Shown in pieces: positions 1-64,000 of a stretch of DNA of 64,000 nucleotides. The notes beneath the pieces were generated by a model that saw only the letters and a program-made list of their open reading frames with translations, was not told the origin of the DNA and made no database searches. Made by a program: the position numbers and the translations under genes. Origin of the DNA: an uncultured Acidobacteriota bacterium (GTDB lineage: Bacteria; Acidobacteriota; Thermoanaerobaculia; Multivoradales; SZUA-115); assembly GCA_963805975.1 (NCBI GenBank), contig CAWDVR010000003.1, positions 1 through 64,000 of the forward strand, read 5' to 3'. Positions within the stretch are counted from its first letter, which is position 1, and each line of letters opens with the position of its first letter.

Positions 1-85
1 CTTTCCTCGACCGCACAGCCACTCGCCTTATCGGAGCCACCGCAGCCGGTCGGAGGAAGCGCTGCGGAGGGGACTAGCAATCTGT

Positions 86-331
86 GTTTTCGATATACGA
101 AAACCCCCCGCTCGCAAGCTCGCGGGACGCTTGCCAGGGGGAGGCCCCCTGGACCCCCCGGAGGCTCGCTTCGCTCGGGAAGAGCCTCTACCGCTGCGCA
201 CTGGCTTCCCATCTTCCCGAGTCTGCGAGCAGGGTCCAGGGGTGACCCTTGGCCAGCCAGGCGAGCCGGCGAGCCGCGTTTTCGGACCATGAAAACCCGA
301 GCCCGGCGAGGGGTTTTCGTGGGACGAAAAC
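86..331. repeat. Three copies of a 19-bp palindrome GTTTTCG-N5-YGAAAAC (86-104, 278-296, 313-331); probable protein-binding or recombination sites
   Basis: Read directly: gttttcgATATAcgaaaac, gttttcgGACCAtgaaaac, gttttcgTGGGAcgaaaac, in a region with no credible CDS. Confidence 0.75.
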
Positions 332-608
332 ATTGCTGGCAGGGTGTGGAGCGTCGAAGGCTTCGATGAGCAGGAGTGCCAGGTGCGACGGCAGCGCCAG
401 CGCATGGGCAACGGGCAGGGCTCGCGCCGCCGACCCTGAACAGACCTTGGCCCTCTGGGACGACGACTGGCTCCGCGACTGACCCCTGGCCAGCCCGACT
501 CCTGCATTCAACTGAGCCCTTAGGCGCGCGACAAGTGGGGGGTGATCCTACAAGCCGCTCTGGAGCGGGTCTTCGGAGCAAGAACTCATTACAGAGAGGA
601 GCGTTTGT

Positions 609-2909
609 ATGAAGTTGTGGAACAGAGAACGAGGAAGGCTCCTGAGGGCGGTTTGGGGGCTCGCACTGGGGCTCTGCCTGGCTGGCACGGCCGAAGGAGA
701 TCAGCGGCGCGCCCTGCTGATCGGCATCGACGACTACCTGGGCGCCCGGCCGCCCGGCGCGGCCACTGGGAAGGTCACGGGCCGCGCGGAATGGCACAAC
801 CTGCAAGGCGCGGTCAATGACGTGTGGGCCCTGCGCGAGGTGCTCCTTGCCCACTATCGCTTCCGGCCCGAGGAGATCCTCCTGCTGACCGACCAGGCAG
901 CCAGCCGCCGGGCCATCCTGGAGGCTGTCGAGCGCCATCTGCTCGCTCCCGCGCAGCGGGGAGACGAGGTGCTGTTCTACTTCTCGGGCCACGGCTCCCA
1001 GCGCATCAACTCGCTTTCCGACGAACTCGACCATCGGGACGAGACCCTGGTTCCAGCCGACTCGCGAGCTGGCGCGGACGACATCCGGGACAAGGAGCTG
1101 CGGCGCCTCTTCAACCGCCTCCTCGACCGAGAGGTGCGGCTGACGGTGATCTTCGATAGCTGTCACAGCGGCTCCAAGGGCCGGGGCATGCCGCCCGGGA
1201 GCATGGCGCGGGTCTTGCCGAGAGATCCGCGCGACGTAGCCGACAGCTCGCCGGCCGGGCCCCGGCCCGAGGATCGCGGCGCCCTGGTTTTCTCAGCGGC
1301 CCAGGACTTCGAGCTGGCCTACGAGGAACGAGACGAGCGCGGCCAGATGCGCGGGGCTTTCTCGCTCGCCCTTCTGCAGGCGATCGCCGGCGGCGGGGAG
1401 GACGATTCCGCCGACGAGCTTTTCCTTCGCGCCCGTGCCAGGCTCCAGGCTGCCGCCGCGCGCCAGGAGCCCGTGCTGGCGGGTCCGGCGGAGCGTCGCG
1501 CGACGCCGCTGTTCGGCGCTGCGAGGGCCGGTCACGCGGCCGGCGGGGTGGTGGCCGTGCAGCGCCTGGAGGCCGACGGCACGGTGCTCCTCGAGGGTGG
1601 GTGGGCGAGCGGCTTGGCGGAGGGGAGCGAGCTCGAGCCGGCGATTGAGGAGGCGGGCTGCCAGCCAAGGCTCCGCGTCACCCAGGTCGAGGGCCCGGCC
1701 GCGAGTCGTGCGCTGATCGTGGGCGAGTCTCGGCAGCCGCTGGCAGTCGCGCTCGCCCCCGGCGCGCTCTTCCGCGTGGTCCAGTGGCGCATGGCGAGCG
1801 CTCCCTCCCTGCGCCTGTGGGTGCCGACCGCTTCCGAGCCCTGGGAGACGCTCTCGGCCTCGGCGAGCCAGCTGGAGCGCGTCACCCTGGCTCGCGGCTG
1901 GGTCTGGGTAGAAGACCCGGTGGCCCAAACTCCGACCCACGTGCTTCGCCCGGAGGGGGACGGCTGGAAGCTGGTCGAGCCGGCGGGCCGGGTCCGCGCG
2001 CTCGGTCCACGCCTGACGGCCGAGCGCGTCACGCGCGAGCTGACCCTGGCGCCGCCGCCCATCCGGCTCTTTTTCCACCTGCCGGCGCCCCAGGGCCTGG
2101 CGGCGATCGATCTTGGCGCGGACGCAGACCACAGCGCCATCGCCCGCATGCCTGGCCCCGAGGGGGCCGACTACTTCCTCGTCGGCCGCCAGGTGGGATC
2201 CAGGATCGCTTTCGCCTGGATCAGACCGGGAGCCGGTGCTGGCGACCAGGGCCGGCTCGCCGTGCCGCCGCGGAGCGAGTGGTGGCGCTGGCCGGCCCCC
2301 GAGACCGCCGCGGCGCTCGAGCAGGATGCTTTGCGCCTCGCCAAGACCCTCGCCTGGCTGCGGCTGCCTTCGCCGCCCGGAGGCGGCTTTCCTTACCATC
2401 TCGCTCTGAGGAGCGGAGAGGGAACGGAGCGACAGACTTCCGGCAAGCTCGCCGGGGGCTCGCAGCACGGTCTCCTGCTGTGGGCCCAGCCCGCGGAGAT
2501 CGTCTCCTCGCCGCTGCCTCGCTACATCTACGTCTTCGTCCTCGACTCCTGGGGCAAGAGCACTCTGCTCTTCCCGCCCCCCACCATAGGCAGCACGGAG
2601 AACCACTTCCCCCTGGCCCACGAGGGCCACGGTGCGCCGCCCGCGGAGATCGTCCTCGAACCGCAACCCTGCCTCGAGGTCACCGAGCCCTACGGCATCG
2701 ACACCTACTTCTACCTCACGACCACCCAGCCGCTCTCCAACCCGGCCGTGCTGGCCTTCCCTGGCGTACGCCAGCGCGGGCCCGGGGGCGCGACCTCCCT
2801 CGAGCGGCTGCTCGCCGACTGGGTGTCCAGCGAACGCGGGCAGCCGTGGTTCGAGACACCGGCGAGCTGGTCGCTCGAGCGCCTGACCTTCGAGACGGTG
2901 GCGCCCTAG
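609..2909 (+). CDS. Exported caspase-family (peptidase C14, metacaspase-like) protein with DUF4384-like C-terminal domain
   Basis: Signal peptide; RALLIGIDDY; catalytic FYFSGHG and IFDSCHSG; acidic DELDHRDE loop; GAFSLAL p10 motif; C-terminal YIYVFVLDSWGKSTLLFP; RBS gaggag. Confidence 0.9.
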   Translation: MKLWNRERGRLLRAVWGLALGLCLAGTAEGDQRRALLIGIDDYLGARPPGAATGKVTGRAEWHNLQGAVNDVWALREVLLAHYRFRPEEILLLTDQAASRRAILEAVERHLLAPAQRGDEVLFYFSGHGSQRINSLSDELDHRDETLVPADSRAGADDIRDKELRRLFNRLLDREVRLTVIFDSCHSGSKGRGMPPGSMARVLPRDPRDVADSSPAGPRPEDRGALVFSAAQDFELAYEERDERGQMRGAFSLALLQAIAGGGEDDSADELFLRARARLQAAAARQEPVLAGPAERRATPLFGAARAGHAAGGVVAVQRLEADGTVLLEGGWASGLAEGSELEPAIEEAGCQPRLRVTQVEGPAASRALIVGESRQPLAVALAPGALFRVVQWRMASAPSLRLWVPTASEPWETLSASASQLERVTLARGWVWVEDPVAQTPTHVLRPEGDGWKLVEPAGRVRALGPRLTAERVTRELTLAPPPIRLFFHLPAPQGLAAIDLGADADHSAIARMPGPEGADYFLVGRQVGSRIAFAWIRPGAGAGDQGRLAVPPRSEWWRWPAPETAAALEQDALRLAKTLAWLRLPSPPGGGFPYHLALRSGEGTERQTSGKLAGGSQHGLLLWAQPAEIVSSPLPRYIYVFVLDSWGKSTLLFPPPTIGSTENHFPLAHEGHGAPPAEIVLEPQPCLEVTEPYGIDTYFYLTTTQPLSNPAVLAFPGVRQRGPGGATSLERLLADWVSSERGQPWFETPASWSLERLTFETVAP

Positions 2910-2912
2910 CGG

Positions 2913-4028
2913 CTAGCCGCCGATCTGGGCCATTGCGCAACGGGGGATGTTGTACTCGAAGCGGTTGGCCGGCAGCAGGTCGAGCAAGTCGAGCAACGGC
3001 GAGGTGTCGGTCGGGGGCTCGGTGGTGGAGCGCGGGGCTCGCTCGACGGGCGGCAGGGCGGTCAGGCGGAAGACCGGGACCGGGCGCTGATGGCGCGGGG
3101 GCCGGTTGGCCAGCAGCTCGTAGAAGAGCTCGAAGTGATAGTCGACGTAGTCTTGCGGAGCTTGTGTCGGCCCCTGCTGGGCATACGGCACGAAGCTCTC
3201 CCGCGGCAGGTTGAGGACCGCGATCTCGACCACCCCGGCTTCGGGCGTGAGAGTCATGGTGCGGGCCGTCGAGCCGCCGAACGGCGTGGCCTGCACGCTG
3301 ACCTGCTGCCCCTCGATCTCGATCTCGACGACGACCACGTCGGCGGCGGCGCGGGGCCGGAACCCAGGCCAGGGCAGCGCCTCGGGGAAGGTGCGGAGCT
3401 CGACCGGGACGATGTCGTCCGGAAAGCCGCTCAGGCGGAACGTCTTCGCCTTTCCCTGGGTGAGCGGCCAGCGCGCCTTGATCAGATCCTTCTTGGGAGC
3501 CGGCTCGAAGACGTCGGTGTCCACGGCCTGCCAGGCCGGGTCGAGCCTGCCCAGGTCGACGACCCAGCCGAAGTCCTCGCGGTCGTCCCGGTCGTTGGGC
3601 ATGAGGCCTCCGGCGGCCGTCTCGCCCAGGTCGAACCGCTCGGAGTTGCGCGACAGGACCTGCAGGCTCGGCGCGGGCTGAGGCTGGCCCGGGTCGCCCG
3701 TCTGGAGCGTCAGGATGACGTTGTCGAGCTTCCACGAGCTGCCGTTGCGCAGCGCCTGCCGGAGCAGGTTCAGGGACTCCACCGGGTCCTCGGAAAGGGC
3801 CTTGGAGCCGAAGACGAGAGACGCGATGTCGGAGTCGGCGCTGCACTCTCCCTGGCAGCTCCCGGCGCGGGCCAGGAGCACGGGCTGATGGAGCGGCACG
3901 CTGTGCTCGCCGCAGCTCGCGTGGCCGGCGTGGCTGGTGTCCACGAGCAGCGCGGTCATCTGCTTTCCCGAAGGGTCCGGCACGAAGGCAATGAGACCGA
4001 GGAAGTAGATCCGCAGCATGAAGCTCAT
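2913..4028 (-). CDS. Hypothetical protein (371 aa) translationally coupled to the CHAT gene
   Basis: Starts MSFMLRIYFLGLIAFVP after RBS aaggaggg; the ATG overlaps the CHAT stop (ATGA); only this 3' part of the 1265-aa ORF has protein-like composition. Confidence 0.8.
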   Translation of the reverse strand: MSFMLRIYFLGLIAFVPDPSGKQMTALLVDTSHAGHASCGEHSVPLHQPVLLARAGSCQGECSADSDIASLVFGSKALSEDPVESLNLLRQALRNGSSWKLDNVILTLQTGDPGQPQPAPSLQVLSRNSERFDLGETAAGGLMPNDRDDREDFGWVVDLGRLDPAWQAVDTDVFEPAPKKDLIKARWPLTQGKAKTFRLSGFPDDIVPVELRTFPEALPWPGFRPRAAADVVVVEIEIEGQQVSVQATPFGGSTARTMTLTPEAGVVEIAVLNLPRESFVPYAQQGPTQAPQDYVDYHFELFYELLANRPPRHQRPVPVFRLTALPPVERAPRSTTEPPTDTSPLLDLLDLLPANRFEYNIPRCAMAQIGG

Positions 4029-7000
4029 TGTTCCCTCCTTGAGGACGGGCCGCCGAGCGAGGCGGCCCCGATCAGTTCGAACGAGGCCCAAACCCGTGGC
4101 GAACGCCTTCTGTCGTTGGGGCTCCGGAGCTCCAGGAGCTGGGCGGAGCGCAGCGCTTCCGCTGCGGACGCCCCCTGCCTCAGGTTCTCGTGGAACGCTC
4201 TCAGGAGCTCCACGGTGGACTGGTCGGGGACCTCCCACAGGCTGCCGAGAACCGCCGGGATGCCGGCGCCGAGGAGCGGCCGAACCAGATGCGACACTCC
4301 CTGGGCGCCGAGGTCTCCCCCCGCGGCGGAGCTGCACGCCGAGAGGACGATGATCCGTGCGCGGCCCAGGTCCAGCCCCAGGAACTCCTGGGCGTAGATC
4401 TCGCCGGTGGAAGCGGCCGAGGGCGCGAGCACCAGGTAGGAGCCGGCGGCTTGGCTGACCGCGTGGCCGGCGAAGTGGATGACGGTGTGGCGGCCTATCT
4501 CCTGGAGGAAAGCTTCCTTGGTTGCCTCGGCTCCCGTGAGGGTGATGGCGTCCGGGTAGAGCCGTGCAACCTCCTCGCCTTCGGCCGCAGCGCCGCGCAG
4601 CGGCTCGAGGCCCGGGAAGCGCGAGCGGTCGAAGGCGGGGCTGGCGACCACCAGGATGGAGGGCCGCTCCTCTCGGCCGAACCCGACGTCGCGCTGCTGG
4701 GCGAAGGCGTACAGGGTGGCGCTCGGTGCCACGGTCACCGAGTGGTGCTCGATCAAGAAGCTGCGGGTCCGCCGATCGCGCAGCGCGGCGAAGGGCATGC
4801 CTTGCAGGGCTGGGTCGGGCACGAACACGAGGTGCTCGCGCGGCTCGAGGTGCTCGCGGATGGGTTCGATCAGCAGCCGGTCGAAGGCGGTGAGAAAGGC
4901 TTCGATCGCGGTTTCGTCCGCCGGATCTTGGCGCGAGATGGCCTGGTGGAAGCCCGCGAGCTGAGCATCGAGCTCGCCCCGGTCCACCGGGTGGGCGAAG
5001 AGCCGCGTTCCTGTCCGGCGCACGGTCCAGATCAGCAGCCGATCCCCGCGCAGGGCATAGACGACGAGGACGGTGCCGGCGGCTGTCCGCCGGCGGATCT
5101 GGGCTCCGGTTAGAGGCTCCTCCGGCACGCGGAGGAAGCCTCCAACGGCCGACAGCGAGGGCTGGAGGTCGCCCACCAGGTCCAGGAGCTCCCGGCCCTG
5201 GAGCCGCTCCTGGTAGGTCAGCGCGTCCTCGGCACGCTCCTCTCCGGCGAGGAGCTCGACCAGCTCGGCGAAGGGTGCGGTCTGCTGGGCAAAGTAGCGG
5301 GGCCAGAGATCCTCGTGCTCGCCCCGCCGTCGCTGAGCGAGCGTCCTGCGCCACTCCTCCTCCACCGCGCTCACGGCCGCCTCTAGCGCCCGGGCGGCTT
5401 CCGCCGGCCGGGCGAGCTTGCGCAGGGCCCCGGCCGCGAGCAACAGGAGCCGCGCGCGGTAGACCGGGTACTGCACTTGCTCGAGCAGGTCGAGCGCCCG
5501 CTGGAAGAAGGTGAGGGCGAGCCCGGGATCGGCCGACATCGCCAGCCGCCCCTTGACCTCGGAGAGACAGATCTCGAGCGGCAGCCTGAGCTCCGGTTCC
5601 TCGACCTTCTCGGCCGCTCTCGTCGCCGTGGAGAGGTGGCGGCGCGAGCGCTCGACCTGCCGGCTCTCGAGGTCGTCGACGGCTCGCGTGCAAAGAGCGT
5701 TCGCCAGGTCGTAGGGGTTGCCGCCTTCTCGGATCGCGGCGAAGCGGCTCTCCTCGACGAGCTCGGCCGTCGGCGAGCCCGGGACAGCGGCTGCGGCCTC
5801 GCCGAGGATGCCGGAGCGATAGCGGGGCTCGCGCACCAGCGGGAGCCCCGCGAGTGCGCTCAGGCGGTGGCGCCAGGCGAGGTCCGGCTTGCCCAGCCGC
5901 AGGAACCGCTCGGCCAGCCGAGCGTGGATGCTGGCGGCGCTCTCCTCGTCGCCGAGCCGCTGGTAGCGCTCGAGCGCCGCGAGGTAGGAGTCGAGGCTGT
6001 CGAGCGGTCGCGACAGCGTCATCTGCGCGAGGCCCCTCAACCAGTGCGCGCGCGCCTCGACGCTTCCGTAGGACAGCTCCTCCGCCTGGCTCTCGAGAGA
6101 GGAAGCCTCGGCCAGCGCGGCGAGTGGACGATGCCGCAGGAAGGCGCAATGGGCATGGCCCAGGCCGGCGCGCAGGTGCATGGGGCTTCCGCCCTGGAGG
6201 AGGGAGTCCCTTGCGCTCTGGAACTCTGCCTCCGCGGTCGAATAGTCGTCCTCGGCCAGCCGCCCGGTGGCGCGGACGTAGGCCCGATGCCCCGCCAGGA
6301 GGGCCGTCCGGCGCCGGTCCGAGGGACCCTTCGTGGCCTCCTCGAACCGCTCGACGACGTCCCGAGGGAGGCGGTCCCCGGTCAGGGCCGCGAGCTCCTC
6401 GGCGATCCGCCCCGCCCTGGCCAGAAGCGCATCCGCATCGAGCAGCCGGCCTTGCTCGACCGCCTCGGCGCACTTCGGCAGGAGCTCTTCCTCGACGAGC
6501 TGCTTCGCCGCGGCCCTGAATGGAGAGACCAGCTCTCGGACCCGTTCGGGGGCAGGCAGGGCATCGCCGCGGCCCAGCTCGCTCTTGGCCGCCGCCCACC
6601 GCTCGGCGGCCGAGGGCCGGGCGAGGTGGTGGAGCCGCGCCCGGGCTTCCTCGGACTCGCGAGAGCCGGGGTCGAGACGCAGGTAGGCCTCCCAGCTCTC
6701 CCGGCTGCACGAGGAGAGGGAGAGGGCATCGCAGAGCAACCCGCGATTGAAGGACGCCTGCGGCAGGTGAGGCGCCAGGGCGACGGCCCGGGCGACGAGG
6801 TCCAGGGCCCGGACGAGGTCGGATGGCTGGTCCGCGCTCTCGGCCTGCATCATGTAGGCGGCTCCGAGGTCGTTCAGGAGCTCGGCGGGCGGCTTCGGCT
6901 GAGATTGCCTGAGATCTTCGAGCTGATGGATCACGGCTGAGACACGCTCCGGGTCGGCCAGGAGGAGGGCGCCTGCGCCGAGAGCCGGCGGCTGGGTGCC

Positions 7001-7276
7001 CACTTCCAGTTTGCGGTCCGTGGGCTTAGAACCCGGGCGCGCCCGCTTGGGGGAGCCGCCGGCAGAAACGTCCTCGCCCGGCCGGGGCTCGTCGCAGAGC
7101 CGCCACTCGGAGTCGAAGAGCCGAGGGCAGAGCGCCCGCGGCAAGGGCGGCTCGGCGGTGGCGTGCCGATCCGGAGGCGGCCCACAGCCCCACCAGCCGC
7201 CGAGGGCGAGGAGCAGCAGAAGGGACCTGGACGGGGCGGAGAGCGAGCGGTCTTCGATGGCTGAGCCCTCTGTCAC
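4025..7276 (-). CDS. TPR-CHAT domain protease, probable lipoprotein or membrane-anchored
   Basis: Hydrophobic N-terminus ending WWGC; TPR-like helices; CHAT motifs LVFVPDPALQGMPFAAL, IHFAGHA (His), VLSACSS (Cys), SLWEVPD, WASF. Confidence 0.92.
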   Translation of the reverse strand: MTEGSAIEDRSLSAPSRSLLLLLALGGWWGCGPPPDRHATAEPPLPRALCPRLFDSEWRLCDEPRPGEDVSAGGSPKRARPGSKPTDRKLEVGTQPPALGAGALLLADPERVSAVIHQLEDLRQSQPKPPAELLNDLGAAYMMQAESADQPSDLVRALDLVARAVALAPHLPQASFNRGLLCDALSLSSCSRESWEAYLRLDPGSRESEEARARLHHLARPSAAERWAAAKSELGRGDALPAPERVRELVSPFRAAAKQLVEEELLPKCAEAVEQGRLLDADALLARAGRIAEELAALTGDRLPRDVVERFEEATKGPSDRRRTALLAGHRAYVRATGRLAEDDYSTAEAEFQSARDSLLQGGSPMHLRAGLGHAHCAFLRHRPLAALAEASSLESQAEELSYGSVEARAHWLRGLAQMTLSRPLDSLDSYLAALERYQRLGDEESAASIHARLAERFLRLGKPDLAWRHRLSALAGLPLVREPRYRSGILGEAAAAVPGSPTAELVEESRFAAIREGGNPYDLANALCTRAVDDLESRQVERSRRHLSTATRAAEKVEEPELRLPLEICLSEVKGRLAMSADPGLALTFFQRALDLLEQVQYPVYRARLLLLAAGALRKLARPAEAARALEAAVSAVEEEWRRTLAQRRRGEHEDLWPRYFAQQTAPFAELVELLAGEERAEDALTYQERLQGRELLDLVGDLQPSLSAVGGFLRVPEEPLTGAQIRRRTAAGTVLVVYALRGDRLLIWTVRRTGTRLFAHPVDRGELDAQLAGFHQAISRQDPADETAIEAFLTAFDRLLIEPIREHLEPREHLVFVPDPALQGMPFAALRDRRTRSFLIEHHSVTVAPSATLYAFAQQRDVGFGREERPSILVVASPAFDRSRFPGLEPLRGAAAEGEEVARLYPDAITLTGAEATKEAFLQEIGRHTVIHFAGHAVSQAAGSYLVLAPSAASTGEIYAQEFLGLDLGRARIIVLSACSSAAGGDLGAQGVSHLVRPLLGAGIPAVLGSLWEVPDQSTVELLRAFHENLRQGASAAEALRSAQLLELRSPNDRRRSPRVWASFELIGAASLGGPSSRREQ

Positions 7277-7342
7277 CCGCGCCGGGCGGATGCATTCCTG
7301 GCTATAGTTTACGGTCGCGTGCGGTGACTGTTAAGATAACAA

Positions 7343-8005
7343 GTGCTTATCCTGTCCCGCTCTCCCCCGGGAACAAGCCGCGGACCCTCGAGGTCGGTCT
7401 CCTCCTCCACTCCCAGCAAGCTTGGTATTCGACTCGTGGCCGCGAAAGACGAAAAGTTCCGGCGACTCTTCGAGCAGTACTATGAAGACGTCGCGCGCTT
7501 CTTTGCACGGCGCAATTTCCCACGGGAGATCGCACTGGAGCTTGCACAGGAGACGTTCTTGCGGGTCTACAGGGGAATGGACAGCTACCGCGAGGATGCG
7601 AAGGCGCGGACCTGGATCATGGCCATCGCGACGAACCTGCTCTCCAATGTCAGGCGGCACGACCATGCCAAGGACCGCCATCTGGAGGTCAAGCCCCAGG
7701 ACTTCCCGGAAACCGAGCAGAACCCCGTCCGCGAGACGGCCGACACGGCCTATAGCGGGCCTTTCGAGCGGCTGTCCGACCTCGAGCGCCGCCTCCGGCT
7801 CCGCCGGGCCATCCTTACGCTGCCGCCGCGGATGCGTCAGGCGATCGTCCTGCGCATCGTCCACGAGTTGAAATACCGCGAGATCGCCGACGTCCTCGGC
7901 ATCACCATCGAGACCGTGAAGACCCTGCTCTACCAGGCGAAGCTCCGCCTCAAGGAGAGCCTGGGCCTGCGCGGGGACGCATCCCCGGAGGATGAAGGTG
8001 ACTGA
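7343..8005 (+). CDS. ECF-type RNA polymerase sigma-70 factor (true start may be GTG 7436)
   Basis: Region 2 ELAQETFLRVYR...RTWIMAIATN; region 4 LPPRMRQAIVLR...YREIADVLGITIETVKTLLYQAK. Confidence 0.92.
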   Translation: MLILSRSPPGTSRGPSRSVSSSTPSKLGIRLVAAKDEKFRRLFEQYYEDVARFFARRNFPREIALELAQETFLRVYRGMDSYREDAKARTWIMAIATNLLSNVRRHDHAKDRHLEVKPQDFPETEQNPVRETADTAYSGPFERLSDLERRLRLRRAILTLPPRMRQAIVLRIVHELKYREIADVLGITIETVKTLLYQAKLRLKESLGLRGDASPEDEGD

Positions 8006-8774
8006 GAAGCCGGAGCTCGCCACGGCGCTCGAGGCCCTCGCGGCCGAACCCGGCGATGGCCTCGGCGCGCCCAACCCCGAGGACGTGCTTGCATGGGTCG
8101 AAGGCAGGCTCGCTCCCGAAGACGCGGCCTGGGTAGCACGGCAGGTGGAGAGCGACCCCGAGCTCGCGCTGCTCGCCGACGACATGGCGAGCTTCCTCGC
8201 CGGCCGGCCGCTGGCGCAGGAGCCGTTCCTCAGCCCGGAGGAGAAGGCGAGCGGCTGGGCGGCTGTGGCCCCGCCGGTCGAGGTCGCCCCGTCCGTCTCA
8301 CGCCGGCTCTCGCCTCGAACGCTCTGGCTCCGGCGGGCCTTCGCCGTGGCAGCGGGCCTGGCGGTCGTGGCCCTGGGCGCGCGCTGGCAGCAGCAGGAGT
8401 CCCTTCGCCGTTTCGGTGAGCCCATGCCCAATGCACTGCTGCTCGTCGACCCCGTGGAATCGGCGCGCGGCGTGGGAGGAAAGCCGCAGGAGGTCCCCCT
8501 GCCTCCAGGACCTGCCGTCCACGTCCTGCGGCTGCGGCTGATCCACCGCCCGGAGCGAGAGGAGCTGCGGCTGGAGATCCGCCGGGCCGGGCAGACGGCA
8601 TCCCCTCCGCTGTGGGCCGCGGACGGCGTGCGCCTGGAAGAAGGCGAGACCGTCAGCCTCCGGCTGGGCGGCAACTACCTGCCCCCGGGGGCGTACGAGA
8701 TCGTGCTCCTCGAGCGGGATGCCTCCACGACCCGGGAGATCGAGCACTACCGTCTCATCGTGCCACCTCGGTAG
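7992..8774 (+). CDS. Putative membrane-spanning anti-sigma factor
   Basis: Overlaps the sigma stop; N-terminal degenerate zf-HC2-like segment (PEDVLAWVEGRL..., no His/Cys); one TM helix (AFAVAAGLAVVALGA); beta-rich C-terminal domain ending LPPGAYEIVL. Confidence 0.7.
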   Translation: MKVTEKPELATALEALAAEPGDGLGAPNPEDVLAWVEGRLAPEDAAWVARQVESDPELALLADDMASFLAGRPLAQEPFLSPEEKASGWAAVAPPVEVAPSVSRRLSPRTLWLRRAFAVAAGLAVVALGARWQQQESLRRFGEPMPNALLLVDPVESARGVGGKPQEVPLPPGPAVHVLRLRLIHRPEREELRLEIRRAGQTASPPLWAADGVRLEEGETVSLRLGGNYLPPGAYEIVLLERDASTTREIEHYRLIVPPR

Positions 8775-10153
8775 TAGCTCGCCCCACCGCGAGAGCGAGG
8801 GGGGCTCGGCGGGCCGCTCTTCGCCACGCGGTGCGCAGTCAGGATGGCGATCCCCCAAGTGCACGCGGCGACGATGGCGAAGACCACCAGGAAGGCCCGC
8901 GGGTCGACGCTCATCGAGTCCACGATCATCTGGAAATCCCGCCCGCTGGCATCGCCCGAGCTGCCCTCGAGGAGCGCGCGGGCCACCCGGCAAAGCGCCG
9001 CCGTCAGCCCATAGGCGGTCGCCGATGCGAGCACGGTCAGCAGCAGGTGCTCGGCGACCACCAGCCGACGGACCAGCCGGCGAGAGAAGCCTAGGATCAG
9101 CATCTGGGCGAGCCGGCGGCGGCGGCGCTCGAGGTCGAGCCGTGCCAGCACCGCGAGGACCAGGACCAGGAAGACGGTCGAGGGGACGAGGGTCAGGCGG
9201 AAGAGGGTGGTGAGCCGCGCGTCCTGCCGCCCGAGCTTCTCCAGGGCCAGCACGTTGTACCGGACTTCGTAGCCGGGGAAGAGGGCCCGAAGCTCCCGGC
9301 TCGTGCCCTCCACCTGCTCGGCGCTCTCGACATAGGCCAGCACCTCGTCGAAAGGCGCCGGGGAGGCCTGGTGCTCGCCACAGGCCGCGTCCCGCTCGGG
9401 GAGAAGCACACCACGGCGTGTGGTACCGAACCCGGGACCCGACGCGGTCGACAGACCGGAGCCCGGCGGCAGGCCCAGCGCGGGAGCGCCGAGCCCGTGG
9501 CTGAAGCAGCGCAGGACCGCACCCGCCTCCTGGCTGCCGTAGAGGCCCCGGCCCGGCAGGCGGCGGCGGGCCACGACCCGGAACTTGGCGGCCAGAGAGA
9601 GGTCGTTGATGCGCACCGACAGCGGCGGGCCGGAGAACTCGCCGCTCTCGGAGCTCCACAGCGTTTCCCACGCCGGCCCGTAGAGGAGAGCCCCGAGAGT
9701 GTCCGAGACCACGAGGTCGGTCAGGCCGAAGTCGTGAGGGATCGGCGGGCTGATCTGGAGCGGGAGGCTGCGAGGATCGCGGGGTTCCAAAGTCTGGAAG
9801 GTCAGGGCGTCCGCCCCCTCCGGGCCCTCGACGCTGACCTGGAGCTTGTGGTTGCCCACCACCTCGAGGCCGGGGAAGCGCCGCTCGATCTCCGCAACTC
9901 GATTCCGGTCGAGAGGCGGCGCGCCCTCGCTGGCTGGCTGGAGGCTGATCTCGCAGGCGCTGTTCTCTTTCTCGATCTGCGTCTTGACCGTCGAATAGAC
10001 GCGGTTGCGGATCGAGCCCAGGGCGAGCGGGGTGGAAAGCATGCCGGCGACCACCAGCACCACGACCACGCCGTGCTGCCAGTGGGCGCGCAGGCCCTCC
10101 AGCCAGTGCCGTCGGCACGGGGCAAGCGCCGAGCGAGGAGGCAGAGTCCTCAT
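8747..10153 (-). CDS. FtsX/MacB-like ABC transporter permease
   Basis: RBS ggagg before ATG 10153; N-terminal TM helix, large extracytoplasmic loop, then ERRRRRLAQMLILGFSRRLVRRLVVAE and further TM helices. Confidence 0.7.
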   Translation of the reverse strand: MRTLPPRSALAPCRRHWLEGLRAHWQHGVVVVLVVAGMLSTPLALGSIRNRVYSTVKTQIEKENSACEISLQPASEGAPPLDRNRVAEIERRFPGLEVVGNHKLQVSVEGPEGADALTFQTLEPRDPRSLPLQISPPIPHDFGLTDLVVSDTLGALLYGPAWETLWSSESGEFSGPPLSVRINDLSLAAKFRVVARRRLPGRGLYGSQEAGAVLRCFSHGLGAPALGLPPGSGLSTASGPGFGTTRRGVLLPERDAACGEHQASPAPFDEVLAYVESAEQVEGTSRELRALFPGYEVRYNVLALEKLGRQDARLTTLFRLTLVPSTVFLVLVLAVLARLDLERRRRRLAQMLILGFSRRLVRRLVVAEHLLLTVLASATAYGLTAALCRVARALLEGSSGDASGRDFQMIVDSMSVDPRAFLVVFAIVAACTWGIAILTAHRVAKSGPPSPPRSRGGASYYRGGTMRR

Positions 10154-10330
10154 GATGGCTCGTCTCCTCCGGCCCGTCCGCAGCCATGGCGGCGAGCCTG
10201 GGAGCCAGTGAACCTTCTGGGTCCGTTCGCCACCCATAGACCCGCTTCGCCAGCCGTTGTGAGCGGCGCTCACCTCGGCCGCCGAACCGTGTCTCCTCGA
10301 GCGGAGGCTCGACACGGAGGGAGGAACGCC

Positions 10331-13300
10331 ATGCGGGTACCGAAGGCGGCGGTCACGGCGGCGCTGATCGGGCTGCTGGCCGGCGGTGGAGCTGCCGGCG
10401 GCCAGGGCGCGACGCGCGGAGCGGAGCGCTCCCGAGCAGCGGTGCTGCTCGCCGAGCAAGGGAAGAGGATCGTCGAAGGCCACGCCGAGGAGGCAGTGCC
10501 CGCGATTGAGGAAGCGCTCGGCATCTACCGCGCGATCGGTGATCGGCAGGGCGAGGCCGCGGCGCTCCTCCTAAGGGCGATGTCCAAGATCGGGATTGGC
10601 GACGAGCAGCGGGCGATCGCGGATCTCGACGCGTGCCTGGCCCTGCTGGCCATGCCGGAGGATGGGCTCACCGCCGCGATGGCGCTGTGGATGGCGGCCG
10701 AGCTCGAAAAGCAGGAAGAGCGGCTCGAAGCGGCGGCCTCCAGACTGGAGCAGAGTCTGCGCCATCTCTCCGACCTCGAAGCAGCCCCGGCCGGTGTCAG
10801 CTTCGAGACCTTCAAGCTCCTGGGCGGCGCCTTCGGGGCCCCGACCGAGATGATCGACCAGCTCGGCCCCATGCTGGCGCTGGTCGCACCCGTCCTGGCG
10901 CGGTTCCTCTCCGGGGCGAATCACGACTCCCTGGGGAGCGTGCTGACCGACCTCGGCCGCTGGCCGGAGGCCGAGGCCGAGCTCAGGGAGGCCCTGGCTA
11001 TCTCCAAGCTCTTCGGCGGCTTCCTCGACTCCTCCGTCTATGCGCACCTGGGCGACCTGCAGCGGCGGCCGTGGCGGCTCGCCGAGGCGCGGGAGAGCTA
11101 CGAGAAGGCGCTAGCAGGCCTCGGGGTGTTCTCGTCGATGCCGTTCGCGACCGACCGGCGGCTCGACGTGACGATCCTCGACTCGCTCGCCGAGCTCGAG
11201 GTCCTGGCGGGCGACTTCGAGGCGGCGCTGGCCGCCAACGAGCGGGCCCAGGCACTGGTGCGACGGGACCACGACCGCCGGCAGGAGGCGCGCGTCCTCC
11301 AGCAACGCTCCGCGCTGCTCAAGGGTGCCGGGCGCTTCCAGGAGGCCGAGCAGGCGCTCACGCAAGCGCTGCCGCTGGCACGGGAAACACACCACCGCTA
11401 CCGGGAGGCGACCCTCCTCGGCGATCTCGGCAGCATCGCCTTCATGCGAGGTTCCTACGGCCAGGCCGCCTCCTGGCTCGAGCAGTCCTTGGCCGTCTTC
11501 CGCACCCTCGACGAACCCTATGTCGAGGCTCCCCTGTGGGTACAGCTTGCCGAGGTGTACTGGCTCCTCGAATCGACGGCCGAGGTCCGGGTGGCCACGC
11601 AACGCGCACAGGAGCTGGCACAAAAGAGCGGCTTCCCGGCGGCGGCGGCGCTGGCCAGGGCGATCGCCGAGCTGGTTCCGCTGTCGAAGGGAGCGGGCTC
11701 TCTGGCCGAGGCGGGCGAGCAGCTCCAGGAGGCGTGCCTGCTGACCGAGCTGCGCACTCTGCCCTGGTGCGATTCTCCCCAGCGCTTTATCGAGACCAGC
11801 CTGGGGGCGGCGCTGCCGAGCTCCGAGGAGCTCGAGACCTGGGCCGCCGCCGCTTCCGGAACCAGTCTGCCGGCGGACATGACCCGCGTGCTGCAACCGG
11901 TCGTCCGCTTCCAGGAGGGTCGCGTGCTCTTCGAGGCGGGAGACACTGTGGGCGCCCGTCGCCTGTGGCAGCAGGCTCTGGGAGAGCTCGCGACAGCAGG
12001 GCAGCGCGACCTCTGTGCCAGCCTCTCGGCGGCGATCGGCGTCACCTATTGGAAGGAGGGGAAGCGAGCCGAGGCGATCTCGAAGCTGCGGGAGGCCATC
12101 GAGGGCCTGGAGGTGATGGCTGGAGAGGTCAAGGATGCCGATCTGCTGGCCTCGTTTCTGGGCAGCAACCGCCGCTGGTTCTACGACCTCCTGATCGATT
12201 GGCTGGTGGCGGAGGGCCGGGCCCAGGAGGCCTTCGCCTACTCCGAGAGGGCGCGCGCGCGCTCTCTGCTGAACCTCCTGGGCAACCAGCGCCTGCCGGC
12301 CCGCGGCGCTGGTGACCCGGCGCTCCTGGCGCAGGCGGACGGGTTGCGCGCTCAGATGGCGGCCTGGGAGGCCGCGCTGCCTCTCGCACCGCCGGCCGAG
12401 CGCGAAAAGCTGGAGAGCGACCTCGCGCACGCGCGAGCCAGCCACCAGAGCCTCCTCCTGCGAGCCCAGGTGAGCAACCCCGAGTATGCCTCGCTGGTGG
12501 CCATCCGGCCCCTCGACGCCGCCGCGGTGCAAGCGGCGCTGCCGCCGGACACGGCCCTGGTGAGCTACTTCCTCACCCCGCTCAGCGCTCACGCCTGGGT
12601 TCTCGACCGCGCCACTCTCCACCACCTCGAGCTGCCTCTCGCCAGGGAGGAGCAGCGGGAGATCCTCTGCCTGGCGGGCGCTCTGCAGCATCCAGCGGGA
12701 GACCTGCGCGGCACCAAGCGCCTGGCGTGCGCGGAGGATCCGAAACGAGGGGCTGCCCTCTACTCCAAGCTCTTCGCGCCGCTGCTGCCCCACCTCCCCG
12801 CCCGGCATCTGGTCCTGGTTCCTCACGGCCCCCTCCACTACCTGCCGTTCGCGGCGCTTCGCAACCCGGCGACAGGACACTATCTGGTGGAGGACTACAC
12901 GCTCACCTACGCCCCGAGCGCCAGCGTTCTCCCTTTCCTGCGCGGCAAGGAGAGCCGGGTCGAGGGGCGGGTGCTGGTGCTCGGCGCCCCGGAGACGGCG
13001 GACCCCAGGCTGCCGGCCCTGGACGGTGCAGCGGAGGAGGCCCAGCAGGTGGCCGCGCTGTTCGGAACAAAGGCGCGCCTGGGCAAGGAGGCCACCGAGG
13101 GGCGGCTCTATGCGGCGGCCGGGAAGGTTCGACCTGCTGCACGTGGCTGCGCACGGGTTCTTCCTCGCCCGCAGCCCTCGCTTCAGCCGCCTGGCGCTGG
13201 CGCCGGACGAGAAGCACGACGGCTACCTGGAAGTCCACGAGGTCTTCGGCAGCCTCGACCTCGGGGGAGTCAACTTGGTGGTGCTCTCGGCGTGCCAGAC

Positions 13301-13589
13301 GGCCCTCGGCGAAAGGAGCGGCGGCGACGAGATTGTTGGCCTCACCCGCTCCTTCCTCTACGCCGGGAGCCCCGGTGTGCTCTCCACCCTCTGGAGCATC
13401 GCAGACCAGCCCTCGCGCGAGCTGATGCTCGCCTTCTACCACCACCTCCTCGCCGGTCAGGCCGCCGCGGATGCGCTGCGCTCTGCCCAGCTCCAGATGC
13501 TGCGTGGCGGCCAGTACGCCGACCCCTACTACTGGGCCGCCTTCACCTTGACCGGAGATCCGCAAGGAAAGTGGGGAGGCGGTCGTTGA
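10331..13589 (+). CDS. Exported TPR-CHAT protease interrupted by a +1 frameshift near 13121-13127 (sequencing error or pseudogene)
   Basis: Signal peptide MRVPKAAVTAALIGLLA; TPRs; AFAYSERARARSL; LVLVPHGPLHYLPFAAL; the catalytic LHVAAHG, VLSACQT and YYWAAF motifs lie in the shifted frame 13026-13589. Confidence 0.88.
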
Positions 13590-13731
13590 CCGTGCCTTCG
13601 ACGCCGGGGCCCGACCGTTCTGGTGAACCGGTGTGCCTCGACCAGCGACAACATTCGCGGATTTGGCGGGTCTACCTCCTGTGATCGAGCGCCGGGACTG
13701 AGCTCGGCGCTCACTCTCGGGAGGCAACGCC

Positions 13732-14631
13732 ATGCGACCGCGCCTTCTCATCCTCTGGCTGGCTTTTGCCGGTCTCCTCTCGTCGAGTGTGCCTACCCTG
13801 GCTTCCGAGGAGGTCCATGACCTGCAGCCGGAGAAGCTCTTCCTGACCCTGTCTTTCGGCTATGGCATCTCCTACGCCAACAACATGCTGGTCAGCGGGG
13901 GGATTCTCTTCGACCTCGACCCGAGCAGCGCCTACCTTCTCGAGTCTCTGGGATTGGACCTCTCCGACAACGTCTACACCTCGCGGCTCACGGCGACCTA
14001 CGCCTTCACCCCGCGGCTCGGGGCCTACACGGTGTTTCCGACCGGACTGGTCCAGGAGAGGAGTGATCGCATGCTACCCGGGCTCGAGCTCGACGATCTC
14101 GAGCCCGCCCTCGGAGATGCGAGCGTCGGGCTCTATTACCGCGCGTTCCAGGAGTCGGGCCTGCGGCCGGGCGTCATCCTGTTTCTCGACCTCAACTCCA
14201 ACTTCTCTCACTTCAGCTCGCTCGGCAACGGCCTGTGGGACATCTCGGCCGGTGCCTCGCTGCCCAAGACGATCTCGCGCTCCTTCGCGGTGACCGCCGA
14301 TCTGGACTATACCCACAGCTTTTCGAGAGGAGGGATCGACCCGGGAAGCATCTTCGGTGTCGGAGCTCGCCTGCGCTGGCTCTTCAAAGGCGGTGCCTTG
14401 GAGCTGGGGCTCAAGGATGTCCGGGCGAGCGAGTACCGGGTTGGCGGCTTCGCGCTGACGGAAAGCGACGACGACCTGGTGCTGACTTTCGAGTTCTGGC
14501 CGCGAAGCGGTTCCCTGCGTGCCTTTGAGCGCTCCTCGCTCAAGGCCTATCTGACAAGCCTCGACGAGGGCTTCAATTTCAGGAAGAACATCTATGGCTT
14601 CCGGTGGTCGTTCCCCATACTCATCCGCTAG
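13732..14631 (+). CDS. Putative outer-membrane beta-barrel protein (transporter/MetA-pathway-like)
   Basis: Signal peptide; alternating amphipathic strands; LGDASVGLYYR and SLGNGLWD motifs; aromatic C-terminal strand YGFRWSF. Confidence 0.65.
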   Translation: MRPRLLILWLAFAGLLSSSVPTLASEEVHDLQPEKLFLTLSFGYGISYANNMLVSGGILFDLDPSSAYLLESLGLDLSDNVYTSRLTATYAFTPRLGAYTVFPTGLVQERSDRMLPGLELDDLEPALGDASVGLYYRAFQESGLRPGVILFLDLNSNFSHFSSLGNGLWDISAGASLPKTISRSFAVTADLDYTHSFSRGGIDPGSIFGVGARLRWLFKGGALELGLKDVRASEYRVGGFALTESDDDLVLTFEFWPRSGSLRAFERSSLKAYLTSLDEGFNFRKNIYGFRWSFPILIR

Positions 14632-16568
14632 TGGCCCTCGGCCCCGGGATGCGCAGTGAGCGGGTCCCGAGCTCCCGCCGCCGTCCTCACCACGCGGAAG
14701 CCGCGATCGGAGGCCGTGCTCTGAGGCTCTCTGGCCTCCCGGTTGGCGATGCGGCACTCCTGGAGTGGGGCGTACCAGCTCCCGCCCCGGATGATGCGCC
14801 GCGGGCCGTTGGTGCTGATGGGATCGCTCACGTTGAGGACGTAGACGTCGTCCACGACCCTGCCGCGGGGCTCGGCCCAGTTGGCCGAGTCCTGCACCCA
14901 CTCCCACACGTTCCCCAGCATGTCGTGCAGGTTCCAGGCATTCGGAATCCTCCGCGCCACCGGATGCGGGCCGCACTGTCGAGCCTCGGCCTCCCCCCGC
15001 GCCTTCTTGACGTTCGGACAGTCGACGCCGTCGTAGTCGACTGTGCTGTTGCCTCCACACCAAGCGAATTGCCCCAGCTCTCGCAATTGAGCCTGGCGGT
15101 TTCCTCGCCTCGGGAACTCGCTGGCTTGCGCTCGCGCCGCGTACTCCCATTCGGCTTCGGTGGGGAGGCGGTACCCGTTGCAGTCCAGCCCCTTGAAGAT
15201 CACGCTGTTGCAGTCCCTGTCCCTGGCCACTCCTCCGCCGAGACAGTCTTTTCTCTCGTAGCAAGGCTCGAAGCCGCTGCGCAGGGAGAGCCGGTTGGCG
15301 AACTCCATCGCCGCGAACCAGCTCACCTGTTCGGCCGGGCACCCGGGAGAGCATTGCTCGAAAAAGCTCGGGTTCTCTCCCATGACCTCCTCCCACTGCT
15401 CCTGGGTCACCTCCGACTCGCCCATCCAGAAGGATCGGCTGATGCGCACGCCGTGCTCCTGCTCGTCGCGCTCTCCCTCCTCGTCATGGCCTCCCATGAT
15501 GAAGGCTCCGGCAGGGACGTACCGCATTCGCAGGCAGACGGCGGGCTCCTGCCAGAGAGCGCCGGGCGCGGGCCGGTCGGGAAGGGTGGAGCTCGGGCAG
15601 CGCCAGTTCTCGCAGGGCTGGGCCTTGGAGCTGATCAGGAAATCGCCGTAGAACTCTCCCAGGACATAAGGCACCTGCGGCTGCCCGTGCGCGTCCCCAA
15701 AGGCTCTCATCGACGTCTCGACGTACTGCTGGAGGTCTCGGACAGAAAGCTTGCCGTCGCCTCCAACCGCCTTGCCACAGAGGCCGTCGAGCAGGAAGTG
15801 GGTGAACACCCCGTGCTGGAGGTCCGCTTCCTCGAAGCTGACACCTCCGAACTGGGTCGAGAAGAAGATCCACAGCCCTCGGGAGTCCTCGAAACGGGCG
15901 AAACCTCTGCTCAGCCCACGTGTCGCCTCGATGTCCACCGTCTCGCGACAGGCATCCACCAAGACCACCTTCCGGCGCGCGCCCATCTCGTCGAGGTCCT
16001 TCGTCAGGTCGTCGAGGGCGAGCCCCTGGTGGGACATCGTGTCGAGGCTTGCCCCGTAGGTGGCGAGGTAGTTCCTGCCGCCGACCGCGAAGCCGTGGCC
16101 GGCGAAGAAGAACAGAACCGTGTCGGCGTTGCGCGGCAGGGCCCGGACCTTCTCCTGGACCGCCTGCCGAGTGGCCGCCCCGTCGAGCAGCTCGTGCACC
16201 TTGTAGCCGTACCCGGCAAAGACCCGAGCCAGTGCCCCGGCGTCCTTGGTCGCCCAGCGTAGAGAGCGCAGGCCAGTGCCCTCATACGAGTTGACTCCCA
16301 CGAGAATGGCGATCTTCTCGGGCTCTCGCCCCAGATCGGCCGTCGGGTCCGGGCTCTCGGCCGGCGTACGCCGCGCACCTCGGGTCTCGTCCATCTGCTG
16401 TGCCCAGCCCGGCTCGGACGCGCCCGCTGGCACGCTCGCCGTCCTGGCCTCGCCCACCGGTGATGCGGGAGGAGCAGTGAGAGAGCATGCGAGAAGCAAC
16501 ACCTGAACAGACGACAGGAGAAAGAAGACCGGCGGTCTGGCTCGCCCCGGGCGGGTTGCAGAGGCCAT
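14628..16568 (-). CDS. Caspase domain + FGE-sulfatase (SUMF1/CLec-fold) lipoprotein
   Basis: Lipobox LLLAC; [27 protein letters not shown]; C-terminal FIMG, EVTQEQW, YRLPTEAEWEYAAR, LHDMLGNVWEW, RGGSW, GFRVV. Confidence 0.92.
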   Translation of the reverse strand: MASATRPGRARPPVFFLLSSVQVLLLACSLTAPPASPVGEARTASVPAGASEPGWAQQMDETRGARRTPAESPDPTADLGREPEKIAILVGVNSYEGTGLRSLRWATKDAGALARVFAGYGYKVHELLDGAATRQAVQEKVRALPRNADTVLFFFAGHGFAVGGRNYLATYGASLDTMSHQGLALDDLTKDLDEMGARRKVVLVDACRETVDIEATRGLSRGFARFEDSRGLWIFFSTQFGGVSFEEADLQHGVFTHFLLDGLCGKAVGGDGKLSVRDLQQYVETSMRAFGDAHGQPQVPYVLGEFYGDFLISSKAQPCENWRCPSSTLPDRPAPGALWQEPAVCLRMRYVPAGAFIMGGHDEEGERDEQEHGVRISRSFWMGESEVTQEQWEEVMGENPSFFEQCSPGCPAEQVSWFAAMEFANRLSLRSGFEPCYERKDCLGGGVARDRDCNSVIFKGLDCNGYRLPTEAEWEYAARAQASEFPRRGNRQAQLRELGQFAWCGGNSTVDYDGVDCPNVKKARGEAEARQCGPHPVARRIPNAWNLHDMLGNVWEWVQDSANWAEPRGRVVDDVYVLNVSDPISTNGPRRIIRGGSWYAPLQECRIANREAREPQSTASDRGFRVVRTAAGARDPLTAHPGAEGH

Positions 16569-16620
16569 GTGACACCACCGGCCTCGCCGGTTAGTGCGCC
16601 GAACAGGAGAGAGGTCTGAC

Positions 16621-17436
16621 ATGGACGTGACTCCGAGGAATGGCTGCATCAAGTCTTCTAGAAAACTAGTCTGGCGACCGGTGACCTGGACGTTGGCGGT
16701 GACTCTCGCCGCCTGGGTCCCGGCCGTCGCCGTCGCGGGCCCGCAGATCCCCATCGAGCTCGGCTGGGTGCCGAACCGCGAGGACATCGTGGTGAGGACC
16801 CTGCCAGCCGACCTGCCGGGATACGGCGGGTTGGACCTGGAGCTCAACGAAGAGGACGCCCTGGTCTTCGTGGACGAGCAGCCGGAGCCCGTGGGAAGGG
16901 CCGGGGACTTTGACGGCCGCCCAGGGTTCCTGTGGCTCCCCAAGGGGGTCTACCACTTGGTGTTCTACAAGCCCGACTTCGAGACCCGGAAAGTGACCGT
17001 CAACGTCAGCCCCGGGGTCGTGACGCGGTACGAGCTCGAGCTGGAACCGGGGACTTCTGCTCGGCGGGAGGATCTCGCGGCGGGCCGAGGCGTGCTCTCG
17101 TCCGAACGGTCCGGGAGCGCTCCCGCGCTGCGGCACGACCCCGGTGGAGCGGTCGGTCGGGAGGCGGGCCAGCTCGACTTGGTAGTCCGCCCGGCCGGCA
17201 GCCGGGTTCTCCTGGATGGCCGCTCGGTGCCCTGCGCGGGGCCGTCGCCATGCTCTCTCTCGATCGGGCCGGGCAGGCATCGAGTGGTGGCGCATCATCC
17301 TGGGTTCAAGAGAATTGGCGCGTTGATCGCCGTGCGAGCGGGCGAAGTCGTGAGACTCGAGCTCGTGCTCGAGCCGCGGCGTCCGGTCGCCGCTGGGAAG
17401 ACGTCGAAAGCCGGGCCGGCGGTCGAGGCCGAGTGA
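16621..17436 (+). CDS. Exported PEGA-domain protein (two PEGA-like repeats); start uncertain
   Basis: Hydrophobic signal segment; ALVFVD...LPKGVYHLVFYKPDF and SRVLLDGR...IGPGRHRVVAHHPGF. Confidence 0.7.
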   Translation: MDVTPRNGCIKSSRKLVWRPVTWTLAVTLAAWVPAVAVAGPQIPIELGWVPNREDIVVRTLPADLPGYGGLDLELNEEDALVFVDEQPEPVGRAGDFDGRPGFLWLPKGVYHLVFYKPDFETRKVTVNVSPGVVTRYELELEPGTSARREDLAAGRGVLSSERSGSAPALRHDPGGAVGREAGQLDLVVRPAGSRVLLDGRSVPCAGPSPCSLSIGPGRHRVVAHHPGFKRIGALIAVRAGEVVRLELVLEPRRPVAAGKTSKAGPAVEAE

Positions 17437-19312
17437 GGGCGGGCTTTCTCCGAGACGAGGACGAAGTCGACCTCTTCTTGGGTGCCGGCGGCCGTCTTCC
17501 GGTCGAGCACTCGGCCTTCGATATCGAGGGACAGAGTGTCGCCGCGGCTGGTGCGCAACATGATCGTGCGGGCGCCGTTGGGATCGTTCGCGCCGAGCTC
17601 GATGCCAGCGACCTCGAGGCCCCTGGGCAGCAGGGCCCCGTACCAGACCTGCGAGCCTTTGCCGCTCGCCCCGAGGCCGGGCGGCGCCTCGCCCGAGACC
17701 TTGCCGGGGTCGAGCATGAAGAGCACGGCGAGCTGCTGCTCGCCGGGGAAGTGCGAACGCAGGTCGTTGTTGCCGCCGGCAACGAGGATGCGGCTCCGGT
17801 TCCCGGGCGATACCGCGCCGATGGCCAGCCGGTCGAGGCGCCCGGGATGCCAGTAGGCGCCCCGAGGCGTCCCGTCGCTGTCGAAGACGCAGAGCCGTGC
17901 CGGGTACCCGCCCGCGGCTTCGCTCGCCAGGACGACCACCTGCTGCCGGTCTTGGCCGAAGAGGTCGGCGAGCGCGAGCTGGCGCACGGCCATCCTGCCG
18001 CTCGAACCGGCGCCGTAGTTGGCTCCCGAGCTGGTGTCACGGGACCACAGCGCAGCTCCTCCGCAGCCATAGGCCAGCACCTTGCCGGCATCGTCTCCCG
18101 GGCCCCCCACTCCCACGATCACCTCCCGGTCGCGATCGCCATCGAGGTCGCCGACCACTCCCTGATTGATCCGACCCGAGACACTATGGCCCCACAGGAG
18201 CTCGCCCTCCGCGTCCTTGACCCGCAGGCGCTCGCCGGCGAGCTCCAGGGTCGCCGGCTGGCTATGCACCGCGCAATCCAGGCAATAGGCCAGTGGAAGC
18301 AGCCCGACGGATCCCTCGAGCTCTCGCTCGATGCCGCCTCCGGCATGGTACCCGGAGGAACGGCGCAAGCTCCATTGGGCCACGGCGTCGTTCACGTAGT
18401 CGGCCAGCGCCGCCACCGTCACGAACCCGCGCTCGTCGACCTTGGCCTTAAAGCGCAGGCCGTCGAGGAGGGCGGCGGTGAACACGCCCTGTTTGCGCCC
18501 GGGGTCATCGTAGAGCGGCTCACCCGGGCGGGCGGAGAGGACCGCCTGGCCTTCCGCGTTCTCCAGGGCCTCGAGGAAGCTCGGAGCATCGCCCCACGCG
18601 TTGACGGGCTTCGCGGCTTGCGCGGCTCGCGGCAGGCATCCAGGAAGACCAGGCGGCGCGGGGCGGCGGAGCGCGAGACCGTACGCATCAGCGACTGGAC
18701 CGCGAGGCTAGTCGGCGCGAGAGCGCGGTCGAGAGAGGAAGCGGTCAACAAGTAGTCGCTCCCCCGGGAGCACGCACCGTGCGTGGCGAAGCTCACCACC
18801 AGGAGCCCGCCCGGCCCGGCCGCCTTCGCCTGCTTCTCGAGCGCGCGCTCGATGTCCTGCTTCATGGCTTCGCTCGACTGAGCGCCAGCGTCTTCGAGCT
18901 CCTTGAGGCGATCCCTGGACTCCGGCTTCTGCGGCTCGCCGGAGAGCGCGACGTGCACGCGTTCGGGCAGGATCAAGGGCGGGTCGAGGCCGAGCGAGAG
19001 CAGGTGCGCGAGGTCGACGGCGTCGTCCACCGCGTAGGGCGCGTCGGAGAGGGTGGGGTCTGAGGGGAAGCGGCGGACGCCGACGAAGGGCCCGGCAGAC
19101 TGCGCCGGGTCGAAGAACGGCTGGGATGCGAGTACCTCCGGGATCGCGCTGACGCCCCGCGGCGCCTGGTCGAGGGAAGCCGGCGGCCCTGCTGCTCTCG
19201 CGAGGCGGGCACTCACCGGCGGCGACCGCGCCGCTGCCTGGGCCATGGCGTCCCATGGAACGGCAAACCCGAGGCAGAGCAGAGCGACCAGGGTGAGAGC
19301 TGTGCTCCTCAT
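17295..19312 (-). CDS. Exported caspase-family protein with C-terminal FG-GAP/beta-propeller-like region, split by a -1 frameshift near 18585-18595
   Basis: Signal peptide; YAVDDAVDLA, SFATHG, VFLDACRE in frame 18419-19312; the continuation PSFLEALENAEGQAVLSARPGEPLYDD...QGVFTAALLDGL and GDLDGDRDREV lies in the frame of ORF 17295-18485. Confidence 0.82.
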
Positions 19313-19333
19313 GGCGGCGCTCCTTGTTCCCGC

Positions 19334-20830
19334 CTAGGGCCGAGGACGCAAGCGCGAGGCAGACGGCTGCTCCCGGGATCCATGAGACCGCAGGAAACCC
19401 GGGCTCTCGAGCTCCCATCGATCCGGGGTCAGCCGCAACTGGTGAACGAACTCGTTCAATTGCAGGGTCTTGCCCAGAGACTCCTCCTCCTGATCGCTGT
19501 CCGTAGACCAGAGGCTCCAGTCCGGCGGAGTGCTGTCGGGCAGCGAGTCCAGAACGAGGAGCACGTCGAGATCGTCACTCGGCATCCCGTCGAGCAGGTT
19601 CGAGCAGTCGAGGCTCAGGCTCACGGTGCGGCCGGCGAGTCCGGCCTCCACCGCCGGCCAAGTGGTCCTTGCCTCGCGAACGCCGAAGCGCTCCAGCGGC
19701 GATGGGCCGAGGCCCGGCTGCAACGGAGACGGGTCGCAACGGAAGTCCACGTACCGCTCACGCTGGCACGATGCCATCTCCCGTGGGTCGAAGAACAGGG
19801 TCCACTCGTTGGGCCTGCCCTTCGCCTCACCCGCCGGCGGCGGCACGCTCGCCTCGCGCTCGAAGACCTCGCAGACCGTGGGCAGCTCGTGCTCGGCCGA
19901 CGCAGCGGTCAAAAGCTCCAACTGGGTGTCGAGCTGGTACGTTCTCGCCAACGTTTCGAGGTCGCTGGCGAGAGTCTCGACGACGTCTCGGCGCTTCGAG
20001 AAGACGACGACGTAGAAGGCGGCTTGTGCTGGCCGGGCAAGCGGCAGCCACCGCTGCAGGACCTCGCTGAGCCGGCAGCCCAGGCCGCCGGCCCCCGAGC
20101 AGCCGTCGACATGAACACCGTAGTACGGCGCGCGGATGCCGACCAGGCCGAGGTGAGCACGCCCCTCTCGCACCTCCCGCGAGCGCGACCAGTCGGCAAG
20201 GGCATTGGCCACGCCCATCGCTCCCAGCACGTCTCTTTCGGTGGCGACGAGATCGGTGACCAGCACCGCCGTCTGGAACTCGGGCTCCCGGAAGCGCCCG
20301 AGGATCTCGGCGATGGCCTGGCTGAGCTCGGTGCGCCTTCCTTGGAACAGATCGGCTTCCAGCCGCGGCAGCGGCGCGAGCGGCCCGACCTCCTCCGCGA
20401 CCCGCCGCCAGTCGATCGAGCTCGTCCCTCCGCCGGTCGCGAGCAGGTAGCCGGGGAGCGCGCCGAAGACCTCCCGCAGCCCGTGCGAGGACGCCTGCCG
20501 CGCGGGCGGGGCGAGAAAACCTCCCAGCGGGACCGACACGTCCAGGTAGAGGGCCATTTGGGCGTTCCGCGCAGACGGCGCCTGGCTCTCGGGCGCTCCG
20601 GGTCCTTCGCTCGGCGGGTCGTCCCACCGCGGCTCGAGGGTCCAGGCCCTGTCCAGCCGGCTCTTGGGCAGCAGGTCAACCGGCCTCGCACAGAAGGAGT
20701 ACAGAGCCGCGCCAGCCATCAGCGCCAGCACGGGAGCCATCCACCACCAGCGAAGCATCGTGGAGGCTCTGTCTCGTCCCGCGAGCCGGCCCCCGAGCCG
20801 GCTCGTGGACGGGCCTCTGGGTAGTCTCAT
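19334..20830 (-). CDS. Membrane-anchored protein with degenerate vWA-like domain and Cys-containing C-terminal region
   Basis: ATG 20830 overlaps the upstream stop (TGATG); TM helix WWWMAPVLALMAGAALYSF; ALYLDVSVPLGGF, RTEL and AVLVTDL resemble MIDAS elements. Confidence 0.65.
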   Translation of the reverse strand: MRLPRGPSTSRLGGRLAGRDRASTMLRWWWMAPVLALMAGAALYSFCARPVDLLPKSRLDRAWTLEPRWDDPPSEGPGAPESQAPSARNAQMALYLDVSVPLGGFLAPPARQASSHGLREVFGALPGYLLATGGGTSSIDWRRVAEEVGPLAPLPRLEADLFQGRRTELSQAIAEILGRFREPEFQTAVLVTDLVATERDVLGAMGVANALADWSRSREVREGRAHLGLVGIRAPYYGVHVDGCSGAGGLGCRLSEVLQRWLPLARPAQAAFYVVVFSKRRDVVETLASDLETLARTYQLDTQLELLTAASAEHELPTVCEVFEREASVPPPAGEAKGRPNEWTLFFDPREMASCQRERYVDFRCDPSPLQPGLGPSPLERFGVREARTTWPAVEAGLAGRTVSLSLDCSNLLDGMPSDDLDVLLVLDSLPDSTPPDWSLWSTDSDQEEESLGKTLQLNEFVHQLRLTPDRWELESPGFLRSHGSREQPSASRLRPRP

Positions 20831-21624
20831 CACTCCACCCTCCCGCGTTGAAACAGTTGCAGACCACTCTCCCCGCGCCGCGCCAGAGCTGGCCTCAAGA
20901 GGCGGCGGATCAGCGCCTGACGGTTGCCGGTGGCCGGGGCGTCGAACCACTCGGACACGGCGCGGGGGGCATGACGGAAGCTGGGCAGGAGCAGGACCTT
21001 CCCCGACCCGTCCTGAGGCTCCAGCCCGAGGACGCGATCGCTGAGCCCGAGAGCGCTGCCTTCCACGGCGCGCGCCGAAACTCCGAGCCGCGTGATCAGG
21101 CGCTCGAGGCCCGGCGCCAGGAACAGGCCGTTGCCCTCGCGCAAGAAGAGGTTCCAGAGCTCGACCGCCACCCCGGGAGTGAGGGGCCGGAGGCCTTCTC
21201 TGCCCGGCGGCGAGCTCGACGGCGGCTCTGGCCGCGGGCTCGGGGAGAAGACCGCCGGCGAGGCGGCGGCGCCACCGCGCGGCGGCGGCGAAGGAGGCGG
21301 CGAAGAGTCCGGCGGGGCGGCGAGGGCTGCCGGCTCCGGCAGCTCTCGCGAGGGGTGCCGGGCCGTCGGCTCCGGCGGCCGCACTGCAAGCTCCTCGAGC
21401 CGCCGGCCGATCTCCTCGGTCCGCCGCAGGAAGCCGTCGTGCGCCTGCTCGAGACGGTGGACGAGCTCGGCCGCCGTGAGGCAGAGAACGGTGACGAGCA
21501 CGAGCTCCATCGCCAGGGGTTTCTCCAGGGAATCTCGGCTGAGACGGCCGAGACCCCAGCCCAGGAGCAGCCCCACCACCAGGCCCACGAGAGCTTGGCG
21601 CCAGCCTCTGGCTGTCGCGTTCAT
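20830..21624 (-). CDS. Membrane protein: two N-terminal TM helices, coiled/Pro-rich linker, small C-terminal domain
   Basis: Two hydrophobic segments; PPPSPPP linker; globular end ...LIRRLLRPALARRGESGLQLFQRGRVE; 10 bp from the upstream gene. Confidence 0.75.
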   Translation of the reverse strand: MNATARGWRQALVGLVVGLLLGWGLGRLSRDSLEKPLAMELVLVTVLCLTAAELVHRLEQAHDGFLRRTEEIGRRLEELAVRPPEPTARHPSRELPEPAALAAPPDSSPPPSPPPRGGAAASPAVFSPSPRPEPPSSSPPGREGLRPLTPGVAVELWNLFLREGNGLFLAPGLERLITRLGVSARAVEGSALGLSDRVLGLEPQDGSGKVLLLPSFRHAPRAVSEWFDAPATGNRQALIRRLLRPALARRGESGLQLFQRGRVE

Positions 21625-21634
21625 CGCGCCAGCT

Positions 21635-24600
21635 CTATTCGAAGACCAGCGACTTCAGAAGGTTCTCCCACACCACCGGCCCCACCGGGCTCTCGTAGAG
21701 ATGCTCGGCCACGAAGCCGCCCTGCTCCTCCAGCTCCTTGTTGATCTCGCCGCGCACCGTGGGATCGAGCGCCTTCACGGGCTCCAGCCGATGGGACCCC
21801 TCCCGCATCAGTGGGACGGGCGGGTTGAGGCTGCGGATCACGACCTGGAGCGAGCCGTCGGTGGTGATCGGGAGCCGCGACGCCCAGGGGGTCAGCACCG
21901 GCACACCGTCGGCCCGCACGACCTCGAGGTCGACCGGCGTGTAGGTATGACGGCTGGCCAGGGCCTCGGCGTGGGGCATCTGCTCTCCCACCACCCGATT
22001 GACCACTTCGCTCTTGACCGCCTCGATGCGCAGGCTCCTTGCCTTCTCCCAGGCCGTCTCGTCCGTGGGAGCCAGGAAGCCGTTGCTCTGCACCTCGCCC
22101 CACAGCGCTCCAACCCGATGGCGCACCTGGTCGATGACGGTCTGCACGGTGCTCGCGAAGGGCTCCTCCTGATAGCGCAAGCGCCAACCGTTGCCGCGCA
22201 ACTGGAGCTGGATCTTGAGGTCCGGCCAGAGGCTCTCGGGCGCCTTCGGAAACCACTGGCGTACCAGGTAGGAGGTCAGGCACCGGGCGATGTACTCCAC
22301 CACCAGATGGAAGTAGCGATCGATGCGCCGCCGCGCCTCGTTGGCCTCCGCGGGCGTCGTGTATCCGGAGAGCCCCAGCGACTCGATCGTGACGCGCGGG
22401 CCGGTGGCGAGCCCGAACAGCGACGGCGCGCCCTTGAGGCGGATCCACGAGCGCAGATTGGCCTCGGTCCGGGGCGAGCCCGCGTCGCCACCGTTCCAGC
22501 CCCCACCGGCAGGCAGCAGCTCCGCGGCGCGGCTGGCGAGGTGGTGGAGAAGGACTCTGCCACCGATGCTGGCGCTGTCCGCGAGCGGGTCGAAGCGTAC
22601 GTCGCCGGCCTCGCAGGCGCTGATGAAGAGGTCCAGCGTGCCGCCGCCCAGGTCCGCCACCATGAACACGGTGCCGGGCACCCGGTCCGGCACGATCGCG
22701 GCCCTCGACTCGTCGTAGAGGCCGTTGTTCCCCAGCAGGTCGAGGCTGAGCCCGGTCGAGCGGCCCGTGCGCTCGAGCACTCGGCGCAGGCTCTCCTGAA
22801 AAGACCTCACCTGATCGCGAGAGCTGCGCAGCGGGTAGGTGAAGGTCAGCTCCACCGCCTCGCGCGGCAGGCCTGGCACGCGGTTGGCCAGCACCTCGGC
22901 CAAGGCCATCTCCAAGAACATGCCGAGGTAGTGCTCGCGATGGATGCGCCGCTCCTCGGAGTCCTCGCCTCCGTTGGTGGTCGGTTTGAGGTTGGCGATC
23001 ACCAGGTCCGCCAGATTGCTGCGCGCGATGTCGAAGGGAGCGATCCCGAAGTCCCGCTGTGGCTCCAGCCGCTCCGGTCGAATCTGGAGCGACTTGCTGT
23101 CTCGCAACAGGAGCTCCGAGGGGATCAACCCGCCGGAAGACTGCTCCCGGTAGGTCGGCATCCAGGCCCCGCTTTCGATCACTCCCAGCTCCTCCTCCGC
23201 GGCCTTCACGTGTGGCCAGTGCTCCGCGACGTGGAGGGTGAGAGGCTTGCCCTCCGGAGCCGCCACCAGCTCGGGAGCGAAGCGGACCCGCTCGGCGGCG
23301 CCGGTGCGGCCCGACCGGCAGGCCGCCACGGTGTGGGAGTAGCCGAAGTCCACGGCCATCTGAAGAGGGGGGCCCCCTCCGTTCAAGACCTCCAGGTCCA
23401 CGAGGTAGATGCCCAGCTCGGGTTTCGCGGCCGCGTCCGCCGGATAGCGCCGGCGCGCCACGAGGGCCAACGGCGGGCCGCCGTCGTGCTGGCCGAGATC
23501 CGTGGAGTAGGAGACCGGGTAGGCACCCACCAGCCGCTCGAGGGCGGAAGGCTCGCGGCGCCTCAGAGGCATGCTCGAGACAGCCTCGCCCGGCCCCTGC
23601 TGGCTCAGCCACACGACATCCAGAGCCACGCGGCTGTCCGAGCACCAGTCGTACACGTAGTACGCGCGCCATCCCGGCCGCTGCGGGGTGCGGAAGCGCG
23701 GCCAGATCATCCAGTGAGCGTGGTGGGTCGGCGGCGCCTCGGGCTCGGCCGGGAAGGCGAGGCGGATCGCGAGCGGCTCCCGGCGCCCTTGCACCGGGAC
23801 CTCCCAGTCGACGGTGCGCCCGCCCTGCCAGTCGGTGCCTTCGCGCGGCTGGGGCGGTGCCGGCAGGCGGTCGCCGCCGGCCGCCAGGTCCAGGTAGCTT
23901 CGGCCGTCCTCGGTCTGCAGGAGGGCGAAGTACTCGGACCTCACCGGGAAGTCCGGGTACCGCGGGCTGCGGTCGCGGTGGGCCGAGGACGGGACGGGAT
24001 GGGTCTCGAGAAGCATGCAGTCCTCGATCTGCAGCTTCTCCTTCGTGAGGAGCTCCGCGTGCTCGAAGAAGGCGACCTGGAACGCCCCACCTACGAAGAG
24101 CAGGACCTGGATGCCGTCCTGGCGCTCACCGTAGCCCTCGATCGAACGCCGGCGGCGAAGCTGCTCCAGGTGCTCTCGCCAGAAGCCGCGGAAGGTGCCG
24201 GGCTTGCCGGGTTTCGGGAACTCGACCCACTCGAAGTCGGTCCCGCGCCCCTCGGTGTCCAGCCTGCGGAGCTCGGGAACCAAGGCCCAGGCCTCCTCCT
24301 CGGAGAGCGCCGCATGGCCCCGGAACAGCTCGCCATGGGTACCTTCGGGAGTCGGCAGGGGAACTGCAACCCAGGGCACCTGCTGGTTCTGATCGGGTCC
24401 CCAAGCGACCTCCACCGGGATGCCGAGATGCGGCGGGTCGAGGTCCTTCGGCAGCACGGCCGCATTGAACACGTCGATCCAGGCGGGCGGCGTCTGGTGG
24501 GGCCAGAAGGCGCGCAGGCGGTCGGCCCAGGCGCGCACTTTGGCGGCGGCCTGCGGAGCGCCCTGGAGCAGGTGCGCAGGCCCCTGCTTGCTCCACTCGG

Positions 24601-26512
24601 TGCCGGTCAGATCGCCGGTCACGGCCTCGTAGACGCGTTGCCACAGATTGCTCTCCTCCGGCTCGTCCGTCATCGGCACCGGGCACAGCAAGGTATAGGG
24701 CGAGCTGATGGCGAGCAGGTGGTCGCGCCCCTCGAAGGTGAAGGAAACCCCCAGCCTGGCGAGGTCACGGTACTCCTCGCGAGAGAATTCGCGGAGGAGG
24801 TGCTCGAGCGAGACCGGCTCTTTCGGCTGCAGCTCGGCCAGCGGCCTGGCCTGGAGAACCCCCTCCACCAGGCCGGCGAGCAACAGCTCGAGCTGTCGCC
24901 AGGCCCGCGTCTGGCCGTGGGAGATCGCGTGCCGGAAGCAGTCCGCGGCCGCCACGGGATGAGGCCAGCTATTGGGGTGGACCAGCTCCAGGTCGATCAC
25001 GCTGCGCAGGGTCATGGACACCTGCTGCGTGTCGATCCGGGTCAACGTCGCCGGGGAACCCGCGGGAAGCCCCATGCCGTCCTGGGACAGTCGGTCCGGC
25101 CAGTGAGCCCCGGAGTCGGTGCCCACCGAGCCACGCAGCGGCTGGTTGTCGACGGCGAGGTCGCGGATCCACTCTCCGCACCAGAAGAAGAGGCGGTGCG
25201 CGATGCCGATCGAGTCGTTGAGATCGCCGAGCTCGAGCGGATGCCGGGCCAGCCGCTGCCGGACCAACTGCTCGAGGGTCACCTGCAACGGGACCGTACC
25301 TTCGACCTGCAAGGTCTCCTCGAGCCACTCCATCTGCCGCTCGTAGTGCTCGCGGAGGGTCTTGAGCGCCTCCGCGACCGCGGGGCGATCGACATCGTCC
25401 AGGTACTGGCAGAGCGCCGGCCTGACCCATCCCCGGGGCTCGGCGGCGAGGAAGCTCTCCAGCATCCTCAACAGCCCGACGAAAGAGGCCGCCTGGTCCG
25501 CGAGGCCTTGCAGCGTGCCGCCCGGGATAGGGGTCGTCGGGTCGAGGCAGCCCGGCTTGACCGCGGTCTGGATCCACAGCCCTTGCGAGTATCCCTGCTG
25601 CGGTTCCAGGAAGTGCTGGTAGGCCGCGAGCGCGGCCACGGCATGGATGTAGTGCTCGGCAACCGGCTGGCCGAGGTCGGAGGTGAAGGGCGTACGCCGG
25701 AAGCTGGGGCCCGGCATGCCGAGCGGCAGGGTCGCCACCGAGCTCGCCAGGGTCGCCCCGTAGCTGGCCAGCGCCGCGCTGCCGTTGCGCTGCATGTCGC
25801 GGTTTCGCCGGTAGGCGTTCTGGCGCTGCTCGTCGTCGCCCTCTGCTTCGTCGAAGCTGCGCCACTGCAACACCATCACCGCCAGCACTTCCCGCGCCGC
25901 TCCCGCCTGCTGGGACAGCTCGCGGGCCATCACCGGCGCCACCGACGATCCCGTTCCACCGATGCCGGAACCCGCCACCACGAACCGGCCCGCCCTGCCG
26001 AGCAGATTACCGTACAGCTCGTCGTGATTGAGCCCACGAGGGTTGCGGTCGAAGCTCTTGAGCTTGAACAGGAGCGAGCCGACGGCCGGCGAGCCCATCA
26101 TTCCCTTCGAGTACTGGAGGCCGCGCTGCCAGGAAGAGGCGAAGATCGGCAGCAGCTCGGAGTGCCCGAACCGCTGCTCGAGAGTCTCGAACGGCGGCTG
26201 AAACCAGTTCTTCTGCGCTCCGACCGGCAGGGGGCTCATGGACGCGGCGACCGGGGCCTCCTGCCGGCCGGCACCGGTGAGCCAGTCGAGCCGGTCGGGA
26301 TGGAGGGCGAGGAGCTGCTTGACCTCCTGCCAGGCCGTCGGCTCCCGGGCCTCGGTTCCGTAATCCTGGTCGATCAGGAAGAGATCCGGGAAGGCGAAGG
26401 GCGAGCCTCCCTGCGGACGGAAGAACCCGAGCGGGCCGCCCAGTGTATGCAAGCGGAGAAACGCGAGCGCCACGTGCGCACCGGTTCCGCCGCAGACCAC
26501 CAGAGTGTTCAT
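21635..26512 (-). CDS. Tubulin/FtsZ-like GTPase domain fused to actin/Hsp70-fold ATPase domain (1625 aa)
   Basis: N-terminal [37 protein letters not shown]; C-terminal [44 protein letters not shown]; one uninterrupted ORF. Confidence 0.85.
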
Positions 26513-26952
26513 CGCGCATTCCTCCCTGTCTGGCTCACGTAACGGCTGTTCGCGCCGAGAAGGCCGGCCGACAGCCCGAGGCCCGAGCCGACGACCACCC
26601 CTCCGACGCCGTAGGCGATGACCGCCAGGCTCTGGCTGTTGAGACCCGGGATGCCGAAAGCCGCCAGGACCAGCAGCGTGATGATCCCCAGGTCGAGGAT
26701 GACCACCTGAGTGACGACCGACCAGGGGCTCCCGCCATGGACGTCGCTCGCCAGGTCCCAGGTCTCCAGTTGCCGGCTGCGCCGGCGAAAGGCCCAGCCT
26801 CCGACGGTGAGACCGAAGAGCACGGAGAGACCGATCCCCAGGGCGAGGGGAGCATGGCGGTCACCGAGGTCCTGGCAGCCGGTCACGCTGAGGCACGCCA
26901 GGACCAGGAGCCCTGCGCTCGGATGGGCAAGCTGTCTCCAACCCACGGACAC
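26509..26952 (-). CDS. Small integral membrane protein or lipoprotein, first gene of the tubulin-actin operon
   Basis: RBS ggaggagg; lipobox-like LSVTGC; three further hydrophobic helices; stop overlaps the next ATG (ATGA). Confidence 0.7.
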   Translation of the reverse strand: MSVGWRQLAHPSAGLLVLACLSVTGCQDLGDRHAPLALGIGLSVLFGLTVGGWAFRRRSRQLETWDLASDVHGGSPWSVVTQVVILDLGIITLLVLAAFGIPGLNSQSLAVIAYGVGGVVVGSGLGLSAGLLGANSRYVSQTGRNAR

Positions 26953-27126
26953 CTCCTCCGTCGCGGGGCGACGAGCTGAGCAAAGTCATCGAGGACCGGG
27001 GACCGCCGGCCAGGCGGCCCTCGTCTCCAGCCCGATGTAGACCCCGTGCCGGGCCATTTGTTGGGCTGCGCGCGGGTCCCAACAAACCATCCGGCGCGGG
27101 GTCTGTAGATCGCAGAGCAGAAGCCC

Positions 27127-28437
27127 ATGCCGCGCCCCCTCTCCCTCCCCATGCTCCTTCCGGGTCTCGGCGCCGGCATCGCCGGCGCCGCGGTGGCGGA
27201 TGCGCTCTTCGACCCGAGCTTCCTGGCGCGGCCGGAGGTCCTGCCGGTCGCCCTCTACGGCGCTGCCGTCGGCGCAGCGCTGGGGGCGGGCCTGGTCATC
27301 GCCCGGCTCCTCGGCCGGCGGCCGGCCCGGCGCGCCGTGCCCTGCCTGCTCGCCAGCCTCCTCCTCGGCCCCATCGCCGGCCTGGCCTCGGCAGCCCTCG
27401 GCCAGGGAGTCTTTCGCCTCCTGCCGGCGACCTACTCCGGCCGCGCCGACTCCGACGTGGCGATCGTGCTGGACTCCTCGGGCAGCATGGCGCCGAGCCT
27501 CATTCCCTTGAGCCTGGGGAGCGACCCGTGGAGCCGCCGCCAAGAGGCCGCCAAGCGCCTGATCGAAAAGCTCAGCGGTGGCGACCGCCTCGCGGTCGTC
27601 GACTTCGACCACCAGGCCACTCTGCTCTTCCCTCTGCAACCGCTCACCGGGCCCGAGGCCCGCCAGGCGGCGGCCGAGGCCGTGGACTGGGTCGATTCGG
27701 AGGGCGGCACGAACCTGAGCGCCGGGCTCGGCCTGGCGGTCGACGAGCTGCTGCGCGACCGGCAGCCGGACCGCCCGCAGCTCGTCGTCTTTCTGACCGA
27801 CGGCCAGCACGAAGAACAGAGTGGATCCTACGATCCTCAACCCCTGGAGCAGGCGCAGGGCGCGGGGATCGCCGTCTTCACCATCGGCCTCGGCAGCAGC
27901 GCGGACGCCGCCCTCCTGCGACGGATGGCGGAGGAGACCGGGGGCCTCTACTACCCGGTGATGGAGGCCGACGACCTCATCCCGCTCTTCGAGCGCATGC
28001 TCACCGTGAGCATCAATCTGGTCTCGGCACGCCCGCGTTCGGCTCCCGCGGGCCTGAGGCTCGAGAGCAACGCGCTCCTCCTGTGGTTGATCCGTGCCCT
28101 GAGCTGGACCATCGCCGGCGCCGCCCTGGGCCTGATCCTCGGCCTGTGCCGGGGCCGGCAGGAGCTCAACCGCTCCACCCTGGCAGGGGCGCTGAGCGGA
28201 GCGGCCGCCGGCATCGGCTTCGACGCAGTGGCCTACCTCCTCCCCGCGGGCCTGGCCGCGCGGCTCTTCACGTTCGGTGTGCTCGGCGCCGCCGTGACCG
28301 GCACCGTCCAGCCGGAGTCGGCTCCGCCCGCGGCCCCGGCGAGGCAGCCCCAACCAAGACTGCCGGCGCCCGCCAGGCCACCCCGCCTCCCACGACCTCT
28401 CGCCCCTCGATCCAACCCCCGCCCCCCACGGCGCTAG
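27127..28437 (+). CDS. Multi-pass membrane protein with intact vWA (MIDAS) domain
   Basis: IVLDSSGSM, GGTNL, FLTDGQ, FTIGLG, AEETGGLYY; TM helices on both sides; Pro-rich tail. Confidence 0.9.
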   Translation: MPRPLSLPMLLPGLGAGIAGAAVADALFDPSFLARPEVLPVALYGAAVGAALGAGLVIARLLGRRPARRAVPCLLASLLLGPIAGLASAALGQGVFRLLPATYSGRADSDVAIVLDSSGSMAPSLIPLSLGSDPWSRRQEAAKRLIEKLSGGDRLAVVDFDHQATLLFPLQPLTGPEARQAAAEAVDWVDSEGGTNLSAGLGLAVDELLRDRQPDRPQLVVFLTDGQHEEQSGSYDPQPLEQAQGAGIAVFTIGLGSSADAALLRRMAEETGGLYYPVMEADDLIPLFERMLTVSINLVSARPRSAPAGLRLESNALLLWLIRALSWTIAGAALGLILGLCRGRQELNRSTLAGALSGAAAGIGFDAVAYLLPAGLAARLFTFGVLGAAVTGTVQPESAPPAAPARQPQPRLPAPARPPRLPRPLAPRSNPRPPRR

Positions 28438-28485
28438 CACCGCCCCCGGCGGGTCCCTGCGGTGCGATCTGGAAGGGGGGTGCGA

Positions 28486-30510
28486 TCAGGAAGGGGCGCG
28501 GATGGAGAACGTTTCGAGGTGGGTGCTCAACGCGCCGGCGGAGACCACGATGCGGCCGCGGCGGCGAATGGTGAAATCGTCGAAGAGCACCGCCAGCGGA
28601 CCGTGAAGCCGCGGCGCAGTGCGCGTTTCCCAGGCCCGGTCCGCGACTGAGCACAGCGGCTGGAAATCGAGAAACTCTTCGCTCGCCACGAGCTCCAGGA
28701 TGCCCAGGCCGGGCGGGGCAGCCCGGTACAGGGCGGGCAGGAGCCGCGGCACGCGGTCCCCCGGCATCATGGGCTCCTGGGCTCCCCGAGGCGGCCACAG
28801 CACGTCGATGCGGCCATCGGGCACCAGGTCGAGGAGGGCCAGATGGGCGGGCTCGCGCCCTGGCCAGATACGGATCCGGAAGTAGGTCCCGAGCGGCAGC
28901 TCCAACTGGCCGCCGGGCCCCAGGAAGCGGGCCCGCGGAAGCGGCGTGACGGTGCACCCGGAGAGGGTCACCCACTGGGGATCGCCACAGGCGGCGACCT
29001 CCACCGGGACGACTTCGAAGCGGGTGGCGACCCTCTCGTCCGTGATCCGCAGGCGCCGCAGGTAGCGGCTCCGTGCCAGGTCCTCCAGCCGGCGCGCCAC
29101 CGCCACCTCGGCGGAGCCGCGCGCCAGCTTCCAGGGACCTACCAGGCCGGCGCCGGTCTCGGTATCCGTGATGGTGACCGAGATCTCCGCGGCCGGCCCT
29201 TCGTCGGTCCACAGCACCTCGAGGTCCGCGGCGTCGCGGACCAGCTCCACGGCGGCCACCCGGGCGAGAGTCGGGGCGAGCGAAGCAGGCGGGAGCTTGC
29301 CGGCGAGGCGCACCCGGAGCCGCAGGTCGCCGAAGTTGTAGGCGGTCGCGAAGACTCGCGCCGCCTCGAGGTCGGCCGCCGGCACCGCCTTCTCGAGCTC
29401 TGCCACCGCCTGCTGGGGCGAGCTCGCCACGATGCGGCCGGCGGCCAGCCGGGTCGCGGCCTCCGGCCGGGAGGCGCCGGCGCGATGCACCTCCACTTCG
29501 CTTCCGGAGGTGAGCCCGGCGAGCTCACCGGGCTGGAGGACGAGCTGCATGCCCCCTGAAAGCACCTCGTGCACCGCGAAGAAGGCCTCCTGCGGCACCG
29601 CCCGGCCGTTGAACAGCGCGGTGTCCAGCCCTCCCTCGGCCTGGGGCTCCTGGCCCCGGCAGCAGGAGGCGAGCTCGCGGCTGAGCTCCTCGAAGAGGCC
29701 GCGGTAGGACAGGGTGAGCGTCGAGCTGGAAAGGCTGCGCGCCAGGGCCCAGGAGAAGGCGCCGGCGGGCTGCTCGTGTACGACGTTCGTCTCGTACGCC
29801 AGCTCGTCGGAGCGGGCGGCGGAGAACACCACCATGGGGGCAAGCGATGCGCCCTGCGGCGGCGAACCGCGCTCGCGGAAGGCCGTTGCGAAGTCCGGCT
29901 CGCGCGGGCCCGGCGACGGCCGCGGCTCGCCGATGGGGTCGGAGCCGCGCGACGGCAGGTCGCTGCGCGTTCCGGTGCCCGAGAAGCAGGAGTCGAGGAA
30001 CACCACCACGTTCCCGGTGGGCCCCACCTTGAGGCGCAGCCGCTCCAGAAGCTCGCCCAGGCGGTCGTCGCGCAGGTGGAGCTCTCCCCGGTAGGCAGGG
30101 CCGGGCTGGCGCGGCGCGTCGTAGGGGGCCAGGGCCTCGTCGTAGCCGTCGAGCTCGTCGCCGCTGTCGTCGGTCAGGCGCTGGCCGTGCCCCGAGTAAT
30201 AGAACACCGCCACGTCCCCCGGCTGCGCAGGCGCCAGCAGGTGCCGCTCGAAGCCGGCGACGATCCCCGCTGCCGTGGCCTCGCGGTCGCGCAGCTCGGT
30301 CACGCGATCGGCCTCGAAACCATGCCGCGAGAGCGCTTCGCGCACCAGCGAGAGGTCCCGGGCCGCATGGAGTTTCCACCACCCGGAGCGGGGAGCGTAG
30401 TCGCCTACCCCGACGAGCAGCGCGCGGTACGCGGCCCCGGAAGGCACCGACCGTTCGCCACAGCCGGTGCAGGCGAGCAGCAGGCCGAGGAAGAGGAGCC
30501 GGCGCCTCAT
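28486..30510 (-). CDS. Caspase-family lipoprotein with DUF4384-like C-terminus
   Basis: MRRRLLFLGLLLACTGC lipobox; RALLVGVGDY, FYYSGHG, DELDGYDE, FLDSCFSG; ATG overlaps the CHAT stop. Confidence 0.9.
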   Translation of the reverse strand: MRRRLLFLGLLLACTGCGERSVPSGAAYRALLVGVGDYAPRSGWWKLHAARDLSLVREALSRHGFEADRVTELRDREATAAGIVAGFERHLLAPAQPGDVAVFYYSGHGQRLTDDSGDELDGYDEALAPYDAPRQPGPAYRGELHLRDDRLGELLERLRLKVGPTGNVVVFLDSCFSGTGTRSDLPSRGSDPIGEPRPSPGPREPDFATAFRERGSPPQGASLAPMVVFSAARSDELAYETNVVHEQPAGAFSWALARSLSSSTLTLSYRGLFEELSRELASCCRGQEPQAEGGLDTALFNGRAVPQEAFFAVHEVLSGGMQLVLQPGELAGLTSGSEVEVHRAGASRPEAATRLAAGRIVASSPQQAVAELEKAVPAADLEAARVFATAYNFGDLRLRVRLAGKLPPASLAPTLARVAAVELVRDAADLEVLWTDEGPAAEISVTITDTETGAGLVGPWKLARGSAEVAVARRLEDLARSRYLRRLRITDERVATRFEVVPVEVAACGDPQWVTLSGCTVTPLPRARFLGPGGQLELPLGTYFRIRIWPGREPAHLALLDLVPDGRIDVLWPPRGAQEPMMPGDRVPRLLPALYRAAPPGLGILELVASEEFLDFQPLCSVADRAWETRTAPRLHGPLAVLFDDFTIRRRGRIVVSAGALSTHLETFSIRAPS

Positions 30511-33500
30511 CGGCTCCCGGTTCCACGCTCTGCCAGGCCCAGGCCGGGATCTCCGGTGACGGCGAACCCCGCCCAGTAGTAGGGCGCCTTGTACCCGCGG
30601 TCTGCGATCAGCGTCGCCTGGGCCTGGCGCAGGGCCTCGGCCACCGGCGCGCCTGCAAGGAGGCTCCGGTAGAAAACCTTGACGAGGAGCTCGGAAGCGG
30701 GATCGTCGATTTCCCACAGCGTCGCCGTGACCGCCCTCGCACCGGCATAGAGAAAGGCGCGGATCATTCCCTCGATCTCGTCCCCGCCGGCACGCCGGCC
30801 CAGGCCCGTCTCGCACGCCGAGAGCACCACCAACGGCCGCTGGTTGAGGCGCAGCTCGTCGAAGATCTCACCCATCTCGAGGTGGCCGTCCTGGCCCTCG
30901 TCCTCGGCCAGCGCCAGGTAGCTGTTCCGCGGCTCTTGCTCATCCAGGACTCCGTGCGCGGCGATGTGCAGCAGGGTCAGGGAACGGGCCGCGCCGCGGA
31001 GCGCCGACTCCTTCGCCTCATCCCCCAGCAACGCTTTCCTGTGCAGCAGCTCCGCCACCTGGCGCGCCTCCTCCCGCGCCGCGGGCAGCGGCCGGAGCGA
31101 CGAGGTCGTCGGGTCCCCCAGGACCAGCGCTTCCGGTTCTCCTGGCCGTGCCTGGCCCTGCCACACCAGCAGAGCGCTGGCACTGGGGAGCAGGCTCAAC
31201 GTGAGCTTCTGGCCGAGGTAGGTGTGGGTCTGCGGGTCGAGGAGCGCGGCAAACGGCAGCTCGTGGAGCGCGTCGTGCGGAAGGAGGAGGAGCCGCCGGG
31301 TCCCCGGCGCCAGCCCGAGCGGTGCGATCAGCTCGCGGTAGAGCTCCGCGCCCAGGTCCTCGACGGAGATCGTCTCGGGAACGTCGACTCTCTTCGTGTT
31401 TCCCTGGCCCATGGGGCTGGGCTTGGTGGCCACGGCAGCGCGGAACTTGCGAACGCTCTCGGCCAGGTCGCGACGCGGCAGCTCCAGCTCCCGCAGCCGC
31501 CAGGTCTCTCGCTCGACCACCCAGGCCAGGGTCTTCTCCGGCAGGGTGAAGAAGCTCACCAGGGTGGTGCCGGCCGACAGCGCACGCTGGACCCGCGGGA
31601 GGTCCGCCACGGCCGCCGTCGCCAGCTCGCTGTAGCCTGGGTGGGTCAGCTTGAGCCGCAGCAGAAGCTCGTCGAACCGGGAGCGCTCCGCCTCGATGGC
31701 GCGCGCGAGCTCCTCCGGCTCCGCCTCGGTAGACGTCTCGAGCGACTTCTCCAGTCTTCGGATCTCGGCCTTGGAGAGCTTGAGGGCGCGCAGCAGCCCG
31801 GAGTCCACCCCCTCCTGCGGATCGGGCTGGAGTCGTCCCAGCCAGCGCATGAGCGAGAGCGCGCGGGCACGCTCGGCGACAGCGAAGGCCTCGGCCGGAT
31901 CTTGGGAACGCAGGAGGAGCCGCAGGAGGGTCTCGTAGGCCTCCCGCGCGCGGCCAGAGCGGAGCAGGTCCAGCCCGGCGATGCGGCCGCTATCCGCCGC
32001 GTCCTCGTAGGTCTTCACCCACTTCCGCGCGAGCTTCAGGGCTGCGTCGCGGTCGGGGATGGCGAGGATCGTCTGGGCAAGGAAGCGTTCCGCCTGGGTG
32101 CGGCCGGGAAGCGTCGCCGCCGTGGACTGCTCCAGCACGGCGATCATCCGCTCTGCCGCCTCCTTCGGATCCCGGCCGAGCAGGGCCTCGGCCGTGCCTG
32201 TGATCGCCTCGGAGTCCTCGGCCTGGAGCACCCCTTCCCGCTCCAGGATCGCCTGCACGGCCGCCCAGCCCGAGAGCACGGCCTGGGGCGACGGCGCTCG
32301 GCGAAGGGAGTCGAGGATCGCCTTGATCTCCGACCGGCCGCGAGCGGAAACGTTCAGCTCCTCGAGCACCCGGAGGAGATCCGCTGTCGCATCTCCCGTT
32401 CCGCCGCCCTGGTAGATTGCCTGCAATACCTTGCGCTCGGCCTCCATCTCTCTTGCTCTTGCTGTCGGCGCGCCACTCGGGTTCGGTGGGGTCTCCTCGA
32501 GATCTCCGACGATGCCTGAAGGAATGCCGAGCTGCTTCTGAGCGGTATCGGCCAGAGTACGGATGGCCACCGCCAGCTCGGGGTTCGGATAGTCGCGCAG
32601 CAGGTTCTCGGCCTCCAGGGCATAGGCGAGAACCTTCTCCGGTCGCTCTGCGCACTGCGCGATGGCGCTGACCTGGACCAGGCATCGAAGCCGCGTCGGG
32701 GACTTCTGGAGCGTGGCGAGAAGGGCCTCGGCGCGCGACAGGAGCTCTCTCTTCGGTGCGAGGCCGGAGCTGGGCAGGAGCAGGCAGCGGCTCGACAAGG
32801 CGTCGAGATACTCGAGGGCGTCGCCGAGGCGTTCGGCCGCTTGCAAGGCCTGGCCGTTCCATCGCAGGGCCTGGTCGTTCTGTTGGGCGTCGCGCTCCAG
32901 GTCGCAGAGGCTGACCAGGGTCTTGGTGCACAGGCGCAAGGACTCCGGAGAGGCTCGCGGACATTCCTCGCCGCCCAGCAGGGAGAGCGCCGAGGTCAGG
33001 TGCTCCCTCGCCTCGCCGACTTTTCCCTGTTTGGCGGCCGACTTGCCGAGAAGGAGCTGCAACGCGGCCTCCAGGCTTCCGCCCAGGTCGCGGGCCAGTT
33101 CCAACGCACGCAGGCTCTGCCGGTCGGCCGCGGCGTAGTCGCCGCGGATGAAGGCCATCTCGCCCAGCGTGACCGTCGCCATCGCTTCGAGGGCTCGGCC
33201 GGCCAGCCCGGGCTGCGCCGCGGGCGGCCAATCGAGCTCGATCCCATGCAGGGACATGCCCAGCAGGTAGTCGGTCGGCTCCGGCGGGTCGGCCGGCGCA
33301 TAGACCGCCCCTCGCACCTGCCGGGCGGAGGCGAGCGCGCGGCCCAGGTCTTCCTCGGCCTGGGAGTAGGCGCCCCGGCCGTACGCCAGCTTCCCGCACT
33401 TGAGCGCGACCGTGGCCGCCGCCGTCGCGTCGTCCGGAGACAAGAGCAGGGCGAGCGCTTTTCGGATCTCGGTCTCCCCGCGAGCGAGCTCGCCCGTGGT

Positions 33501-33740
33501 CTCGAGCTGATCGGCGAGCAGGATGAGGAGCTGCGCCTCCTCTCTGCGGTCCCCGGCCTGCCGCGCGGCGGCGACTTCCTGCTCGATCGCGGCGAGAGGC
33601 GCACCGATGGGCCACGGTTTCGCCCGCGGAGCCCGGTCGGGCGGCGCGCTCTCGGAGCCGCACCGCGCCATGAGGAGGCCGAGAAGGAGCACCACGATGG
33701 GCCGGCCGACCGGTGCACCGCGAAGCCGACCGCTCCTCAT
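30507..33740 (-). CDS. TPR-CHAT protease, probable lipoprotein
   Basis: IVVLLLGLLMARC; TPRs; AFAVAERARA; LLLPHDALHELPFAAL; LHIAAHG; VLSACETG; YYWAGF. Confidence 0.92.
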   Translation of the reverse strand: MRSGRLRGAPVGRPIVVLLLGLLMARCGSESAPPDRAPRAKPWPIGAPLAAIEQEVAAARQAGDRREEAQLLILLADQLETTGELARGETEIRKALALLLSPDDATAAATVALKCGKLAYGRGAYSQAEEDLGRALASARQVRGAVYAPADPPEPTDYLLGMSLHGIELDWPPAAQPGLAGRALEAMATVTLGEMAFIRGDYAAADRQSLRALELARDLGGSLEAALQLLLGKSAAKQGKVGEAREHLTSALSLLGGEECPRASPESLRLCTKTLVSLCDLERDAQQNDQALRWNGQALQAAERLGDALEYLDALSSRCLLLPSSGLAPKRELLSRAEALLATLQKSPTRLRCLVQVSAIAQCAERPEKVLAYALEAENLLRDYPNPELAVAIRTLADTAQKQLGIPSGIVGDLEETPPNPSGAPTARAREMEAERKVLQAIYQGGGTGDATADLLRVLEELNVSARGRSEIKAILDSLRRAPSPQAVLSGWAAVQAILEREGVLQAEDSEAITGTAEALLGRDPKEAAERMIAVLEQSTAATLPGRTQAERFLAQTILAIPDRDAALKLARKWVKTYEDAADSGRIAGLDLLRSGRAREAYETLLRLLLRSQDPAEAFAVAERARALSLMRWLGRLQPDPQEGVDSGLLRALKLSKAEIRRLEKSLETSTEAEPEELARAIEAERSRFDELLLRLKLTHPGYSELATAAVADLPRVQRALSAGTTLVSFFTLPEKTLAWVVERETWRLRELELPRRDLAESVRKFRAAVATKPSPMGQGNTKRVDVPETISVEDLGAELYRELIAPLGLAPGTRRLLLLPHDALHELPFAALLDPQTHTYLGQKLTLSLLPSASALLVWQGQARPGEPEALVLGDPTTSSLRPLPAAREEARQVAELLHRKALLGDEAKESALRGAARSLTLLHIAAHGVLDEQEPRNSYLALAEDEGQDGHLEMGEIFDELRLNQRPLVVLSACETGLGRRAGGDEIEGMIRAFLYAGARAVTATLWEIDDPASELLVKVFYRSLLAGAPVAEALRQAQATLIADRGYKAPYYWAGFAVTGDPGLGLAERGTGSR

Positions 33741-35854
33741 GGCCGAGCCCTCCTTGCTTCCGTGCCCGACCCTCGTGGCTCGACGGTCAGTACGATCGCG
33801 CTCGTGCTGCTGGCGCCGGTTTCGAAGTGGGCTTCACCCTTGGCTCCCACGCCGTCCAGCAGGGCCGCCAGGGGACCCAAAGGCCCGTGCGCCCCGGTGC
33901 CCCGCGTCTCGCCCTGCGGCCAGACTCCTTCGGCCGAGACGAAGGGCCGCAGGTCGATCGGGCTTTCGGTCGCCAGGAGCCAGACGACCTCCGTCCCCAA
34001 CGGCTCCGTGATCTCGTAGAGGACCGGCAGCTCTCGAGACTTCCCCGGTGGCAGTGGGGTCGGATCGGGATGCCTTGGCTCGGGCCAGTAGAGCCCGATC
34101 CTGCCGTCGGCGGTCAGATCGAGGACGCTCAGGTGGGCTGGCAGCCGCCCGCGGTTGGTGACCCGAAGCTGGAAGAGGTCTCCGACGTTCCAGATCCTCT
34201 TTCCTTCGCCGCGGCGCTTGGTGGCGAGCGGCAGCCGGGTGATGTCGCACTCCGAGAGGGAAGGCCGCCCTCGGGGGCAGCCGGTAGCCTGCACCGGGAC
34301 CATCTCCACCTTCACGTCGAGCTCGGGTGTGCGCAGCGCGAGGCCGCGGAAGTAGCGATTGCGGGCGAGATCGAGCAGCAGGCGGGTGATCTCCCCGGGC
34401 AGGTCGTCGCTCGTAGCCGGCGTCGGGGGCAGGATGGGAACCCGCCGGTCCTCGGTGTAGACCTCGACCAGTGGCTCGGTCCCGGCCGCGGCGACGACCA
34501 CGTCCGCGCCGTCGTCGACCTCTTCGAACGTGGCCGGCTGTAGGTTCCAGCGCTCCCGCAGCCGCTCGGCCAGGCGGGGCTCGACCCCCGCCGCCAGCCG
34601 CACGCGCACCCGCGGCCCGGAGAAGCTCCATGCGGTCACGAACGCGCGGCCGCGGAGGATCTCGCGCCGCTCCCTGGCTTCGTCGAGCTCGACCCTCGCT
34701 TCGAGGAGGGAGCTCTCCTCGACCTCGCCGTGGGCAAGGAGCGTCTCCGGTTCGGCGCTCGCCGCCCCGGCCCGGTGGATCTCGATGCGCGCTCCCGTCC
34801 GGAGGCCCACGAGAGAGCCGGCGGCGAGCGTCAGGTGGCGCCCGTCCGGCTCCACGCCGCTGACGCGGACGAAGGGGTTCTGCGCGACGAAGGTCCCGGC
34901 GAAGAGCCGGACATCCACCTCGCCGTCCACCTGCGGGCGGTTCTTCACGCGCGCCGCCATCTTCCACTCGACCCGCTCGAAAAGGGTGCGGTACGTGGCG
35001 CCGGCGTCGATGGTGGAGAGCTCCTGAGCGAAAGCGTAGGAGAGCGAGCCCACGGGCCTGCCCTGCTCATCCCTCGTCTCCCAGGCCACTTCGTCGTGCG
35101 AGGCGGCGGAGAAGACCACGTAGGGCGCTTCATCCACCGGGCCGTCGCGTAGCGCGTCGCCACGTCTCCGGGCAGGCTCCCAGAAGCCGCCGGCCTCGTC
35201 GCGGCCCGAGGCCTGGGCGCGCGGGAGGCCGATCGGGGGAGCTCCGCCCCGCCACCGGGAGAAGACGGTGTCCTCCTCGCCTCGCGGCGTACCGGAGAAG
35301 CACGAGTCGAGCAGCACCACGACGTTGCCTCGTTTCCCCACTTTCTCCTGGAGCTGCCAGACCCAGAGGTTCACAGTGTCGTCGCGCAGGTGTCGTTCGC
35401 CGTGATAGCCGCCCGCGGACGTGCGCGGAGCGTCGTAGGGGACGATGGCCTCGTCGTAGCCGTCGAGCTCGTCGCCATCGTCGTCCGTCACCTGCTGGCC
35501 GTGGCCCGAGAAGGCGAGCACCACGACGTCTCCCGGCTGGGCAGAGTCGAGGAGCCGGTCACGAACTGCCTCCTCGATGCCGGTGCGGGTGGCGGCCGGA
35601 CCGGAGAGGACCGTGAGGGTCGCCAGGCCGCGCTGCTCGAGGGCTGCGCGGAGATGAGTCACATCGTTGTCGGAGTGGATCGACTGCCAGCCCGTTTCTG
35701 GGGCGTAGGAGGAGATGGCAATGAGAAGCACGTGGAGCTGCGGCTGTCTCTCCGCGATCAGGGTGCTGGCCGAAAGCTCGAACCCACCAAAGGCAAGCCC
35801 CAGACAAAGGTAGATAGGAACGCCCAAGCGGACGGATGTGCTGCTCTCGCTCAT
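33737..35854 (-). CDS. Exported caspase-family protein with DUF4384-like C-terminus
   Basis: Signal-like N-terminus; AFSGHGQQ, DELDGYDE, LLDSCFSG; paralogous to 28486-30510 and 609-2909. Confidence 0.9.
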   Translation of the reverse strand: MSESSTSVRLGVPIYLCLGLAFGGFELSASTLIAERQPQLHVLLIAISSYAPETGWQSIHSDNDVTHLRAALEQRGLATLTVLSGPAATRTGIEEAVRDRLLDSAQPGDVVVLAFSGHGQQVTDDDGDELDGYDEAIVPYDAPRTSAGGYHGERHLRDDTVNLWVWQLQEKVGKRGNVVVLLDSCFSGTPRGEEDTVFSRWRGGAPPIGLPRAQASGRDEAGGFWEPARRRGDALRDGPVDEAPYVVFSAASHDEVAWETRDEQGRPVGSLSYAFAQELSTIDAGATYRTLFERVEWKMAARVKNRPQVDGEVDVRLFAGTFVAQNPFVRVSGVEPDGRHLTLAAGSLVGLRTGARIEIHRAGAASAEPETLLAHGEVEESSLLEARVELDEARERREILRGRAFVTAWSFSGPRVRVRLAAGVEPRLAERLRERWNLQPATFEEVDDGADVVVAAAGTEPLVEVYTEDRRVPILPPTPATSDDLPGEITRLLLDLARNRYFRGLALRTPELDVKVEMVPVQATGCPRGRPSLSECDITRLPLATKRRGEGKRIWNVGDLFQLRVTNRGRLPAHLSVLDLTADGRIGLYWPEPRHPDPTPLPPGKSRELPVLYEITEPLGTEVVWLLATESPIDLRPFVSAEGVWPQGETRGTGAHGPLGPLAALLDGVGAKGEAHFETGASSTSAIVLTVEPRGSGTEARRARP

Positions 35855-36444
35855 CGATTTCCTTTTCTGGGCCTAGGCCCCGCGAAGAACTGGTCTCTCT
35901 CGGCGTAGACCCCGGTGAATCGAATTTGTAGGAGGCAGGTCCTATACGCGAGCGATGAAGGACTGGAAGGGAGCATGGTCCGCTCCGAGTAGGCCTCCCT
36001 TGAGACCAAGCGGAGTTCGCAGACAACCCATAACAGCGGGCCATGCCCAACCTGCTCGCATGCTCCACCTGGCTTTCGAGATGGGCAACGAGGCGGAAGG
36101 CTGGTTGTTGCGCTTGAGGACCTTCCGCCCTAGTAGAGAGGGCAAGCCGCCGGTAGGGGTCTTCGTTCCTGGCCGGAAGCAAGTAGTTGTGCTCTCACCC
36201 CGCCGAAGGGCTCGATCTAGAGCCGCCAGGAGATATCCAAGTTTGACCACCGGTGGTCTCAACTACGCATGCCGAGCGCATGCCGAGCCGACCCGGAGAG
36301 ACGACACCGGCCAAGGCTGTCTTCAGAAACTACAGATTCGGTGAGGCTTACAGCGACCGATCTCGAAGCTCATCCCGGTGCCCGAGGATGTGAGGATTGT
36401 CGGGCCGGCCCGCAACGCAGCAGCTCGACCGCGCAGCAGGTTTG

Positions 36445-37257
36445 TCAGCCGCCCGCCGCCGGGAAGTGCTCTTGGAGCCACGCCTGCCAGAGAGGCTCTT
36501 CCCGCTCGGCGGTGGCGGCGGCTTGGTCGCCGTAGAAGAAGAAGCGGATCGAAAGGAAGACCTGCCCTCCCATCGGCATCGCGAAGAGATGGGCGAGGCC
36601 GGGCGCCGGCTCGTCGAGACGGAGGAGCAGCTCTTCCGGATAGGCGCTCTCGCCCACGCGCTCGACCAGCCCCGCGAGGCGTGGCGCGCCCGCGGCCGTC
36701 GTGACCCGCTGGCCTTCGGCCACGCCCGCCAAGCCGAGCGCACCGGTCAGCGCAGCCCAGGCCTCGGCCTTGGGCTCGGGAGCCATGGCCATCAGTTGCA
36801 GCGCCGAGCTGGGCAGGCCGGGGAAGTGCGTGAGGTAGAGCCGCAGGATGCGGAAGAAGCCCACCCAGCCCTCTGTGTGGCCTTCGAACTGCTTGTCCCA
36901 GTCGTCCTTGTCGGTAAACCAGCTATGGACCACCCGCACCACGCAGGTGCCGCTGGCGCGCGCCTCCACGATCCACTCGGTCGCGATCGTCGGGTCGTCC
37001 GGGCCCATGTCGTCCCGGCTGTCGGCCGAGAAGCGATGAGGCGGGTCCCAGGCCGTGATCGTCGAGACGGAGTCCATGCCGGGGCCAAAGCTGCAGATCG
37101 CGGCGCCGCCGACCCGCTCCTCGATCTGGCTCGGCACGAACCAGGACGAGATCCCCGGCCCGGTCGCGATGGCCTTCCATACCTCCTCCGGCGTGCCGGG
37201 AACCTCGACCTCAGCTTCGACAGATCGGCGTCCGGACGCATCTTTCTTCACGCTCAT
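36445..37257 (-). CDS. SRPBCC/Aha1-domain protein
   Basis: EVEVPGTPEEVWKAIATGPGISSWF, ITAWDPPHRF, EGWVGFFRILRLYL. Confidence 0.85.
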   Translation of the reverse strand: MSVKKDASGRRSVEAEVEVPGTPEEVWKAIATGPGISSWFVPSQIEERVGGAAICSFGPGMDSVSTITAWDPPHRFSADSRDDMGPDDPTIATEWIVEARASGTCVVRVVHSWFTDKDDWDKQFEGHTEGWVGFFRILRLYLTHFPGLPSSALQLMAMAPEPKAEAWAALTGALGLAGVAEGQRVTTAAGAPRLAGLVERVGESAYPEELLLRLDEPAPGLAHLFAMPMGGQVFLSIRFFFYGDQAAATAEREEPLWQAWLQEHFPAAGG

Positions 37258-37856
37258 GATGGCTCCTGAGTACGAGGTTCGTTGAGCAGGGGATGGGCCA
37301 CGACGACCAGGCGATGCGAGCGGCCGCCGGGGGCCGACTCGTCGTGGTAGCGCGCGGCGAGGGTGGTCACGGCCTGGGTCAGGTCGCGCGTGAAGGCGGC
37401 GCGCTCGGCCGCGGATCGGAAGCGGATCTCGGTGTCCATGGACAAGGTCGGCAGCCGCTGGCCGGCCTCGGCCGAGAGGCGCAGGAGGGCGGCGACCTCG
37501 CGCACGATGCGGGCGGCCAGAGCGATGAGGTAGCTCGCCGAGAGCCGGTCCGCACGCCGGGCCGGGTCGGCGGCGACCGGGCCCATGGCGGTGGGCGAGA
37601 CGATGTACGAGGCGGCGGTCGCCACCAGCAGGCGTTCCGTCAGGCCACCCCACTGGCGCTTCTCGGCCACCGTCACCAACCCGTGGGTCTCGAGAGCGCG
37701 CAGGTGGTAGTTGACCTTCTGGCGCGCGAGACCCAGCCGCGTGGCGAGCGTGGCGGCGGAGGCGGGCTCCGCCAATTCTGAGAGGAGACGGCTCCGGACG
37801 GGGTCGAGGGCTACCGTCGCCGCCGCTGGATCGTCGATGACTTCTACGTCGAGCAT
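37254..37856 (-). CDS. ArsR-family winged-helix transcriptional regulator
   Basis: LDPVRSRLLSELAEPASAATLATRLGLARQKVNYHLRALETHGLV; coupled to the SRPBCC gene. Confidence 0.88.
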   Translation of the reverse strand: MLDVEVIDDPAAATVALDPVRSRLLSELAEPASAATLATRLGLARQKVNYHLRALETHGLVTVAEKRQWGGLTERLLVATAASYIVSPTAMGPVAADPARRADRLSASYLIALAARIVREVAALLRLSAEAGQRLPTLSMDTEIRFRSAAERAAFTRDLTQAVTTLAARYHDESAPGGRSHRLVVVAHPLLNEPRTQEPS

Positions 37857-37868
37857 GGGCGCATTCCA

Positions 37869-37894
37869 CCATTGACAACATTTGTTGTCAATGG
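37869..37894. promoter_or_regulatory. Perfect 12-2-12 palindrome CCATTGACAACA-TT-TGTTGTCAATGG; probable autoregulatory operator containing TTGACA
   Basis: Read directly, 12 bp upstream of the ArsR start. Confidence 0.75.
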
Positions 37895-37901
37895 CAGCCA
37901 A

Positions 37902-37976
37902 GCGAGGGTGCTCCCCTGCGAGGAGCGCAGGGCGCCCTTAGGGACCTCGAGCACCGCAGCAGGGGAGCACCCTCGC
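37902..37976. repeat. 18-bp perfect inverted repeat (REP-like hairpin)
   Basis: gcgagggtgctcccctgc (37902-37919) and gcaggggagcaccctcgc (37959-37976). Confidence 0.75.
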
Positions 37977-38061
37977 GCAGGTAGCGTGGGATGATGATCC
38001 GACACCGGATCAACTAGACCTGTGGACGGAGCACTCTCGCCCTGGCAGCGTGGGCTTGGCG

Positions 38062-40227
38062 CTACAGCTTGGCGATCGCCGGGTGCTCGGGGAAGCGCTG
38101 CCTGGCCTCGGCCAGGAGCTGGTCCGCGGCGGTGGTCTCGTCCAGGGCCCGGAGGGTGCGGACCGCGCTCACGAAGACCATCGGGATGGGGTTCCTCGCC
38201 ACCAGTTGGCGCAGGAGCTCGACCGCCTCGCTCGAGCGCTCGGTCGAGGCGTAGAGCAGGGCGAGGCTCGAGGGCGCCAGGAAGTCGCCCGGGAAGAGCT
38301 CGATCTCGCGTTGGAACGCGGCCTCGGCCTCTTCCGGCTTGCCGCTTCTCGCGAGCGTGTCCCCGATCAGGAAGTAGAGGCCCCGCAGGCGGCCTTCGCC
38401 GCCGGTCTGCGCGAGCCCGGCCTCGGCCTGGCGGGCGAGAGCGAGGGCCTTGACGAGGTCGCCGCGCTGGCGGGCCACGCGCCCCTGGACGAACAGCAGG
38501 CCCGGGTCCCGGCGCAGCTTCAGGCCCTCCCCGGCCTGCCGCTCGGCCTCGTCGAGCTTGCCCTCGGCGAGCGCGGCGCGGGCGAGGAGATCGCGGGCCG
38601 CGGCGCCGTCCCAGGCGAGCGCCGGCTCGGCGTGGGCGCGGGCGTCGGCCGGGCGCCCCAGGGAGAGCAGCACTTCGCCGATCGCGAGCGCCAGGTGCGG
38701 CTCGCCGCCCGAGCGCTCGAAAGCCTGCTGGTAGGCGGCGAGCGCCTCGGTGAAGCGGCCCAGCCGCTCGTAGGCGAGCGCCAGGTTCTCCCAGGCGGCG
38801 ATCGAGTGCTCGTTTCTCGCCAGCACCTTCTGGAACGCCTCGACCGCCTTGGCGTAGCGCCGGCTCGCGTTCTCGACGAAGCCGCGCTGGAGCTCGGCGG
38901 CGAGGTCCATCTGCGTCTGCGGCGGCGGCAGCGCACCCTGGTAGGCGCTCCGCGCGCCGCCCACGTAGCCCAGGCTCTCGAGCCTTTGGCGCGACTCGAC
39001 GTCGAACGCTCCCGGCGCCCCGAAGCTCGGTGGGATCATTGCCAGCGCACTGCGCAGCGCCGCGGCGGTTTGTTTCTGCTGGGCGAGCCCCTTCTCTTCG
39101 GCAAGCAAATTCTTCTTCTGCGCCGGGTCGGCGGTGAGGTCGTAGAGCTCCGGGGCCGCGCTGTCGATGTACTGGTAGCGCCGGTCGACGAGCGACCGCA
39201 GCTCGCTCCAGCCGAAGTAGAGGCGCGTGTAATAGGTCTCGGCGTAGATCTGCCGGTCCTCGGCCTGCCGCTCCGCGATCTCGACCAGCGAGCGGCCCTG
39301 CATCTCGGGCGGCACCGGGAGGCCCGCGAGGCCGAGGAAGGTCGGCGCCAGGTCGGCGAGCTGCGCCGGGGTGGCCACCTTGGAGCCGCCGAGCCGGCCG
39401 CCGGGCAGCTTCAGGAGCAGCGGCACCTGGATGGTCGAGCGGTAGAGGAGCACGCCGTGGCCCTCCTCGCCGTGATCGCCCAGGCCGTCGCCGTGGTCGG
39501 AGGTGAGCACCACCGCGGCGCGGTCCCAGAGGCCGAGCCGTCGGAGCTCCGCCACGAGCTGGCCCACGATCTCGTCGGCCGCGGCCACCTCGCCGTCGTA
39601 GGGCAAGGGGTACTTCTTGGCGTGCTTCTCGGGCGGCTGGTAGGGAGAGTGCGGCTCGTAGATGTGGAAGAAGAGGAACAACGGCTTGCCGGCGTTGGCG
39701 CCGAGCCAGGGAAGAGCGGCGGCGAGGGTCTGCTGGCCCGAACGCTCGTAGGAGGTGAGGCTGCCGCCGGCCGTGAAGGGGATCGAGTCCTCGTAGGAGT
39801 CGAAGCCCAGGGCCATGCCCGTGGACTTGCGCAACACGAAAGACGAGACGGCGGCGCCGGTCGCGTAGCCCTGCTGCCGCAGGAGCCTGGGCAGCCAGGG
39901 AAGACGCTCGCCGATCGAGTAGCCCATGTTCGCCCGCACGCCGTGCGCGGTGGGAAGCTGGCCGGAGAGCATCGAAGCATGGGCGGGGAGCGTCATCGGC
40001 GAGTGGGTGTAGGCCGCCGCGAAGAGCACGGCCTCTTTGCGCAAGGCGTCGATCGCCGGCGTTGCGACCTTGGTGTAGCCGTAGGCGGGCAGGTGATCGG
40101 CGCGGAGCGTGTCGATCGAGATCAGGATCAGCGGCGGTTGGTCGGCCGCCGCCGGTGCGCGGGGAAGGGCCGCGAGCAACGCGCAGGAGAGAACGACGAG
40201 GTGGGAAAGGCGGCGTGGCCGGGCCAT
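38062..40227 (-). CDS. Sulfatase-like (alkaline phosphatase superfamily) hydrolase with C-terminal TPRs
   Basis: Signal peptide; LISIDTLRADHL, TLPAHASMLSG, HIYEPHSPY, TSDHGDGLGDHGE; TPR tail. Confidence 0.9.
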   Translation of the reverse strand: MARPRRLSHLVVLSCALLAALPRAPAAADQPPLILISIDTLRADHLPAYGYTKVATPAIDALRKEAVLFAAAYTHSPMTLPAHASMLSGQLPTAHGVRANMGYSIGERLPWLPRLLRQQGYATGAAVSSFVLRKSTGMALGFDSYEDSIPFTAGGSLTSYERSGQQTLAAALPWLGANAGKPLFLFFHIYEPHSPYQPPEKHAKKYPLPYDGEVAAADEIVGQLVAELRRLGLWDRAAVVLTSDHGDGLGDHGEEGHGVLLYRSTIQVPLLLKLPGGRLGGSKVATPAQLADLAPTFLGLAGLPVPPEMQGRSLVEIAERQAEDRQIYAETYYTRLYFGWSELRSLVDRRYQYIDSAAPELYDLTADPAQKKNLLAEEKGLAQQKQTAAALRSALAMIPPSFGAPGAFDVESRQRLESLGYVGGARSAYQGALPPPQTQMDLAAELQRGFVENASRRYAKAVEAFQKVLARNEHSIAAWENLALAYERLGRFTEALAAYQQAFERSGGEPHLALAIGEVLLSLGRPADARAHAEPALAWDGAAARDLLARAALAEGKLDEAERQAGEGLKLRRDPGLLFVQGRVARQRGDLVKALALARQAEAGLAQTGGEGRLRGLYFLIGDTLARSGKPEEAEAAFQREIELFPGDFLAPSSLALLYASTERSSEAVELLRQLVARNPIPMVFVSAVRTLRALDETTAADQLLAEARQRFPEHPAIAKL

Positions 40228-40260
40228 GAGACGCAGATTCTAGCGGAGAGGCCCCACGCC

Positions 40261-42099
40261 TCAGGGCAGTGCGACCACGGTGACGATGCCGCCGGCCGGC
40301 AGCCCCAGGAAGCGCCGGCGGCGGCCGTCCGGCCAGCGGATCGCGAGGCTGCCCGCACTCTTCGCGTCTCCCAGGCCGAAGAGGGCGCGGGGATCGTTCG
40401 CGGAGGAGTAGCTGCCGTCCCGGCGCACCACGCGGAGGAGCGGCTTGCCCGCCCCGGAAGAGAGCTCGAGGCGGGCGCCGATCGCGTCGGCACCGCCCGC
40501 GAGCACCGCCCGCGCCGAGAGCCAGGCGGCCTTCTGGCCCACCTGGTTCACGAGCAGGCGCGCCGGGCCGCTGTTGTTGTTCACCAGCACGTCGGTGTCG
40601 CCGTCGTTGTCCACGTCACCGAAGGCCGCGCCGCGGCCCACCTCGAGACGGGCGAACGCCTCGCCGCCCGCCGCCGTCACCTCCTCGAAGCGCCCGTCCG
40701 GCCGCTGGCGGAAGATCTGGTTGCGCTGCGCCAGCGGGTAGCGGCTGCCGGCCCGCACCTGGGCCTCGATGCGCTGGATCTCGCCGTTGGCGAGGAAGAG
40801 GTCGAGCAGGCCGTCGTTGTCGATGTCCAGCCACTGGGTGCCGAACGCCGTCGAGGCGAGGCTCCCGGCCTTGAGGCCGCTCGCGCGCGAGCCGTCGCGG
40901 AACAGGCCGCCACCCTCGGCCAGGTAGAGCGTGCCGCCCTCGCCCGAGCGGTTGGCCACCAGCAGGTCTTCGTCGCCGTCGCGGTCCACGTCACCGATCG
41001 CGATGCCCATGCTGGCCTCGGGCTGGCCGTCCTCGGAGAGGGCGGCGCCGGAGAGCAGGGCCGCCTCCTCGTAGCGGCCGTCGGGCTGCCGCAGCCACAG
41101 GAAGTTGGCGCCCCCGTCGTTGGCCACGTAGAGGTCGGTGTCGAGGTCACCGTCGAAGTCGCCCGCCACCACTCCCAGGCCGGCACCGGCTTGCGTGGTG
41201 ATGCCGGCGCGGGCCGAGAGATCCTCGAACCGGCCGGCGCCCAGGTTGCGATACAGCCGGTCGGGCTCCGGCTGGTAGGAGAGCGGGCCACAGTAGTCCG
41301 GCGCGCTCGAAGGCGAAAAGCACGGCGCGTGGCGGGCGACGCTGAAGGCCAGGTAGTTGGCGACGTACAGATCCTCGCGGCCGTCGGCGTCGGCGTCGAA
41401 GAAGGTGGCGGCGGCGCTCCAGAAGGGGTCACTCACCCCGGCCGCCTGGGTCGCGTCCGTGAAGGTGCCGTCCCCGCGGTTCACCCACAGCCGGTCGGGG
41501 CCGAAGCCGCCTACGAAGAGATCGGGAAAGCCGTCGCCCTGGACATCGCCCACCGCCACCGACATGCCGTAGCCGCCCTGGTCCAGGCCGCTCGTCTCGG
41601 TCACGTCCACGAAGCGCGGCTCGAGGCGCCCGTCGCCAAGAGCCACGAGGTCGTTGCGGTAGAGCCGGCTCCTCAACGGCCGCATGCGGGCCGGCGGCGG
41701 GAAGACGGCTTCGTCCAGGCTCTTGCCCGGCTCGAGCAGGGCGCCCTGCACCAGGAAGGCGTCCAGGTCGCCGTCGCCGTCGTAGTCGAAGAAGGCCGCG
41801 CCCGAGCCCATGTTCTCGGCGAAGTACAGCCGGCCCGTCATGCCGTTGAAGTGCTCGAAATCGATCCCCAGCTCGGTCGCGCGCTCGAGAAAGAGCGGCT
41901 GCGCGAAGGCCGGTGATGCCAGGACCGAGGCCAGCATCGTGGCCTGGAGCAGAGCACGGCGAGCTGTAGCGAGAGTCCTGCCAGTGTCATCCTGAGCGCA
42001 GCGAAGGATCTGGGTGGGTGGGCGTATCCCTGCGTTTGGGAGCACCCGCCCCCATCCAGATCCTTCGCTGCGCTCAGGATGACACTCGAGCGAGCTCAC
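40261..42099 (-). CDS. CRTAC1-family FG-GAP/ASPIC-UnbV protein (start GTG 42099 or ATG 41937)
   Basis: Repeated DYDGDGDLD, DFDGDLDTDLYVAND and DVDNDGDTDVLV; C-terminal DAIGARL...FGLG...IRWPDG. Confidence 0.9.
   Translation of the reverse strand: MSSLECHPERSEGSGWGRVLPNAGIRPPTQILRCAQDDTGRTLATARRALLQATMLASVLASPAFAQPLFLERATELGIDFEHFNGMTGRLYFAENMGSGAAFFDYDGDGDLDAFLVQGALLEPGKSLDEAVFPPPARMRPLRSRLYRNDLVALGDGRLEPRFVDVTETSGLDQGGYGMSVAVGDVQGDGFPDLFVGGFGPDRLWVNRGDGTFTDATQAAGVSDPFWSAAATFFDADADGREDLYVANYLAFSVARHAPCFSPSSAPDYCGPLSYQPEPDRLYRNLGAGRFEDLSARAGITTQAGAGLGVVAGDFDGDLDTDLYVANDGGANFLWLRQPDGRYEEAALLSGAALSEDGQPEASMGIAIGDVDRDGDEDLLVANRSGEGGTLYLAEGGGLFRDGSRASGLKAGSLASTAFGTQWLDIDNDGLLDLFLANGEIQRIEAQVRAGSRYPLAQRNQIFRQRPDGRFEEVTAAGGEAFARLEVGRGAAFGDVDNDGDTDVLVNNNSGPARLLVNQVGQKAAWLSARAVLAGGADAIGARLELSSGAGKPLLRVVRRDGSYSSANDPRALFGLGDAKSAGSLAIRWPDGRRRRFLGLPAGGIVTVVALP
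41983..42086. repeat. REP doublet (REPIN-like), 31-bp perfect inverted repeats
   Basis: agtgtcatcctgagcgcagcgaaggatctgg (41983-42013) and its reverse complement (42056-42086). Confidence 0.85.
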
Positions 42100-43703
42100 G
42101 GGTTGGCCGGCTCCAGCCACGGCGAGCGGCAGGGCTGCTTCGCGACGTAGAGGTCGAGCCGCTTGCCGGCGCGCGCGAGGATCGGTGCCGCCGCCCCGGT
42201 GCGGGTGAGCTGCGCCACCACGGTGCGCTGCAGCTCGACGGCGTCGTCGAAGCGGCCGTTCTCCGCGAAGGCCATGGCCAGGGTCTCGCCGTGCTCGGGC
42301 ACGGGCTGGGCGGAGAAAACCTGGATCGCGAGCGTCAGGGCGCGCGCCCCGTCCCGCAGCCCGGGGTCCGAGGCGGTGGCGAGGAAGCGCGCCGCGAGAT
42401 GCGCGACCTCGCCTTCCTCCGGCAGGGCCGCCAGGCTCTCTGCGAGCGCCTGGCCTGCTTTCCTCTCGTCGCCGGTGCGGAGCAAGGCCCGGGCCCGCGC
42501 CAGGTGCAGGATCGCCGAGCTCGGCGCGAGCTTCACGGCCCGGTCGTAGGTTTCCGCGGCCTCCGCAAAGCGGCCTTCCTTGGCGAGCAGCGTGCCGTAG
42601 GCGGCCTGCACGTTGGCGAGCTCCGGGGAGAGCTCGACCGCGCGTTCCAGATGCGTCCTCGCCTCGGCCGTCGCACCCTGGCCGAGCAGGAGCTCGCCCA
42701 GCTCCGCGTGCGCGACGCCGAGCGCGGGATCGCCGGCCAGAGCCTCACGATAAGCCGCCTTGGCGCCTTCGAGGTCGCCTTGCCTGGCGAGCACGCGGCC
42801 GAGGCCCAGGAGCGCCTGCGGATTGCCGGCGTCGGCCTGGAGCGCGGCGCGGTACTCCGTCACCGCCTCGTCGAGCTTGCCGCCGACGAGTGCCCGGCTG
42901 GCCCTTTCGAGGTGGATCAAGGCACCGCGGCGTGCGCTCTCGAGCTGGCGCACCAGAGGATCGGCGAAGGAAACCGGGACGTCGCCGCGCAGCTCGAGCT
43001 GACGCTTCGCCTCCTCGGTCCTGCCAAGCTGGCGCAGAGCGAGCGCCAAGGGGTAGTGAACGGCCGAGGCGTTGGGAGCCAGCGCCAGCGCCGCCTGGAA
43101 GTGCTCGACCGCCACCTCGGCCTCCTGGCGCGCCGCCTCGATCCGCCCCAGGCCGAAGCGCGCCGCGGCCTCCGTGCCCTTGGCGCCGAGCGCCCGCCGG
43201 AACGCGGCCTCGGCCGCCGCGACGCGGTTTCTCGCCAGCTCCACCTCGCCCATGCGCACCGAGGCGGCGGCGTACGAGGCGTCGATGGCGAGAGCGCTGG
43301 CGAACGCCCCGGCCGCCGGCGCCAGCTCCCCGGCCTCCTGGCGAGTGACCCCCAGCATGTAGGGCCACCGGAAGTCCTTCGGGGCGAGGAGCGCAGCATT
43401 GGCGAAGCAGGCGCCCGCGGCGTCGTGCAGCCGGTAGAGCAGGTACACGCTGCCGGCCTCGCCGAACGCCGCGGCCAGCGCTGCGGGATCCCTCCGCTGG
43501 CCGGCGAGCGCCTGCTCGAGCCCCGCCGCCACGGCCGTCATCTGTTCGCGCACCGCGGGCTCCAGATCCTCGAGCGCCGGGTACGGCACGCTGGCGAGGG
43601 CGGTGGGCGAAGCCGCGGGATCGGTCCGGGTGGCGGCGGCCGGCGGCGAGAGGACGAGAGTGCCGAGCAGTAGAAGTGCCGAGGCTGCGTGCTTCGAATT
43701 CAT
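42096..43703 (-). CDS. Exported tetratricopeptide repeat protein
   Basis: Signal peptide; many TPR units (ALAIDASY, ALALAPNA, AVELSPEL). Confidence 0.88.
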   Translation of the reverse strand: MNSKHAASALLLLGTLVLSPPAAATRTDPAASPTALASVPYPALEDLEPAVREQMTAVAAGLEQALAGQRRDPAALAAAFGEAGSVYLLYRLHDAAGACFANAALLAPKDFRWPYMLGVTRQEAGELAPAAGAFASALAIDASYAAASVRMGEVELARNRVAAAEAAFRRALGAKGTEAAARFGLGRIEAARQEAEVAVEHFQAALALAPNASAVHYPLALALRQLGRTEEAKRQLELRGDVPVSFADPLVRQLESARRGALIHLERASRALVGGKLDEAVTEYRAALQADAGNPQALLGLGRVLARQGDLEGAKAAYREALAGDPALGVAHAELGELLLGQGATAEARTHLERAVELSPELANVQAAYGTLLAKEGRFAEAAETYDRAVKLAPSSAILHLARARALLRTGDERKAGQALAESLAALPEEGEVAHLAARFLATASDPGLRDGARALTLAIQVFSAQPVPEHGETLAMAFAENGRFDDAVELQRTVVAQLTRTGAAAPILARAGKRLDLYVAKQPCRSPWLEPANP

Positions 43704-43728
43704 GCGGGGATGCTAGCAGGCGGGCCGC

Positions 43729-45054
43729 TCAGGCAAGTTCGCCGCGCTCCCGCCACCTTCCGCCCACCGCGGTCGAGGCGATCACCTCCTCGGCACAGCC
43801 GAAGCAGAGGGCGGCTGGGAGGGCGGCGGGGGTGGTGCCCGCGAGGGTCGGCGCGTCGAGGTCGAGGGCCACGAGGTCGGCCCAGAGGCCGGGCGCGATC
43901 TCGCCGGCGGGCAGGCCCAGGGCCCGGGCGCCGGCCTTGGTGGCGGCGGTGAGCAAAGGCACGGCGACGCTCCCGGCGCGGTCGCGGAGCACGCCGCGGC
44001 GCTCGCGCTCCAGGCGCTGCGCGTACTCGAGCCAGCGCAGCTCTTCGAGCATCGAGATGCGGGCGTTCGAGTCGCTCCCCAGGCACATCGAGCCGCCGGC
44101 CGCCGCGACCGCCGGCAGGTCCGCGACGCCGTCGCCCAGGTTGGCCTCGGTCAGCGGACAGAGGCAGACGTTGCCGCCCGCGGCGAGGAAGCGCGACATG
44201 TCCTCGGGCGCCGTATGGGTGCAGTGGACGGCGGTGAAGGCGGGCGAGAGGTCGAGGAAGTCGGCGAGGATCGCCATCGGCCGTGCGCTGTAGGCGGCCA
44301 GGCAGTCGTCGATCTCCCGTGGCTGCTCCTCGACGTGCATGTGGAACACGAGGTCCCGCCGCCGCGCCTCGGCATGGAGCTCGGCGATCTCCTCCGGTGT
44401 CGCGGCGCGCAGGCTGTGGGCCACGGCGCCGAGCGTTTGCAGCGCCGGGTCGAGCTGGCCGGCGAGGCGGTCCATCTGCTGCCAGTAGGCGTCGAGGCCG
44501 GCGGTCTCGAAACGCTTCTGGGCGGCGGCGAGCGGCTGGCCGATGCCGCCCGTGCGGTAGTAGGCCTCGAGCAGCACGAGCCGGATGCCGGCCTCGGCAG
44601 CGGCGGCCAGCACCTGCTCGTCGAGCGCGAAGTCGTGGCCCGCGGCATGGTGCAGGTAGTGGAACTCGCCCACCGCCGTGATACCGGCGGCGCGCATCTC
44701 GAGGAAGGCCTGCCGGCAAAGGCGGAAGAAGGCCGCCGGGTCGAGGCCCCCGGCGAGCGCATACATGGCCTCGCGCCAGGTCCAGAAGTCGCCGGCACCG
44801 CCGGGGAAGCTCTCGCCCAGGCCGCGCAAGCCGCGCTGGAAGGCGTGGGAGTGGGCGTTGACGAAGCCGGGCAGCAGCGCCCGCCGCGGCAGCGGCACGG
44901 TGACGGGCAGGCCGAGCGCTCCCACGGCGCGGATGCGCCCGGCCTCGTCCACCGCCACCTGCACATCAGGCACGAAGCCCTCGCCGGTCCAGGTCAGCTC
45001 GGCGGCGATCACCTGCCGCGCTTTGAAGGCGGCATCTTGCGGGTCGGTCGGCAT
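43729..45054 (-). CDS. hutF: Formimidoylglutamate deiminase (amidohydrolase superfamily)
   Basis: VNAHSHAFQRGLRG, DFWTWREAMY, GEFHYLHH, HSLRA, HVEEQ, CPLTEANLGDG, GSDS. Confidence 0.85.
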   Translation of the reverse strand: MPTDPQDAAFKARQVIAAELTWTGEGFVPDVQVAVDEAGRIRAVGALGLPVTVPLPRRALLPGFVNAHSHAFQRGLRGLGESFPGGAGDFWTWREAMYALAGGLDPAAFFRLCRQAFLEMRAAGITAVGEFHYLHHAAGHDFALDEQVLAAAAEAGIRLVLLEAYYRTGGIGQPLAAAQKRFETAGLDAYWQQMDRLAGQLDPALQTLGAVAHSLRAATPEEIAELHAEARRRDLVFHMHVEEQPREIDDCLAAYSARPMAILADFLDLSPAFTAVHCTHTAPEDMSRFLAAGGNVCLCPLTEANLGDGVADLPAVAAAGGSMCLGSDSNARISMLEELRWLEYAQRLERERRGVLRDRAGSVAVPLLTAATKAGARALGLPAGEIAPGLWADLVALDLDAPTLAGTTPAALPAALCFGCAEEVIASTAVGGRWRERGELA

Positions 45055-45063
45055 GAGATCTCG

Positions 45064-46230
45064 CTAGGCGGCGCGGCAGAAGCGATCGACGAGGCTGTCC
45101 ACCGCCTCGCGCGCGGCGAAGAATTCCGTCTTGGGCATCCACTCGTCGGGCTTGTGCGCCACCTCGATGGTGCCCGGCCCGAAGATGACGCAGTCGAGGC
45201 CCAGGCGGCTGAGCCAACCGGCGTCCGTGCCGTAGGAGGCGGCGACCGTTTCGTGCTGGCCGGTGAGCTCGCAGACCGCGCGGTAGACCGGCGCGTCCTC
45301 GGCGAGCAGCATCGGCGGCGTGTCGTTGAAGAGCGCCACCTCGTAGCGGCCTGCCGGCGCGACGCCGGCAACGGCCGCGCGCACGCGGGCCGCGAGCGCC
45401 TCGGAATCCATCTCGGGCAGCGGGCGCAGGCCGAGGTCCACGGTGCAGCGGTCGGGGACGACGTTGATCGCCGTTCCGCCTTCGATCCTGGCCACGTTCA
45501 GGGCCACGAACGGGGTCTCGGTGAAGTGCTCGCCGTGGCGCGGGCGCTCGCTCTCGAGCTCGCGGCGCAGGGCCGAGAGCGCCGCCACCACCTCCGCGGC
45601 CGGCTCGATGGCGTTGACGCCCAGGTGCGGATAGCCGCTGTGCGCGCTCTTGCCGTGCACGGTGACCCGCATCTTCAGGTGGCCCTTGTGCAGGCGCACG
45701 GCCTGAAGCGAGGTCGGCTCGCCGATCACGGCGTTTCGTGGCAGCAGGTGCTCGGCCGGCCAGGTGTCCACCAGTCGCCTCGCCCCCAGGCAGCCCAGCT
45801 CCTCGTCATAGGTGAGGACGAGGACGAGCGGAGCGGCCAGTGCTGTCGCCTCGCTCCCTTCGACGTTCCGCGCCGCCGCGTTGACCGCGAGCGCCAGGAA
45901 GCCCTTCATGTCCGCGGTACCGCGCCCGAGCCAGCGGTCGCCGCCGTCGGTGAGCGTGAACGGGTCGCTCTCCCAGCCCTCGCCGGCGGGCACCACGTCC
46001 ATGTGGGCCGAGAGCACGAGACCCCATCGCTCTTCCGTAGTCTCCGGCCCGAGCTCGACCACCAGGTTGGTCTTGCTGCCGTCCTCCGAGGGGTTGCGCG
46101 TGATCCGCACCCCCGGCCGATCGAGGTAGTCGCAGAGGAAGTCGACGACGGGCAGGTTCGAGAGCCGGCTGGTGGTGTCGAAGGAGACGAGGCGGGCGAA
46201 GAGATCGGGGTCGGGGAGGAGGGCGGCCAC
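45064..46230 (-). CDS. argE: Acetylornithine deacetylase-like M20 hydrolase
   Basis: LVSFDTTSRLSN, SAHMDVVP, GRGTADMKGF, YDEELGCLG, IGEPT, AHKPDE. Confidence 0.85.
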   Translation of the reverse strand: MAALLPDPDLFARLVSFDTTSRLSNLPVVDFLCDYLDRPGVRITRNPSEDGSKTNLVVELGPETTEERWGLVLSAHMDVVPAGEGWESDPFTLTDGGDRWLGRGTADMKGFLALAVNAAARNVEGSEATALAAPLVLVLTYDEELGCLGARRLVDTWPAEHLLPRNAVIGEPTSLQAVRLHKGHLKMRVTVHGKSAHSGYPHLGVNAIEPAAEVVAALSALRRELESERPRHGEHFTETPFVALNVARIEGGTAINVVPDRCTVDLGLRPLPEMDSEALAARVRAAVAGVAPAGRYEVALFNDTPPMLLAEDAPVYRAVCELTGQHETVAASYGTDAGWLSRLGLDCVIFGPGTIEVAHKPDEWMPKTEFFAAREAVDSLVDRFCRAA

Positions 46231-46295
46231 GCCTGAACGATAGTGCCGCCGGCGCAGCGGTGCAACCGACCGAGGCGAGCGCCTAGAATGCCCCC

Positions 46296-47183
46296 ATGCC
46301 CACCCACCCCTTCCACGTCCTCGATGTCTTCGCCGAGGAGAAGTACGCCGGCAATCAGCTGGCCGTGTTCCTGGACGCGGGCTCGATCCCTGCCGAGACC
46401 ATGCAGAAGCTGGCGCGGGAGACGAATTTCTCGGAGACCACGTTCGTGCTCTCCGGCGAGCCCAGGGACGGCGGCTACGACGTGCGCATCTTCACCCCGT
46501 CCGCGGAGCTGCCGTTTGCAGGGCACCCGACGCTCGGCACCGCCTGGGTGATCCAGCGCGAGCTCCTGGGCGGCCTGGGCGACCGCGTGGCGCTCAACCT
46601 GAAGGTGGGGCAGATCCCGGTCACCTTCGAGCGCGAGGAGCCCGGCGAGCCCGTGCTCTGGATGCGCCAGAACCCGCCGCGTTTCGGCAAGCGGGTGCCG
46701 CACGCGGCGGCGGCCGAGGCGATCGGCCTCGACGTGGCGGACCTCGACGAGCGCCTGCCCGTGGAGGAGGTCTCGACCGGCCTCCCGGGGCTGATCGTCC
46801 CGGTGCGCAGCCTCGAGGCGCTGCAGCGGAGCCGTCCCGACTCGGCCGTCCTCCGCCGGCTGATGGCGGGCCTCCAAGCCGACATGGTGCTGCTCTTCTG
46901 CCAGGAGGCGAGGGAGGCGGGAAACCACCTCGCGGCGCGCGTCTACGCCGAGCTCTGCGGCATCCAGGAGGACCCGGCCACCGGCAGTGCCTGCGGAGAT
47001 CTCGCCGGCTACCTCGTGCAGCACCGGGTGCGCGGCGGCGAGTCGATCGACCTGCGCGTGGAGCAGGGTTACGAGATCGGCCGGCCGTCGCTGCTGCGTC
47101 TGCGGGCTCGGGCCGCGGGCGGCGAGATCGAGATCCACGTCGGCGGGCGGGTGTTCCAAACGATGCGCGGTGAGCTTTTGTAG
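46296..47183 (+). CDS. PhzF-family epimerase/isomerase
   Basis: DVFAEEKYAGNQLAV, NFSETTF, RIFTPSAELPFAGHPTLG, EDPATGSA, EQGYEIGRPS. Confidence 0.92.
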   Translation: MPTHPFHVLDVFAEEKYAGNQLAVFLDAGSIPAETMQKLARETNFSETTFVLSGEPRDGGYDVRIFTPSAELPFAGHPTLGTAWVIQRELLGGLGDRVALNLKVGQIPVTFEREEPGEPVLWMRQNPPRFGKRVPHAAAAEAIGLDVADLDERLPVEEVSTGLPGLIVPVRSLEALQRSRPDSAVLRRLMAGLQADMVLLFCQEAREAGNHLAARVYAELCGIQEDPATGSACGDLAGYLVQHRVRGGESIDLRVEQGYEIGRPSLLRLRARAAGGEIEIHVGGRVFQTMRGELL

Positions 47184-47209
47184 GGGCGACCGGCGGTCGC
47201 CCTCTCCCG

Positions 47210-47776
47210 CTACCGGTGCCCGAACTTCTCCGCCATCCTGCGGTTGAATTCCGCGCTCCCTCCGCGCGGCACGGAGAGCGTCTTCCACGCGTCGCCCGCG
47301 TAGTAGCGCGCCAGGGTCACGATCTGCCCCACGTGATACGCCGTGTGCGCGAGCTGGCGGTGGATGGCGTCCATCACCCCGTGCGGCTCGCCGCGGATGG
47401 TCACCGTCCTGGCGAGATCCTCGGGTTGGAGCGCGGCGAGCGTCGCCTCCAGGTGCCCCCACCCCTTCTCCCACAGCGCCATCACCTCTTCGCGCCGGGT
47501 GCCCGGCGGGACCTCGAACTCGGAGTCGCGGTCGCGGTCCGGTTTCTCGCCGTCGCTGGTCAGGAAGTCCTGCCAGCGCGAGCGCAGATTGCCGCCCAGG
47601 TGCTTGACCAGCACGGCGAGCGAGTTGACGTCGGCGCCGAGGGCCGCGAAGAACTGCGTCTCGTCCACCTGCGCGAGCGCGCCTTCGGCGAGGCGCCGGT
47701 GCGTTGCGGCTTCGCGACGGACGCTCGCGAGAAAGGTCGTACCCAGGTCTGCGTCGGTCGTCTGAGAGTCGGTCAT
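47210..47776 (-). CDS. DinB/DUF1572-family protein
   Basis: NSLAVLVKHLGGNLRSRWQDFLTSDGEKPDRDRDSEF; HTAYHVGQI. Confidence 0.85.
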   Translation of the reverse strand: MTDSQTTDADLGTTFLASVRREAATHRRLAEGALAQVDETQFFAALGADVNSLAVLVKHLGGNLRSRWQDFLTSDGEKPDRDRDSEFEVPPGTRREEVMALWEKGWGHLEATLAALQPEDLARTVTIRGEPHGVMDAIHRQLAHTAYHVGQIVTLARYYAGDAWKTLSVPRGGSAEFNRRMAEKFGHR

Positions 47777-47870
47777 CCAATCCTCCCCGCCAGTGCGTGG
47801 CGACAAAAGACTATCGAAAATCTCTCCAATTACCCCGCCTGCCCGCCTCGGCCCGCGAGCCCTGCGGATC

Positions 47871-47879
47871 TGCTATAAC
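47871..47879 (+). promoter_or_regulatory. Extended -10 element TGCTATAAC, probably giving a leaderless transcript
   Basis: TGnTATAAC ends 6 bp before ATG 47886; no Shine-Dalgarno sequence. Confidence 0.5.
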
Positions 47880-47885
47880 CGCCTC

Positions 47886-48320
47886 ATGGCGGATCGCAAG
47901 TACGGCTCGCGCGGCTACATGGACAGCGACCGAGCCGAGCCACGCCGCGAGCGTTCCGCGGTGCCCGGGGGCGTGCCGCGGGAGAAGCCGGAAGGCCCGC
48001 GCGGCCGCGGCCTGGGCGCGCCCACGGCGACGGTCTTCCGCTGCGCGGTCTGCGGCGCCAAGCAGGAGGCGCCGGCGCCCGACGCTTTCGCCGCCACCTG
48101 CTCGCCGTGCGGCACGGCCCTCCACGCCTGCAACCAGTGCCGTCACTTCGACACCTCGGTCCACAACGAGTGTCGCAAAAACGTCCCGGTGCGCATAGTA
48201 AGGAAGACGCAGCGCAACGAGTGCGTGCTCTTCGAGCCCAAGCTGGCGCAGGTGTTCGCGGCCGAGAGCGGCCGGCCGAGCGATGCCAAGTCCGCCTTCG
48301 ACGCCCTGTTCAAGTTCTAG
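47886..48320 (+). CDS. Small Cys-rich (zinc-finger-like) hypothetical protein
   Basis: CAVC, CSPC, CNQC plus two further Cys; ends AFDALFKF. Confidence 0.75.
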   Translation: MADRKYGSRGYMDSDRAEPRRERSAVPGGVPREKPEGPRGRGLGAPTATVFRCAVCGAKQEAPAPDAFAATCSPCGTALHACNQCRHFDTSVHNECRKNVPVRIVRKTQRNECVLFEPKLAQVFAAESGRPSDAKSAFDALFKF

Positions 48321-48351
48321 CCCTCGACCGACCCTGCGAGAAGGAGCCTGC

Positions 48352-50184
48352 TTGCTGCTGTCCAAGAGATCCGGATCCGTCGTTCTCGCCGCCGGCCTGC
48401 TGCTGGCCGCGGGCGCCTCTCGGCTCGCGGCCTCGGCCGCCTCGGAGGCGATCCTGCCGCCGCTTCCGCCCTGGGAGGGGAAGAGCCGCTCGCTGATGGT
48501 GGACGGTAAGGACCCCTGGGTGACGCCCAGCGAGGCCACGGGTCTTCGCGGCACGCCGACCTACGACGAGACGTTGGCCTATCTGCGGCGGCTCTCGGCC
48601 GCGGCGCCGGAGCTCTCGCTGGTCTCGCTCGGCAAGAGTCCCGAGGGCCGCGATATCTGGATGGTGATCGCCTCGGCCGAGCGCGCGAAGACGCCCGAGG
48701 CCCTCGCCGCCACGGGCAAGCCGAGCCTCCTCGCCCAGGGCGGGATCCACTCCGGCGAGATCGACGGCAAGGACGCCGGCCTCATGCTGCTGCGCGACAT
48801 GACCGTCGCCGGCAAGAAGCGCGACCTTCTCGCCAAGGCGAACCTGCTCTTCATCCCCATCCTGAACGTGGACGGTCACGAGCACGCCTCGCGCTACGGC
48901 CGCATCAACCAGCGCGGCCCGGAGGTGATGGGTTGGCGCACGACGGCGCGGAACCTCAACCTGAACCGCGACTACGGGAAGCTCGACGCGCCCGAGACCC
49001 GTGCCGTGGTGGCGGCGATCGAGCGCTACCAGCCGAGCCTCTACTTCGACCTCCACGTCACCGACGGCAGCGACTACCAGTACGACATCACCTTCGGCAA
49101 CAACGGTCCCCACGCCTACTCGCCGGCCATCGCCCGCTGGCTGGACGGCGTGCTCACCCCGGCACTCAACGCGGACCTCGCCGCGTGGGGCCACATCCCC
49201 GGTCCGCTCATCAACTTCGTCGACGCCGGCGATCCGACGAAGGGCAACTTCGTCTGGACGGCGCCGCCGCGCTTCTCGCACGGCTACGGCGACGTACGTC
49301 ATCTGCCCTCGGTGCTGGTCGAGAACCACTCGCTCAAGCCCTACGACCAGCGGGTGCTCGGCACCTACGTGCTGCTCGCCTCGGCCTTGAAGGCGCTGGG
49401 CGAGCGCGGCGGCGAGCTGGCGGCGGCCATGGCCACCGACCGCGCCCGCCGCCCGGCCGAGCTGCCCGTGGGCTGGAGGCCGCCGTCCACGCCGCCGGCC
49501 AGCATGAGCCTGCTCGCCATCGCGGCGCGCCAGGAGCCGTCGAAGGTTTCTGGCGGCAACCGCACGGTGTGGACGGGCAAGCCGGTCGAGCTCACCGTGC
49601 CGGCGGTGGCGGCGACCGAGCCCACGGCCACCGTGCCGCGAGCCCGGGCGTATTGGGTGCCGCCCACCTATCCGGAGGTGATCGAGCGCCTGCGCACCCA
49701 TGGCGTCGAGATGGAGATCACCGCCGCACCGCGGGCGATCGGGGCCGAGATGTATCGGCTCGAGGAGCCCAAGCTGGCGGCGCAGCCCTTCGAGGGCCGC
49801 GTCGGGGTCACGGCACGGCCTGTCCCTGAGCGCCGGAAGGAGACCTTCCCCGCCGGCTCGGCCCGCATCTCGACCGATCAGGTGCTCGGCGATCTCGTGG
49901 TCCTCCTGCTCGAGCCCGGCTCGCCGGACTCGTTCTTCCAGTGGGGGTTCTTCCTCGAGCCGTTGCAGCAGACCGAGTACGTCGAGGGATACGTGATGGA
50001 GCCCATGGCCGAGGCCATGCTCGCCGAGAGCCCGGCCCTCGCCCAGGAGTGGGAAAAAGCGCTGGCCGCCGATCCGGAGCTCGCCAAGAACCCGGCCGAG
50101 CGCCTGCAATGGTTCTACCGCCGCACGCCGTTCTTCGACGCGCGCTGGCGGCTCTACCCGGTCGCGCGCGAGCTCGCCCCGTAG
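48352..50184 (+). CDS. Exported M14-family zinc carboxypeptidase
   Basis: Signal peptide; GGIHSGEIDG, NVDGHE, NLNRDY, DLHVT. Confidence 0.9.
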   Translation: MLLSKRSGSVVLAAGLLLAAGASRLAASAASEAILPPLPPWEGKSRSLMVDGKDPWVTPSEATGLRGTPTYDETLAYLRRLSAAAPELSLVSLGKSPEGRDIWMVIASAERAKTPEALAATGKPSLLAQGGIHSGEIDGKDAGLMLLRDMTVAGKKRDLLAKANLLFIPILNVDGHEHASRYGRINQRGPEVMGWRTTARNLNLNRDYGKLDAPETRAVVAAIERYQPSLYFDLHVTDGSDYQYDITFGNNGPHAYSPAIARWLDGVLTPALNADLAAWGHIPGPLINFVDAGDPTKGNFVWTAPPRFSHGYGDVRHLPSVLVENHSLKPYDQRVLGTYVLLASALKALGERGGELAAAMATDRARRPAELPVGWRPPSTPPASMSLLAIAARQEPSKVSGGNRTVWTGKPVELTVPAVAATEPTATVPRARAYWVPPTYPEVIERLRTHGVEMEITAAPRAIGAEMYRLEEPKLAAQPFEGRVGVTARPVPERRKETFPAGSARISTDQVLGDLVVLLLEPGSPDSFFQWGFFLEPLQQTEYVEGYVMEPMAEAMLAESPALAQEWEKALAADPELAKNPAERLQWFYRRTPFFDARWRLYPVARELAP

Positions 50185-50256
50185 GCGGCGAGGCGCGGGA
50201 CCCGAGCAAAGCATTCCGCCGGCCGCTGTTACGAGCACCGGTGAAGGAGGATCGTC

Positions 50257-50847
50257 ATGTTGCAGGAGATCGCCACCCCCGTGGTCTACCCCGGCTGTAG
50301 CCGTTTGATCGAGGAGCTGGACAAGGCCGTCGCCAGCTCGACGGTGCCGGACAAGATCACCCACGCCGTGCAGGCCACGCTCCACGAGCTGCTCTCGGCC
50401 CGCCAGGTGGAGCTGCCGGAGGGCATGCGCCAGCCCGCCCCCAACACCTACGCGCGGCGCCTGGTGCACGCGAGCCCCGAGCTCGGCTACACCGTGCTCG
50501 CCATGGTGTGGGGGCCGGGCCAGGGCACGGGGCTCCACAACCACGCCGGCATGTGGTGTGTGGAAGGCGTGCTCGACGGGCTGATCGAGGTCACCCAGTA
50601 CAGCATGCACGAGCGCTCCGGCAGCCTCTACCGCTTCCAGCGCGAGGGCTGCGACAAGGCCGGCGTCGGCGAAGCCGGCCGCCTGATCCCGCCGCACGAG
50701 TACCACGTGCTGAGGAACGTCGTCGAGGGCGGCTCCTCGATCACCATCCACGTCTACGGCGGCGAGATGAGCCGCTGCAGCGTCTTCGAGCCGCGGACGG
50801 AAGGGTGGTACGAAGAGGTGACGAAGAACCTGGTGCTGACGGAATAG
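50257..50847 (+). CDS. Cysteine dioxygenase-family cupin
   Basis: YARRLV, MVWGPGQGTGLHNH, EYHVLRN, SITIHVY. Confidence 0.85.
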   Translation: MLQEIATPVVYPGCSRLIEELDKAVASSTVPDKITHAVQATLHELLSARQVELPEGMRQPAPNTYARRLVHASPELGYTVLAMVWGPGQGTGLHNHAGMWCVEGVLDGLIEVTQYSMHERSGSLYRFQREGCDKAGVGEAGRLIPPHEYHVLRNVVEGGSSITIHVYGGEMSRCSVFEPRTEGWYEEVTKNLVLTE

Positions 50848-50995
50848 GCGATCCAGCACGGCGCTCGAGACGGGCGCAGAACGCGACAAGAGAAGGACGA
50901 TGAGCCCCGGTGCAGAGCGGCGGCGGGAGGAACCCTACCGCGGAGGCATCGAGTCGAGCGGGGCTCCGGGACCGTAGCCGTCGGCTCGACGGACA

Positions 50996-52213
50996 TCACC
51001 CCGCGTACATCCGCACCGAGTACCCCACGTCGTCCGCCATCTGGAGGGTCGCCGCGAGGTCGGGGTGGCGGAGGACCAGGAAACCGTCCGAGACCAGGGT
51101 CTGGCGCCAGTCGCGGCGGCGGGCGCCTACCGGCAGCAGGTTGTCCCAGGCGATCCAGGCGCCGTAGGCGCGGGCGATGCGATCCAGGCCCACGATCTTG
51201 CGGATCGTGCCCTGGCCCTGGGCGCGCTTGTAGACGTTGGCCACGTTGTAGCGGCGGCGGACGTCCTCGCTCATGCGCTTGTGGCAGACCGCCTCGGCCC
51301 AGCCGCGGAAGATGTCGATGTCGCAGGCGAAGTTCATCTGGTCCACCTGGTGGGCGCCCGGGGGGCGTGCCCCGATCTCGCCAAAGACCACCTCGCCGTC
51401 GGCTTTCCGGTACCACTCCATGTGCGTGAAGCCGGACTCGAAGCCCATCGCCTTGAGCACCGCGCGGCCCATCTCGATGCCGCCCGCGAGCTCCGGCTGG
51501 TCCGGGTTGCGCAGCGCCACCACCTGCGGGCTGATCCACTCGTTGCTCCTCGCCACGAGGGGCCGCGGCCGATACCAGGCGACGTTGTAGTAGGCGGGCT
51601 CGCCGTCGATCGAGACGGTGTCGAAGGTGTACTCCTCGCCGTCGACGAACTCCTCGACGCTCACCTCCGGCACGTGGTGCATGCGGGAGAGGGCGGCGTG
51701 GAGCTCGCCGGTATCGTGCACGCGATAGGTGTCGGCCGAGCCGGCGCCGGCGATGGGTTTGAGGATCAGGGGGAAGCCGATCCGCTCCGCCGCTTCCCAG
51801 CAGGCGGCGGCCGAGGTGGCGGCCACGTGGCGGGGGGTGCGGATGCCCGCCGCGTCCAGGATCTGTTTCATTCGCTCTTTGTTACGGAAGGCGAAGGCCT
51901 GCTCGGGAGTCAGGCCCGGCACGCCCAGGGCCTGGCGCAGGCGCGCCGCGAGCTCCACGCCCGGCTCCCACAGACACTCGACACGGTCGGGCGCGCGGCC
52001 TCCCAGCCAGCCGCGCACGGCGTCGATCACCCCCTGCTCGTCCCACAGGTTGCGCACCTGGAGGTAGGCGGAGACGGCCGACCGCGCGGGCTCGGGGATG
52101 GCGCCGGCGGGCTGGTCGCCCACTCCCAGGACCTCGGCACCGACCTCGGCCAGACCGCGAGTGAAGTGGGGCATGTCGCCGGGATAGCCGGGGGAGATCA
52201 GCAGAACCTTCAT
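50996..52213 (-). CDS. ATP-grasp domain protein
   Basis: FRNKERMK, GFPLILKPIAGAGS, VEEFVDGEEY, THMEW, GEIGARPPG. Confidence 0.88.
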   Translation of the reverse strand: MKVLLISPGYPGDMPHFTRGLAEVGAEVLGVGDQPAGAIPEPARSAVSAYLQVRNLWDEQGVIDAVRGWLGGRAPDRVECLWEPGVELAARLRQALGVPGLTPEQAFAFRNKERMKQILDAAGIRTPRHVAATSAAACWEAAERIGFPLILKPIAGAGSADTYRVHDTGELHAALSRMHHVPEVSVEEFVDGEEYTFDTVSIDGEPAYYNVAWYRPRPLVARSNEWISPQVVALRNPDQPELAGGIEMGRAVLKAMGFESGFTHMEWYRKADGEVVFGEIGARPPGAHQVDQMNFACDIDIFRGWAEAVCHKRMSEDVRRRYNVANVYKRAQGQGTIRKIVGLDRIARAYGAWIAWDNLLPVGARRRDWRQTLVSDGFLVLRHPDLAATLQMADDVGYSVRMYAG

Positions 52214-52395
52214 AGCGTCCTCGCGGGGGGGCGGCCGTCGTCCAAAAGAGAGTGCTGAAGCGCCCGGGATTATATGGCTCGCGGATCGCTCAGCCCTTTC
52301 AGGGTGGCGTCCCTACCCTGAAAAGGGCCGGGGGACCAGCGTTGAGACCTCTTGCCAGGCCCCAAGTCGCGGAAAGCCTGGCGAAGGATCCAGGA

Positions 52396-52411
52396 TGGTA
52401 TTTAATTTGCA
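52396..52411 (+). promoter_or_regulatory. Putative sigma54 (-24/-12) promoter TGGTATTTAATTTGCA
   Basis: GG-N10-GC with TGG...TTGCA context, upstream of a nitrogen-scavenging operon. Confidence 0.6.
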
Positions 52412-52589
52412 GCTAGTCACGACTCTAGATTCCCGCGTACTGTGAGAGATATAAACAGCATTCAGACACCCTGGGAGAACTTCTTGGGAGAGGGCAGAAG
52501 TGCTACGTATTAGTGCGCACATGCGGTGATATGCATTCGGGGTCGGCTATGAAACTAAGACCCGCCGGCCCACGCCTAAGGAGATCTTC

Positions 52590-53648
52590 ATGATCAAGGC
52601 ACGCGCGATCGCTCTCTCGTTCCTGCTCGCGGTGGTGAGCGCCGGCTGCTCCCGGCAGGAGCAGGCGACCCATACCGCCGCTCCCACGCCGGCCGGACCG
52701 GCGCTCAAGATCGCCTACAGCGACTGGCCCGGCTGGGTGGCCTGGGAGGTCGCGGCCCGCAAGGGCTGGTTTGCCGAGGCCGGGGTCGCGGTCGAGCTGG
52801 TCTGGTTCGAGTACGGCCCGTCGCTCGACGCCTTTGCCGCCGGCACGGTGGACGCGGTGTCGACCACCAACGGGGACGCGATGGTCCTCGGCGCCGCAGG
52901 CAAGGCCTCCAAGGCCATCGTGATCAACGACTACAGCAACGGCAACGACATGGTGATCGGCCGCCCCGGCATCGGCTCGGTGGCGGAGCTCAAGGGCAAG
53001 AAGATCGGGGTCGAGCTCAACCTGGTGGATCACCTGCTGCTGCTCAAGGCCCTCGAAGCGAACGGCCTCTCGGAATCCGACGTCACCCTGGTCAACATGC
53101 CCACCAACGACACGCCGCAGGCCCTGGCCGCGGGCGGGGTCGACGCCATCGCCGCCTGGAACCCGGTGGCCTCCCAGACCCTGCAGCAGGTGGCGGGGTC
53201 GAAGGCACTGTTCACCAGCCGAGAGGTGCCGGGCCTGATCTACGACGCACTGTTCGTCGACCCCGCGAGCCTCGGAGCGCGGCGGGAGGACTGGGCCAAG
53301 GTGGCCAAGGTCTGGTTCCGCTGCGTCGAGCACATCACCAATCCGGCCACCCAGACCGACGCGGTGGCGATCATGGCGGCGCGCGTGGGCATCACGCCCG
53401 AGCGCTACCAGCAGTTCCTGGCCGGCACCCACCTGCTCGACCTCGCGGGCAACCTCTCGGTGCTGGCCCCGGGCACCGGGCTGTCGTCGGTCCTGGGCTC
53501 GAGCGACATCGTCAACCGCTTCAACGTGGAGAAGAAGGTCTACGCCAAGCTCCAGGAGCCGGCGGCCTTCTTCGAGCCCGCTCTGGTCGAGGCCATGGCG
53601 GCCGAGCTCGGGGTCGAGCGCGTGGCCTCGAACCGGTTGGCTCCGTAG
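52590..53648 (+). CDS. ABC transporter substrate-binding lipoprotein (NitT/TauT type, probably guanidine)
   Basis: Lipobox SAGC; IAYSDWPGWVAW, DYSNGND, AAWNP; context with gdmH. Confidence 0.88.
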   Translation: MIKARAIALSFLLAVVSAGCSRQEQATHTAAPTPAGPALKIAYSDWPGWVAWEVAARKGWFAEAGVAVELVWFEYGPSLDAFAAGTVDAVSTTNGDAMVLGAAGKASKAIVINDYSNGNDMVIGRPGIGSVAELKGKKIGVELNLVDHLLLLKALEANGLSESDVTLVNMPTNDTPQALAAGGVDAIAAWNPVASQTLQQVAGSKALFTSREVPGLIYDALFVDPASLGARREDWAKVAKVWFRCVEHITNPATQTDAVAIMAARVGITPERYQQFLAGTHLLDLAGNLSVLAPGTGLSSVLGSSDIVNRFNVEKKVYAKLQEPAAFFEPALVEAMAAELGVERVASNRLAP

Positions 53649-53688
53649 GCAGCGCCCAACAGCAGAGAGCAGAGAAGGGAGAGTTTCC

Positions 53689-54777
53689 GTGGCTCAGACC
53701 ACCGCATGGTTCGCAATCCGCCGGGAGCTGCCTCCGCACCGGGCGGCGGTGCCGCTCCTGGGCGGCCTGCTGTTGCCGCTGGTCCTCTGGTCGGTGGTCT
53801 CCTACGTGCCTTTCCTGTGGCATCCCTACTTCAAAGTGGTGAGCCCCGGGGGCTCGACGGAGCTCACTGCCGGCATGCGCGTCACGCCGGAGCAGCTCGC
53901 AGCCGAGAACGCGCGTCTCGGGGCGGCGGGCCAGCCGACCGTGCACGGGGTGCGCGCCAACCCGATCTTTCTGCCGGCGCCGCACGAGGCGCTCCGTGCC
54001 GTCTTCACGGCCTTCGCCACCGAGCCCTTGCGGCCGGGCGACCCGTGGCTCCACGAGAGCCTCCTGCACTCGATCCAGATCATCGTCTGGGGCTTCCTGC
54101 TCTCGGCCCTCTTCGGAGTGCCCCTCGGCATCCTCTGCGGCACCTTCGCCTTCTTCTCGCGCGCCGCCGAGCCGTTCACCGACTTCATCCGCTACATGCC
54201 GGCGCCCGCCTTCGGCGCGCTGGCGGTGGCGGTGCTCGGCATCCACGACGCGCCCAAGGTCGCCATCATCTTCATCGGCACCTTCTTCCAGATGGTGCTG
54301 GTGATCGCCAACACCACGCGGCAGCTCGACGTGTCGCTGGTCGAGGCGGCGCAGACCCTGGGGGCCAACCGCAAGCAGCTCCTGTCCCGGGTGGTGATCC
54401 CCGGCATCCTGCCCAACCTCTACAACGATCTGCGCATCCTGCTCGGCTGGGCGTGGACCTACCTGATCGTGGCCGAGCTGATCGGCGCGAGCTCGGGCAT
54501 CAGCTACTTCATCAACCAGCAGGGCAAGTACCGGAACTACGACAACGTCTTCGCCGGCATCATCATCATCGGCCTGGTCGGCCTGCTCACCGATCAGTTG
54601 CTCTCCCTGGCGTCGCGCTTCCTGTTCCCGTGGCAGCCGGCGGCCAACGGTTCCCTGGTGCGCAAGGTGGTGCACGCGGCGACCGCCCTCGCCAGGCATC
54701 TCAAGGGCCGGCGCCGCCAGCGCCCCGCCGTCGCCAGGCCGATGGCGCCGGTCGCCGACATGCGGCGGGGGAGGTAG
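53689..54777 (+). CDS. ABC transporter permease (NitT/TauT type)
   Basis: FLPAP, EPFTDFIRYMP, EAAQTLGA, GWAWTYLIVAEL. Confidence 0.92.
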   Translation: MAQTTAWFAIRRELPPHRAAVPLLGGLLLPLVLWSVVSYVPFLWHPYFKVVSPGGSTELTAGMRVTPEQLAAENARLGAAGQPTVHGVRANPIFLPAPHEALRAVFTAFATEPLRPGDPWLHESLLHSIQIIVWGFLLSALFGVPLGILCGTFAFFSRAAEPFTDFIRYMPAPAFGALAVAVLGIHDAPKVAIIFIGTFFQMVLVIANTTRQLDVSLVEAAQTLGANRKQLLSRVVIPGILPNLYNDLRILLGWAWTYLIVAELIGASSGISYFINQQGKYRNYDNVFAGIIIIGLVGLLTDQLLSLASRFLFPWQPAANGSLVRKVVHAATALARHLKGRRRQRPAVARPMAPVADMRRGR

Positions 54778-54780
54778 CAG

Positions 54781-55689
<909 letters not shown>

Positions 55690-55738
55690 AATCACCCGGT
55701 TCCGCGCACCACCCCACTGCCTCTCAGGGGAGAAGCGA

Positions 55739-56905
55739 ATGAGTGACCAGACGCCTGCTCCACCGTTCGACTCGACCCTCGGCCGCCTGGCAGCGCAGAA
55801 AGAAGGCACGATCCCCGAGGAGCGTGGCCACGCGCGCGCTCGCCGCGGCGTCGAGCTGGGGCTGCCGGCGGCTGCCTCGGTCACCGACCCGATGATCAGT
55901 TGCTTCTCGCGCGCCGAGCTGCCGCACTTCGCGGGGATCAACACTCTCTTGAAGCTGCCCTATCTCGAAGACGTGCGCCAGGTGGGGAACTACGACATCG
56001 CCTTCCTCGGCATCCCCTTCGACACCGGCACCACCTACCGGCCGGGCACCCGTTTCGGGCCGCAGGGCATGCGCCGGGTGTCGGCGCTCTACACGACGTA
56101 CTTCTACGAGGTGGGCGTGGACCTGGTGGAGTCGGTCGCGATGTGCGACCTGGGGGACGTCTTCGTCATCCCGGCCAACCTCGAGAAGAGCTTCGACCAG
56201 GTGAGCCGCGCCGTGTCGCACGTCTTCTCGAGCGGCTGCTTCCCCTTCCTCATGGGCGGCGACCACTCGCTCGGCTACCCGAACGTGCGCGGCATCGCGC
56301 CGCACATCGACGGCAACATCGGCATCATCCACATCGACCGCCACATCGACCTGCAAGAGAAGGACATGGACGAGCGGATGCACACCACGCCGTGGTTCCA
56401 TGCCACCAACATCCCCAACGCGCCGCCCTCGAACCTGGTGCAGATCGGCATCGGCGGCTGGCAGGTGCCGCGCGCCGGTGTCAAGGAAGCGATGAAGCGC
56501 GGCACCAACATCCTGACCATGGACGACGTCGAGCGGCTCGGCATCGAGAAGACGGCCGAGATCGCGCTCGAGGCGGCGTGGAAGAACGCCAAGGCGGTCT
56601 ACCTCTCCTTCGATATCGACAGCGTGGACTGCGGCTTCGTGCCCGGCACCGGCTGGCCGGAGCCGGGCGGGTTCCTGCCGCGCGAGGTGCTGAAGCTCCT
56701 CAAGCTGGTGGCGCAGGAGGGCATCGTGGCGATGGAGGTGGTGGAGGTGGCGCCGGCCTACGACATCAGCGACATCACCTCGCTGCTCGGCGTGCGCGCC
56801 ATGCTCGATGTGCTGGCGGTGCTGGTGGACAGCGGCCAGCTCCCGAGGAAGGACCGGCTGGCCAACATCCGGCCGGCGGGGATCGACGCCTGGAGCGGCT
56901 ACTGA
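55739..56905 (+). CDS. gdmH: Ureohydrolase-family enzyme, probable Ni-dependent guanidine hydrolase
   Basis: GGDHS; HIDRHIDLQEKDMDERMHTTPWFHATN; IGGWQVPR; SFDIDSVD; PGTGWPEPGG, as recalled for the GdmH clade; adjacent hypA and ABC importer. Confidence 0.82.
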   Translation: MSDQTPAPPFDSTLGRLAAQKEGTIPEERGHARARRGVELGLPAAASVTDPMISCFSRAELPHFAGINTLLKLPYLEDVRQVGNYDIAFLGIPFDTGTTYRPGTRFGPQGMRRVSALYTTYFYEVGVDLVESVAMCDLGDVFVIPANLEKSFDQVSRAVSHVFSSGCFPFLMGGDHSLGYPNVRGIAPHIDGNIGIIHIDRHIDLQEKDMDERMHTTPWFHATNIPNAPPSNLVQIGIGGWQVPRAGVKEAMKRGTNILTMDDVERLGIEKTAEIALEAAWKNAKAVYLSFDIDSVDCGFVPGTGWPEPGGFLPREVLKLLKLVAQEGIVAMEVVEVAPAYDISDITSLLGVRAMLDVLAVLVDSGQLPRKDRLANIRPAGIDAWSGY

Positions 56906-56986
56906 GAGACTTGCCGCGCCAGGGCGCTTCCTCCAAGCTGCCGGATTTCCACGGATTTCTGGACCCATTTTCTTGAACTTCGTCCG

Positions 56987-57352
56987 GTGCACGAGCTGTC
57001 GATAGCGCTCGCCGTGGTGGAGACGGTGAGCGAGCGATTGCTCGGCGAAACCCCCGACGGGAAAGGCCCGCCGCGGGTCGAGAGCGTGACGCTCGCCGTG
57101 GGCGCGCTCTCGGGTGTCGATTGCGGCGCGCTGCGCTTCGCCTTTCCCGAGGCCACGGCCGGAACGGCGCTCGCCGGCGCGGCGCTCGAGATCGAGGAGA
57201 TCGGCGTCGTGGCCTTCTGCCCGAGCTGTGAGCAAGAGCAGGCGATCCCCAACGTGCGGCGCCTGCGCTGCCCGGTCTGCCGCACCCCCACGCCGCGCAT
57301 CGTGAGGGGACGAGAGCTCGAGGTCCTGCGGCTGGCGGTGGAGGAAGGGTAA
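56987..57352 (+). CDS. hypA: HypA-family nickel metallochaperone
   Basis: MHELSIA, VGALSGVD, CPSC...CPVC, GREL. Confidence 0.92.
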   Translation: MHELSIALAVVETVSERLLGETPDGKGPPRVESVTLAVGALSGVDCGALRFAFPEATAGTALAGAALEIEEIGVVAFCPSCEQEQAIPNVRRLRCPVCRTPTPRIVRGRELEVLRLAVEEG

Positions 57353-57370
57353 GGGGTAGGGAAAGAAGAG

Positions 57371-57473
57371 TGGATTCCCGCTTGCGCGGGAATGACGAGT
57401 CACGGCGCTCGCCTGCCGGGCTCTTGGCGTTACCGAACTGGGGCTCCGTCATTCCCGCGCAAGCGGGAATCCA
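57371..57473. repeat. REP doublet, 27-bp perfect inverted repeats (ATTCCC-N8-GGGAAT core)
   Basis: tggattcccgcttgcgcgggaatgacg (57371-57397) and cgtcattcccgcgcaagcgggaatcca (57447-57473). Confidence 0.85.
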
Positions 57474-59118
57474 TCTCTGCCGCCGCCCGCACGTCCTCGT
57501 CCGAGTCGCGGGTGAGGATCTCAAGGATCTCCTCCGAGGTGGCTGGATGTGCTGCCACGGCAGTGCGGATGGTGGCGACGGGGTCTCGGGCGAGCGTGAT
57601 CAGGACGGCGGCGGAGAGGTCCGAGCGCTTCACCACCGCCCAGCGCACGGCGGGTGAGATGTCCTGCGCGAGGGCCGCGAGCACGTCCTCGACGGCCGCT
57701 TCGTGGATGGCCACGGCCGTCCGGGTCTGGGGGTCAGCGTCGCTCGCGAGCAGAGCCAGCAGCGCGGCGGGGCAGGCGGAATGCCGGGCGGCGAGACGGC
57801 GGCCCCAGGGGCCGAGGGCCGCGAGCCGCTCGAGGTCCGACGCAGAGAGGTGGGGATCGGCCGCCGCGGGCTCGTAGCCATCCATCTCCCGCGCGCTGCC
57901 CGCGCTCAGCAACAGTTCCAGCACCGGTCCGGGCAGCCGCGGGTTTCGTGCCGCGGCCTGGCGGACGAGGAGATCGGCGTCGGCTGCCAGCCGGGCGAGG
58001 TCCTCCGTGCTCGTCGCCGGGTGCCGTGCGGCCAACAGCCGCCCCCAGGCGCCGGAGCGCGCGAGCCGGGAGAGCTCGGAGCCGGCTAGGCCGGGGTCCG
58101 GCTCTCCCAGGGTCGAGAGTGTCTCGCTCGCTCCCGCTCGGCGCAGCAGCTCGCGGTGCGCCGCCGGGAAGCTCGGGTGCGCGGCGGCCGCTTCCCGCAC
58201 CCGTCCGGCCCCGTGCTCGGCGAGGCGTGCGAGCAGCTCGGCAGGGGCAGCGGAGTGGCGGGCGATGGCGGAGAGCCTCTCGCTGTCGTCCTCGTCCGCG
58301 GCCAGCAGCAGGAGCGCCGCAGCGGGAGCCCCTGGATTGCCGAGCACGGCCTGCTGTACGGAGAGGTCGTCGTCCTCCGCGAGCCGGAGGAGCGCCGCCG
58401 GGCAGGCGGTGTTGGTGGCCAGTGCGGCGCGAGTGGCCGCATCGACGTCCCTGGCGAGGCGTGTGACCTCTTCCTCCGTGAGGTCCGGCAGGCCGGCCGC
58501 GAGCCGGCGCGCCAACGGCCCGAGGCTCGAGAGCGCGGCTCGTTCGCCAGGGGACAACGATCGGGAAGCGGCTCCGACCGTCACTAGGTCCGGAGCGGCG
58601 CCGGCGGCTAGCAGGAGCGCCAGCGCCGCGGCCGAGACCGGGCTCGAAGGAGCGCGCACCAGCGCCGCCTGGCGTACAGCCACTTCCGCGTCAGCCAGCA
58701 GACCGGCAAGGATCTCGGAAGGCAGAGCCGGGTGGGCCGCGAGGTCGGCGCGCAGGCTGGCGCTGGGGTGCCCCGCCAAGGAAATCAGGGTAGCGGGCGG
58801 CGTCGCCGGATGGCGAGCCGCGAGCCGCTGGCCCCACGCGCCGCCCTCGGCAAGCCGCGCCAGCACCTCCGGCGGCAGCGTGGGGTCGGGCGGCGCGAAG
58901 GAAGAGAGGTCCGCGCTCGACCCCGCGCGCCGCAGCAGGGCCAGCTCCTCGGCAGGGAATTCCGGATCAGCTGCCGCACGGCGCCGCACCCAGAGCTTGT
59001 CGTCGAGGGCGAGGCGAAGGAGCGCATCGACCGGAGCCTCGAGGTCCCGCGCCGCCTCGAGGCACGGCGCTGGCGCCACGCTGGCTGCGAATCGGTAAGG
59101 CTGCTGGCGCTCGCTCAT
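57430..59118 (-). CDS. LRV/HEAT-like alpha-solenoid repeat protein
   Basis: Repeated L..LA.D....VR.A.A.HP..P units; starts MSERQQPY 11 bp after the cheW stop. Confidence 0.8.
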   Translation of the reverse strand: MSERQQPYRFAASVAPAPCLEAARDLEAPVDALLRLALDDKLWVRRRAAADPEFPAEELALLRRAGSSADLSSFAPPDPTLPPEVLARLAEGGAWGQRLAARHPATPPATLISLAGHPSASLRADLAAHPALPSEILAGLLADAEVAVRQAALVRAPSSPVSAAALALLLAAGAAPDLVTVGAASRSLSPGERAALSSLGPLARRLAAGLPDLTEEEVTRLARDVDAATRAALATNTACPAALLRLAEDDDLSVQQAVLGNPGAPAAALLLLAADEDDSERLSAIARHSAAPAELLARLAEHGAGRVREAAAAHPSFPAAHRELLRRAGASETLSTLGEPDPGLAGSELSRLARSGAWGRLLAARHPATSTEDLARLAADADLLVRQAAARNPRLPGPVLELLLSAGSAREMDGYEPAAADPHLSASDLERLAALGPWGRRLAARHSACPAALLALLASDADPQTRTAVAIHEAAVEDVLAALAQDISPAVRWAVVKRSDLSAAVLITLARDPVATIRTAVAAHPATSEEILEILTRDSDEDVRAAAEMDSRLRGNDGAPVR

Positions 59119-59129
59119 CGCCCGCGAGT

Positions 59130-60206
59130 CTAGCCGGCCGCCCGGATCTCGCAGGGAGCTGGCGACCGAGCTTCGCTCGCTACAGAGCGCCTCACGCCCC
59201 GGCTGAGGAATCGATCGAGGTCCGGGATGAACACCGTGCCGGCTTCGAGCTGGAAGACGCCGCGGACCAGCGAGCGGTCGAGCAGGCGGCCGGTGGCGTT
59301 GACCTGGTTGGGCAGCGGCAGGCTCTCGACCCGCACCTCGGGCCGCACCGGGAAGCCCAGCTTGAGCGGCACGCGCGCGCCGCGGGCCACCAGCAGCCGG
59401 CTCTCGCCCTCGAAGAACGAGGGCCCGGCGCCCATGCGCAGCGAGAGGTCGATCACCGGCACCACCTCGTCGCGGAAGGGAGCCAGCCCCAGCAGGTAGG
59501 GTGGCGCGCCCGGCACCCGCAGCAGCGGCTGCGGGCGCACGATCTCCTGCACCTGGGAGAGCGACAGGCCGAAGAGCACTGGCGCCTCGCCTCCCGGCGA
59601 GGTGGAGAAGAGCAGCAGCCGGCGAGGTCCGGCGGCGGCCGACTGGGGTGCCCCGCTTCCCCGAGATGGGGTTCCGTCGGGCACGGTCCCGGGAGCGGAG
59701 GATTCCGGCACCTCCCAGGGCTCGGCGGGGGAAGCATCTCCTCCGGGGACGAGCCGCTCGGCGGCGAGAACCAGGGCGAGGCGGCCGGAGAGCCGGGCCA
59801 CGGCTTCGAGCGGCGAGCCCGCGGCGCGGGTGACGAGCCGCGGCAGGGCCAGCAGGTTCGCGGCGCCCACCTCCTCGGTGCGCTCGACCCGCTCCACCAT
59901 CAGCCCGAAGGGCCCGCGCCGCCCGTCGAGCAGCACCACGGGGCCGAACCGATCGCGTGCCGGGAGCGGCGAGCCGACGAGCGCTGCCAGCCGGTAGACC
60001 GGGACGCCGCTGCCGTTGTCTCCCGCGCCGCCCGTGCGCAGGCGGCCCGCGAGCATCCCACCGGTGTCGCCCTCCGCCGCGGGCAGCATCCCCTCGCCAC
60101 GCTCGAGCCCGAGGACGCGTGCCATGGGCAGGCAGTAGGTCTCGCCCCCGGCCTGGCAGGCGAGAAGTGCTACCGGCCCGCCGCTCGGCCCGGACGACGG
60201 GCTCAA
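59130..60206 (-). CDS. cheW: Tandem CheW-domain adaptor
   Basis: YCLPMARV...VPVYRL...FGLMVERV and FGLSLSQVQEIV...RVPGAPPYLLGL...VPVIDL; TTG start overlaps the cheA stop. Confidence 0.82.
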   Translation of the reverse strand: MSPSSGPSGGPVALLACQAGGETYCLPMARVLGLERGEGMLPAAEGDTGGMLAGRLRTGGAGDNGSGVPVYRLAALVGSPLPARDRFGPVVLLDGRRGPFGLMVERVERTEEVGAANLLALPRLVTRAAGSPLEAVARLSGRLALVLAAERLVPGGDASPAEPWEVPESSAPGTVPDGTPSRGSGAPQSAAAGPRRLLLFSTSPGGEAPVLFGLSLSQVQEIVRPQPLLRVPGAPPYLLGLAPFRDEVVPVIDLSLRMGAGPSFFEGESRLLVARGARVPLKLGFPVRPEVRVESLPLPNQVNATGRLLDRSLVRGVFQLEAGTVFIPDLDRFLSRGVRRSVASEARSPAPCEIRAAG

Positions 60207-63049
60207 GGCGCCGGCTCTCCGTCGAGCGGCGCCGGTAGATGGGCGCCGGCCCTGGGCGGTACACCGGGCACGGCCGGTGCGGCCACGGCGCGGGCGCCGA
60301 GGCGGCGAAGGATGGCGAGCAGGGCCTCGTCCTGGAAGGGTTTGACCACGTAGTCCGCCACCCCGAGCTCGAAGGCGCGCTGGCGGTGCTTGTCGCCGGC
60401 CCGCGAGGTGAGCATCACGACCGGGATGCCGGCCAGCGCCGGCTGGCCCTTGAGCGTCGCCACCAGCTCGTAGCCGTCCATGCGCGGCATCTCGATGTCG
60501 AGCAGCAGGACGTCCGGCGGCTGGCTCGCGTGCTGGAGGATCTCGAGCGCCTCGACGCCGTCGCGGGCGGTGGTCGGGCGGATGCCCGCGCCGCGCAGCA
60601 GGGCGGAGAGCACCCGGCGCACGGAGAGCGAGTCGTCGACGATCATCACCTCGAGCGCCCGCGCGCCGCGGCGGCGGGGCTGGAGCGCCGCCGCCCGGCT
60701 GCGGGCGGCGACCCGCACGGCATCGCGGGCCTTGCGCTCCACCAGCTCGGCGGGGGCGAGGATCAGCACCACGCTGCCGTCGCCCATGAGCGTGGCGCCG
60801 GTCAGGCCGGGCACGCGCTTGAGGTGCGGGCCCAGGCCCTTGACCACCACCTCGCGGGCCTCGAGCAGGGTCTCGACCACCAGCGCGTACTTGCGGCCAC
60901 CGAGCCGGACCACGAGCACCGGCAAATGCACGTCGCCGGCCGCCACGGCCGGGGCGTCCGTCCCACCCAGGGCCTCGGCGAGATGGATCACGGGCAGCAC
61001 CTCGTCGCCGGCCCGCAGCACGGGCTCCTGGCCCACGCTCTCGAGGTCGCGGCGGTCGGCGCGGAGGATCTGCGTCACCACGGCGAGCGGCACGGCATAG
61101 CGCCGGCCGCCGGCCGCCACCATCAGCACCTTGAGGATCGCCAGGCTGACCGGCAGGCGGATCGAGACCCGGGTGCCTGCGCCGGGCGTGGACTGGAGGG
61201 CGACCGAGCCTTTCATCCGCTCGACCGTGGTCTTGACCACGTCGAGGCCGACGCCGCGGCCGGAGACCTCGCTGACCTCGCCGGCGGTCGAGAAGCCGGG
61301 CAGGAAGAGGAGCTCGCTCACCTCGTCGGGGCCGAGGCCCGCGGCTTCCTGCGGTCCGACGTAGCCCTGGGCCACCGCCGCCTCGCGGATCGAGTCGGTA
61401 TCGAGCCCGGCGCCGTCGTCCTCGACGGTCAGCACCACCTCGGTGCCCTCGTGGGTGGCGGCGAGCCGCAACCGCCCGCGCTCCGGCTTGCCTGCGGCGC
61501 GGCGCAGCGCCGGCGGCTCGAGGCCGTGATCGACGGCATTCCGCATCAGGTGGAGCAGCGGGTCGGCGATCTCTTCGAGCACCGTCTTGTCGAGTTCGAC
61601 GTGGCTGCCTTCGATGAGCAGCTCGGCCGACTTGCCCTGCTGCTGCGCGGTCACGCGCACGGCACGTTCGAGGCGGGCGGCGAGGGTGCCCAGGGGCACC
61701 ATGCGCAGGCGCAGGAGGCCGTCCTGCACCTCGCTGGTCAGGCGCGAGAGGCGGGCCAGATAGCCGTCGAAGTCGCCGATGGTGCCGGTGAGCTCGCCGG
61801 AGAGGGCGGCGATGTCGCTGCCGGTCTCCCCCAGCTCGCGGGTGATCAGGTGGAGCTCGGTGTAGCGGTCGAGCTCCAGCTCGTCGAAGCCGGTGGTTCC
61901 CTTGCCGTTCGTGCCCTGGTGCGCCGCGTCGTAGCGGGCACCGCCGGCCGCGGCGCCCAGGGCGCGGAAGCCGCCGCCCCATGGCTTCCCGCCACCTAGG
62001 GCCGCGGCCTCGTAGCCGGTCTCGAGCCGCCCCGAGATGCGGCGCAGCCGCGCCACCGAGAGGTCGAGCTCGCCCACCTCGCGAGTCAAGGTGCCGAAGT
62101 GCTGCTCGAAGGTCGAGCGGTTCACCACCAGCTCGGAGACCAGGCGCACCAGCTCTTCGAGGCGGTCCCAGGGAACGCGCAGCGGAGCAACGCGCAGGGG
62201 AGCGGTCCGCGCCGCGGGAGCCGCCGTGCCGTTCGAGCGCGTCTCCTCCGAAAGCTCCCTGTAGCTCGGCGGCTCTGGCAGCGGGCGCTCGGTGGCCTCG
62301 TCGCCCAGCCGCTCGCGATAGCGCCGGTAGATCCCGCCGGTGGCCGCCGACTCGAGGTCGCCGCCGGTCGCCACCAGGTCGGAGAGCTCGTCGGCCGTCG
62401 CGTAGAGCAGGCCGAGGTCGGCTGGGGAGACCGGTGTGTCGGCCTCGACCAGCAGATCGAGCAGGTCTTCCATGCGGTGCGCCAGCCGGGAGACGGCGCC
62501 AAAGCCCACCAGCGCCGCGGTGCCTTTGAGCGTGTGGACGCTCCGGCGGATCTCGGCCAGCGGCGGCCGGAGCGCGGGCGCGGCCGCGAGCGCGGCAAGC
62601 GCCGTGGCCACCACCGACAGGTGGTCCTGGGCCTCGTCGAGGAAGGACTCGGCGAGCTCCGGCGAGACCTCCGCCAGCGACAGGCCGAGGGCGGGCCCGG
62701 GAGCGAGCTCGGGGGCTGGCCGGCGCTCGCTGACGACGCCGTCGAGATAGCTCTCGATCTCGGCGACGGCGGCGAGGAGCGCGGCCTCGAGCTCGCGGCC
62801 TGGCGCCAGAGCGCCGCTCCCCAGGGCCTCGAGCTGCGCCTCGAGCCGGCCGGCCATACCGCCCAGGGCGGGCAGCCCCACCATCGAGGCGGCGCCCTTG
62901 ATGCTGTGCGCCAGGCGGTGCGCCTCGGCGACGGATTTACCGCTCGCTGGGGCGCCGCGCGCCGCTTCGATGCCGGCGGTGATCGCCGGCAGGTAGCTCT
63001 TCGCCTCTTCGACGAAGCCGGCCAGGAGCTCCGGATCGATCTCGTGCAT
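60203..63049 (-). CDS. cheA: Hybrid CheA/ChpA-like kinase: two Hpt domains, HATPase, CheW and receiver
   Basis: AHSIKGAA, VHTLKGTA, HLMRNAVDHG, DDGAG, FLPGFST, SGRGVGLDVV, DIEMPRMDG, KP. Confidence 0.93.
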   Translation of the reverse strand: MHEIDPELLAGFVEEAKSYLPAITAGIEAARGAPASGKSVAEAHRLAHSIKGAASMVGLPALGGMAGRLEAQLEALGSGALAPGRELEAALLAAVAEIESYLDGVVSERRPAPELAPGPALGLSLAEVSPELAESFLDEAQDHLSVVATALAALAAAPALRPPLAEIRRSVHTLKGTAALVGFGAVSRLAHRMEDLLDLLVEADTPVSPADLGLLYATADELSDLVATGGDLESAATGGIYRRYRERLGDEATERPLPEPPSYRELSEETRSNGTAAPAARTAPLRVAPLRVPWDRLEELVRLVSELVVNRSTFEQHFGTLTREVGELDLSVARLRRISGRLETGYEAAALGGGKPWGGGFRALGAAAGGARYDAAHQGTNGKGTTGFDELELDRYTELHLITRELGETGSDIAALSGELTGTIGDFDGYLARLSRLTSEVQDGLLRLRMVPLGTLAARLERAVRVTAQQQGKSAELLIEGSHVELDKTVLEEIADPLLHLMRNAVDHGLEPPALRRAAGKPERGRLRLAATHEGTEVVLTVEDDGAGLDTDSIREAAVAQGYVGPQEAAGLGPDEVSELLFLPGFSTAGEVSEVSGRGVGLDVVKTTVERMKGSVALQSTPGAGTRVSIRLPVSLAILKVLMVAAGGRRYAVPLAVVTQILRADRRDLESVGQEPVLRAGDEVLPVIHLAEALGGTDAPAVAAGDVHLPVLVVRLGGRKYALVVETLLEAREVVVKGLGPHLKRVPGLTGATLMGDGSVVLILAPAELVERKARDAVRVAARSRAAALQPRRRGARALEVMIVDDSLSVRRVLSALLRGAGIRPTTARDGVEALEILQHASQPPDVLLLDIEMPRMDGYELVATLKGQPALAGIPVVMLTSRAGDKHRQRAFELGVADYVVKPFQDEALLAILRRLGARAVAAPAVPGVPPRAGAHLPAPLDGEPAP

Positions 63050-63058
63050 GCCGCCCTC

Positions 63059-64000
63059 CTATGCCGCGCGTTCCGGCAGCCGCAGCCGGTCGGCCAGCGA
63101 GCGCTCCGGCAGGCGGAAGCGGTCCATGGACTCGCGCAGGTCGTCGGCGAGCCCGGCCAGGTTGCGGATCGAGACCGCGGCCTGCTTGGTGCCGGCGGCG
63201 GTGCGCTGGGTGCCCTGGGAGATGTCGTTCATCGCCCGCGCCACACCCTCGGAGCCGCGCGCCTGCTGCTTGGCGGCGAGCGAGATCGACTGGATGATCT
63301 CCGCCAGCCGGTTGGACACGCTCTGGATTGCGCCCAGCGCCTGGCCGGCCTCGTTGGCGAGCGAGGAGCCGCCCACCACCTCGCGCGTGGTCGCCTCCAT
63401 GGCGGCCACCGCCTCGGTGGTCTCGCTCTGGATCGACTTGATCAGCGTGCCGATGCGCTTGGTGGCCTCGGCCGAGCGCTCGGCCAGCCGCTCCACTTCC
63501 TCGGCCACCACTGCGAAGCCGCGGCCGGCCTCGCCGGCCATGGCCGCCTGGATCGAGGCGTTCAAGGCCAGGATGCTGGTGCGGTCGGCGATGTCGCCGA
63601 TCAACTGTACGATCTCGCCGACCTCCTGCGAGCTCTCGCCCAGCCGCTTGATGCGCTTGGCGGTCTCCTGCACCTGCTGGCGGATCGAGCTCATACCTTC
63701 GATGGTCTTCGACACCGCCTCGGCGCCCTGCTTGGCGGTGGCGAGCGCCTGGTCGGCCACGCTCGCGGCCTGCACCGAGCTCTCCGACACCTGGGCCACG
63801 GAGACGGCGAGCTCGTCGACCGCCGCCGAGGTGCCGGCGAGCTCGGAGGACTGCCGCTCGCTGCCCTCGGCCAGGTGCTGGGCGGTGGACTGGATCTGGT
63901 TGGCGGCCGAGCTCACCTGGAACGTGGTGTCGCGGGCGGTGGAGATGATGCGCCGCAGCTCGGAGATCATCAGGTTGAAGGAGTCGGCGATGGCGCCGGT
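63059..64000 (-). CDS. Methyl-accepting chemotaxis protein (PilJ-like); 5' end lies beyond the window
   Basis: IADRTSILALNASIQAAMAGEAGRGFAVVAEEVERLAERS. Confidence 0.95.
   Translation of the reverse strand, partial: TGAIADSFNLMISELRRIISTARDTTFQVSSAANQIQSTAQHLAEGSERQSSELAGTSAAVDELAVSVAQVSESSVQAASVADQALATAKQGAEAVSKTIEGMSSIRQQVQETAKRIKRLGESSQEVGEIVQLIGDIADRTSILALNASIQAAMAGEAGRGFAVVAEEVERLAERSAEATKRIGTLIKSIQSETTEAVAAMEATTREVVGGSSLANEAGQALGAIQSVSNRLAEIIQSISLAAKQQARGSEGVARAMNDISQGTQRTAAGTKQAAVSIRNLAGLADDLRESMDRFRLPERSLADRLRLPERAA

Follow-up and report, generated by a model that had tools for sequence, protein, structure and literature searches.

The closest described precedent for the locus analysed here is the DdvA/DdvS system of Myxococcus xanthus. 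DdvA is a periplasmic TPR-CHAT protein fused to an anti-sigma factor, for which autoproteolysis has been proposed only; in that proposal RseP acts after a first, site-1 cleavage of the linker, and the DdvA CHAT lacks the three-helix motif of separase and craspase (PMC11506125). In the SAVED-CHAT/PCaspase system of Haliangium ochraceum, cleavage by CHAT activates a broad-acting caspase, with the C14 caspase and a sigma factor encoded adjacently; this system is cytoplasmic, gated by cA3 via SAVED and tied to Cmr1-6 (10.1101/2023.06.23.546230). In Craspase (Csx29-Csx30-CASP-sigma), which is RNA-guided and cytoplasmic, a TPR-CHAT protease cleaves its dedicated partner protein, which releases a sigma factor (PMC10028731). 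Actinobacterial ECF54 sigma factors are encoded beside TPR-CHAT proteins and their proteolytic control has been proposed; in contrast to our locus, this context is described as lacking an anti-sigma factor and including a subtilase, and it has no caspases (PMC7826278, PMC8999054). The EACC1- and EACC2-caspase conflict systems feature caspases near the membrane, with ECF sigma factors in EACC2 neighbourhoods (PMC7159879, PMC8195603). Bacterial metacaspases with an N-terminal transmembrane segment or signal peptide are likewise on record, as are caspase-FGE fusions; the main text of that study does not use the word CHAT, and its passages on these proteins draw no link to a sigma switch (PMC3501461). 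No exported CHAT-caspase system was described in the literature we searched, which covered few subscription papers and no bioRxiv supplements.

We analysed a 64,000-nucleotide stretch (the window) from an uncultured Acidobacteriota bacterium; the window begins at a contig end. A sequence-only reading had described the region as a single island of eight exported proteases. We found instead two conserved modules (A and B) plus passengers, with two genes broken as assembled. The protease assignments of that reading were confirmed. All five caspases exceeded the cut-off of Pfam Peptidase_C14 (PF00656), with E-values of 5e-21 (609), 4e-19 (16568), 2.5e-17 (30510), 4e-18 (35854) and 1e-4 (19312), the last barely above the cut-off; each protease is named here by the position at which its gene starts. 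Pfam CHAT matched all three TPR-CHAT proteins, namely 7276 (2e-63), 33740 (2e-69) and 10331. The reported His and Cys motifs were identified in all eight proteases, although the dyad of 10331 is frame-split as assembled. CRISPR independence also held at this site: the RAMP profile found no match in the whole genome (control matched in 5/14), and neither Cas nor CBASS proteins matched among the 14 window proteins scanned.

Module A is composed of an ECF sigma factor, an anti-sigma factor, a lipoprotein TPR-CHAT protease, the leaderless ORF2 and an exported caspase, with export of the CHAT and the caspase being predicted. The caspase (609..2909, forward strand; H128, C185) is metacaspase-like with a long C-terminal region, and its gene points the opposite way to that in the usual operon of relatives. 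The TPR-CHAT protease (4025..7276, reverse strand, start codon uncertain; H938, C981) is a likely lipoprotein and falls in the ORF2-linked CHAT clade of our tree. Divergent from it is the ECF sigma gene (7436..8005, forward strand), which matched Pfam Sigma70_r2 and r4_2 as expected from the earlier reading and whose start was set by alignment with homologous loci (alternative start 7343). The following gene (7992..8774, forward strand) encodes a putative single-pass anti-sigma factor, an assignment based on alignment, position and homology. The transmembrane segment claimed for it was found, with a modest hydropathy of 1.6–1.7; the protein showed no Pfam match, and neither it nor its homologues in family f14 contain a His/Cys zinc motif. 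One homologue (L003) carries zf-HC2, and in relative G100 a single protein combines zf-HC2, a transmembrane segment, TPR and CHAT and is followed by an ORF2 homologue.

The genes of each module were found together in relatives, which bears out the linkage on which the earlier reading depended. In family f14, all 19 extended loci contain CHAT, ORF2 and a 609-type caspase; the ECF and anti-sigma genes are head-to-head with CHAT in 18/19, the remaining locus ending at a contig edge. All 19 were drawn from a single family, represented by 15 genomes, and are not independent observations. A small lipoprotein gene that follows ORF2 in 17/19 loci of relatives is missing from the window. In relatives, module A can include a 19312-type caspase as an accessory gene (5/19 extended loci and L013).

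ORF2 (2913..4028, reverse strand) encodes a beta-rich protein of 371 amino acids, and its start overlaps the CHAT stop. Across the ORF2 loci of relatives, CHAT is adjacent in 27/27 and a caspase present in 21/27; the other six have no caspase within 1.5 kb, and in L277 and L290–L293 it is absent from longer stretches too. The sequence-only reading omitted both DdvA/DdvS and ORF2, although no other gene is linked as closely to the CHAT that accompanies the sigma factor. The ORF2 family comprises 58 proteins, itself included, with conserved Cys pairs and His residues, and is represented in no Pfam, NCBIfam or PADLOC family and by no usable Atlas match. Its AF2 model is confident (pLDDT 86.7, pTM 0.90) and found no Foldseek match in the PDB at E 0.001; the best VIA Z was 2.1, and the protein may yet belong to a known family. 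A longer fused form was not found among 8000 candidates, which is weak evidence. We ruled out the hydrophobic N-terminus as a signal peptide, as it forms beta-strands at pLDDT 96 in the model.

Module A can be read as a split form of DdvA/DdvS. As in that system, an ECF sigma factor is accompanied by an adjacent single-pass anti-sigma factor (putative) and a TPR-CHAT with a His-Cys dyad, which may likewise lie outside the inner membrane. In G100 a CHAT of this type is part of a DdvA-like fusion, and in some relatives the split cassette is embedded in a type III CRISPR locus that also has CHAT-SAVED. DdvA itself was not among the PDB sequence matches. The two systems differ in that the window CHAT and anti-sigma factor are separate divergent genes, fused only in G100, in that the DdvA-type CHCC zinc-binding domain is absent from the window anti-sigma factor and its f14 homologues, and in that module A adds ORF2 and predicted exported caspases. 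In addition, the DdvS regulon as described includes CBASS and type III CRISPR (PMC11506125), in contrast to the results of our RAMP and Cas/CBASS searches.

Module B features a distinct CHAT clade and two exported caspases, with export again predicted. The TPR-CHAT gene (30507..33740, reverse strand; H929, C976) encodes a hydrophobic N-terminus, belongs to the caspase-linked clade and overlaps both caspase genes. The first caspase (28486..30510, reverse strand; H108, C175) is a predicted lipoprotein of a family with a DUF4384-like C-terminus; the second (33737..35854, reverse strand; H118, C185) shows a weak DUF4384 match and the weakest signal peptide among the five caspases. The arrangement of one CHAT with two caspases recurs in G007, G028 and G222, where the caspases form a 100%-supported clade and their CHATs a 0.994-supported clade. 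The genome of the window also encodes a signal peptide, TPR, CHAT and caspase in one polypeptide (C2:96056-101002), to which 10331 CHAT is 43–58% identical. The exported-caspase family ranges across Acidobacteriota, Bacteroidota, Gemmatimonadota and Myxococcota. A scan of the genome contigs with the single protein 35854 found nothing, whereas an alignment-based scan did find matches; a plasmid search returned distant caspases only.

The association of CHATs with C14 caspases bearing a His-Cys dyad, with a sigma factor nearby, resembles SAVED-CHAT/PCaspase, and the caspases share a broad clade with the CRISPR-linked L005 and L065 (support 89). In G017 and G002, signal-less members of this clade adjoin CHAT-SAVED within type III CRISPR loci, the context for which activation of a caspase by CHAT has been demonstrated (10.1101/2023.06.23.546230). 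Differences from the H. ochraceum system include the TPR sensor, predicted export, the anti-sigma factor and the lack of a RAMP gene; SAVED found no match in the three window CHATs, which carry TPR or no sensor family. The window shares with Craspase a TPR-CHAT with a dedicated partner and a sigma factor, with cleavage being our inference here, but 33740 scored 44.7 bits against a cut-off of 300 for the Csx29 model, and the RAMP search returned no Cas7-11 partner. Likewise, all five window caspases scored 30–84 bits against the EACC1-type cut-off of 140.

The two modules are separated by an unrelated operon of 9 kb (19334..28437), which encodes a vWA protein, three smaller proteins that are either membrane-bound or exported, and a 1625-residue protein whose N-terminus weakly matches tubulin/FtsZ. 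This block showed weak partial matches only, in 3/150 class genomes, and was dropped as a system component. The other passengers are an FtsX-like permease (8747..10153, reverse strand; Pfam FtsX), a signal-bearing protein with a weak MetA-pathway (outer-membrane barrel-like) match (13732..14631, forward strand; PF13557, E 5.5e-5) and a PEGA-domain protein identified by Pfam, with a signal-like N-terminus (16621..17436, forward strand). The 16568 caspase (14628..16568, reverse strand; lipobox-like LLAC) is fused to an FGE-sulfatase domain (E 2.5e-37) and was dropped as a cascade member, lacking the Arg discussed below and falling outside the CHAT-linked caspase clade.

The two broken genes are those of 10331 (10331..13589, forward strand), which has a signal-like N-terminus and was placed by the tree in the caspase-linked CHAT clade, and of the 19312 caspase (17295..19312, reverse strand). 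In 10331 the frame switch at about 13,122–13,129 lies right before the catalytic His, so the dyad is in another frame as assembled. In 19312 the switch near 18,620 lies right after the Cys, and the FG-GAP-like C-terminal part is a separate ORF (17295–18485); relative L260 keeps both parts in one ORF. We ruled out programmed frameshifting, as both genes are intact in relatives. Scanned for frame switches, the whole genome yielded 190 candidates for 4120 called genes, with the switch at 13,125 detected and that at 18,620 missed; given this number, assembly error is a plausible cause of both.

The signal or lipoprotein-like starts claimed for all eight proteases were recovered for seven, 7276 being the exception, by a hydrophobicity heuristic that is unspecific, as it was also positive in 231/2000 internal windows and 56/58 ORF2 N-terminal strands. 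Orthologues provided better support: signal-like N-termini occur in 39/49 proteins of the 30510 family and clearly in the 35854 orthologues L004, L048 and L288, and a lipobox-like motif in 11/12 parsed 7276-type CHATs. Together these N-termini suggest that the CHATs and caspases are likely located in the envelope, outside the cytoplasm, in agreement with the earlier claim. Many cassette-adjacent caspases in relatives lack a signal peptide and so could not meet an exported CHAT.

Comparison of the putative substrates identified an invariant Arg, mostly preceding Gly, within a shared Arg-Gly/Ser motif. In the anti-sigma factor this is R159, followed by Gly, in the linker after the transmembrane segment, with Arg in 22/22 alignment rows. 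In the 609 caspase it is R192, seven residues past the catalytic Cys (Cys+7), a position occupied by Arg in 19/19 orthologues. The equivalent R182 of the 30510 caspase is kept in 153/155 of the family, and the 35854 caspase has an Arg, R191, at Cys+6. Arg at Cys+7 is present in 25/30 parsed caspases of the CHAT-linked clade versus 0/20 others, and a CHAT lies within 8 kb of 26/36 caspases of this clade versus 7/40 others. In the AF2 model of 30510 (pLDDT 87.6), residues 179–182 have pLDDT <50, consistent with a flexible loop. PCaspase is reportedly cut at R153, seven residues past its C146. Further Arg columns are invariant too (four in alignment A2, nine in A4). We consider anti-sigma R159 and the caspase Cys+7 Arg candidate CHAT cut sites.

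Based on this, we hypothesised that the modules form a relay of cutting and activation that is likely CRISPR-free and outside the cytoplasm, with the cleavages and their order being inferred. In each module, a TPR-CHAT predicted to lie beyond the inner membrane would act as an Arg-specific trigger, cleaving neighbouring proteins in a short, flexible loop. For module A, taken as a DdvA/DdvS switch in split form, the lipoprotein CHAT would sever the linker of the anti-sigma factor at R159 and an RseP-type protease would complete the cleavage, freeing the ECF sigma factor; the genome has four matches to M50 proteases. A second target of this CHAT would be the exported caspase, activated by a cut at R192. 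ORF2, the constant partner of this CHAT clade, likely serves it as a ligand, regulator or substrate. The CHAT of module B, from a separate clade and without a sigma factor of its own, would switch on both paralogous exported caspases through a cut in the same loop, and these would then serve as broad-acting amplifiers. We give this two-module model as a whole about an even chance, and our best guess for its role is defence or an envelope damage response. As for transcription, the promoter search found one sigma-70-like site versus 0.5 expected and no shared motif was apparent by eye upstream of the proteases, so that sigma-driven expression of the caspases is not supported here.

We weighed this model against the reading that CHAT is solely the site-1 protease for the anti-sigma factor, with the caspases as outputs or neighbours: self-activating, Ca2+-dependent, Arg-specific metacaspases cutting their own Cys+7 loop. 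The top fold matches of 30510 are metacaspases and MALT1, and the caspases retain the Asp residues and the acidic loop found in type I metacaspases, this loop aligning with yeast and Candida metacaspases; they could thus cleave their own Arg. Among the 76 loci of the 30510 family with 5 kb on each side, 54 have no CHAT within 5 kb (22 do, 16 of them within 500 bp), and over all loci CHAT is nearby in 31/160; since 153/155 nonetheless keep the Arg, it does not require a CHAT next to it. Within the genome, 13/20 CHAT genes have ECF and anti-sigma genes within 7 kb and 8/20 a caspase; the profiles used for the count had been trained on ten of these cassettes. Several points speak against this reading: one CHAT clade (10331, 33740, the C2 fusion, L004, L048, L274 and L276) adjoins exported caspases without its own sigma pair, CHAT and caspase are fused in one polypeptide, yeast Yca1 has no Arg at Cys+7 in the alignment, and no common promoter motif was apparent upstream of the caspases. 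We consider this reading unlikely, though it is the strongest of the rivals.

A second rival makes ORF2 the actual dedicated substrate or effector of the CHAT in module A (a Csx29-Csx30-like pair, a toxin or a leaderless alarm protein freed by lysis), with caspases and sigma factor accessory; we hold this to be improbable. Its invariable adjacency and translational coupling to CHAT, its retention after the fused anti-sigma-CHAT, its occasional duplication (L290) and the known pattern of linked protease-effector pairs (10.1101/2025.11.14.688446) argue for such a role. However, the absent leader creates a topology conflict with an exported CHAT, so that a shared compartment is not obvious; the conserved Cys pairs and His residues are equally compatible with a folded enzyme or binding protein, and module B is left unexplained. 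More improbable still is that the cluster simply arose as CHATs and caspases expanded throughout the lineage, with independent modules and decaying copies in a variable region and no cross-talk. CHAT genes have indeed expanded lineage-wide (22 matches in this genome, 18–29 in each of seven family members and 18–54 in many relatives), and the contig-end start, two frameshifted genes, inverted caspase, unrelated insert and identities of just 31–44% over the alignable parts of the five caspases fit this reading. Yet intact versions of the gene sets are found again in families f1, f2, f7, f11 and f14, and all eight caspase domains detected in the genome sit <7 kb from a CHAT, where CHAT density predicts ~6% per caspase. 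This reading probably applies to the 16568 caspase and to the two modules relative to each other; it does not apply inside a module.

Returning to the Arg-specific trigger model, the described CHAT-to-caspase cascade is cytoplasmic and CRISPR-gated (10.1101/2023.06.23.546230), whereas the present modules are predicted to be extracytoplasmic. For DdvA, the sole periplasmic TPR-CHAT studied, neither a signal nor a demonstrated cut has been described (PMC11506125). The division of DdvA functions among separable proteins, with named residues (anti-sigma R159, caspase R192 and R182), makes the periplasmic CHAT directly testable as a site-1 protease. The modules also add a widespread family of predicted exported caspase zymogens and, in ORF2, an as yet unnamed protein family that is confidently modelled but matched no known fold. 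Of the loci without a nearby CHAT, 5/31 have trypsin-family genes next to the caspase, and trypsin cleaves after Arg or Lys. A bolder version, which we hold as possible but doubtful, is a CRISPR-independent envelope caspase cascade in which TPR-CHATs sense outside danger, possibly ORF2 with its new fold released from lysed siblings. An Arg-Gly code would be cut both on the anti-sigma factor and on the exported caspase zymogens, so that a transcriptional alarm is tied to an amplified burst of extracellular proteolysis. If true, bacteria would have their own version of initiator/effector zymogen cascades, in which CHAT and trypsin would be interchangeable initiators across several phyla.

Pfam confirmed the five caspases (as C14), the three CHATs and the ECF sigma factor that the sequence-only reading had described, and the His and Cys catalytic motifs are present in the window caspases and CHATs. 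The genome holding the window is 5.36 Mb in 6 contigs, and the window makes up the initial 64 kb of contig C3. Two of the protease genes are broken as assembled: CHAT 10331 (named, as the others, by start coordinate) changes frame at about 13,122–13,129, before the His, and caspase 19312 near 18,620; in a relative (L260), the caspase and FG-GAP parts lie within a single ORF. Because a codon scan of the whole genome flagged 190 candidate frame switches for 4120 called genes, leftover assembly error is plausible for the broken genes. Another frameshifted CHAT gene (G000:C6:55,518–56,355) is interrupted at nearly the same profile position (about 133–134) as 10331, with a different local sequence. 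The signal or lipoprotein-like N-terminus claimed for all eight proteases was recovered by a heuristic for seven and failed for one, with a method that is unspecific (also positive on 231/2000 internal windows and 734/1911 Met-starting genes). Orthologues provide better evidence of export: in the 30510 family, 39/49 members have a hydrophobic N-terminus of variable sequence, and 11/12 parsed orthologues of CHAT 7276 carry a lipobox-like motif.

The proposed single island was not supported: CHATs lie beside caspases in two modules, A and B, and on present evidence caspase-FGE 16568 and the block at 19,334–28,437 are outside both. This block is an operon encoding a 1625-aa protein, small TM proteins and a divergent vWA protein; it falls in an Atlas cluster with 363 unnamed members at 0.96 and is rare within the class. 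The N-terminus of the 1625-aa protein is weakly tubulin/FtsZ-like (E 0.012) and two DxG motifs appear actin/Hsp70-like by eye. The operon may resemble tubulin-vWA conflict systems.

Module A spans 609–8774, plus caspase 19312. Since the window starts at a contig end, the module may extend past it; an overlap of positions 1–608 with other contigs was sought and none was found. Its second gene, ORF2, had been overlooked: it is leaderless, encodes 371 residues (2913–4028, minus strand) and is coupled to the CHAT stop. ORF2 has 57 homologues and occurs in 23/151 genomes of the class; a family search gave no match, and its confident, beta-rich predicted model (pLDDT 86.7, pTM 0.90) gave no fold match upon structure comparison. 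With one weak match and the two own loci set aside, ORF2 had an adjacent CHAT in 27/27 loci, of which 21 also had a caspase within 1.5 kb. Twenty of these loci were extended, 19 of which belong to one family (f14; 15 genomes, not independent), and all 19 contain CHAT, ORF2 and a 609-type caspase, with N-termini judged hydrophobic by eye. The ECF sigma and anti-sigma genes are head-to-head with the CHAT in 18 of them, the nineteenth being cut by a contig end, and a 19312-type caspase is present in five as well as in another family (L013). A small conserved lipoprotein of ~125 aa, with a YG.G.Y motif and a C-terminal Cys, lies directly 3' of ORF2 in 17/19 loci (L258–L273, L275) and is absent from the window. 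The twentieth extended locus (L277) and L290–L293 carry CHAT and ORF2 without a caspase. In one of these (G100, L293:5674–10221), a single polypeptide joins a zinc anti-sigma domain (zf-HC2), TM helix, TPR and CHAT, and an ORF2 homologue comes next (hhalign 97%). This fusion has the DdvA architecture and ties the split module-A cassette to DdvA.

Module B spans 28486–35854, where the CHAT gene overlaps two paralogous caspase genes. The CHAT and both paralogues recur in G007, G028 and G222, and the CHAT-caspase-caspase order also in metagenome loci L152 and L155. In a quick tree that did not include G222, the module-B caspases and a fusion caspase on contig C2 formed one clade with 100% support. 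In the CHAT tree, 33740, 10331 and the C2 fusion belong to a clade of caspase neighbours supported at 0.994, separate from the ORF2-linked clade. The caspase family ranges across Bacteroidota, Gemmatimonadota, Myxococcota and proteobacteria, where the CHAT link is looser (within 5 kb in 22/76 well-flanked loci and within 500 bp in 16; 31/160 overall). In a sample of 31 CHAT-less loci (a further one was dropped), five had a trypsin-family neighbour, and astacin, papain-like and weak M48 neighbours occurred once each. Exported Arg-loop caspases without a CHAT lie beside a trypsin or trypsin-ankyrin gene (L077, L080, L088, L114, L146); others accompany a small ORF and a CHASE2 protein (L073, L076, L086, L127).

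Genome-wide, we identified 22 matches to CHAT (20 genes, two of them split) and 56 to sigma region 4; for C14, 6 matches were listed, and local inspection added two caspase domains, that of 19312 and the one following the CHAT in the C2 fusion. None of the eight caspase domains is more than 7 kb from a CHAT; they sit either in the window or in a paralogous cluster (G000:C2:93,000–121,000). This cluster comprises a 609-type caspase, the signal-TPR-CHAT-caspase fusion, more CHATs, anti-sigma/ECF and ORF2, and further on a small secreted protein followed by Ser/Thr kinase, FHA-like and vWA-like genes. ECF and anti-sigma genes lie within 7 kb of 13/20 CHAT genes (chance about 14%), by profiles trained on ten of those same cassettes. 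CHAT expansion is lineage-wide (30/31 genomes; 18–29 matches in family members), so CHAT number by itself is ordinary here. Short Pro/Asp-rich ORFs directly 3' of sigma-linked CHAT genes (G000:C4:459,287–459,505; L005:9683–9874; L019:12504–12779; L065:8095–8394) are possible peptide substrates or inhibitors.

The caspase survey fetched 69 non-own matches (67 loci), three without a profile match, and yielded 76 caspase ORFs. A broad clade containing 609, 30510 and 35854 (support 89) had a CHAT within 8 kb in 26/36 cases versus 7/40 outside. Arg at Cys+7, counted from the catalytic Cys, was found in 25/30 parsed ORFs inside this clade versus 0/20 outside (6 and 20 further ORFs, respectively, were not parsed), in 19/19 module-A caspases and in 153/155 parsed 30510-family loci; caspase 35854 has it at Cys+6. 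In the 30510 model, residues 179–182 are among only three stretches with pLDDT <50. PCaspase is reportedly cleaved at Cys+7. The anti-sigma linker has Arg in 22/22 rows, with Gly next in 19. The Arg motif common to linker and caspases is a candidate shared cut site, judged from alignments in which further Arg columns are invariant too.

Of the explanations considered, a CHAT-driven mechanism, in which we infer every cleavage, is the most likely, at about even odds. A signal bound by the TPR region would align the CHAT dyad, as happens in craspase and has been proposed for DdvA (PMC11506125). The CHAT would then cleave at R159 in the anti-sigma and at Cys+7 in the caspases; the sigma factor would be freed by RseP and the caspases would provide amplification. 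The caspases retain the metacaspase acidic residues and may be self-processing, and a sigma switch acting alone beside self-activating caspases is a rather unlikely alternative. That ORF2 is the true substrate or effector appears improbable, and clustering of the genes without cross-talk slightly more so. The leaderless state of ORF2 is accounted for neither by the CHAT-driven mechanism nor by any rival.

The CRISPR-independent setting was borne out: no RAMP matched in the G000 genome, and no Cas or CBASS model matched among 14 window proteins scanned. In G017 and G002, the same ECF/anti-sigma/exported TPR-CHAT cassette is embedded in type III-B and III-D CRISPR loci (L005, G017:C2; L065, G002:C77) that also carry CHAT-SAVED and a signal-less caspase. 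These cassettes lie in CRISPR loci as DdvS/DdvA do in their own island, and are candidates for DdvS-like control of CRISPR in Acidobacteriota. Many caspases neighbouring such cassettes have no signal peptide and are paired with cytoplasmic CHATs, so the exported CHAT does not target every one of them. By association, a defence role is a reasonable guess.

The window system would operate as a combination of DdvA/DdvS with SAVED-CHAT/PCaspase, yet lacks defining features of both: the CHAT/anti-sigma fusion and zinc motif of the former, SAVED and CRISPR of the latter. We found no description of exported CHAT-caspase modules in the literature searched, including the accessible portions of the papers compared (PMC11506125, 10.1101/2023.06.23.546230, 10.1101/2025.11.14.688446, PMC8999054, PMC7159879, PMC8195603, PMC3501461, PMC7826278); closed supplements and subscription papers may contain one. 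The window contributes a five-gene ORF2 module, a CHAT clade dedicated to caspases that includes a fusion, and statistics on the Arg at Cys+7.
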